This document shows, one piece after another, positions 1 to 32,222 of a stretch of 32,222 nucleotides of DNA. Both the position numbers and the translations under genes were made by a program. Positions within the stretch are counted from its first letter, which is position 1. Every line of letters starts with the position of its first letter. The notes beneath the pieces are model-generated. The model ran no database searches, was not told the origin of the DNA, and saw nothing but the letters and a program-made list of their open reading frames with translations. Source of the stretch: a virus (Duplodnaviria; Caudoviricetes); the IMG/VR virus record IMGVR_UViG_3300049857_000042, positions 1 through 32,222 of that record; one strand, given 5' to 3'.

Positions 1-301
1 AACAAAGTTTACCTACCACAGGGAAGACGACAAGCAGATAGAGCTTGACTACTATGGAGTTCCCGTGTACGCAAAGCCTCTCGTTGGTCAGGTTAACTTC
101 ATGAAGTCTCTTCGAGCTAGAGGATACTACATAGTTGTGTGGTCAGCCAACGGTAAAGAGTGGGCGTCTGAGGTTGTTAGTAAACTTCATCTTAAATCAA
201 TTGTAAAGGGTGAAGGAACCAAGCCTGCGTTCTGCGTTGACGACAAGGATCCTAACGACTGGATGAAGAGGGTCGTGATAGACCTGGAGGCTACAGAGTG
301 A
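1..301 (+). CDS. HAD-superfamily hydrolase-like protein, 5'-truncated by window edge
   Basis: Frame is open from nt 2 (upstream of the ORF-track start at 65). HAD-like motifs IVVWSANG..WA, KP and VDD. Stop overlaps the next GTG (GTGA). Confidence 0.55.
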   Translation, partial: TKFTYHREDDKQIELDYYGVPVYAKPLVGQVNFMKSLRARGYYIVVWSANGKEWASEVVSKLHLKSIVKGEGTKPAFCVDDKDPNDWMKRVVIDLEATE

Positions 302-1251
302 GCTGCGAAGGTTGCGTCTCACACAGCGCGTGGCAGAAGTACATGACATGTCCTAAGATGTACGACTACCACTACAACCAAAGGCTTAGGCCTGTCGGTA
401 CCACCTCAGCTCTAGCGTTTGGCGTTGCCGTTGACGCAGGGCTTAACGTTTTGCTTCTTGGTCATAAAGATGGCAAGGCTGACGTTCAGGCATCGGTTGA
501 AGCGTTCAGAGCCGCGTTCAAGTACGAGGAGCTTAGGTGTCCTACGTTTGACCGCAAGGACTTCGACCCTAGACTTGTTCCTGAACATGAGCGTGGATCA
601 AACCTAGACTACAACGCATGGAAGTCTCTACGAGTTAAAGGAAGACTCTTGATAGAGGAGTACGCTCGTGTTATACTTCCTGAGATAGAGGAAGTACATG
701 CAGTCCAAAAGAACCTTGATACTAGACCTGGCATCATCGACGCAGTCGTTGTCGTTCGCGGACACGGTAGAGTTGTTCTCGATAACAAGACGAGCGCTAA
801 CCCGTACGACGCTGACGCTGTTGCAAACGATACACAGCTCGCTCTGTACGCCGACTCTGAACGAACGGAGAAGGCAGCTTTCGCCGTCATGGTCAAGGAC
901 ATTAGCTATCGCGTGGTACGTGTGTGCTCTAAATGTGGCTATGATGGCTCACAGTCTAGGCATAAGACATGCCCAGCTGAAGTTAAAGGATCTCGTTGCG
1001 GCTCAGAGTGGAACGAGAAGACAGAACCAAGACCTGTCGTTCAGCTCCTGGTTGACAAGGTGCCGACGGTTACAAGAGATCTCGTCAAGGATTCGATATC
1101 TCAGGCTGAAGCCGGTATCAAAGCTGGAGTATATCCGCGTAACCTAAGAGGCTGCGGCAGGATATACGGTAAGAGATGTCCTTACTTCGAGAAGTGTTGG
1201 AAGGGATCTGATAAAGGACTTGAAACAATAAAGGAGAAACAAGATGGCTAA
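298..1251 (+). CDS. PD-(D/E)XK exonuclease (Cas4/AddB-like) with Cys cluster
   Basis: N-terminal SHS..Y..CP, GIIDAV...VLDNKT, QLALYA, C-terminal C..RCPYFEKC. Sits just upstream of an annealing protein, as in Red-like modules. Confidence 0.85.
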   Translation: MSCEGCVSHSAWQKYMTCPKMYDYHYNQRLRPVGTTSALAFGVAVDAGLNVLLLGHKDGKADVQASVEAFRAAFKYEELRCPTFDRKDFDPRLVPEHERGSNLDYNAWKSLRVKGRLLIEEYARVILPEIEEVHAVQKNLDTRPGIIDAVVVVRGHGRVVLDNKTSANPYDADAVANDTQLALYADSERTEKAAFAVMVKDISYRVVRVCSKCGYDGSQSRHKTCPAEVKGSRCGSEWNEKTEPRPVVQLLVDKVPTVTRDLVKDSISQAEAGIKAGVYPRNLRGCGRIYGKRCPYFEKCWKGSDKGLETIKEKQDG

Positions 1252-1324
1252 GAAACCAAAACCACGTAAACCTAAACCGAAACCAAAGCCTCGTAAACCG
1301 ACGCCTGCATGGGGAGGATACTAA
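1244..1324 (+). CDS. 26-aa Lys/Pro-rich micropeptide MAKKPKPRKPKPKPKPRKPTPAWGGY
   Basis: AAGGAG at 1231-1236, ATG at 1244 overlapping the end of the nuclease gene, TAA at 1322-1324 overlapping the next ATG (TAATG). Too short for the ORF track. Confidence 0.75.
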   Translation: MAKKPKPRKPKPKPKPRKPTPAWGGY

Positions 1325-1731
1325 TGAGCACAGTGTTAACAGAGAAGGGTACAAAGTTACCTCTCATAAACCTTAAGGGTAAGTCATACCTCATGGTAGC
1401 GCATCGTCTTCAGTGGCTAACCGAGAAGGAAGAGAACTACGTGATCGACACCAGCATAGTTAGCGAGAACGCTGACCAAGCTATACTTCGCGCTAAGATC
1501 ACGATCCTCACTCCTGACGGTAAGGTTAAGAAGCAAGCTTCTGCCACCAAGGTAGAGACTAAGAAAGACTTCAACGACTATCTAGAGAAGGCTGAGACTG
1601 CAGCTATAGGTCGAGCTCTAGCTATGCTAGGCTTCGGAACGCAGCACGCGCTTTCTGACCTAGACGAGGGTGAGCGTATAGTTGACACTCCGCTTAAGTC
1701 TACGAAGGCTGACTCTAAGGGAGACTTCTAG
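1324..1731 (+). CDS. single-strand annealing protein, Rad52/Sak-like fold
   Basis: KGKSYLMVAHRL and EKAETAAIGRALAMLGFG motifs, acidic DF C-terminus. Start moved to the TAATG at 1324, which has a GGAGG RBS. Confidence 0.7.
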   Translation: MSTVLTEKGTKLPLINLKGKSYLMVAHRLQWLTEKEENYVIDTSIVSENADQAILRAKITILTPDGKVKKQASATKVETKKDFNDYLEKAETAAIGRALAMLGFGTQHALSDLDEGERIVDTPLKSTKADSKGDF

Positions 1732-1955
1732 TGACGTGGCTAAGCTACATCGCAACAGGTCTCGTTCTAAGCGGCGTCTACTTCATCGCTCAGCCAAGAT
1801 TGAGAGGTCAGTGGATCATGCTTGGTGCAGACCTTACATGGCTTACATACTCTATCATAACTGGGCAGTATGCTTTGACGCTTCAAAGCTTGGTGCTTAT
1901 AAGCTTGGCTGTTAAAGCCATTAAGAATTGGAACAGAGAAGGAATAAAATTTTAA
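1731..1955 (+). CDS. small 3-TM membrane protein, PnuC-like half transporter
   Basis: Three hydrophobic segments with W..Y....QY and C-terminal NW pattern. TAGTG coupling to the upstream gene. Confidence 0.5.
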   Translation: MTWLSYIATGLVLSGVYFIAQPRLRGQWIMLGADLTWLTYSIITGQYALTLQSLVLISLAVKAIKNWNREGIKF

Positions 1956-1956
1956 G

Positions 1957-2430
1957 AAGTGATGCTGGTCGGCATTGATAAAGCCGGTGCCCGGTCACTT
2001 TGTAGTAGAGGCGTGATAAGCTGTGGTAGCGATATGGAGCCTTTGGGTTGAAGTATCTGAAATAGGTTCGCCACTTGATACACGCACAACAATAGCTTCT
2101 TGGTCTGGAAGGGTACAGTCTAGCTAGCTTGTATGACGGAAGACGTAGAGATGGGTGGCAACCCTACTCTATAAACCAGAAGTCAGAGTCGCGTCTGACC
2201 TACTAATGTGGACATATACATAATATGTCATCTCTAGCCGGGAGATTTTAATATAGGCTGAGTGTGGGTATAATGCTTAACCCTCTAAGTACAGGAAGCT
2301 GCTTGTTTGCAGCGAAGAAAGATCTGAACACCAGAGCCTGTCGCGTCACCTGCTAGATTAAGTGGTGAGGTTGGTATGGCTTCGTAAAGCGGTGGTCCCG
2401 CGTGAAACCAAAACGGGACGCTTTTAACCT
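1957..2430 (+). ncRNA. candidate large structured RNA upstream of primase-helicase
   Basis: ORF-free 480 nt in a gene-dense genome, with about a dozen hairpins, multibranch closure TAGTAG(2003-2008)/CTACTA(2200-2205), two possible pseudoknots, and G-U wobbles that favour the + strand. Confidence 0.6.
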
Positions 2431-2439
2431 GGAGGACTG

Positions 2440-3924
2440 ATGTACATATCTTTAAGCAACGAGAGCAACACCAAGTTCGTTTCTACGGACGTTGCCACCT
2501 TAGGTGAGGTTGCAGGTAAGATACTAAAGAGCTGGTACTCGCTATCTATATACAAGGACAGTTACCGTCTCAACAGCAACTTCGTTTACTCAAAGTTCGT
2601 AGGTTTAGACTTCGACGGTGGCATGACTATAGAGCAGGCTAAGGAAGCTTTCAAGGACTACAACTGCATAATAGCTACCACCAGGAACCATCAGAAGGAT
2701 AAGAACGGAGTTACCTGTGACAGGTTCCGTGTCATCCTTGAGCTTGAGGAGCCTGCAGAGAAGCCTGAGGACTACAAGGCTACGGTCATGGAGCTTCTAA
2801 AACTCTACCCTGCTGCAGACAAGGCTTGCTCTGACCCTGCAAGAATGTTCTTCCCGTCAACTGAAATAGTGTACATACATCAAAAAGGTAAGAAGATAGC
2901 ACTACTTAGGTACGTTAAGCCTGAGGTAAAGGTTGAGAAGGTTAACAGCCTCCAGAAAGGTGCGCTGTCTAAGCTTACCAACGACTTCATAGTAAGAGGC
3001 GCGTCGAGCGGAGAGTGGAACACAAGGCTCTTTAAGGCTGCTGTTGACTGCAACGAGCAGGGGTACACCGAGCAGGAAGCCATCAGCCTTCTTCGTAAGG
3101 CTACAGCCGACTTCGACGGAGACCTTGACGACAGCGACCTAAAGACCATAGGATCTGCCTACGGCAGGGATCCTAAGCATCCACCTAGAACCCAAGGTTC
3201 CTGCTTCAACTTCAAGAAGCCATCTGAGATATCTCAAGGCTCAGAGACGGTTGAATGGCTCGTTGAGGATCTATTAATCAAGGACGGCGTTTCGATATTC
3301 GCAGGGATGCCTAAGTCAGGCAAGTCTACCATAGTTAGACAGCTCGCGTCGTCGGTGGTAAAGGGATCAGACTTCCTTGACCGAAAGGTTAAGAAGGGTA
3401 AGGTTCTCTACCTAGCTCTTGAAGAGTCAGGATCTCTAATCAACAACCAGTTCAAGAAGATAGGCATAACCGACGATGACGACATCATGGTACACGTAGG
3501 ACCCATGAACGAGGGTAACCCTTTAGACAACCTTAAGGAAGCCATCAGAGCGTACGGAGCAACTCTTGTTGTTGTGGATACTCTGATACTCATGGTTCAC
3601 TTCGAGAACATGAACGACTACAACGAGGTTTACAGGAAGCTTTCTCAGGTTAGAAACGTTGCCAGAGATACAAACTGCCACATCATATGCCTTCATCACC
3701 AGAACAAAGGCGAGGACAGAGGAGCAAGCTCCATCATGGGATCAGGAGCCGTGTCAGGAGCCGTTGATAACTCTATGGTGTTCAACACGGTTAGAGGAAG
3801 AGAGCTTTACAGGAAGGTTAGGTCATACCAAAGAGGAGGCAGGGACTTCTTGAACGTTGAGCTTAAGTACATTCCAGAGATGGACACGTACGAGCTCAGC
3901 AAGAACCAAGACCCTGATTTTTAA
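2440..3924 (+). CDS. primase-polymerase / RepA-type (AAA_25-like) helicase fusion
   Basis: GLDFDGG, TTRNH, RFRVIL, D..CSDPARMFF (prim-pol), GEWNTRLF (PriCT-like), Walker A GMPKSGKS, Walker B VVVDTL, HHQNK. GGAGG RBS at 2431. Confidence 0.88.
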   Translation: MYISLSNESNTKFVSTDVATLGEVAGKILKSWYSLSIYKDSYRLNSNFVYSKFVGLDFDGGMTIEQAKEAFKDYNCIIATTRNHQKDKNGVTCDRFRVILELEEPAEKPEDYKATVMELLKLYPAADKACSDPARMFFPSTEIVYIHQKGKKIALLRYVKPEVKVEKVNSLQKGALSKLTNDFIVRGASSGEWNTRLFKAAVDCNEQGYTEQEAISLLRKATADFDGDLDDSDLKTIGSAYGRDPKHPPRTQGSCFNFKKPSEISQGSETVEWLVEDLLIKDGVSIFAGMPKSGKSTIVRQLASSVVKGSDFLDRKVKKGKVLYLALEESGSLINNQFKKIGITDDDDIMVHVGPMNEGNPLDNLKEAIRAYGATLVVVDTLILMVHFENMNDYNEVYRKLSQVRNVARDTNCHIICLHHQNKGEDRGASSIMGSGAVSGAVDNSMVFNTVRGRELYRKVRSYQRGGRDFLNVELKYIPEMDTYELSKNQDPDF

Positions 3925-3925
3925 T

Positions 3926-4363
3926 ATGAAACTCATTGTCGGTGATAAATATACACTTAATGAATGGGTTGCCGATCATCGCTCTTTCATTCGTAAACAG
4001 AGAAACCATAATATACTTGAGATGATGGATGGTGATGTTCAACTTCTGTTTAATCCAGAGTGGAATATAGATATGATCCGTGGATATAATTTCACATCAA
4101 TATATCTACTAAACGATGTTGACGCTGTATGTGTCAGAGATGTTTTATATCATCCTGGCATTCATGTAACTCGACGATATAGTCCAAGCTTTCAGCGATC
4201 TCAACTTCTAGCAGGTAAGTCAAACGATGTTATTGGAGTTGATTATAATTCTCAAGTTGAGACCATGCAAAAAAATAGTAGACTTTACGAGCCACCTAAG
4301 GCAGAGTATGAGGAACCGAAGGAGGACTTATATGACTGGGACACTGGTAAGATCAGGGAGTAG
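3926..4363 (+). CDS. hypothetical protein with atypical base composition
   Basis: ATG 1 nt after the primase stop. 145 aa. The 5' 350 nt is rich in AAT/ATT, unlike its neighbours. Confidence 0.6.
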   Translation: MKLIVGDKYTLNEWVADHRSFIRKQRNHNILEMMDGDVQLLFNPEWNIDMIRGYNFTSIYLLNDVDAVCVRDVLYHPGIHVTRRYSPSFQRSQLLAGKSNDVIGVDYNSQVETMQKNSRLYEPPKAEYEEPKEDLYDWDTGKIRE

Positions 4364-4715
4364 ATCCCTATGCAGAAACACCGTTATATTCGTAGGCGAC
4401 GAGTTGTCTCCTGCAAGCTTTCAGAGATCTATGGCGTTCGTTGGAACCAAGTCTTACAAGAAGATCCTTGAGTGGGTATACAAGCTTGATCTCATGCCTA
4501 TACAGGTTCTTATGTACAACAGGCATCAAGTAACAAGCAACTTCGCTCAGCACGCCAAGATCATAGCGCTTGGTACAAAAGCATCAAAGCACTTAGAAAG
4601 CTATCACTACGCGCACTTCAAGTTCCCTCACCCGTCTGGAAGAAACAGAAAGCTAAACGACAAGACCTACGAGAAGCGAATGCTTCAGGAGTGTTACAAG
4701 TGGATCAGAGCATAA
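4332..4715 (+). CDS. minimal uracil-DNA glycosylase superfamily protein
   Basis: GGAGG at 4321 then ATG at 4332. Motifs IFVGDE, AFVG..S, IIALG..A and FPHPSGRNR resemble family 4/5 UDG motifs. Confidence 0.7.
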   Translation: MTGTLVRSGSRSLCRNTVIFVGDELSPASFQRSMAFVGTKSYKKILEWVYKLDLMPIQVLMYNRHQVTSNFAQHAKIIALGTKASKHLESYHYAHFKFPHPSGRNRKLNDKTYEKRMLQECYKWIRA

Positions 4716-6952
4716 GAGACTTCGTTTACGGCAAGAACCAGACAGAGCGAGTGGTAAGCGTCGAGATCGACGACTCCGTAGCCACCTTGTACCTTGATAA
4801 AGGCATAACTCAGGCCAGGAACGAGTTCTTCTGCATACACTCGGATCAAACAGAAGATGACATGATAACCTTGAACGGAGACCTTCACTACAAGTTCGTC
4901 AAGAAGTTTGACAACTCAAAGGACTTCAGGAAGCACGTTGCCATGTCGAAGGCTCGAGAAGAGGACGTGTACGCCATATACAACCCTAAGGAAGCCTTCA
5001 TGGTTAAGACTGGAGTTACCTACTACAAGGGTATGAAGCCGTCTGACCTAAGGGTGTTGTCGTTCGACATAGAGACTACAGGTCTTGATCCTAAGAGCTG
5101 TCAGGTTCTGATGATATCGACTGCTCTCAGAGACGAGAGCGGATCGCTGTCTAAGATCCTGTTCAGCATCGATGACTACAACTCTGAGAAGGAGATGATA
5201 TATGCGTTCTGTAACTACGTTGTTGCTAACAACCCTCACGTTATGGTCGGACACAACATACTCGCGTTCGACTTACCGTTCCTCAAGCAAAGAGCAGGTT
5301 CTCTACCTCTTGGAGTCGATAAACAGGCAGCTCAGTTCGCTACACGACCCAGCCTGTGCAGGAAGGATGCCAGCCAAAAATACGACTACTTCAACGTGCT
5401 CGTGCGAGGGCGCGAGATCGTTGACACCTTCCACCTTGCCATCAAGTACGACGTTGCCGGTAACTACAGAACCTATAAGCTTAAAGACATTGTAAGGCAG
5501 GAAGGTCTAGAGAGAGACGACAGGTCGTTCGTTGACGCCTCCAAGATGAAGAAGTACTTCGACGAGAGAACAAGCAACCCAGACCAGTGGCAGAAGGTAA
5601 AGGACTACGCTATACACGACGTCGAGGACGCTCTTAAGCTCTTTGAGCTCATGATACCTGCCTACTTCTACTTCTGTCAGTCGGTTCCTAAGACGCTTCA
5701 GCAGATCGTAAGCTCTGGAAGATCAACAGGCAACCAGATCAACTCGTTCCTTGTTCGCTCTTACCTATCCGACAAGCACAGCCTACCTAAAGCTTCTGAG
5801 GTTGAGCACTACGAGGGAGCAACAAGCTTCGGTAACCCTGGAGTGTACGAGTACGTAGGCAAGGTCGACGTGGCAAGTCTCTACCCATCAATAATAAGGG
5901 AGTACAAGATATATGACAAGAACAAAGATCCTAAAGGATATTTCTTACGAATGGTCGAGTTTTTTACGCTTGAACGCCTCAACAATAAAAGACTTGGTAA
6001 AGAAACAGGTGAGAGATACTACAAGGATCTCGAGCAAGCCCAGAAGATTGTTATTAACAGCGCTTATGGTTTTATGGGTGCTCCTGGTCTCAACTTCAAC
6101 TCTCCTCGATGTGCTGCTGATGTTACCCATAGGGGCCGTGACATTCTTCATAAGGGTCTTGAGTGGGCCGAGTCAAAGGGATGGAGGATCGTCAACGCAG
6201 ACACAGACTCCTTCTCGTTCATAACAGGTAACCGCTTCCCTCCTGGAGCGTTCAAGGAGTGGATCAAGGAGCTTAACACTCTCTATCCTGAGAAGATCAG
6301 ATGGGAAGACGACGGGATGTACCGATCCGTGATCGTCATCAAGACCAAGAACTACATAATGAAGGAAGCATTGACTGGTAAGGTTAAGATAATAGGAGGC
6401 GCTTTAAAGGCTACAAGCAAGGAGCGTGCGCTTCAGAAGATGATAGACGAGGTCATAGCGATGATGCTAGACGGTCGAAAGGAAGATGTTTTAGCGTTCT
6501 ACGAGAGCATGGTTAGAGAATGTTTCAAGATAACAAAGGAAAACATACAGGACTGGGTAAGCAAGAAGACTATAACCAAGAAGCTTGTTATCAGCAAACG
6601 AGCGAACGAGACTCGGGTGGTAGACGCCTACAAGAGGGCTAAGCTATCGGTTCAAGAGGGTGACAAGATATTTGTTTATTTTAGTACTGACAAAATGTTA
6701 TCAGTTATAGAGAGCTTCGACGGCGTGTACGACGTCAGGAAGCTTATAGGTAAGGTTTACAACACTATCAAGGTGTTCAAGACAGTGCTTGACATGGCTC
6801 AGTTCAAGAAGTATCATAACAAGAGAGAGTTTGAGAAGCTCTCGAAGGAGTTACAATGCGCTTCCAGTTCTTCAGATACAAGAAACAGATCGACGAGCTC
6901 GGCTACCTCTTTGCAATCCGCTTCAAGCGCTTCGGTAAGTCCGACAGCGTAA
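4700..6952 (+). CDS. polB: family B DNA polymerase with 3'-5' exonuclease
   Basis: ExoI SFDIET, ExoII GHNILAFDLPFL, ExoIII YAIHDV, region A DVASLYPSII, region B KIVINSAYG, region C ADTDS, KTKNY. Start at GTG 4700 (AGGAG at 4687) preferred over 4691. Confidence 0.95.
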   Translation: MDQSIRDFVYGKNQTERVVSVEIDDSVATLYLDKGITQARNEFFCIHSDQTEDDMITLNGDLHYKFVKKFDNSKDFRKHVAMSKAREEDVYAIYNPKEAFMVKTGVTYYKGMKPSDLRVLSFDIETTGLDPKSCQVLMISTALRDESGSLSKILFSIDDYNSEKEMIYAFCNYVVANNPHVMVGHNILAFDLPFLKQRAGSLPLGVDKQAAQFATRPSLCRKDASQKYDYFNVLVRGREIVDTFHLAIKYDVAGNYRTYKLKDIVRQEGLERDDRSFVDASKMKKYFDERTSNPDQWQKVKDYAIHDVEDALKLFELMIPAYFYFCQSVPKTLQQIVSSGRSTGNQINSFLVRSYLSDKHSLPKASEVEHYEGATSFGNPGVYEYVGKVDVASLYPSIIREYKIYDKNKDPKGYFLRMVEFFTLERLNNKRLGKETGERYYKDLEQAQKIVINSAYGFMGAPGLNFNSPRCAADVTHRGRDILHKGLEWAESKGWRIVNADTDSFSFITGNRFPPGAFKEWIKELNTLYPEKIRWEDDGMYRSVIVIKTKNYIMKEALTGKVKIIGGALKATSKERALQKMIDEVIAMMLDGRKEDVLAFYESMVRECFKITKENIQDWVSKKTITKKLVISKRANETRVVDAYKRAKLSVQEGDKIFVYFSTDKMLSVIESFDGVYDVRKLIGKVYNTIKVFKTVLDMAQFKKYHNKREFEKLSKELQCASSSSDTRNRSTSSATSLQSASSASVSPTA

Positions 6953-7074
6953 GAAAGACGTACGGCTCAGGAGTAGACCTAGGGATCGTTCTCTTTGACG
7001 TTCACTACTGCCTAGAGATAAGGCTAACCGCGCCCGAGAGGGAGACTCTTACGAAGCGCGGAAGCCAAACTTAA
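6856..7074 (+). CDS. hypothetical basic protein
   Basis: AAGGAG RBS 5 nt before the ATG. Overlaps the polymerase 3' end, and its stop shares TTAA with the convergent tail gene. Confidence 0.55.
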   Translation: MRFQFFRYKKQIDELGYLFAIRFKRFGKSDSVRKTYGSGVDLGIVLFDVHYCLEIRLTAPERETLTKRGSQT

Positions 7075-8216
7075 TATTCAAAACGTAAGTACCCGTCACC
7101 GCCGAAGCCGCCTGGACCGCCTTGAGCGCCTCCACCGGCTTCTCGGCCTCCTCCTCCACCGCCACCACCTGCTCCGTAGTAGTCAGCGTCGACTCCAGTT
7201 CCACCAGTACCAGAAGCTCCGTTACTTTGACCGTTGCCGCCGTTGCCGCCCTTCTTGAACGAAGGACCTCCTCCACCGCCACCAGCGCCACCGCCGCCGC
7301 CACCACTGCCTCCTCCGTTAGTTCCCGGAGTGCTGAAGGTGTCTACCCAGTGAGTGTAGGTGTTGGTTGAAAGCCCTGATGTTACGTTGTTGTTGGTAGT
7401 AGCTCCGCCTCCGCCGTTGGCTCCTGCTCCTGGTGCTATATCAAACACGTTAGGCGTCAGAACGAAAGCGTTGCCGCCTAGAGCTCCTCCGCCTGCAGCG
7501 CCACCGTTGGATCCGTTGGCACCTCTCACAGCGCCTGGTATAATGATCTTATATCCTTGGTCGAAGCCTGTTATAACGGTCGATGTTCCGTCAACACCAG
7601 AGGATGCCGTCATGGCACCGCCTAAGCCTAGAGATATTGATAGAACGTCTCCAGGTATCACAGGAACGCACGAGAACATGAACGGTGTAGCTCCTGCTCC
7701 GCCGCCACCTCCGTCACCAGACCTTGTTGTACCGTCGTTACCTGTACCACCTCTACCACCTGATCCTCCGCCTCCGCATCCTATGAGAGACCTGATCTGG
7801 TATATACCTTGAGGAACTGTGAAGGTGAATGTTGGAGCCGTGCTTGTCCACACCTGAGCATCGGTTGATATGTTAGATATGACAGAAGTCTGGAACCATC
7901 TGGTGTTGATGTTCGTTCCTGCCGTTACCCAGATGTGAGCAAGGTACATCTCTGCTGCGGTATCGTAGGATGCATGCCTTACAGGAGATCCTGATACCTG
8001 AACAACGTAAACGCCGTTCTCTGAGGCTACCGTCTGGTTCTTGATAAGTATGATATCACCGTTAGCTAGGGTTACTCCTCCGAAGGAGTCTCCTGACTCA
8101 GCCTGGATGGCAAGGGATATGTTAGCGGTTGACGCCGCTCTAACCCTGAATATAGTTTGATACTTGAACTCAGTGTATCTCTGCTTCCTAGGGAAGTGTA
8201 CTAAAGCTGCTCCCAT
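7071..8216 (-). CDS. glycine-rich tail fibre/tip protein
   Basis: N-terminal GVTLANGDIILIKNQTVASENGVYV tail-fibre motif, then FTVP...GGGGSGG...GGDGYLRFEY glycine-rich domain. Last gene of the virion operon. Confidence 0.75.
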   Translation of the reverse strand: MGAALVHFPRKQRYTEFKYQTIFRVRAASTANISLAIQAESGDSFGGVTLANGDIILIKNQTVASENGVYVVQVSGSPVRHASYDTAAEMYLAHIWVTAGTNINTRWFQTSVISNISTDAQVWTSTAPTFTFTVPQGIYQIRSLIGCGGGGSGGRGGTGNDGTTRSGDGGGGGAGATPFMFSCVPVIPGDVLSISLGLGGAMTASSGVDGTSTVITGFDQGYKIIIPGAVRGANGSNGGAAGGGALGGNAFVLTPNVFDIAPGAGANGGGGATTNNNVTSGLSTNTYTHWVDTFSTPGTNGGGSGGGGGGAGGGGGGPSFKKGGNGGNGQSNGASGTGGTGVDADYYGAGGGGGGGGREAGGGAQGGPGGFGGDGYLRFEY

Positions 8217-8217
8217 C

Positions 8218-8733
8218 CTATGCTCCTAACTCTGCGTATATCGATACGTTAAACTCGCCTTGGTCTACCTGAACTCCTACGATCCTAAGCCTTAGAAGAT
8301 CTCCCTGAGCAAAGCTCTGAGAGTCAACGTCAACCCAGTCAACGGTTCCTGATATAGAACCTGCGGTGATGCCTGTTACTGTTACGGGGTTGTCTAAAAG
8401 AGGAGTCCAGCTTACGCCGTTGTCGACTGACTTGTCTATCTCAACCTCGAGGTTACCGCTAGTTGAAGGTGCTAGAAGGGTAACAACGAAGCTTACCATG
8501 GTGCCGTCAACAGGAGCCTTGTAAACAGGAACCTGCTCTAGTATGTCCTCTGCGTCGTACTCTGCTATGTGACCGCCGAACTTCATGTTGAAGACGTCAA
8601 CTATCGCAGCCTGCTGAAGGCTTGCAACCGTCTCGTTCAGGTAGTCCTCGTTTGACTTTATCCTGGTGAACAGCTCTTCCTTGGTTGGTTTACCGGCTTG
8701 TATGTCTGCGCTGTTAAGCGTTACGTAAGGCAT
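8218..8733 (-). CDS. tail tip/accessory virion protein
   Basis: Position in the tail cluster, beta-rich, GDLLRLRIV..Q motif, AGGAG RBS. Confidence 0.55.
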   Translation of the reverse strand: MPYVTLNSADIQAGKPTKEELFTRIKSNEDYLNETVASLQQAAIVDVFNMKFGGHIAEYDAEDILEQVPVYKAPVDGTMVSFVVTLLAPSTSGNLEVEIDKSVDNGVSWTPLLDNPVTVTGITAGSISGTVDWVDVDSQSFAQGDLLRLRIVGVQVDQGEFNVSIYAELGA

Positions 8734-8743
8734 CTTGTGTCTC

Positions 8744-11302
8744 CTAGCTTATAAGGTTCGTGTTAGCGGTTCGTTCCTCGCTGTTTACTATCCCTTGAGA
8801 GTTGGTTATGTAACCGTACTTAAGTCTCTCGTCGACGCTGGCAGAGGTGTAGTCTGCGGCGTCGTTAGGTGTTATTACAGCGGACGTGTTGAACGTGTTG
8901 TTAAGGTCCGTGGCTTCTATAACTATCTCCTCGCCGTTCTTGGTTAGACCTATAACCAAGACAAGCTTCTTTCTGGTAGAGTCGTCTCCGAAGCGCTTGT
9001 AGAGCCTGTCAAACTCTAGCTGCAGAACGTCGCCTATTGCTACATCCTCCAACCTAAGGTCTGAGCTTATGGTAACGTCTGACCGTCCTAGACGGTTGAA
9101 GTACGTGTACCTGTGAGACATTATTGACGCGTCGTCTGAGTCGTATATGTAGCAGTTAAGCGTTGCCGTCTGGTTGGTTCCTACGTAGTCTCTCACGAAC
9201 TCTGACTCGTACGTTACCACCGAGTTGCCACCTTGCTTCGTTATCCTGTTGTAGTCCTGAAAGCGATAGTTGATGACGCTGTTCCTGAAGTTCTTGCCGT
9301 TGGTTGTCTTGATCTTCCAGTCTATGACGTCTGAGTCTCTAACTATCCTTGGCTCTGACGGAACGTCGTTCTTAAGAACCCTGTGCTGAAGGTTAAGGTC
9401 GTCGTCAAGTGTTAGGCAGCAGTACGTTGACTTGTTAAGAAGGTCTATGGCGTCCTTGGCTGAGGTTAGCTGAGACCCTTGAGACGTTGGTATCATGAGA
9501 GATATAACCTGAGACGCGGACGCCGCGCTGTCCTCGAAGGTTTGGTCGTTGAAGTTCGTTAGACCTACCTCAGAGCAGATGTCCTTAACGGCCTGAGAAG
9601 CAGTCTTGATCCACTCCCCTTCAGGCTCTCCGTCCTCGGTCTTGCCGATAACGTTAACAGACACAACCGTGCTGTCAGTTATGTAGTCAGGAAGCTTAAC
9701 CCTCGCTTCTCCTGTGTGGTTAGGATCCGCGAACGGAACCCTAAGCTCTATCTGCTGCTCGTCAACCGATAGTATCTCGTAGTACGTGGTAAAGGTTATG
9801 GCTGACGGTCTTATCCAGTCCCTAGAAGATACAAGCTCTCTTAGGTCAACGCTGTCTGTTGTTGTTAGGATCCTTGATCCGTTCGTGAATGTTAAGGCCG
9901 CTCCTAGCTCCTTAGACTTAGCAAGGGTGAACTCAACGTCCTGACTTAAGGTGACCTTAAGCTCGTTCGTTGGAGCTCCTAGGTTAGATATGGTGTAGTT
10001 CTCAGGAACGACAAGCTTACCCTCAACGTAAACGCTTTGAACCGGCTGACGAGTAACGTTAGAGCCTACGGTAGGTGCAGTTACAAGGTTCTGAACAAGC
10101 ACTATAACGTTGTTGTTTATCTGCCTGATGGCTACTCGCTCAGAGGTTTCAAACTCAACGAAGTCTCCTATGTAGAGACCTTCGGTCGTGTCAAGAAGTA
10201 TCCTGTTAAGAGAGAACACCTGAACGATCTCTCTTACCACCTTGCTGCACGCGTGATCGGTAACAAAGAACTCTCTGTTCTTGGTTGTGGTTGCTATCTC
10301 TGGAACAACAGTTACGGTCTCTGCGCTGAACGAGAACTTAGGTATCTCTGTGACCTCAAGAGTAACGTCGTCTGTTACGTGCTCTACGTTGAACTCAACG
10401 TCGTTGATGGTTATAACATCGTTAGGCGAAAGCTCGCTTAGAAACAAGGTTCCTGTTCCTGCTATAACGTTGGTGAACGTGTTGCCTGCAACGGTTCCGG
10501 TTATAGCATACCCTTGACCTATCTGGTCTATAGACTGAGCCTTAAGTCCGTCAACCTTGCCGTATACCCATCTCTTAACCTGACCGTTGACGTTATCGTT
10601 AACGGTGTCTAGGTCAGAGAACACTCCCTGAGGAAGCTTCTGGTCTAGGTCAAATATCTGATCCTTGATGGTAAAGGTGACAGTCTTTGAGTTGAACGCC
10701 TTGTTGGTAACGCGGCCTCTGTAAAGAAGCTTAGCGTCGGAGTAAGGAAGATCCCTGTTCCAGCTGTATATTGTGCACTGCTGGTTCTCGAACAAAAGCG
10801 TATCGAACACCTCGTCTAAACCGCCGTCAGTGTTCTCAAGAACCAAGTCTCCTTGTCCTACAAGAGAAGTTAAGCTCTGCTCGATACCAACCTTGTGCTT
10901 GTAGCCGGGGTTATCGTTTATTCGTCCTTGATACAGAACGTGAGCGTCACCCGTGGTAAGGCTCCACGGAGCTGCAAGGTTGCAGGATGCAAAGAAGAAC
11001 TGGTAGGTTGCTATCGTTTGAACCGTGTTAGGGTTAACAGATCCTGTGGTTCTGACGTACAGCGATGACGTTTCTATGTCGTAGAAGAAGGTACCGGGAG
11101 TCATAGATCCTACAGAAGACACCTTTGTTAAAGGAGTTTGCTCTTCCTTAAGATCAAGAACGAAGTATCTTGTAACCTTCTTGTACACGCTTCCTGTGTA
11201 GAACTGCCACTCAAGAACTCGCCCTGTAGCTTGAAGCTGGGCGAGTACTATCTTCTCTGATGCTTGAGCTGAAACGAACTCTTGTCTGTTGGTGAAGTTC
11301 AC
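8744..11302 (-). CDS. tail hub / central tail-tip protein
   Basis: 852 aa, beta-rich, downstream of tape measure and distal tail genes. LYRGRV and VYGKV segments, C-terminal IGDVLQL motif of hub proteins. Confidence 0.65.
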   Translation of the reverse strand: MNFTNRQEFVSAQASEKIVLAQLQATGRVLEWQFYTGSVYKKVTRYFVLDLKEEQTPLTKVSSVGSMTPGTFFYDIETSSLYVRTTGSVNPNTVQTIATYQFFFASCNLAAPWSLTTGDAHVLYQGRINDNPGYKHKVGIEQSLTSLVGQGDLVLENTDGGLDEVFDTLLFENQQCTIYSWNRDLPYSDAKLLYRGRVTNKAFNSKTVTFTIKDQIFDLDQKLPQGVFSDLDTVNDNVNGQVKRWVYGKVDGLKAQSIDQIGQGYAITGTVAGNTFTNVIAGTGTLFLSELSPNDVITINDVEFNVEHVTDDVTLEVTEIPKFSFSAETVTVVPEIATTTKNREFFVTDHACSKVVREIVQVFSLNRILLDTTEGLYIGDFVEFETSERVAIRQINNNVIVLVQNLVTAPTVGSNVTRQPVQSVYVEGKLVVPENYTISNLGAPTNELKVTLSQDVEFTLAKSKELGAALTFTNGSRILTTTDSVDLRELVSSRDWIRPSAITFTTYYEILSVDEQQIELRVPFADPNHTGEARVKLPDYITDSTVVSVNVIGKTEDGEPEGEWIKTASQAVKDICSEVGLTNFNDQTFEDSAASASQVISLMIPTSQGSQLTSAKDAIDLLNKSTYCCLTLDDDLNLQHRVLKNDVPSEPRIVRDSDVIDWKIKTTNGKNFRNSVINYRFQDYNRITKQGGNSVVTYESEFVRDYVGTNQTATLNCYIYDSDDASIMSHRYTYFNRLGRSDVTISSDLRLEDVAIGDVLQLEFDRLYKRFGDDSTRKKLVLVIGLTKNGEEIVIEATDLNNTFNTSAVITPNDAADYTSASVDERLKYGYITNSQGIVNSEERTANTNLIS

Positions 11303-12447
11303 TATTTGCTCCTAGACTTTGAGCCTTTGAGTACCTTGTCTGTTGCGCTTGGAAGCGATACTCCGTTTTGATATATCCTAAGAAACGGCGTGCTTGACTG
11401 AGTTATTGCTAGATACTTCTTGTCGTGAGTTATGCTGCAGCTTCTAACGCTAGTTGAAGGTTGCGGAGGATCTACTTGTCTTGTAAACGATGTTCCATTG
11501 ACGCTGTATATCATAACCTTTGTTGTACCATCTCCCGTGAATATGCAGTGCTTGCCATCAGACGTGAAAGTTACAGACCCTGCTCCTGTTATAGTGTCTG
11601 GAGCAGTATCAAACGGTGATGTCACCTTGGTGAACGTAGTTCCAGAAACTGTGTACACTATAGCAGAAGGAGATCCTACGTTGTAAACTACATACATTGA
11701 TCCGTCTGGAGAGAATGATCCTCCGTAACCTGCGCTTGCTGGAGTATCTGCAGGTGCGCTTTGTAGGGTAAACGTTGTGTTATCTCGCTCGAACACTAAT
11801 ATGTAGGGACTCTCGTTGGCTAACAAAACCATGAGACGGTCGTTAGGAGAGAACGATATCTCGTTCACTATGGCAGTAGGAGTACCGGTAGGGTTTGTAA
11901 GCGCTGTTATTGTTGCTCCGGTTCTCTCTGCTATGTAAAAGAATGGAGTGATAGAAGGACCTATAGCTAGAAACCTACCATTCTTAGACCAAGCAACTGA
12001 CTGCCCTTGCTGGCTAGGTACAGTTCCTGGTGTGGCGTACACGTTAAAAAATGACGCGTCTCTGTCGTAAACCTTAAATCTTGGAGAGTTCGAGTGAGCT
12101 ATAAGAAGCTGCTTGCCATCTTCGGTCCATTCAAGATAACTTCCGTTACCGTTAGGTAAGGTCGCAGGGTTAGTTATCTTCCTGAATATACCGTCTATGT
12201 TCTCGTATATAGTTAAGAACGGCGTAGTGGTATGTCCTGTAGCCAGGTAGTAACCATCTGGTGAGAACTTGCAGTCGATGCATTCTCCCGTAGGCTGTGT
12301 GGCAGGGTCAGTCATGAACGTTAGGTTCTTAAGATCATCGTTGGTTTGAAACACCTTGTTGTTAACTAGAACTGTAGAAGCCGAGTAGTTCGGATCCGCC
12401 TGGGTTACAGCAAGGCTCTTACCCTTTACTTCGTTATTCTTTGCCAT
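11302..12447 (-). CDS. WD40-like beta-propeller protein, putative receptor-binding
   Basis: Seven repeats of about 45 aa (FSPDG/WTEDG/WSKNG/FSPND/FSPDG/FTSDG/ITHDK, each followed by ..LA....P...IY). Confidence 0.75.
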   Translation of the reverse strand: MAKNNEVKGKSLAVTQADPNYSASTVLVNNKVFQTNDDLKNLTFMTDPATQPTGECIDCKFSPDGYYLATGHTTTPFLTIYENIDGIFRKITNPATLPNGNGSYLEWTEDGKQLLIAHSNSPRFKVYDRDASFFNVYATPGTVPSQQGQSVAWSKNGRFLAIGPSITPFFYIAERTGATITALTNPTGTPTAIVNEISFSPNDRLMVLLANESPYILVFERDNTTFTLQSAPADTPASAGYGGSFSPDGSMYVVYNVGSPSAIVYTVSGTTFTKVTSPFDTAPDTITGAGSVTFTSDGKHCIFTGDGTTKVMIYSVNGTSFTRQVDPPQPSTSVRSCSITHDKKYLAITQSSTPFLRIYQNGVSLPSATDKVLKGSKSRSK

Positions 12448-12456
12448 CTATTTCTC

Positions 12457-14256
12457 CTAAGGAAGTGTGCTTGTTAGTACGTAAACGTCTACGCTGCCTG
12501 CGGTTGCTGCGCTAACGTTGGCTCCGGTGCTTACTGCAGCCAGTCGTATGCTTACAGCAGAGCTGAAGTCCTCAACGTCTACCGTGTTAGAGGTTTGAGA
12601 TATGGTGTTGCCTGTTGCTTGAAACACGTCAAACGCTGAAGCGTGCTTTGTTAGGTTGCCTGATATACCTACAGAAAGAGTGAACCCAGTCAACGATCCA
12701 CCGCTGAACGCAGTCGTGTGTTTTATAACAACTGCGTGTATGACACCCTTAGCAGCAAGAGAGAAGAGCTCTATATCCTCTGACGTGGCTGCTGCCGTGA
12801 ACGCAGACTCAGATACCGTATACTTAGTCCATGAAGGTCCTGAGTTGCCTGAGCTAGGAACAGCAAAGGTTCCATCAGCCTTCAAGAACTTACCCGCCGC
12901 TGCGTCTCCCGCTGCTGGAGCTGGAACAAGACCCTTAGTGCCGCCTGATCCTGAGTCTCCTACGAACGTGTTAAGTATCGCGGTTGCCTGAGTGGCAGAA
13001 AGATCCTCTGGGTCTCCTGTTCCTGCGGTAGTTCTACCCTTGATTGTTTGAGTAGCCATGTTAGAAAGCTTGGTGTTGTCTACAACGTCAGACTGAATTG
13101 TTGCTGTAGCTGATCCTGGACCGCTAGCAGCAACGTCACCAGTTAAGGATGTTATGTAGTTACCTGTTGCTTGCTTAGTTGCTAGAGCGTCAAACACCGC
13201 GTTCTGAGAAGGAGCCTTGTTCGTCACTCCGTCTACAATGGCGTCATCTACAACGGCAGCTCTGGCTCTAGCGTCCGTGAAGTAAAGGTTGGTTGATCCT
13301 TCTGAAACGTCGTCAGTGTCAAGAACTACTATACCTGTCTGACCGTTGACAGAGCTTACAGCGTCTGTCGTGTCTGACTTCTCCCATATCAAGGATGAGT
13401 TAAGGATGACGTAGTCTCCAACGTCATAGCTTATAGATCCTGATCCTAGGTTCTGGGTACCTGCGGTACCAACCCTATAAACCATACCAACGTCACCGGC
13501 TCCGTCTGCTAACGTAGGGCTGTTGGTTGAAGCGTTCCATACACCTTCGTAGGTCATGACTGCTGACGGAAGCTGAGACAGAGGAACCTTACCGCCGCCG
13601 TCTAGGGTAGCAACTCCGTTGTTTGCTCCCTTCTCAGTGTAAAGGATCCTTCCGTCTACGTCGGACTGAAGCTCGTCAAGCGCTGACTGAACGTCTGTGG
13701 CTGAAAGGTTACCAGACGGTACGTTAGATATGGCAGAGGCATCGTGAGCGTCTGTTGCGTCAGACAGGTGATCGTCTATGTCTGTCTGAAGCTCCTCTAA
13801 GGCATCCTGAGCGTTAACCGATGTTAGGTTGCCGCTTGGAGTAACCGTTATACCTTCAGCCGGGTGTACCTCGAAGTCGTCAACAAGGTGAGCGTCTATG
13901 GCTGCTTGAGCCGCCGCTGCAGCTGCTGAGTTGTTGTCTAGCTGGGTCTGTATGTTACCTGACACGCCGTTAAGCTGCTGGAACTCTGTGTTCGACACTG
14001 ATCCGTCAGCGATGTTAGAGGCGTCAACCATCGAGGTGCTTGATATAAGCGATACCCAGGCATCCTCATCCGTGTTCCAGTAGTGTATAGCGTTGTCGGT
14101 CGTGTTGATGTAAACGTCACCAGGACCTCCAGGACCGTTGAACGACTCGAACTCAGCATCGCTAGCGTAGGTTGATAAAGCCGAAGCTTCGATGTTACCT
14201 ATGGTAGGAACTGAGGCGCTCTGCGATCCATCAAAAAAATCTAATATCTTAGCCAT
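12457..14256 (-). CDS. tail fibre protein
   Basis: Tandem H.A..I...PSGNL....(A/V)Q.AL.ELQ repeats, KGANNGVATLD, VSSVNGQTG.V.L, EGSTNLYFTDAR and GTKGLVPAPAAG, all typical fibre modules. Confidence 0.8.
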   Translation of the reverse strand: MAKILDFFDGSQSASVPTIGNIEASALSTYASDAEFESFNGPGGPGDVYINTTDNAIHYWNTDEDAWVSLISSTSMVDASNIADGSVSNTEFQQLNGVSGNIQTQLDNNSAAAAAAQAAIDAHLVDDFEVHPAEGITVTPSGNLTSVNAQDALEELQTDIDDHLSDATDAHDASAISNVPSGNLSATDVQSALDELQSDVDGRILYTEKGANNGVATLDGGGKVPLSQLPSAVMTYEGVWNASTNSPTLADGAGDVGMVYRVGTAGTQNLGSGSISYDVGDYVILNSSLIWEKSDTTDAVSSVNGQTGIVVLDTDDVSEGSTNLYFTDARARAAVVDDAIVDGVTNKAPSQNAVFDALATKQATGNYITSLTGDVAASGPGSATATIQSDVVDNTKLSNMATQTIKGRTTAGTGDPEDLSATQATAILNTFVGDSGSGGTKGLVPAPAAGDAAAGKFLKADGTFAVPSSGNSGPSWTKYTVSESAFTAAATSEDIELFSLAAKGVIHAVVIKHTTAFSGGSLTGFTLSVGISGNLTKHASAFDVFQATGNTISQTSNTVDVEDFSSAVSIRLAAVSTGANVSAATAGSVDVYVLTSTLP

Positions 14257-14259
14257 GTT

Positions 14260-14712
14260 TTATCCTCTGAAGGCATATATCTCGATGCCTGCGGGTTCTT
14301 CGTTATCGTTAGCGAGCTCGTCATAAACCTGATACTTTCTTTGATCCCACTCCCTGCATACCGCTAGATACTTAGCTGTGTCGTTGTCGTATCCAGGCAT
14401 GCTGAACTTAAGAGTGTACTCATGGTAGCTTTCGGTCTCTGCCACGTTGAGAGCTAAAGGGTCGGTGTCGAAGCGTATGTAGCCGTGCGCGTAAGGTTGG
14501 GTAACTGCGGCGTTGATGTCTGCGTATGGTATGTCAACCTGCTTAAGAAGCGTTGCTCCGTCATAAACTTCAAGTCTTAGGCTACCGCTTTCTAAGGTTC
14601 CGTTCTTGTAGATCCACAAGCGTATGGCACCTATCTGAGTGCTTCTCTGTATCCTTATAGGCTGCTCGAACACCACGTTCTCGTAGAGCTCGTCTATTAT
14701 TAAGGTACTCAT
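14260..14712 (-). CDS. hypothetical tail protein
   Basis: TAATG-coupled to the upstream gene, position in the tail cluster. Confidence 0.55.
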   Translation of the reverse strand: MSTLIIDELYENVVFEQPIRIQRSTQIGAIRLWIYKNGTLESGSLRLEVYDGATLLKQVDIPYADINAAVTQPYAHGYIRFDTDPLALNVAETESYHEYTLKFSMPGYDNDTAKYLAVCREWDQRKYQVYDELANDNEEPAGIEIYAFRG

Positions 14713-15485
14713 TATATAGCCTGATCCATGTCAATGCCTGTGGAGTAAAGCTGACCACCTGAGGATGACCATTTTATGTCGCTCTCCATGTAGCCGTATA
14801 TAGCTAGCTTGAAGTTACCAGCGTTCATTGCGTCCTCGTTGGGATCCACTATCATCCAGAAGGGAAGGTTCTTGCCGTGTCTTATAAGCATGTCGTCTAT
14901 AAGCTCCTGCTCCTCCTTGGTGCAGAACTCTATGTCTCCACCAAGAGTCTTAACGGTGTTAAGCTTGTTGATGAAGCGCTGCGCGTACTTGTTCTTCTTG
15001 ATCTCTGACATGTCCTTGTATCCGTAAGAGAAGCTTGATATTGACAAGCTGTTCTGAGGTATGTTGATGCCTTCTCCAACAAAAACCTTACCAAGCTCCG
15101 TGAAGCCGCCTGATCCTACTAGAGTAAGCTCGACGTACCTGTGGTTCACAGTTGTTATCTGTCTGTATCCTAATGAGTGCTCGTTTGATATAGAGATCGA
15201 GTATGAAGGGCTTGAGCTAAAGTCAGTAGTTGTTGAGGTCTTAAACGACGCGCTTGTGATGAGAAATAGGTCAGCCGGGTCTGAAGCTATTCCTACGTAC
15301 TCGATGTCCTGAGTGGTAAGAAGATCTATAAGGATGACCGCTGTTGAGCCTACGCTTCTGAACTTAACAGAAGGGCTGTCGTTTTTTAGGTTAGACAGAG
15401 GGAACTGAGCGTTCTCGCTGCCTGTGGTAAGAGAAAGAGTAGCGTTGTCGAACAGGTTGTTTGATAGAAACGTTATTCCTGACAT
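14712..15485 (-). CDS. distal tail (Dit)-like protein
   Basis: Immediately after the tape measure gene. FPLSNL, ELGKVFVG and PFWMIVDP...AIYG pattern. Confidence 0.6.
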   Translation of the reverse strand: MSGITFLSNNLFDNATLSLTTGSENAQFPLSNLKNDSPSVKFRSVGSTAVILIDLLTTQDIEYVGIASDPADLFLITSASFKTSTTTDFSSSPSYSISISNEHSLGYRQITTVNHRYVELTLVGSGGFTELGKVFVGEGINIPQNSLSISSFSYGYKDMSEIKKNKYAQRFINKLNTVKTLGGDIEFCTKEEQELIDDMLIRHGKNLPFWMIVDPNEDAMNAGNFKLAIYGYMESDIKWSSSGGQLYSTGIDMDQAI

Positions 15486-17612
15486 CTATACCACCTCTCC
15501 GAGCTTAAGTCCGTTTGCTACCTGACGAGAAACAGACCTAGCAACCACTTCACCGTCAAGCTCAACAACGTTGTTGATCTGGATAACTTGACCGCCTGCT
15601 CCGCCGTTGTTAGCCATGTCGAAGAGCTGAGCCTGCTGACCCTTGTTTAGAACCATCTCGCCTGAGTTAAGCTGAGCTGAAACCTTGTCTCCGCTGAAGG
15701 AGTTACCTGGAACGATACCTCCGTCTGCGAACTTAACTCCTACAACCTTAGCTGCCTGAGCTGCCATAGCGGCTCCAACCGCAGCGGCTGCTATGAAGTT
15801 AAAAGGAGGAGGGAACGCGGCTAAGGCTTTACCGACAGCAACTGGAGTGTCAATAGCGATCTGAGTTAAGGCTGCTGCCTTACCTATGGTTGCTAGCGTG
15901 CTGTTGTTCTCGTTCTGAAGGGTTGCAATGGTTGACAGAGTATCCTTGCGGTTACGTACAGAGTCCTCGTCGCTCTTCTTCTTGAGCTCGTTGGTCTTCT
16001 TCTGTATAGCAAGGTCTCTTGTTGCCTGATCTGCAGCTATCTTAGACTCAGCAAGAGCTAAAGCATTCTTGTCACCAAGACGTGTAGCGTCTGCTATCTG
16101 CTGCTGCTCGCGCTCGCGCGCAAGAACATCTGCCTGTCTTAGAAGCTCAAGCTCATCCTGCGCTGATAGCTCTCCGTCTGCAATTAAAACTTGTTCAAGA
16201 AGGGCTGCGTCTAGGCGCTGCTTCTCACCAAGTATCGCGTCATCATTCTTTATCTGAGCCTCTAAACGCTTACGCTGCTCGTCTAGCTCAGCTTGTGTTA
16301 AGCCTTCGTTTGCCGCCTTCTTGCGTCCTGTAGATGACTCAACAGCGCTTGCAGACTGCTCTGCAAGGTGAACCTCTGTGTTGAAAGCTGACTGAACGTT
16401 AGAGGCAAAGTCATCGGCCTGCTGAGAAGCAAAGGCCATGTTCGTTCCTATGTCAGTGACCGCTTGATCCATGTCGTCGGAGGTGCCTTTGAGAGCCATG
16501 GAGAAGTTCTCTATTGAAGTCTTCGCAGCCTCGAGTTCGTCAGCTATGGGAAGGTGAAGGATGCGAGCAACCTTAGACCAGCCGTCTATGATGACTGACA
16601 CGCCGTTTAGAACGTTTGCTGCGAGGTCTACGAACGCAGCTCCTACGGCAGTTACCACAAGCCTTAAACCTTGAACTGCGTTATAAACAAAGGTTGCAGC
16701 TTTAACCACGGCAACGAACGCGTCAACAACGAACTGACCTGCGGTTCTAACGGTGTTGCTTGACTCTATGAAGCCGCCGAAGTTCTTAACAAGCTGAGCT
16801 ATAGCCGTGAACACAGCCTTGAAGGCCGGTGTAAGCTTCTCAGCCATGCTGATCCTGATCTCCTCGAAAGCGTCCTTAACGGACTTGATGCGTCCTTGAA
16901 GAGTCTGGCTCTGTCTTGACATCGCGTTGAAAGCAAAGCCGCCTTCCTCACCAAGGCTCTTTAAAGCCTTCTGGAACGTCTCTGCGTCGATCTTGCCTCT
17001 GTTGGCAAGCTCCTTAACCTGTATCGTAGTCTTACCCATGACCTGAGCCAGGGCATCAACTATAGGTATGGCGTTGTTCTGAAACGCTGAAAGCTCGCGG
17101 CCTGTGAGTCTACCGGAAGCTTCTACCTTACCAAAAGCTATCGAAAGCTCGGTAAGGCTAGCGCCTGAGGCAGTTGATATGTCTCCAAGGTTTCTTAGAA
17201 CACCTTCTAGGTCCTTAACCTCGACGCCTAGAGCAAGAAGCTTCTCTGCGGCCTGACCTACCTCTGGTAGCTCAAAGGGTGACTCGTCTGAAACCTTCTG
17301 TATAGCCTTGAACGCAGCCTCAGCCGAGCTCAAGGATCCTGTTATAGTCTGAAGCTTAGCCTTGAGGTTGTCTACCTCAACGGCTGTCTCACCTACGGCA
17401 TGGAAGAAAGCTTCAACTTGCGAGGTAAGAGTAGAGACTGCTTTCGTAGCAAGGTTACCTAGAAACACCTGAGTGGCTCCGGTTACCTGTTTGATGGATA
17501 TGTTCAACGCCTTGAAAGCGTTGTCAGCCTCTTTAGTTTGCTTTGCAAGACCAGCGACGGCGGCTTTAGCCTGACCCTCGATGACCTGTACGTTAATCTT
17601 GATGTCTGCCAT
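15486..17612 (-). CDS. tape measure protein
   Basis: 708 aa, Ala-rich and helical. SPFEL..V...A..L.A.G, GRLTGREL and SQTLQGRI tape-measure domain, C-terminal FADGGIVPG...GEMVLN. Confidence 0.92.
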   Translation of the reverse strand: MADIKINVQVIEGQAKAAVAGLAKQTKEADNAFKALNISIKQVTGATQVFLGNLATKAVSTLTSQVEAFFHAVGETAVEVDNLKAKLQTITGSLSSAEAAFKAIQKVSDESPFELPEVGQAAEKLLALGVEVKDLEGVLRNLGDISTASGASLTELSIAFGKVEASGRLTGRELSAFQNNAIPIVDALAQVMGKTTIQVKELANRGKIDAETFQKALKSLGEEGGFAFNAMSRQSQTLQGRIKSVKDAFEEIRISMAEKLTPAFKAVFTAIAQLVKNFGGFIESSNTVRTAGQFVVDAFVAVVKAATFVYNAVQGLRLVVTAVGAAFVDLAANVLNGVSVIIDGWSKVARILHLPIADELEAAKTSIENFSMALKGTSDDMDQAVTDIGTNMAFASQQADDFASNVQSAFNTEVHLAEQSASAVESSTGRKKAANEGLTQAELDEQRKRLEAQIKNDDAILGEKQRLDAALLEQVLIADGELSAQDELELLRQADVLAREREQQQIADATRLGDKNALALAESKIAADQATRDLAIQKKTNELKKKSDEDSVRNRKDTLSTIATLQNENNSTLATIGKAAALTQIAIDTPVAVGKALAAFPPPFNFIAAAAVGAAMAAQAAKVVGVKFADGGIVPGNSFSGDKVSAQLNSGEMVLNKGQQAQLFDMANNGGAGGQVIQINNVVELDGEVVARSVSRQVANGLKLGEVV

Positions 17613-18089
17613 CTACTTTCTCTTTCTTTGTTGTCTAGACGCTTCTCTCTGCTGCTCTTCATGAAGCTTCTGCTCCCTCTCGGAGCGAAGCGCGTCTAGG
17701 ACCTGAAATATCTCAACTATCTTTGCTGGTTGCTCTGAGAACGAGCCTGGATACGGCATCACGCCGTGACGGTGGTAAAGATCAAACAGAGTAACGACGT
17801 AACCGAAGTACTCGATAGATATGTCTTCTATACCACGCTTGAAGTGTAGATCGAGCGATATGATCTCGCTCGGGAGCTTAGCCATCTTAAGCTTCATCTG
17901 CTCAAGGGCTTCCTGTGTATATCCTCTAGACAACAACCTTGGATCTATCTTCTTGTCTAGGGTTACCTTGTTATAGTGTCCGATCAAACTCGCGTACTCG
18001 AAGCTGCTTATGCTGGAGATCTCAAGGATCTTGATGTATACGTACTGCCAGAGGTATCCAAGGAACCAGGCACTATCTACTTCTTTTTT
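17613..18089 (-). CDS. -1 frameshift extension of tail assembly chaperone (lambda gpT-like)
   Basis: The -1 frame is open from the slippery site at 18089 into the ORF-track ORF 17613..17987. GVMPYPGSFSEQPA motif. Confidence 0.8.
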   Translation of the reverse strand, partial: KKEVDSAWFLGYLWQYVYIKILEISSISSFEYASLIGHYNKVTLDKKIDPRLLSRGYTQEALEQMKLKMAKLPSEIISLDLHFKRGIEDISIEYFGYVVTLFDLYHRHGVMPYPGSFSEQPAKIVEIFQVLDALRSEREQKLHEEQQREASRQQRKRK

Positions 18090-18490
18090 GCTTTAGGATC
18101 CTCAGACGTGATGAACGATACACCTGGGATCTTCTTCTTAGTTTCAGGATCAACGAACTCCTTAGGAACTCCGTTGATTAACGCTAAGCAAACAGTTATG
18201 AGCTTAGGGGTTTCTTCGATGTTCTGAAGATCTTCCCAGCACTCGTCAGTAAGCTTACCGTCCTTGATGTCGACCTCGTAAGGCTTGCCGCTTGAGTCCT
18301 CAAGACCTTTTATAGACTTGATGGCTGACTGAAGGGCTAGCTTTGCTCCTCTCATCGCTGAGTCCGTGCCGCCTTTAAGAACCTGCGACTGAACCTGCAT
18401 CTTCTGCTCGAACGTGAGCGGGCTTATTCCTACCACAAGGCTATCAACCTTTACAGGTATAACGTCTGTGGTTCTGTATATTCTTGACAT
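18077..18490 (-). CDS. tail assembly chaperone (lambda gpG-like)
   Basis: Between tail tube and tape measure genes. Ends GCA AAA AAG AAG TAG. Confidence 0.8.
   Translation of the reverse strand: MSRIYRTTDVIPVKVDSLVVGISPLTFEQKMQVQSQVLKGGTDSAMRGAKLALQSAIKSIKGLEDSSGKPYEVDIKDGKLTDECWEDLQNIEETPKLITVCLALINGVPKEFVDPETKKKIPGVSFITSEDPKAKKK
18083..18089 (-). other. programmed -1 ribosomal frameshift site A AAA AAG
   Basis: Canonical X XXY YYZ heptamer just before the chaperone stop, in register with the downstream ORF. Confidence 0.85.
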
Positions 18491-18507
18491 AAGTGTCTCC
18501 CTTACTT

Positions 18508-18538
18508 ATGAAACACCAGGGCCTTGTTAGACCCTGGT
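18508..18538 (-). terminator. stem-loop after the major tail gene
   Basis: ACCAGGGUCU-AACA-AGGCCCUGGU followed by GUUUCAU (short U tail). Confidence 0.55.
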
Positions 18539-18551
18539 CGTAGTTTGAATT

Positions 18552-19745
18552 CTAGCTGAACGTGATGTAGAGCTCGTCAGACTCTCCGCTTTGACCTCTT
18601 GACGCTGAGAAGCTAACCTCTTCCTGAAGCAGACCGTCTTGATCTGACTCTGAAAGCTCGGTTGCGATGCAAGCAGGCATGTAGAAAGCTACCACCTGGT
18701 TGTACTCACCCGCAGTTGAGGTAGGAACGTGAGCTGATCCGAACAAGCTAAACTCCGTGTTGGCAACGAACTTCGTGAACTGATCGATGCTGTCATCGTA
18801 CTTGTACGGGTTGAACGTTCCAGATATCACTCTCTCAGAGGCTCTGCCGCTGATGCGACCGTTGCTTGAGCACGTAGAGGTTGCGAAGCCTAAAGTGTTC
18901 TCTAGCGAGAAGTCGAAAGAGTTGATCTGAAGGTCTACTCCGTCCTGGTACACGCACGCGTTGAGGATGATAGGAGGAAGTGCGTCGCTGAAGTTAGGCG
19001 TGTGAGGCTGGGCCGTGATCGAGCGATCAAAGCTTAAACCTTCAAAGCCGAAGTTAAACGATGCGAGCTGTCCTGTCGTGAAGTTCTCAAGAGCTAGCGA
19101 GCTTACGCGGCATCCTGTAGCCTGCTCTAGGATAGCTTCCTCAAGGTACTTGCTGATGGATAAGCTAGGGTGTCCTGAGTTAGCTACCGTGTAGGTGGTA
19201 AGAGCTGCGATGACGTCGCCGTCAACGAAAGCGCTTGCCATAGGAAGCAGGATGTCGATGTAAACGTCACCAGACGTGTGAGAAACCGCAGTTACCGGAG
19301 AGGTGTGGTAAGCACCGGCTCTCTTGATCGTAACTGAGTCCCCTACGCTGTACTTGTTAGCGGCAGCGTTTGGAAGGTAAGCTCTGGTGGTAGTGTGAGT
19401 ACCGCCTGAGTCACCGTCGTTAACCGTTGTGGTTGAGGCTTGTCGTCTAGAACCTAGAGCGCTTCTTAGAAGCTTGTCGTACTCTGGAGCTGCGCCTTCC
19501 GTGAAGGCCGCTCTCATCTCAACTGGCATAGAGCCTGTTACAGACTTGGTTCCTGTTCGAGGGGTTGACTTACCGATGGATCCGTTGAAGATGTTTCTCT
19601 CAACGAGCTCCTTCGCAGGAGTAAGCTCAGCTCCGTCGGCTAACACTTGCACGTAGCTTGTGTCCGCCTGAGGCGCTAGGTACTCTCCCTCTGTTGTCTC
19701 AATCTCAACGGCATAGACGGTATTATTCTTTACTGCTATAGCCAT
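18552..19745 (-). CDS. major tail tube protein
   Basis: A.E.ETT.G N-terminus, GCRVSSL.L and INSFDFSLEN motifs, position before the chaperone, AAGGAG RBS. Confidence 0.8.
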   Translation of the reverse strand: MAIAVKNNTVYAVEIETTEGEYLAPQADTSYVQVLADGAELTPAKELVERNIFNGSIGKSTPRTGTKSVTGSMPVEMRAAFTEGAAPEYDKLLRSALGSRRQASTTTVNDGDSGGTHTTTRAYLPNAAANKYSVGDSVTIKRAGAYHTSPVTAVSHTSGDVYIDILLPMASAFVDGDVIAALTTYTVANSGHPSLSISKYLEEAILEQATGCRVSSLALENFTTGQLASFNFGFEGLSFDRSITAQPHTPNFSDALPPIILNACVYQDGVDLQINSFDFSLENTLGFATSTCSSNGRISGRASERVISGTFNPYKYDDSIDQFTKFVANTEFSLFGSAHVPTSTAGEYNQVVAFYMPACIATELSESDQDGLLQEEVSFSASRGQSGESDELYITFS

Positions 19746-19758
19746 GAAATAAATCTCC

Positions 19759-20211
19759 TTAGATTAAGCTAAACCTATACGTTATGTCCATCGTAGCTCT
19801 CTGAATAGCCACCTTGCTGTCTACCATGTACTCTGGATCTGGCATCTGCAAGTTGAACACGTTTAGAACCACGGCAGGGGCACCACACTTGGTGTTTACC
19901 AGGTCCTTGTATATGCTTAACATGTTGTTAAAGTTGTCTAGAGCCTTCTCTGACTGCTCTGAGTCGTCTAGGCTAGACTCCCTGTAAGACTTCGAGAGTA
20001 CTACCTCGAAGGTCTGAGTTAACTGAACTGTCTTGGTGACTCCAGGCACCTCGCCACCTGCCAAAGCTCTAACGCCGTAGCGCTCGCTGTTGGTGTTGTA
20101 GTTGTTCTTAGCCACGTCCTGAACGTAGGCTAGAAGCTTGTAGGATGGTCCCAGATAGTTCTGGATCGTACCCTCTATAGCTTCCTTGATGTCTCTTACG
20201 TGGTCTATCAT
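19759..20211 (-). CDS. putative tail terminator / neck protein
   Basis: 150 aa directly upstream of the tail tube gene. C-terminal ..MDITYR strand. Confidence 0.55.
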   Translation of the reverse strand: MIDHVRDIKEAIEGTIQNYLGPSYKLLAYVQDVAKNNYNTNSERYGVRALAGGEVPGVTKTVQLTQTFEVVLSKSYRESSLDDSEQSEKALDNFNNMLSIYKDLVNTKCGAPAVVLNVFNLQMPDPEYMVDSKVAIQRATMDITYRFSLI

Positions 20212-20212
20212 T

Positions 20213-21046
20213 CTATCTCAACCATCTTTGAACCTTGAAAGGCTCGTTAGTTTCTGAAACGTCTTCTTGACCGTCGTCATCCGTGTCAAGAGCTAGGAGA
20301 AGAAGTTCGAAGCTCTCCTCGAACTTGTCCTGGTACTCCTCGTATTTGCTCCACCAGGTGTCTTCCTTGCTGTCTGAGAGCATGAAGAAGATCTTAGACA
20401 AGGTAAGCATGACGGCGGCTTGTCTTACCTGCTCAAGGTTATGAAGGTCAAACGCTGTTAGGTCCTTGAGGCTTGATGATCCTGAGCTTTGCTTTAGGAT
20501 CCCTTTGTTTCGAAGCATCTGAAGTATCATGTTTCTCGCACCTACGTGCTGAACAAGGTGTGAGCTTTCTCCAGACGGGAGAAGGTTCTGGTTGTCAACC
20601 TCGAAGAACTCCTGCTTGAGCGCGTTGTCGTCAGCGAACAGTATGTTGATGCCTCTATAAGTTGTTGCCGAGTGGTCAGCACTTGGTCTGATCCTAATGT
20701 AGTACTTGCTGATGCCACCAACTGAAACCTGCTTCATATCGCTCTTGTCCCAGAACAGAAAGCCTGATCTAGTGAAACCCCTAGTTTCATCTATCAAAGA
20801 TAACGACGTCCATGTTGTACCGTTGTAGTACTCAGCTTGAAGGCTGTTAGCGTTCACGTTCGGCGTGGTAAGAGCAACGAACGTAGCGTTGAACGGCTTC
20901 ATGTATCCTACGTAGAGGTAGTCCTCTGTTGAGCTCAGAGAGAAGATAAATTCATCCCTAATATAATCAGCAGCGCTGTCAGAGTGATTAGAAACTGTAC
21001 CATTGTCATCGTGTAGCACCGTAAGCTTGCTTTGTGGGTCTATCAT
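20213..21046 (-). CDS. putative head-tail adaptor with N-terminal beta-sandwich
   Basis: Position. N-terminal EYYNGTTW/YYIRIR beta domain, C-terminal helical adaptor-like QAAV.L.LS.IF...Y..Y. Confidence 0.55.
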   Translation of the reverse strand: MIDPQSKLTVLHDDNGTVSNHSDSAADYIRDEFIFSLSSTEDYLYVGYMKPFNATFVALTTPNVNANSLQAEYYNGTTWTSLSLIDETRGFTRSGFLFWDKSDMKQVSVGGISKYYIRIRPSADHSATTYRGINILFADDNALKQEFFEVDNQNLLPSGESSHLVQHVGARNMILQMLRNKGILKQSSGSSSLKDLTAFDLHNLEQVRQAAVMLTLSKIFFMLSDSKEDTWWSKYEEYQDKFEESFELLLLALDTDDDGQEDVSETNEPFKVQRWLR

Positions 21047-21282
21047 TGTGCACCTGTTATTAGTTTAACCAGCTCTGGAGCGAAGCCACCAGCACCGCCT
21101 AGAGCGATAGCTATTATGACGTACCACAGCTTGTCCATTTTCTTATCCTGCTTGTCCATGCGCTCCTCGTGTGAGTCTGAGCGCTTTATATGGTGAGCAA
21201 GATCTACCTCCATCTTAGCTAAGGTAACCGTCATCTCGGACTGCTTCTCTATGATCTTGTCTAACTTGTCTTCAACTCCCAC
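21043..21282 (-). CDS. small coiled-coil plus C-terminal TM protein (XhlA/holin-like)
   Basis: Heptad N-terminus followed by LWYVIIAIALGGAGGF. Confidence 0.5.
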   Translation of the reverse strand: MGVEDKLDKIIEKQSEMTVTLAKMEVDLAHHIKRSDSHEERMDKQDKKMDKLWYVIIAIALGGAGGFAPELVKLITGAQ

Positions 21283-21748
21283 TGCACAACTCCTTAGCGA
21301 TCTGAACCGGAGACATCATGCTGTAGCATCTACGTGTGAGGTATCCAAGAACTTCGCAGCAAAAATATTTATTCTTATCCTGAAGAAGGTTCTTCTTTGG
21401 TAGCTTAAACCCTACGAAGGTAGGTATTATTGCTAGGGTGAAGAACGTTATGCCTAGCCAGTCGTATCCTCTACCTTTTATGTCCCTGAAGAGATCAGCT
21501 ATCTCTTGGTAGCTTCTAGGCTTAAGCTCTGCCCTTGCCACCTCGGTGTTTACCGTGCTCCAGGCATCGTACGATATAACTCGAACGCCTGACTTCATCG
21601 TTGACTCGTGTACCCATCTCTTGTTAACCAGAAGGGCTGTGTGGCTGCACGGAGCTTGTCTCTTAGCTAGATGCTTCGTTCCGTTCGCTATGATCTTAGA
21701 TCCGATCATGTCGTTGTGGCTGAATATCGCGTCTAAGGTTACTACCAT
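21272..21748 (-). CDS. permuted papain-like (YiiX/YaeF, NlpC/P60) enzyme
   Basis: SHTAL (His), GYDWLG and YFCCE (Cys) in the permuted His-before-Cys order. Confidence 0.8.
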   Translation of the reverse strand: MVVTLDAIFSHNDMIGSKIIANGTKHLAKRQAPCSHTALLVNKRWVHESTMKSGVRVISYDAWSTVNTEVARAELKPRSYQEIADLFRDIKGRGYDWLGITFFTLAIIPTFVGFKLPKKNLLQDKNKYFCCEVLGYLTRRCYSMMSPVQIAKELCSGS

Positions 21749-22170
21749 AGGATCTTCTGAAGCTTAAAGTTAACGATAACCGTAGGGTCAACATCTTCTC
21801 CTACAGACACGTATATAGTTCGGAGGTAAAGTCCTCCGAATATCTTAGCCGGGTAGCTTGAGCTTAGGTCCATCTGCTTGCTTGACTGAGGATCCATGTA
21901 CCAGTTAGTCACGTACTGACCTAGAACAACGTTTACCCCATAACCTAGAACGTTATCCTTGTCTATAACCTGAAACGTTACGTGATCTCCGCTTACCGCG
22001 TCTAACACGGTAAGAACTGCTCCATCCACAAGGTTATCGTCTGATATCAAGAAGTCATTGGTTGTTGTAGAGTTCTTAGAAGCCGTGAACTTGTTGCCTG
22101 TGTAGTTAGCGTTTAGGTCTACCTTGCTATACTCGGACTTAGACATCGGAGCGTACTTAGAGTTTAACAT
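21742..22170 (-). CDS. hypothetical virion protein
   Basis: 142 aa, beta-rich, coupled to both neighbours. Confidence 0.55.
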   Translation of the reverse strand: MLNSKYAPMSKSEYSKVDLNANYTGNKFTASKNSTTTNDFLISDDNLVDGAVLTVLDAVSGDHVTFQVIDKDNVLGYGVNVVLGQYVTNWYMDPQSSKQMDLSSSYPAKIFGGLYLRTIYVSVGEDVDPTVIVNFKLQKILW

Positions 22171-23898
22171 CTATACCTCCTGCCACTCGACAGACACGCT
22201 TATTATGTTGCCTGTCACCGTTGTTGCGTTGAAGTTGATGCAAAGCTGCTGAGAAGCACCTCTCAAGATCAATGGCTGTCCTGTAACAAAGTCCAATATA
22301 ACATCACCGCCTGTTATTCCTGTGTTGTTAAACGTTATCCTGTGTGCTCGAACGTTACCTACCGCAGCTCCTAAGGTTAAAGGGTTAACGGTGTAGAACC
22401 CTACGTTAGCAGTTCCTGCGGCGTTTGTGTTGTCATGAGGTACGTTGGTAAGAACAGTTCTTGTACCACCTGTGTTGAGAGCTGAGCGTTTTATCAAGGC
22501 TGCAGAAACTGTTATGGGTGATCCTGAAGTAGTTGTTCCTGTAAGTCGTATCTTTGTTATTCTTATCGTCTTTGTGGCGCTTCCTATTATGTTCCAAACG
22601 TCTGTTGCAAGAAGAGGGAACGTTGCGTTGCTAGCCGCTGCAGAGTATGTTTGAGGCTCGTACGGAAGAGGTCTAGTCACTAATCCTGCGTCAGACAACG
22701 AAGGAGTTGAAGCTGAAACTGCTGAGTCTATAGCTCCGTTAGTTATCTGAGTCTTCTGACTTCTGTCTGTCGTAGAAGTTATGAGTGACGTTACTCGCTG
22801 AGCTATCCGCTGAAGCCTGCCGTTTAAACCACTTGACGCTGTGTCTGTTCCGGGAGCCGCCTCTGTTAGATCTCCTATACGAGTAAGCTCTGTTGTCTGG
22901 TTAGCTGCAGTTGAAACCTTAAGGTCTATGCTGTTTAGGTAAACGTTAGACGATGCGATCAACGCCTCAACTGTGTCAGCGTTGTCTCTTATCGTCGTAA
23001 GAAGCGCGTTCGTTGAGGTAACTAAACCCTCAAGGCCGTCAACGTTACCGTTTATGGTTGACAGTAAACTCTCAACCGTGTCTGCGTTATCCCTGATCGT
23101 AGTAAGCAGAGCGTTGCTTGAAGTTATCAAGCCTTCTATACCATCTGTGTTGCTGCCTATGCTTGTAAGAAGCGCTTCAACCGTATCAGCGTTGTCACGA
23201 ATTGTTGTAAGAAGCCCGTTAGTTGAAGTTATGAGCGCTTCTATTCCATCGGTGTTAGACCCTATGTTGGTAAGAAGAGTCTCTACGGTGTCCGCATTGT
23301 CGCGTATGGTGGTAAGAAGTCCGTTAGCGGTGTCAAGTTTCGTGTTCGTAGAAGCTATCAAAGCTTCCAATGTGTCTGTGTTGCTGCTGATCGTTGTAAG
23401 TAAAGCGTTGGCGGCAGCAGCTAAGGTTTCTAAACCATCAACGTTTGAGTTAACTGAAGTAAGAAGAGACTCAACCGTGTCGGCGTTGTCTCTTATAGTT
23501 GTAAGTAAGCCTTCTATCCCGTCTGTGTTACCACCGATGCTGGTAAGTAACGACTCGACTGAGTCTAGGTAGCCTTCAAGCTGATCCACGGCTGATAACA
23601 CTGAAGTTAGCGTAGCCTCTGTGGCAGCTCCTACCGGCAAAGCGCTGTCAATAACCGATACGGGAGCCGGGTTCCCGATATCGTTCTTAATCTCAACCTC
23701 GTTTGATACAGTCACGGCACCAACGTTTATGGTGATGTTCTCAATCGCAGATACGACGTCGTCTAGCTTGGTCTTAACGACCTCAAGCTGGGAGTGTATC
23801 TCCGCGTCAGTCACCCGTCTTGCCGTGTCTCCGTTGCTGTCAAGGGTGAAGCTCTCATGATCGGCCTCAAGCCTACTTTTTTGTAGTACGCCGCTCAT
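22171..23898 (-). CDS. coiled-coil fibre protein with C-terminal beta domain (head fibre/whisker-like)
   Basis: About 230 aa of heptad repeats containing LLTTIRDNADTVE five times. Located between capsid and neck genes. Confidence 0.65.
   Translation of the reverse strand: MSGVLQKSRLEADHESFTLDSNGDTARRVTDAEIHSQLEVVKTKLDDVVSAIENITINVGAVTVSNEVEIKNDIGNPAPVSVIDSALPVGAATEATLTSVLSAVDQLEGYLDSVESLLTSIGGNTDGIEGLLTTIRDNADTVESLLTSVNSNVDGLETLAAAANALLTTISSNTDTLEALIASTNTKLDTANGLLTTIRDNADTVETLLTNIGSNTDGIEALITSTNGLLTTIRDNADTVEALLTSIGSNTDGIEGLITSSNALLTTIRDNADTVESLLSTINGNVDGLEGLVTSTNALLTTIRDNADTVEALIASSNVYLNSIDLKVSTAANQTTELTRIGDLTEAAPGTDTASSGLNGRLQRIAQRVTSLITSTTDRSQKTQITNGAIDSAVSASTPSLSDAGLVTRPLPYEPQTYSAAASNATFPLLATDVWNIIGSATKTIRITKIRLTGTTTSGSPITVSAALIKRSALNTGGTRTVLTNVPHDNTNAAGTANVGFYTVNPLTLGAAVGNVRAHRITFNNTGITGGDVILDFVTGQPLILRGASQQLCINFNATTVTGNIISVSVEWQEV
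22966..23508 (-). repeat. coding repeat, five copies of LLTTIRDNADTVE
   Basis: Copies begin on + at 22966, 23071, 23176, 23281 (105-nt period) and 23470. Confidence 0.9.
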
Positions 23899-24082
23899 TC
23901 TCGCTTATCTTTCTGATTAGGTCTGAGTTCTCTGTGTCAACATAGTAAGTGGTGTAGTATGCCTTGCCGTCGTAGAGGAACGGCGTGTAGTTGTAGCTGT
24001 AACCACCCTTGAGGTTAATCATGTTGCACTTGGCAACAAGAGCCTCCATAGACTGAGCTTTAACTAGCACCTGAAGTAGCAT
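23873..24082 (-). CDS. hypothetical protein
   Basis: AAGGAA RBS, 69 aa, overlaps the fibre gene start. Confidence 0.55.
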   Translation of the reverse strand: MLLQVLVKAQSMEALVAKCNMINLKGGYSYNYTPFLYDGKAYYTTYYVDTENSDLIRKISENERRTTKK

Positions 24083-24096
24083 TCAGTTCCTTTAAG

Positions 24097-24144
24097 TAAC
24101 CCAAAACAGGGTTATGTTTCTTTAAATAACCCGTTATAGGGTTA
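24097..24144. promoter_or_regulatory. two TAACCC-N6-GGGTTA palindromes, operator-like
   Basis: 24097-24114 and 24127-24144. Identical arms, different spacers, 30-bp period. Confidence 0.6.
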
Positions 24145-24150
24145 GGATAG

Positions 24151-24182
24151 ATGACACCCAGGGCTTACGCCCCAGGCATCAT
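24151..24182 (-). terminator. 14-bp GUAA-tetraloop hairpin after the capsid gene
   Basis: AUGAUGCCUGGGGC-GUAA-GCCCUGGGUGUCAU with four G-U pairs valid only on the - strand. No U tail, so it may be an mRNA stabiliser or leaky terminator. Confidence 0.65.
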
Positions 24183-24189
24183 GTTTAGA

Positions 24190-25074
24190 CTAGAGGGCTG
24201 CTGTTTCGTCGCCGAACCAGATCAACTCACCGTCGCGGATAACGCGAACGCCGTACTGAGCATCCATAGAAACGAACGTGCGTTTCTTAGAGCTGTGACG
24301 TTCCTCGTCAACCGTAACGTTCTTCATCATAGCCTTCACGATAGCGTCTGTGTGAAAGATCACTACCTGGTTAGCTGTCAAGTCTTGAGACTCAACGATG
24401 ATGAAGCCGTACAAGCGAGCAAGCTCACCGTTAACAACGGCTTGGTTGTTGCCGAACTTAGAAGCATCCTGGATGCCGTCTTCTGTTCGGAGCAAGTGTG
24501 CCTGCTTAGGCGACACCATGCAGATACGACCAGACTTAGGGATCTTGGCCTCATCCATCTCTTTACCGATCAAAGAGAGCTGGTTAAGAGTCAAGCGCTG
24601 GTTAGCGTTAGACTGGTCATCAGTGCCAGCAAGCTGGAACTTGTTGGTGTTAGCTCCACCAGACTCAGGCTTAACGGTACCTGCAGCTACCATAGCCGCG
24701 ATGAGGTCTCCTTCAAGCTGCTCTGCCATAGCAGGAGCTGCCTCTACGTAGAAGTCATCGACTAGGTCTACAGAAGAGTAGGCTTGGTCGGTGTCGTAGA
24801 TGTAGTCCCATACAGTCTTGAACTTATCGATCTGCAAGGTGTCTTTAAGGTAAGACGTTGCAGAGTCAGCGAGTTCAGTACCGCTGTCGTCGTAGTTACC
24901 TACAGAGCGACCTACTGAGCGAGGAATAGTTGTGTAGCGTTGACCAGGACGTAGTCTGTCCGAAAGGTCACGGGCTAAAGCCCATGCTACTGAATTTTTA
25001 CGCAAAGCGCGTTGGATCTCGTCAGCTAAAATCTCCGTACGAGTTAGCTTGGAGAGATCTGATGCAATAGACAT
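24190..25074 (-). CDS. major capsid protein (HK97 fold)
   Basis: After the scaffold gene. TIPR, GRICMVSP, NGELARLYGFIIVES and YGVRVIR motifs. Strong AAGGAG RBS. Confidence 0.88.
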   Translation of the reverse strand: MSIASDLSKLTRTEILADEIQRALRKNSVAWALARDLSDRLRPGQRYTTIPRSVGRSVGNYDDSGTELADSATSYLKDTLQIDKFKTVWDYIYDTDQAYSSVDLVDDFYVEAAPAMAEQLEGDLIAAMVAAGTVKPESGGANTNKFQLAGTDDQSNANQRLTLNQLSLIGKEMDEAKIPKSGRICMVSPKQAHLLRTEDGIQDASKFGNNQAVVNGELARLYGFIIVESQDLTANQVVIFHTDAIVKAMMKNVTVDEERHSSKKRTFVSMDAQYGVRVIRDGELIWFGDETAAL

Positions 25075-25091
25075 AATTTCTCCTTATGTGT

Positions 25092-25721
25092 TTATATTGC
25101 TAGACCGACCTTGCTGCTCTGAGTGCGCTTGCTTGCGAGCAAGGCTCTCTTCTCAGCTTGGGTCATGTTATCTAGCGTTTGTAACGGGTTTGCTGAAGGT
25201 GTATTAGATCCCGGTGCTTGATCGTTCATGTTACCTGCGTTCTGCGTAGGAACCAACTCAGGGTTCTCTTGTCGAAACTTGTTTGCAACTGCCGTAACAC
25301 TCTCAGAGCTGAGCGTTCCGTCGTCACGAACAACGATCTCGTCAAGCGCAGCGTGCTGCAGATACTTAGGCTTGATGTTGCCACCGAGCTCACGCATAAG
25401 CGCCGTCATCTTAACACTCTTCTTGTAGTGCTCGTCTGTACTCTTAAGAGCAGTTTCAGCTCTTTCACGAGCCTCTTTCTCTTTCTGGTACAGCTCTTCG
25501 AAGCGCTTCTCGTCCTGCATCTTAGCTTCCTCAGCCGCCAATATCTTGGCTTCTAACTCAGCAGCCTTAGCAGCCGCCTCCTTAGCCTGAGACTTATACT
25601 TGTGCATGTCCTTTGAAACCTCTTCGTAGGCACTACGAGCTACGAACTTCTCCTTCTCGTCGCCACCAGCGGCTTTGGATTGGTCGTTAGCCTTCGGATC
25701 CTGGTTACTACCGTTCTCCAT
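25092..25721 (-). CDS. capsid scaffolding protein
   Basis: Charged coiled-coil with a low-complexity C-terminus, directly upstream of the capsid gene. Confidence 0.75.
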   Translation of the reverse strand: MENGSNQDPKANDQSKAAGGDEKEKFVARSAYEEVSKDMHKYKSQAKEAAAKAAELEAKILAAEEAKMQDEKRFEELYQKEKEARERAETALKSTDEHYKKSVKMTALMRELGGNIKPKYLQHAALDEIVVRDDGTLSSESVTAVANKFRQENPELVPTQNAGNMNDQAPGSNTPSANPLQTLDNMTQAEKRALLASKRTQSSKVGLAI

Positions 25722-25750
25722 ACTTTCTCCTTCTGCGCTACAAGCGCTGT

Positions 25751-26233
25751 TTAGAAACCATCAAACTTTATCTTGTTCAGTATCTCCGTGATCTTAACGC
25801 TCATCGCTTTAATCATGCGGTTCATCTCTGCGTTAGACACGTTCATGAACTGAAACTGCGGGTTGATCTTAAGAACGTTCTGAGCTTTCTCTTCCTGCTC
25901 TGCGTCCTTAAGCCTAACCTCAAGCTTGCCTCTTCCTACCGCGAACCTAAGACCGCTGAGCAATGCTCCGGTCTGGTTAAGTCCTGACTTGGCAGGAGTG
26001 GCACCTGGTCCTGTTAGCTTCCCTTGCTTGTCGAGAAGCTTCCTGTTGCTCTTGGTCTTAACCGCGAGCTTTGGTAGAGGATGGGTAGGACCTTCTGGAT
26101 CCATCACTCCGCGTCCGAGCCTTGTTCTTAAAGGTATAGACTCGACTAGAACCTTACCAGCCTCTTCTAGAACCGTCTTTGATCCTAGGGCGTCTGCTAT
26201 GATCTGACCGATGTCTGACAACTTAGCGCCCAA
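25751..26233 (-). CDS. virion morphogenesis-like protein (paralogue B)
   Basis: RTRLGRGV ... LNQTGALLSGL ... FMNVS..E, resembling Mu gpG-like neck proteins. Confidence 0.5.
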   Translation of the reverse strand: MGAKLSDIGQIIADALGSKTVLEEAGKVLVESIPLRTRLGRGVMDPEGPTHPLPKLAVKTKSNRKLLDKQGKLTGPGATPAKSGLNQTGALLSGLRFAVGRGKLEVRLKDAEQEEKAQNVLKINPQFQFMNVSNAEMNRMIKAMSVKITEILNKIKFDGF

Positions 26234-26702
26234 GAAGCCCTCTCACGAAACCCTCAACGAAGCCTTCTGATATGTCGGCTGGTTGTGTGTCTCTCTCTGG
26301 CTGACCGAAGTCTGAGAGTATGGACTTAAGCTCCTTGTCTGTTAGACCTAGAAACTTGAAGCCCTTCTCTTCCAGCCACACGGACTTGTCGTTCTCGTGC
26401 TGGCCGTTTAGTCCAATAATTATTCGACCTATGATCGAGGTGTTTATAACCTCGACCGAGTCGAGCATGTCTCCAGACAGAGTTAGGTTAACGTCGTTCT
26501 TAGACTTGTTAGCTATCTCGAACTCTGGAGTCTTAACGTAGGTCTTGCTGTATGATCCCTTGAAAGGTTTCTTACCGACGCCTTGACCGTTCTTTGTTCT
26601 GTCAACGATGTACCTAACGATCTCGATGCCTATCTGCTTACGCTCTGCTTCCGTGTATCTGGGATCTACGAAGGCAGTATACGTGTTGTCTCGCTCTGCC
26701 AC
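26223..26702 (-). CDS. virion morphogenesis-like protein (paralogue A)
   Basis: RTKNGQGV..F..YS..Y ... VNLTLSGDMLDS ... FLGLT..E. Confidence 0.6.
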   Translation of the reverse strand: MAERDNTYTAFVDPRYTEAERKQIGIEIVRYIVDRTKNGQGVGKKPFKGSYSKTYVKTPEFEIANKSKNDVNLTLSGDMLDSVEVINTSIIGRIIIGLNGQHENDKSVWLEEKGFKFLGLTDKELKSILSDFGQPERDTQPADISEGFVEGFVRGLLGR

Positions 26703-26709
26703 GCGCTAC

Positions 26710-28269
26710 CTACTGTGTTTGGTTTGGTCTTGACTCTGGAGTCTGCTTAGCTCCCTGCTGGTTACCATCGTTGAACTGACCGTTACTCTTTTGTTCAGGA
26801 TCCATCGATCCCATGCCGTCAATTATGGACTGCATGTTGTCCTCAGCTTCCTTATCCAAAGCCTCAACCCACGCATCAACCTCGGAGTCTGACCAGTCTG
26901 GGTGAAGCATCTTGATAGCCTGAGATCTTGTGGCAAGCTTAAGATCGCGCATTCCTTTAACCTCTTCAAGCTTCTGAGAGAACGACTTTAAGAGCTTAAC
27001 CTCGCAGAACTCAACTCCGAAGGTTTCTTTGAAGCTCTCGCTGAATACGCGCTTCTCGATAACCTCAGGTCTTCCTGTCCACACGCGCTGCATGTCCGCC
27101 ATCAAAGACCAAAGCTCGTACTCAACGCACGAGAACACCTCAACCTGCGACTTCTTCTCCGAAGATATGTCACCCTCGTCGATAGCCTTAGCTATTCCTG
27201 AGGCGTCTCTACCGTTAGACAGAGAACCGTTGGTGTTAGCCTTGATGCCTAGGCTGTCAAGATGAGCGTTGAACTGAAACTCTATAAGAGAAAGCTGATT
27301 AGGTACGTCAACAGTAGGGTTGATAGTACCAATCTCAGGATCACCAGTACCGTCAGCTTCGCTATCTCCAAGATCAACAATCGCATCTGGGTTTAACTCC
27401 TGGTTGTTAAGCTTAACGTTCTTGGTCCACGTTATCGAGTGTGAGCAGAACTGGGCAGCGTAGTTCAAGTCTGTGAGCAGCTTAGGTATCAAGATCGAGA
27501 AGTCAAACCCTGGCTGGTTAGGATAAGGCATAAGCTCGGTAACTGTTCTTTTACAATAAACGAAAGGTATGCGACCGACGGGGTTAGACGTGTTGCTTAT
27601 TCGCATCTCCGCCATGATGTCGGCTCGTATACCGCCGTTTGAGTCAATAACTAAAAACTCTGTGTCGCTGTATAAAGCGAAGATGTCTACAAGCTCTGGA
27701 CGCTTGTCCGTGTCTTGTCTCGTTCCATCCCTTGAAGGGTTAGAGGGACCAACCATCATCTGAACGCGCGATCCTAGAAACTTTATGAACACGGTATGCT
27801 TGGACGGGTCAGTCTTGCTGTCGCTGTAAACTAGGAACTGGTGAGGGCTTAGTACCCTAACCTTGTGCATGCCTTCCTCTATGAAAGGCTCGAGAGCGAA
27901 GCTGAAGAGTCCGTTGTAGAACTTGTTGGCAACGTCTAGGATAACGTTTACCTTAGACTCCTTAGCGATCCTCTCCATGATCTCAACGTCTGTCTTGTTG
28001 TCAGCCTTTCTTCGAGGCGGCTCAACGTATATCTTAGACAGCTTGCTTGTTGTTCGCTGAAGTATGTTAAGAGACGGGATGCGCTGAACGCACCTGTTGT
28101 AGGCTGACTTGGAGATGATCTCCTTAGACAGGCTATCCTCTATCTCTTTACGGATCTGACCTTCAAGTATCTTGTACAGACGGAAGTTGAACTCAAGGTT
28201 CTGCTTCCAGTTACGTATGTGAGTAAGTATGTCCGGTACAAGGTCTTTCAAGGGTTTTGATGTTCTCAT
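26710..28269 (-). CDS. portal protein
   Basis: About 519 aa directly after TerL. NPVGRIPFV and ASGIAKAI motifs. Start reassigned to ATG 28269 with an AAGGAAG RBS. Confidence 0.85.
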   Translation of the reverse strand: MRTSKPLKDLVPDILTHIRNWKQNLEFNFRLYKILEGQIRKEIEDSLSKEIISKSAYNRCVQRIPSLNILQRTTSKLSKIYVEPPRRKADNKTDVEIMERIAKESKVNVILDVANKFYNGLFSFALEPFIEEGMHKVRVLSPHQFLVYSDSKTDPSKHTVFIKFLGSRVQMMVGPSNPSRDGTRQDTDKRPELVDIFALYSDTEFLVIDSNGGIRADIMAEMRISNTSNPVGRIPFVYCKRTVTELMPYPNQPGFDFSILIPKLLTDLNYAAQFCSHSITWTKNVKLNNQELNPDAIVDLGDSEADGTGDPEIGTINPTVDVPNQLSLIEFQFNAHLDSLGIKANTNGSLSNGRDASGIAKAIDEGDISSEKKSQVEVFSCVEYELWSLMADMQRVWTGRPEVIEKRVFSESFKETFGVEFCEVKLLKSFSQKLEEVKGMRDLKLATRSQAIKMLHPDWSDSEVDAWVEALDKEAEDNMQSIIDGMGSMDPEQKSNGQFNDGNQQGAKQTPESRPNQTQ

Positions 28270-28277
28270 CGACTTCC

Positions 28278-29474
28278 TTAAATGTAGGTTACGCCACCCT
28301 CGCGTTTTGGCTTCCTTAGAGGGTTCAGCTTCCAGCACATGTATCCGAGCGCGTCAGATATGTGGCTAAGCATCGGGTCTTTGTTGTCGTAAGTAAGCTT
28401 CTCGAGATCCTCTATCAGCTTCTTGCATCTGGGATCTATAACAACCATGCCGTGCTCGAAGAGCCTGTTCATGTTGTTGTATCTGTCCTTGATCTCTGGG
28501 TTCTTGAACTTGTAGTCTACGAGCAAGTTTGCTCTTCTGAGGATCTCGTAGTCAGTAGAGTTAGACGAGGTCTTTCTCTTCTTGCCGCTGTCGTCGCCGA
28601 TGACTGAGACCGCTGTAGAGGGATAACGTTCGCATATCTCTCTGGCTGCTTTAAAAGTGTTAGAGTCTTCCTGGTAGAGCTCGTTCGAGATGTATATCTT
28701 GTCGCTGCTCTGGTAGCCGAATACGCCACAAAGGGGATGAACGTTAAAGTCCAGACCGCAATAAATAGTTTGATGTCGCTCATTGACTTCCTTGCAGTTC
28801 TTCGTTCTGTCGAACGCGTAGTAAACCTTACCGCTTGACAGGTTAACAAACTGACCCTCAAGCTCCTGCTGAGCTAGACGGGTGTCGTAGTTTGCTCGAA
28901 GCGTGTTGACGTAAGTCTCAGTCAGGTTCGAAACGTTGTCTACGGTCTTTGAGTATATAACCCTAGACTGCGGGACAGGAGCCTCAACGAACTTGGTGTA
29001 GAGCCAGTTGAAGCCGTTAGGCGTCGTTGTACCCTTCCACTGACAAGGACCCTTCCGGTCCCTTATCCTACCTATCAAGACGTTGTACGCCTCTTCTCGG
29101 TAGAACGCGCACTCATCCGACCATACCCATCCAACCTCGATACCACGAAGTATATCGTAGTTCTCCATGGATATGGTAAAGATCTCTGTCTCTCCGATGC
29201 GCACGATCCCTTCCTTCTGAAGGAACCGGTACTCTATCTCGTTCTGTCTTAGAACCTCGAAGAACTTAGGAAGCGTTGCCTTGTTAAGCTGCGAGTAGGA
29301 GTTGGCTGTTATCAGGCCTTTTGTGTTGGGATACTGATTTGACATCAACATAGCCCAGGCAGCACCGCCGTAGGTTTTACCTGACCCTAGTCCTCCGCAG
29401 AACAGAGCGTACTTCTCTCTCGCAGTTAGAAACTCCATCTGCGTTGGAGAGAGGAACATTTCTTTGCTGTTCAT
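28278..29474 (-). CDS. terL: terminase large subunit
   Basis: Walker A GGLGSGKT, LRG, Walker B WVWSDE, TTTP.G, nuclease GLDFN and HISDALGY. Confidence 0.95.
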   Translation of the reverse strand: MNSKEMFLSPTQMEFLTAREKYALFCGGLGSGKTYGGAAWAMLMSNQYPNTKGLITANSYSQLNKATLPKFFEVLRQNEIEYRFLQKEGIVRIGETEIFTISMENYDILRGIEVGWVWSDECAFYREEAYNVLIGRIRDRKGPCQWKGTTTPNGFNWLYTKFVEAPVPQSRVIYSKTVDNVSNLTETYVNTLRANYDTRLAQQELEGQFVNLSSGKVYYAFDRTKNCKEVNERHQTIYCGLDFNVHPLCGVFGYQSSDKIYISNELYQEDSNTFKAAREICERYPSTAVSVIGDDSGKKRKTSSNSTDYEILRRANLLVDYKFKNPEIKDRYNNMNRLFEHGMVVIDPRCKKLIEDLEKLTYDNKDPMLSHISDALGYMCWKLNPLRKPKREGGVTYI

Positions 29475-29884
29475 TCGTTCTCGACCTTCTGAGACGGTAC
29501 AACCGCTAGAGGTTTGCTAAAATCTTTCTCTTTAAAAATAATTGTCTCTGGTCTCTTAGGAACGTCAACCTCAACCTCGAAGAGACCTGCAAGCTTAGCC
29601 TGCGCGTTGGTTGCCTCGAGAGCGGTCTTAAGGTTACCCTTCTCTATGGCCTTCTGGAAGATACCTTCCTGTCTTGCCATGAGGTTAGCTCGGAGCTCGC
29701 CTCGCTGCTCCTGCATCAGACCCTGCATATCCTTTAGAAGCTGATCGTACTGCTTGATGACCGTAGGCTTCGTGATCTTCTCTTCATCGGCAACTATGCG
29801 TACGATGTTGTTGCGGTTCACACCCTGAGCCATAAGCTCCTGGATGCGCTGCTCGCGTCTAATCATCTGTGCCTTGGTTGCCAT
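29471..29884 (-). CDS. terS: terminase small subunit
   Basis: N-terminal HTH-like segment, helical body, AKLAGL motif. ATGA-coupled to TerL. Confidence 0.75.
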   Translation of the reverse strand: MATKAQMIRREQRIQELMAQGVNRNNIVRIVADEEKITKPTVIKQYDQLLKDMQGLMQEQRGELRANLMARQEGIFQKAIEKGNLKTALEATNAQAKLAGLFEVEVDVPKRPETIIFKEKDFSKPLAVVPSQKVENE

Positions 29885-29901
29885 AAGATATCCTTATACC
29901 T

Positions 29902-29946
29902 ATTATAGTTAAATTCTTGACAAAAGAACCTGAGGAACAATATATT
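29902..29946. promoter_or_regulatory. divergent promoter region
   Basis: On +: TTGACA (29917-29922), 18 nt, TATATT (29941-29946) toward the endolysin. On -: TATAAT (29907-29902) toward terS, with no recognisable -35. Confidence 0.55.
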
Positions 29947-29990
29947 GCAGATGACGGCGGGATGCATAAGAAATTCTTATGGGAGGTCTG

Positions 29991-30422
29991 ATGAGAACCA
30001 TAAAAAAAATAATAGTTCACTGCAGCGACTCTGAGGACAGCCTAGACATAGGCTTCAGGGAGATCGATGAGTGGCACAGAGCTAGAGGATGGCTAAGCCC
30101 ATCAGGCATAAGCTGTGGTTATCACTTCATTATACGAAGGTTCGGCAAGATCGAGCAAGGACGACCGGTGTCAGAAACGGGCGCTCACGTCGAAGGTCAC
30201 AACTCAGACTCCATCGGCATCTGCGTGGTAGGCCGAAAGAAGTTCGACCCAGTACAGATAGACGTCTTGTATCGCAAGGTTAAGGACCTTATGGTCCAGT
30301 ACAACGTACCGGTAGACAAGGTCTTCGGTCACTGCGAGATGGACACAGGCAAGGCACAGGGTAAGACCTGCCCCAACATGGACATGAACCGGGTAAGAGC
30401 CGAGCTGCTCTTCGTAAAGTAG
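29991..30422 (+). CDS. endolysin, N-acetylmuramoyl-L-alanine amidase (T7 lysozyme-like)
   Basis: IIVHCS, GYHFII, GAHV.GHN..SIGIC..G, GH.E and KTCP zinc-amidase motifs. GGAGG RBS before ATG 29991. Confidence 0.93.
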   Translation: MRTIKKIIVHCSDSEDSLDIGFREIDEWHRARGWLSPSGISCGYHFIIRRFGKIEQGRPVSETGAHVEGHNSDSIGICVVGRKKFDPVQIDVLYRKVKDLMVQYNVPVDKVFGHCEMDTGKAQGKTCPNMDMNRVRAELLFVK

Positions 30423-30432
30423 GAAGTTAGGA

Positions 30433-30663
30433 ATGGACCTATCAAAGTTTCTTATACGTCACACCGGTGGAGAGAAGTCGCTAACCGCGACAGCGTTCCT
30501 CGTTGGCTTCCTGGTTGTTAACTTCAAGTTCATAACCGGAGGACTCTGGGGTACATCAGCGATATCAGGAGTTGACTACGGAGCGGCGCTCGCAGCCCTA
30601 GGCGGAGTTTACGCGCTAAGACGAAACGGAGCAAAGAATGAGACCACAGTCAGCAAAGGCTAA
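30433..30663 (+). CDS. putative holin
   Basis: Two hydrophobic segments and a basic C-terminus, directly after the endolysin. Confidence 0.6.
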   Translation: MDLSKFLIRHTGGEKSLTATAFLVGFLVVNFKFITGGLWGTSAISGVDYGAALAALGGVYALRRNGAKNETTVSKG

Positions 30664-31018
30664 GGGAAGAAGACTTCAGCAGGACGTGTGCAAGCTTCTA
30701 GTCGAGGCGCAGCCGTCTCTCGAGAAGGACGACGTAAGGTCAACTTCTATGGGAGCTCCTGGAGAAGACATCCTATTCAGCCCAGCAGCAAGACGGGTTT
30801 ATCCCTTCAGCGTCGAGTGCAAGAACGTTGAGAAGCTAAACATCTGGGAAGCCATAAAGCAGGCAGAGTCCCAGAACAGAGCGTACCCTCCGATGGTATG
30901 CTTCACAAAAAACGGAGAAGACATTTATGTTGCTGTTAAGATCAAAGATTTTCTGGATAGCTACAAGCGCGATCCTTCTGCTAGCACTCCTGTGGCAGGC
31001 AGCACACCCAAAGATTGA
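30638..31018 (+). CDS. PD-(D/E)XK Holliday-junction resolvase-like nuclease
   Basis: SAKAKGRRLQ, MGAPGEDI, SVECKN and W.A..QA motifs. Confidence 0.8.
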   Translation: MRPQSAKAKGRRLQQDVCKLLVEAQPSLEKDDVRSTSMGAPGEDILFSPAARRVYPFSVECKNVEKLNIWEAIKQAESQNRAYPPMVCFTKNGEDIYVAVKIKDFLDSYKRDPSASTPVAGSTPKD

Positions 31019-31331
31019 GTTTAAAGAGAAAACGGTCACCAAGATCCAAGAAAGGGTAAAGACTCTCACAAAAATTGTCGAGTCCCCAGACGGTACGAAA
31101 GTGACTATAATTGACACCGACGCAAGTCGGAACACCGAGACCACCTCAGAACGTAAGCAGAAGTCCGGTGGATCGTGGCAGATCGTTGCGACGATGACCC
31201 AGGATAAGATCTCTGACCCTACCCCTAGGTACGGTATAGGGTTCACAAGAGAACTGTTCCTAGGCTTGTCTGGAGGGGTTTACGGCACTTCTGACAAGGA
31301 GTACGGCCTGATCGTAACCTACTCGTTCTAG
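30927..31331 (+). CDS. putative spanin-like membrane protein
   Basis: N-terminal TM helix, Thr/Lys/Glu-rich linker, C-terminal amphipathic beta strands ending YSF. Lies in the lysis cassette. Confidence 0.5.
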   Translation: MLLLRSKIFWIATSAILLLALLWQAAHPKIEFKEKTVTKIQERVKTLTKIVESPDGTKVTIIDTDASRNTETTSERKQKSGGSWQIVATMTQDKISDPTPRYGIGFTRELFLGLSGGVYGTSDKEYGLIVTYSF

Positions 31332-31381
31332 GGTAGTGGCCATTTTTTGTTACGCTTAACTTGACAATAAAGGAGAAACCT

Positions 31382-31666
31382 ATGAGAAGTCTTATACTTA
31401 CAGTCTGCGTCCTAGTGGCCACGGTAGTGGCGAACGCCCAAGGCGGATCAAACCGACCAAGCATCAACCCGATCCAGTTCTTCGAGGAGCGTGTTCTGGC
31501 AGAGCCAGGATCCCCGCAGTACGTTGCCATGACCTACATCTACGTGTCATGTGTGACAGGCCTCTTGATCGCAACCAAGGACGAGGAGAAGGTCTCAGAA
31601 GACATGCTGCACTCCTGCCTAGCGTTCTCTGAGCAGTCTGTTCAGCAACCAGAGCCTGCAGAGTAA
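31382..31666 (+). CDS. hypothetical exported protein
   Basis: AAGGAG RBS, signal peptide MRSLILTVCVLVATVVANA|Q, two further Cys. Confidence 0.6.
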   Translation: MRSLILTVCVLVATVVANAQGGSNRPSINPIQFFEERVLAEPGSPQYVAMTYIYVSCVTGLLIATKDEEKVSEDMLHSCLAFSEQSVQQPEPAE

Positions 31667-32155
31667 CGTTCAAAAATTAATGAACATTAGCAGCAAAAAT
31701 GTAAATACCTGAGATCATTAGAGTATTCTGTATCATGATATGCTAATGATCCTCATGGGTTATGCTGCTACACTAACCCAACCCTTACGGGTTGTGTTCA
31801 TCTCTTCCTTCAATCGCAAGGAAGCAAAACACCATCCCCACAATAAAGCCTGTGACAAAAATTGTCATATCATGCGTTCCCATCTAACCACCTTTACCAC
31901 TGTATAACTTTAGTACGGCTATGCCGTCCATCGTCACCCTACATCGAGCTAACGCTTCCATGTTCCCATGGACGTACCCCGCTTTGCTTAAAATAGACCT
32001 CATCTCCACCACGCCTCACGGCGTCGCTACCCTATTCATACCCCAACTCTAACATGCCCTACCCTGCCCAGATCAAACGTAGAGGGTCAGAGGTTTCTAA
32101 CCTGCTGGCTGATCGCAACCGGGAACCATCCTACTCACTTTAAAAGACAACACGG
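31665..32155 (-). ncRNA. candidate large structured RNA, convergent with the lysis cassette
   Basis: ORF-free. Three GNRA-capped hairpins on the - strand (GUGA, GGAA, GUAA), many further stems, an 8-bp loop pseudoknot, and a candidate upstream promoter. Confidence 0.55.
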
Positions 32156-32160
32156 TCTCC

Positions 32161-32189
32161 GTTATACCCAATACATTTCAGCTAGTTAA
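32161..32189 (-). promoter_or_regulatory. candidate sigma70-like promoter TTAACT-N17-TATAAC
   Basis: -35 at 32189-32184 (4/6 match), -10 at 32166-32161 (5/6 match), pointing into the structured region. Confidence 0.4.
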
Positions 32190-32222
32190 GTGTCTCGTTG
32201 TAGGATCCTCTTTGTATAAGAG

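Follow-up and report, generated by a model that had tools for sequence, protein, structure and literature searches.

The window analysed here (the whole stretch of DNA, 32,222 nucleotides) comes from a freshwater-sediment tailed phage encoding a family B DNA polymerase (PolB) and covers 32 kb of a genome whose length is 38 kb or more. The unseen part of the genome, upstream of the window, amounts to at least 5,851 bases (5.9 kb), and the viral contigs searched contained no match for it. The phage is a PolB siphovirus of a Shine-Dalgarno-using host; its Amidase_2 endolysin indicates that the host is bacterial, and host-assignment searches found no close named host. Contigs of sequencing run X1, which may be the sample of origin, span nearly the entire window at a depth of about 50; the listed pieces leave a gap at 16014-16077, and small bubbles from strain variation occur at 6511-6646 and 10742-10943. 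This coverage rules out an assembly or synthetic artefact; run X2 consists of short pieces only (share 0.07) and was excluded as evidence.

Features of the window and their AAT+ATT content (observed versus expected counts, or ratios)
Feature	Position	Strand	Remarks
AAT/ATT (A-W-T)-depleted coding bulk	1..31666	.	about fourfold, both strands, all frames; AGT/ACT weaker
Small gene, weak Imp-YgjV inner-membrane match below cut-off	1731..1955	+	barely purged, 7 vs 10 (0.71)
Primase-helicase	2440..3924	+	10 vs 52
Low-GC (38%) gene	3926..4363	+	barely purged, 17 vs 26 (0.66)
Small UDG-superfamily-like protein adjoining PolB	4332..4715	+	PF03167, E 0.007, below cut-off
Family B DNA polymerase with 3'-5' exonuclease domain	4691..6952	+	19 vs 82
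Virion module	7071..29884	-	strongly purged (ratios per gene)
AAT/ATT-free stretch of 762 bases within 852-aa tail-region gene	9126..9887	.	flanking sites 9123, 9888
Tape measure	15486-17612	-	0.13
Tail tube	18552-19745	-	0.09
Major capsid	24190-25074	-	virion module
Likely portal	26710-28338	-	assigned from position only
Terminase	28278-29474	-	virion module
Amidase_2 endolysin	29979..30422	+	domain match
Right end, largely non-coding past 31666	31001..32222	.	densest AAT+ATT, 24 sites in 1.2 kb

Per-gene AAT+ATT ratios range from 0.00 to 0.71 and are at most 0.35 in 30 of 37 genes, the 852-aa tail-region gene standing at 0.09 over its entire length. The low-GC genes are unpurged or barely purged. 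Among them, the gene at 3926..4363 is probably a recent arrival; it had no tblastn match in the fetched relatives and no usable match among Atlas features. The PF03167 match of the UDG-like protein was obtained on a longer ORF starting at 4227, and an ortholog is present in a relative without the purge (L169); therefore this gene is not sufficient to cause it.

Depletion of a three-base word

The original prediction, made from the sequence alone, had counted about four AAT+ATT in 9001-10200 and none from 9130 to 9885. We found one AAT and three ATT (9036, 9120, 9123, 9888) against about 39 expected locally, with no site in the inner interval. Its other observations on this region were also reproduced: AAA/TTT and CCC/GGG at about nine each (AAA+TTT 9, CCC+GGG 9) and plentiful TAA and TTA (20 and 30), as was the depletion of the plus-strand primase and polB genes. 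In the whole window there are 263 AAT+ATT where about 1,100 are expected, a ratio of 0.24 at zero order (AAT 134 versus 520, ATT 129 versus 578) and of 0.37 by Markov; under the maximal-order Markov model, AAT and ATT (0.36 and 0.37) are the two lowest among 64 triplets. Asn is encoded by AAT in 27 of 523 cases (5%) and Ile by ATT in 49 of 593 (8%), ATA making up 57% of Ile, in line with the preference for ATA/ATC that had been claimed.

Avoidance had also been said to span codon boundaries. When codon-junction frames were compared with 100 within-gene synonymous shuffles, it did so, with ratios of 0.40 for AAT and 0.33 for ATT (z between -5 and -9 for every frame). The depletion thus survives the codon and dinucleotide control that had been proposed as a check, and under-representation of the short motif persists by both junction and Markov measures under codon resampling and substring control. 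These controls rule out chance, composition and codon usage as the cause of the deficit. The proteins do not avoid amino-acid pairs whose codons must create A-N-T.

A model that included mono- and dinucleotides gave sense coefficients of -1.72 for AAT, -1.73 for ATT, -1.32 for AGT and -1.00 for ACT, and sense and antisense depletion of AAT/ATT had equal weight. The highest-ranked junction-only feature was ANT (z -15.4; AAT z -15.0), and as gapped words ANT stood at 0.54 and TNT at 0.99. None of the 16 NAATN 5-mers exceeds 0.46 of expectation, from which it follows that the avoided word is 3 bp. It is the self-complementary A-W-T, with weaker A-S-T. AAC (1.46), CTT and GTT are enriched. No clear bipartite partner of AAT emerged; only GGNAAT (0 versus 13) stood out, borderline across tens of thousands of tests. 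A sum of many longer restriction sites is unlikely, given the depletion in each of the 16 flanking contexts and the retention of common palindromes. Promoter-box avoidance is ruled out, as TAAT (0.24) is not below CAAT (0.27) or GAAT (0.25), and UV dimers at TT are ruled out by the enrichment of CTT and GTT.

The original prediction had read strand symmetry as selection on the DNA itself. Selection on the word stands, but because AWT is self-complementary the symmetry cannot by itself tell whether DNA or RNA is the target, and an RNA target AWU, which would give identical symmetry, was counted against a defence or PAM reading. AAU-cutting MazF enzymes and the RNase E consensus offer models for a host endoribonuclease that cuts A-W-U and would thereby place phage mRNA under selection. 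Such a self-complementary motif predicts equal sense coefficients as well, and pooled non-coding DNA is more mildly depleted than coding DNA (45 versus 76.6 expected, 0.59), an observation also counted against the defence or PAM reading. Non-coding DNA is depleted nonetheless, however, replication and virion genes are equally purged, and flanks pair slightly better by reverse complement (by hand, AATA 0.35 and TATT 0.35, but ATTA 0.18); flank effects correlated at r ~0.72 for reverse-complement pairing (7 pairs) versus 0.43 (8 pairs), by hand and not decisively. We regard an mRNA target as quite unlikely.

Other avoided and retained words

All-A/T tetramers run from AATT 0.15, AAAT 0.19, ATTA 0.24, AAAA 0.38 and AATA 0.38 to ATAT 0.76, TAAA 0.77, ATAA 0.84, TATA 1.00 and TTAA 1.12. 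The affinity order of minor-groove ligands resembles this rank, which agrees in part with the A-tract idea of the original prediction and would suit a netropsin-like antibiotic or nucleoid protein preferring narrow A/T grooves. However, C/G-flanked AAT is low (CAATC 11 versus 65, CAATG 19 versus 65) while C/G-flanked AAA is not (CAAAC 61 versus 65, CAAAG 85 versus 65), so that a word and not an A/T tract is avoided, and a minor-groove binder is very unlikely. Homopolymer triplets, previously singled out as a special signal, lost that standing: runs of three A occur at normal frequency except in AAAT, AAAA and GRAAA (CAAAC 0.94, CAAAG 1.31, TAAAC 1.16, TAAAG 1.29), and T7 (NC_001604) avoids AAA/TTT more strongly at junctions (0.47/0.44) than the window does (0.61/0.69). 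Nor did the data support attributing the loss of AAT to a slippage-prone polymerase. T7 gave the best 32-class triplet-profile match among 171 loci (r 0.74), sharing low AAA, CCC and CCG and high AAG, but it differs in AAT (0.76 versus 0.24) and in junction AAT/ATT (0.86/0.69 versus 0.40/0.30).

Several longer words are near-absent: GGAAA (1 versus 28.5) and GAAAA (4 versus 25), together GRAAA (5 versus 53.5), ATTAC (1 versus 16), GAATC (1 versus 9.8) and TGATCA (0 versus 15). GRAAA, GAWTC, ATTAC and TGATCA fit a classic restriction-type purge. Non-palindromic 5-mers are depleted on sense and antisense alike, and the lineage is therefore under DNA-level pressure. Among palindromes, GGCC (27/111, observed/expected) and CCGG (40/111) are low, and GATC (198/126), AGCT (290/126), CTAG (121/126), GTAC (133/126) and also TCGA are retained. 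The original prediction was right that GATC, AGCT, CTAG and GTAC are common, but its dismissal of ordinary restriction avoidance does not hold for the purged 5-6-mers. The avoidance of restriction sites by non-temperate dsDNA phages (Rusinov et al. 2018, PMC6286503) resembles the loss of AWT in that a self-complementary word is silently removed, whereas AWT spans 3 bp and its depletion is only fourfold, with common four-base palindromes kept. GRAAA, GAWTC, ATTAC and TGATCA fall within the type II site length of 4-8 bp and AWT does not; the terms '3 bp' and 'trinucleotide' are absent from the text of that article. GRAAA and TGATCA also reach its threshold for near elimination (bias <0.1, Burge measure), unlike AWT at 0.37, which was scored by Markov. 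The effect on AWT appears graded, with 263 sites remaining and a log-odds near -1.7 for each, versus an apparently all-or-none effect on the four longer words.

Relatives and the route of site loss

The purge is lineage-specific, being absent from the tested relatives with related terminase or PolB, a comparison that the original prediction had proposed. AAT/ATT ratios were 0.77-1.11 in 33 loci with a terminase at least 49% identical and 0.74-1.21 in 41 loci with a related PolB; this DNA comparison leaves out the closest relatives by protein (terminase 77-81%). One locus, L167, shares the codon style of the window (r 0.81) and not the purge. In two distant high-GC loci, L055 and L143, Markov AAT (0.33 and 0.36) matches the low value of the window, with TAA lower still; they were counted against a defence or PAM reading. 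A literature search of mostly open-access texts yielded no report of AAT/ATT purging in any phage.

A mirror of the host genome or of thermophile-type codon bias was suggested by the ApG/CpT excess (1.32), ATA/AGR use and a codon correlation with Thermococci-class DNA of up to 0.80. Both-strand ApG excess is a thermophile trait (Zeldovich et al. 2007, PMC1769408), and the thermophile signature described there shares with the window a preference for ATA, AGR, AAG, GAG, AAC, TAC and TTC. In contrast, 18 stretches from 14 Thermococci-class genomes showed no cross-codon AAT purge (junction AAT 0.97-1.38, ATT 0.54-1.12), and the phage proteins are not thermophile-like, with IVYWREL not raised (0.384 versus 0.381 in relatives, aligned columns, by hand). 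We consider this the least probable of the explanations weighed.

Each of the three AWT bases changes when it is the silent one, transversions being as common as transitions. Fourfold codons end in A at 0.11 before AT and 0.06 before TT, compared with 0.42 before AC and 0.29 before TC; both C and G take the place of the missing A. At the middle base (hand sums), Lys/Glu/Gln codons end in A in 18/247 cases before T versus 46/326 before C, and Asp/His/Tyr codons end in T in 13/157 before T versus 70/360 before A. At conserved Ile sites with ATT in relatives, each counted once per relative, the window has ATA 291, ATC 246 and ATT 56 times. Escape at all three positions through both kinds of change therefore favours selection over a single mutation bias. 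Strain variants comprise 25 differences, of which two create and one removes AWT, too few for a mutation-versus-selection test. With its controls passed and its restriction to one lineage, the depletion looks like selection on the word.

A context-dependent mutation bias of the replisome could remove AWT without selection, as could a base modification whose genes lie in the unseen 5.9 kb. GC stands at 48.5%, up from values mostly of 33-42% in close relatives, a fivefold bias could attain a log-odds of -1.7, a single rule (the A of ANT hypermutable on either strand) covers both outer positions, and the dATP/dGTP diphosphohydrolase of relatives sits in the region corresponding to the unseen part. 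However, purging of the middle base requires a second rule, transversions match transitions, non-coding DNA is less and not more depleted, and the signature is absent in the 41 PolB relatives. As for modification, the purZ phages phiVC8 (1.06), SH-Ab 15497 (1.08) and PMBT28 (0.68; 59% GC) have no common AAT/ATT depletion, which counts against a Z-DNA (2-aminoadenine) genome; purZ had no match among the 38 window ORFs, and purZ or an N6/N4 methylase was found in 0/5 relatives. Either route is unlikely.

The original prediction also raised a phage-encoded self/non-self discriminator, which may exist given that at least 5.9 kb of genome is unseen. A phage nuclease that degrades host DNA at AWT, the phage purging its own sites, would suit a lineage-specific purge and could lie within the at least 5,851 unseen upstream bases. 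It is highly improbable, since 263 sites remain and the two PD-(D/E)XK nuclease genes seen, like the UDG-like gene (in L169), are common to relatives without the purge.

A proposed host defence reading phage DNA

A host defence of some kind that reads phage DNA is, by a modest preference, our explanation for the loss of AAT/ATT; it would select against these words site by site over a long time. Within this class, CRISPR-Cas with a three-base PAM of AAT or ATT is the most likely, so that PAM erosion is put forward tentatively; the analysis brought to light neither a spacer nor a PAM nor a defence gene, which was weighed against this reading. Repeated spacer escape would fix silent PAM changes singly and produce a graded depletion, and a lenient A-W-x type PAM would also explain the weaker AGT/ACT loss. 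ATTN is a Cas12b PAM. Of the Cas PAMs in the original prediction, ATTN is formally compatible, its depletion being flat over the 3' base (0.19-0.27), which supports PAM reading; TTTV is not, as the non-PAM TTTT (0.38) is lower than TTTA (0.77), TTTC (0.58) and TTTG (0.69).

PAM depletion in phage genomes is a published effect (Kupczok and Bollback 2014, PMC4246573) and resembles that in the window: a three-base motif, on both strands, graded and surviving codon-resampling and substring controls. The window differs in strength, its log2 effect of -1.4 (substring measure) being roughly threefold that of the strongest median among the CRISPR-positive groups considered (-0.46 substring, -0.59 resampling). 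It differs in motif as well. AAT without AAC is not among the PAMs listed there, which include type I-E AWG (AGG tolerated) and AAY, the latter a misfit to the enriched AAC of the window. GATT, also listed, is low (0.15) yet accounts for only part of the depletion.

The same class of host defences includes a non-CRISPR enzyme with a three-base A-N-T preference and a small cost per site, for example a nuclease that nicks or cuts frequently, or a single-strand modifier that resembles DarT but has altered specificity. An undescribed bacterial defence of this kind, reading A-W-T on phage DNA and acting in proportion to site number, is possible but doubtful. ANT tops the junction features, AST is disfavoured too, and an odd-length palindrome would suit a dimeric reader. 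DarT2 ssDNA ADP-ribosyltransferases read an N-spaced triplet (PMC12170906), which would hit both strands during replication, but the motifs known from that source need thymine at positions 1 and 3. This T-N-T is not what the window avoids (TCT 1.54, TGT 1.19, TAT 0.83), and avoidance of DarT2 targets was rejected. Moreover, literature searches yielded no enzyme of AWT specificity, and a lethal cutter is not escaped with 263 sites remaining.

Target avoidance in phages has so far concerned restriction sites of 4-8 bp and, weakly, PAMs. A genome-wide fourfold loss of a 3-bp word would represent either PAM erosion far beyond reported strength, in which case the PAM of a host could be read from its phage, or a defence that reads DNA at a target shorter than any we found described. 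The cross-codon AAT/ATT ratio provides a simple genomic screen for hosts and for the enzyme, and the purge offers a reason why the codon use of one phage lineage has shifted from that of its relatives.

Scarcity of AAT and ATT

The scarcity of AAT and ATT originally noted at positions 9001-10200 was confirmed, with four sites counted and none from 9126 to 9887. In the whole window, AAT occurs 134 times against 520 expected and ATT 129 times against 578, and their Markov ratios of observed to expected counts (0.36 and 0.37, respectively) are the lowest among the 64 triplets. In window genes, AAT makes up 27 of 523 Asn codons and ATT 49 of 593 Ile codons. As predicted, codon usage does not account for the depletion, which persists across codon boundaries, where AAT and ATT reach only 0.40 and 0.33 of their counts in within-gene synonymous shuffles. 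The corresponding junction ratios are 0.86 and 0.69 in T7, 0.72 and 0.74 in CRP-171, and 1.00 and 1.01 in PK1; eight relatives range from 0.71 to 1.07. Two window genes, one with a GC content of 38%, are scarcely purged, which fits the expectation for recent arrivals.

ApT is normal outside AAT and ATT (GATC 1.58, GATA 1.08, TATA 1.00) and none of the 16 NAATN contexts exceeds 0.46; the avoided unit is therefore three bases long. A conditional-logit model of synonymous choice gave sense coefficients of -1.72 for AAT, -1.73 for ATT, -1.32 for AGT and -1.00 for ACT, and A-N-T, which embraces all four, was the strongest junction-only feature. Thus, the avoided word is A-W-T, with a weaker A-S-T component whose loss is masked in raw counts by an excess of ApG/CpT. 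The purge is classed with target-site avoidance, and our literature search found no report of an AAT/ATT purge in a phage.

Homopolymer triplets and restriction-type words

Homopolymer triplets had been included in the original prediction. AAA/TTT is not a special signal, as three-A runs are normal outside AAAT, AAAA and GRAAA (GGAAA and GAAAA), nor is its avoidance peculiar to this phage, junction avoidance being stronger in T7. The loss of CCC/GGG is real (0.38), but it lies mostly in C/G context (ACCCT 1.53) and T7 is also low (0.59). The claim that ordinary restriction avoidance is not at work failed: GGAAA, GAAAA, ATTAC, GAATC and TGATCA are nearly gone from both strands, which is ordinary restriction-type avoidance. 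GRAAA occurs five times on both strands of the window against 53.5 expected under a third-order Markov model, and ATTAC, GAWTC, TGATCA, CGATCG and CGCCAG are likewise near-absent. The available text of PMC6286503 reports no avoidance of Type I and IIG sites, which makes a both-strand purge of a non-palindromic site notable.

The phage genome and its relatives

The window, a single contig of 32,222 bases with a GC content of 48.5%, belongs to a tailed phage infecting a bacterium. No tRNA genes were found in it, and no close cultured phage was found. Shine-Dalgarno-like motifs precede 24 of its 37 genes and GGAGG is avoided within genes (33 occurrences vs 72 in shuffles), which makes canonical Shine-Dalgarno pairing likely in the host. 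The genome is incomplete, since a 12.4-kb contig of X1, a sequencing run labelled freshwater sediment and possibly the source sample, continues upstream of position 1 for another 5,851 bases, and complete relatives are longer (38.6-41.9 kb). Two minor strain bubbles in this run, with a depth of 12-13 vs 33-35, suggest patches recombined from a co-occurring strain.

Features of the window and of related phages
Feature	Position	Remarks
PD-(D/E)XK exonuclease, primase-helicase, family B polymerase (PolB)		encoded in window
Terminase, capsid, tail tube, tape measure		virion module; long block, minus strand
Amidase_2 endolysin, resolvase		encoded in window
ORFan	3926-4363	GC 38%; between primase and UDG-like gene; Atlas structure look-alikes are terminase ATPase fragments, under the naming bar
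UDG-superfamily-like gene	4332-4715	small; predicted by similarity; immediately upstream of PolB; in one fetched relative only (L169)
Strain bubble	6511-6646	5 differences
Strain bubble	10742-10943	11 differences
575-aa protein	22171-23898	many imperfect tandem repeats of ~28 aa; coiled-coil-type matches, all below cut-offs
Relatives' genes beyond window's extent	L171:6005-6382, L174:5978-6379, L174:300-806	

Comparison with related phages, as originally proposed, found no such purge in the nearer relatives measured. Among 166 terminase-related loci, which include a few duplicate contigs, measurement was confined to the 160 that reach 1.5 kb, with six shorter ones left out; the nearest proteins (terminase 77-81%) lie outside this set measured as DNA. 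AAT/ATT ratios were 0.77-1.11 in the 33 loci with a terminase at least 49% identical (GC 33-47%) and 0.74-1.21 in all 41 PolB loci. Neither L167, with a codon style like that of the window (r 0.81), nor L169, with the UDG-like gene, shows the purge. Similarly low values among terminase-related loci were confined to distant phages of 61-68% GC (L055 0.25, L143 0.27; Markov AAT 0.33 and 0.36). Theirs is a different pattern, with TAA even scarcer and no use of ATA in the phages checked. A/T-only triplets are low in the distant 61-68% GC phages L055, L066/L151 and L143; in L055 and L066 this extends over codon junctions (TAA 0.14-0.25, TTA 0.17-0.19, AAT 0.28-0.38) and is a separate signature. Other loci have single triplet classes that are strongly depleted: CTC (0.21, L047), GAC and GAA (0.27 and 0.29, L140), CAG (0.39, L154; 0.16, L162) and GAC (0.54, L105).

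Three purZ phages gave AAT/ATT ratios of 1.06, 1.08 and 0.68, and Bdellovibrio phage phi1422 gave 1.03. purZ and N6/N4 methylases were absent from all five relatives examined. Relatives (L171, L174) encode a dATP/dGTP diphosphohydrolase (PF18909) without purZ, as well as a ClpP-like protease; L174 also has a sigma-70-type factor. All of these genes lie in the part of the genome that the window lacks. In 18 stretches from 14 genomes of one class, which we infer to be Thermococci, in-frame codon style matches the window and junction AAT is 0.97-1.38; that the phage mirrors its host genome is the least probable explanation considered.

Possible selection and candidate readers of the word

All three positions of the word are changed where the change is silent. 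Fourfold codons followed by AT or TT end in A at frequencies of 0.11 and 0.06, compared with 0.42 and 0.29 for those followed by AC and TC; both C and G are raised in place of the lost A. At the middle base, A ends 18 of 247 Lys/Glu/Gln codons that precede T and 46 of 326 that precede C; at the last base, Asn is AAC in 95%. Positions with ATT in relatives read ATA 291 times and ATC 246 times in the window (26 loci, pseudo-replicated). Amino-acid pairs that force A-N-T are kept (F 1.14, Y 0.95, W 1.34, C 0.78), indicating a small cost per site.

Depletion is milder in non-coding DNA (45 AAT and ATT vs 76.6 expected), a result that speaks against mutation bias alone; mutation bias or base modification is an unlikely source of the purge. 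The milder depletion is also compatible with constrained promoters or an RNA target. A-W-T is self-complementary, so strand symmetry is automatic with either DNA or RNA as target; the effects of flanking bases agree a little more closely when paired as reverse complements (r ~0.72 vs 0.43, calculated by hand on 7 and 8 pairs), weakly supporting DNA. An RNA target is improbable. Still less credible are a groove ligand and, below it, a phage nuclease.

A lethal cutter is implausible for A-W-T, of which 263 sites are left, whereas the restriction-type 5-6-mers are almost gone. A graded pressure that acts site by site on a 3-bp word of either strand is the pattern expected from PAM erosion, in which each escape from a spacer would fix a seed or PAM change, silent changes first. 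PAM depletion in phages has been published, and the PAMs listed in the portion of PMC4246573 available to us include lenient type I-E ones such as A-W-G; the same two controls were used there as here. The strongest group in that portion, however, has a median log2 of -0.46 to -0.59, compared with -1.4 in the window, and the listed PAM AAY is a misfit, as AAC is enriched here. Judged from sequence, PAM erosion is a possible but doubtful cause of the purge, and another, non-PAM host enzyme that reads DNA is slightly more doubtful. Taken as defences of any kind, DNA-reading systems of the host are somewhat favoured as what may lie behind the purge.

Follow-up and report, generated by a model that had tools for sequence, protein, structure and literature searches.

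What does a phage specify in a gap of about 490 nucleotides that separates a cassette of small genes from the end of its contig? The question is raised by the window, our name for the whole stretch of 32,222 nucleotides analyzed here (IMG/VR virus record IMGVR_UViG_3300049857_000042, Caudoviricetes), which represents most of a siphophage genome. A preliminary description, made from the sequence, proposed that the minus strand between 32155 and 31665 encodes a stand-alone non-coding RNA with three GNRA tetraloops and a pseudoknot, preceded by a promoter and perhaps acting together with a second large RNA. The features on which our analysis bears are collected in Table 1.

Table 1. Features of the window and of its relatives (window positions unless a relative is named)
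Feature	Position	Strand	Remarks
Exonuclease, primase-helicase, family B polymerase		+	
Tail, capsid, terminase genes		-	
Amidase, RusA-like resolvase, then three small ORFs	end at 31666	+	
101-aa ORF	31361..31666	+	convergent; function unknown; last gene of the amidase/RusA-like cassette
3' cluster	31665..31832	-	five hairpins between convergent stops; strong folding on both strands
Promoter-like site	31709..31736	+	9/12; antisense orientation
GNRA hairpin 3	31779..31794	-	6 bp; stop codon of the small ORF inside the loop
Small ORF	31785..31883	-	32 aa; one hydrophobic segment, then a charged, mostly acidic tail
Shine-Dalgarno-like site of small ORF	31888..31895	-	predicted pairing with 31701-31689
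39-codon ORF	31884..32003	-	same frame as the small ORF; its stop abuts the ATG of the small ORF
GNRA hairpin 2	31957..31972	-	6 bp; competes in the ensemble with pairing to the 5' motif
GNRA hairpin 1	32011..32024	-	5 bp; pair probability 0.96
15-nt motif	32141..32155	-	conserved in L001 and L006
Sigma-70-like promoter candidate	32161..32189	-	9/12 (4/6 + 5/6), spacer 17, last T missing; predicted start ~32154
Contig end	32222..32222		Logan contig of run X1 begins at exactly the same base
Post-capsid GC-rich hairpin	24168 region; L001 8949; L006 7813; L007 6298	- (window)	
Strong 150-nt folds in relatives	L002 3895-4120; L040 15280-15430, 15955-16180; L012 1825-1975; L041 526-750		z -3 to -6
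Sigma-54-like sites in relatives	L002 3743-3816; L015 3865, 7467; L019 1723-1814; L040 18903-18932		

Genomic setting and the probable genome end

The Logan contig of run X1 extends 5851 nt past window position 1 and brings the total to 38,073 nt, a length that falls inside the 37.3-41.9 kb span of three complete relatives. X1 may be the source sample of the window, and its contig is then a second assembly of one and the same sample. Within its first 17 kb the window has 8 differences from this contig, and it runs through the other breaks of X1. Minority variants within X1, at 6511-6646 (5 differences, in the polymerase) and 10742-10943 (11 differences, in a tail-region gene), indicate that a second strain is present. 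Recoding of TAG was ruled out, as TAG is the stop codon of 17 of the 37 genes. No integrase or repressor was found among the 42 ORFs scanned, with about 6 kb of the genome lying outside the window.

Among cultured phages, the nearest terminases have 33% identity. Terminase searches provided 11 loci from viral and 10 from metagenome sequences, with some contigs occurring more than once, and a primase search added one more, distant phage; a capsid-protein search gave no additional relatives, and none were found in GTDB genomes. The clade of the window consists of L001, L006 and L007 (capsid 78-84%), of which L001 and L006 extend into the gap and L007 does not. A homologue search with the convergent 101-aa ORF gave no match. 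Fragments from run X3, about 97% identical to the window and stopping at 31638, carry a near-identical relative of this orphan gene (31317-31638), with a C-terminus that differs after 31638.

Contigs end 67, 78 and 58 nt ahead of the 15-nt motif in the window, L001 and L006, respectively, and the contig of L018 starts in the block that directly follows the motif. L011, L015/L016, L019 and G002 show no break in the gap, as expected of circular or concatemeric DNA. In the simplest reading of these contigs, 32222 is probably the physical end of a linear genome of about 38 kb, and it would mark the probable genome end for an uncultured siphophage group of about 38-42 kb; the contig stop may alternatively be a branch of the assembly graph. 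The motif, to which L015 has a weak profile match (E 0.04), is likely a DNA-level element near the terminus. A genome terminus acting as DNA had been named in advance as one of the outcomes that would speak against an RNA; it probably applies to the upstream flank. A long-range helix of the 5' motif with 31934-31923, seemingly kept in L001 and L006, was found to be at shuffle level (fractions 0.22-0.66) and was rejected.

The promoter suspected just upstream of the region corresponds to a weak site at 32189-32161, from which an RNA would start at the motif. To this extent the suggestion holds, but the site was unlisted by a stricter scan, and the scan that found it gave no counterpart in L001 or L006. 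Promoter-like sites numbered 7, against 2.8 expected, and most of them were weak.

Folding of the minus strand

Every helix of the preliminary description was located on the minus strand where it had been placed, including the last hairpin (31688-31665), which shares nucleotides with the stop codon of the convergent 101-aa ORF. The three GNRA tetraloop hairpins on one strand are likewise present, and they are above chance. With at least 5 Watson-Crick pairs required, the region has three such hairpins on the minus strand (5-6 pairs) and none on the plus strand, while none of 3000 dinucleotide shuffles had two or more and 40 had one. The whole window has 7 on both strands, and the Poisson probability of the trio, corrected for 131 windows, is 0.0006-0.003. 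When G-U pairs and UUCG loops are admitted as well, the whole window has 16 and the chance becomes about 0.02 (calculated by hand). Perfect short hairpins number 8 in the region, more than in any of 1000 shuffles; at least 8 were also counted in 3 of 64 other 491-nt windows of the genome. There are 10 helices of 7 bp, compared to 4.0 in shuffles. A 7-nt motif is repeated in the hairpins at 32120-32107 and 31824-31804 and is also present inside the upstream coding gene, and the 7-nt loop at 32100-32094 we take to be T-loop-like. The sequence GTTAG is overrepresented on the same strand in the window (32155-31665, 5 versus 1.0 expected, about 0.001) and in L001 (1-492, 6 versus 1.2 expected, about 0.001); the excess in L006 is not significant.

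The folding energy is unevenly distributed. The z score is -2.27 for the whole region on the minus strand and -3.78 on the plus strand; the corresponding values are -4.6 and -5.2 for 31800-31665, -1.7 and -2.6 for 31900-31785, and -0.2 and +0.2 for the 5' 256 nt (32155-31900), which is shuffle level. Windows of 120 nt repeat the pattern, with excess folding confined to the 3' ~135 nt. In L001 and L006 the gap has z scores of +1.18 and -0.10, respectively, and no GNRA hairpins; no syntenic gap among the 17 loci scanned has more than one GNRA or UUCG hairpin. The relatives are AT-rich and diverged, and the loss of the fold there is thus no proof that the fold is idle here. Isolated strong 150-nt folds are seen in the gaps of other relatives (z -5.8 in L002, -6.2 in L040 and -5.0 in L012; Table 1). 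Those strong-folding windows that were scanned against Rfam gave no match, and none of the relatives' folding windows matched a model built on the 3' cluster of the window.

The comparison with Rfam that had been recommended for the region (4227 families, including GOLLD, ROOL and OLE) gave no match at gathering score anywhere in the window; the best E value within 31500-32222 was 1.7, and the loci of 10 relatives gave no match. ARAGORN found no tRNA or tmRNA genes. Group I and II introns, RNase P, SRP, HDV-like, pistol and hammerhead RNAs were rejected on the basis of Rfam and of a comparison of their cores by eye. BLASTN of the region gave no match in phages and plasmids, and its sole match in the records of four relatives was 17 nt long (E 0.14). 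A single-sequence covariance model retrieved only itself and no homologue in 27 loci. One sequence pattern scan had L001 as its sole match, another returned 15 loci, of which two were relatives and the other 13 were taken to be chance, and of the further scans one was without matches and one gave five chance matches lacking flanking likeness.

These data bear on the possibility of a lineage-specific large structured RNA, stand-alone or dual-function, in which the fold is the main function and the ORF discussed below is embedded or decaying. Such an RNA would account for a GNRA trio that is strand-specific and far above chance, and for a unit of about 490 nt delimited by the conserved motif, where transcription is predicted to start, and by a hairpin at the other end; the T-loop-like loop, the recurring 7-nt motif and the excess of 7-bp helices are in its favor as well. 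We consider it unlikely, given the absence of an Rfam match, of a fold homologue in the 27 loci and of a DNA match in phages, plasmids and the four relatives' records, the z score of the 5' half, and an ORF that is conserved where the fold is not. GOLLD and ROOL are phage-associated RNAs with sizes in a similar length class. Both are presented as large, ornate non-coding RNAs in PMC12286853. The region resembles them in length class, in its several GNRA-capped hairpins and in its phage location; it differs in having no Rfam match, a 5' half that is unstructured by energy and a conserved ORF inside.

The features could alternatively be DNA-level or incidental, namely a terminus or regulatory gap with binding motifs and a palindromic spacer that arose by local inverted duplication where two convergent stops face each other, the GNRA trio being due to chance. 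The helices of the 3' cluster are nearly all Watson-Crick, hence strand-symmetric, and are built of overlapping inverted repeats in a hairpin-rich genome. Contig ends are shared with relatives, and an A-tract block, without a match in the window, is common to L001, L006, L015 and L018. Sigma-54-like -24/-12 sites are clustered in non-coding gaps of four relatives, with none found in the window, L001 or L006; together with the A-tract-rich gaps of the relatives, they point to DNA-level use. The confinement of the GNRA loops to one strand, at the corrected probability given above, argues against this explanation, as does the conserved ORF, which requires a minus-strand transcript, and we hold it to be improbable. 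Palindromic motifs of the TCTCA/TGAGA type, similar to operator or terminase sites, are repeated in the gaps of L015 (3690-3800, 6920-7460) and L019 (1500-1730).

The partner RNA that had been envisaged would derive from a second ORF-free gap, 1956-2430, located upstream of the primase (folding z -1.8). G001 and G002 have a much shorter gap here or none. No Rfam match was obtained for 1850-2500, and BLASTN of the gap in relatives gave nothing better than E 0.1. The proposal that the two RNAs might act together gained no support: no sequence is common to both, and the longest stretch of complementarity between them is no better than in shuffles.

A small ORF within the gap

The product of the 32-codon ORF has a mean hydropathy of 2.47 over 19 residues. 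L001 has a 28-aa ORF (398-484) on the same strand and in the same place. The two align over 20 residues with a local score of 48, which was equalled by none of 5000 residue shuffles and by none of 731 other 500-nt windows in six frames (best score 44; L001 and its two duplicates were excluded from the comparison). Five of the 7 identical residues use synonymous codons, the mismatches by codon position are 10/5/12, and a Shine-Dalgarno-like site precedes the ORF in both phages. Judged by these comparisons with one relative only, the 32-aa ORF is homologous and syntenic to that of L001, with a coding-type pattern of change. Gaps of 500 nt that are deemed ORF-free can conceal conserved small genes, which calls for caution.

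The exact 32-aa protein is a called gene of the same contig in a public collection, which is evidence of a gene call only. No other homologues were found in 1.84 billion representatives or with the L001 ORF as query. The product has no match in PHROGs, Pfam, NCBIfam or PADLOC and none to a known toxin profile; the best atlas score was 0.79, for an unnamed entry. Its coding score is -0.08, on a scale where true frames have 0.51 and wrong frames -0.62. At the equivalent place L006 has a 39-aa hydrophobic ORF with an acidic tail and no significant likeness to the 32-aa ORF, and L002, L011, L015, G002 and G003 have small ORFs of the same orientation that converge on the RusA cassette. The 39-codon ORF just upstream in the window (coding score -0.01 on the same scale) is absent from the called proteins. 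It is the first in a run of tiny ORFs on the minus strand (32003-31677; 39, 32, 13, 7 and 19 codons) with abutting or overlapping stops and starts, a chain that may be chance. The 13-codon ORF closes with VAA, as an ssrA-type degron does, and the 19-codon ORF has a coding score of 0.41 and a hydrophobic product.

A minus-strand RNA with local structure is plausible because of the strand-specific GNRA trio, the strong 3' fold and the promoter-like site with its start at ~32154, and this part of the original proposal stands. Its stand-alone, non-coding status does not fare as well, since the conserved ORF lies inside, the 5' half folds at shuffle level and the relatives' gaps are unfolded; the competing partners of the pseudoknot strand (see below) and the probable genome end weaken it further. 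We lean, somewhat beyond even chances, toward a structured mRNA that encodes a small membrane protein and whose 3' hairpins end and protect the RNA at a head-on junction, beside the probable genome end. The host polymerase would initiate at ~32154 and read inward from that end, and ribosomes would produce a peptide that crosses the membrane once, its translation possibly being coupled to that of the 39-codon ORF. The hairpin cluster would end and protect the transcript where the transcript of the amidase/RusA cassette meets it head-on, and would probably serve both strands. The stretch 31701-31689 may refold over the Shine-Dalgarno site and restrict translation to nascent or 3'-trimmed RNA, a predicted effect that is not above chance.

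This mRNA fits a fold that is local to the 3' end and equally strong on the plus strand, the unfolded gaps of the relatives, the homology to L001, the like-oriented small ORFs of other relatives and the shared contig ends. It is harder to reconcile with a scan for intrinsic terminators (GC-rich stem and U run) that found no site in 29500-32222, with a promoter that is weak and not conserved, with homology to one relative, with an intermediate coding score and with a terminus that is not seen in all relatives. The two GNRA hairpins upstream of the ORF are unexplained by it. Lytic phages have small early membrane-protein genes, such as those for superinfection-exclusion proteins. The locus is similar in its short single-pass peptide, its variable small-ORF region and its reading from near the probable genome end, and dissimilar in its unusually folded transcript and in the lack of a PHROGs, Pfam, NCBIfam or PADLOC match. 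By analogy, the peptide would most likely work early in infection and at the inner membrane of the host, with superinfection exclusion as an example. An ordinary small-protein mRNA would add an uncatalogued phage membrane peptide of 28-32 aa, a result of modest value.

The 3' hairpin cluster and the Shine-Dalgarno site

The two convergent stops are separated by 118 nt of hairpins in the window versus 8 nt in L001, from which the cluster is absent; the cluster is therefore lineage-specific. The 8-nt complement between 31770-31763 and 31695-31688, which had been described as a pseudoknot, is present, but it is only one of three mutually exclusive pairings. The strand 31701-31682 can pair with the loop 31770-31763, with the arm 31751-31741 or with the Shine-Dalgarno region 31901-31889. 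At least one perfect 8-bp helix was found in 301 of 500 shuffles, and the 8-bp pairing by itself is thus unremarkable. On the plus strand it forms the outer stem of a long hairpin. Folding was performed with ViennaRNA, which cannot score pseudoknots, and the 8-bp pseudoknot is a candidate.

The predicted helix between the Shine-Dalgarno region and the 3' strand has 13 bp, 5 of them G-U, and a probability of 0.76; when the transcript ends were set in 12 different ways, the value stayed within 0.55-0.99. Pairing with the Shine-Dalgarno site is equally good for 10% of shuffled tails. The predicted energies of this helix and of the pseudoknot helix, which are mutually exclusive, are -11.7 and -11.4 kcal/mol, respectively. 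The energy for opening the ribosome site changes from 8.1 to 7.8 kcal/mol on 3' trimming of the full-length RNA, and from about 11-12 to 6-7 kcal/mol on trimming of 5'-shortened RNAs. The overall range of ~6-12 kcal/mol compares to 4.9-12.5 kcal/mol for the other genes of the phage.

This helix raises the prospect of a type I toxin-like locus, in which a membrane peptide is toxic and its mRNA is kept locked by the 3'-end/Shine-Dalgarno helix and opposed by a plus-strand antisense RNA; release would occur when the 3' strand switches to the 31770-31763 loop, as the pseudoknot, or is trimmed. The size and hydrophobicity of the peptide, the long leader and tail, the abutting upstream ORF and the near-equal energies of the two exclusive helices are all compatible with this scheme, and the promoter-like site at 31709-31736 would read antisense. 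No terminator was found for the putative antisense RNA. The frequency with which shuffled tails match the helix, an opening energy that is ordinary and barely moved by trimming the full-length RNA, and a homologue in L001 that is without the 3' tail all weigh against the lock; addiction would also be without clear use in a phage with no integrase or repressor in 42 ORFs and no GTDB relative. We regard a locus of this type as distinctly improbable.

In hok/Sok, a type I toxin mRNA makes use of a 5'-3' long-distance interaction or pseudoknot switch. The literature searched (open papers) has no description of the present locus and does contain precedents for the folding of toxin mRNAs. Long-distance interaction and 3'-end masking are known for the H. 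pylori aapA/IsoA mRNA (PMC6733600, which also names hok/Sok), a pseudoknot switch is known for the timP mRNA of the enterobacterial timP/TimR system (PMC13000454), and translation coupling to an upstream ORF is described (PMC8167048). The locus is like aapA and timP in having a hydrophobic ORF of about 30 aa inside a long folded transcript, a predicted 3' strand over the Shine-Dalgarno site and an alternative pairing of the pseudoknot type. In contrast to the type I toxin mRNAs, its helix is not above chance and is absent from the L001 homologue, its product matches no toxin profile, no temperate gene is seen in the phage, and antitoxin and toxicity are putative.

A dual-function phage RNA of about 490 nt, studded with GNRA loops and transcribed from the genome end, whose 3' strand alternates between masking of the ribosome site and the pseudoknot and so gates a new membrane peptide, is in our estimate quite unlikely. 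If it is true, a lytic phage would have recruited a switch resembling those of toxin mRNAs; the switch or the dual function would mean that a lytic phage uses a translational lock like that of type I toxins, and would introduce a new large RNA fold. Elsewhere in the clade, the capsid gene or its trailing small ORF is followed by a long hairpin, rich in GC and capped by a GNRA or UUCG loop (Table 1), which is probably a terminator.
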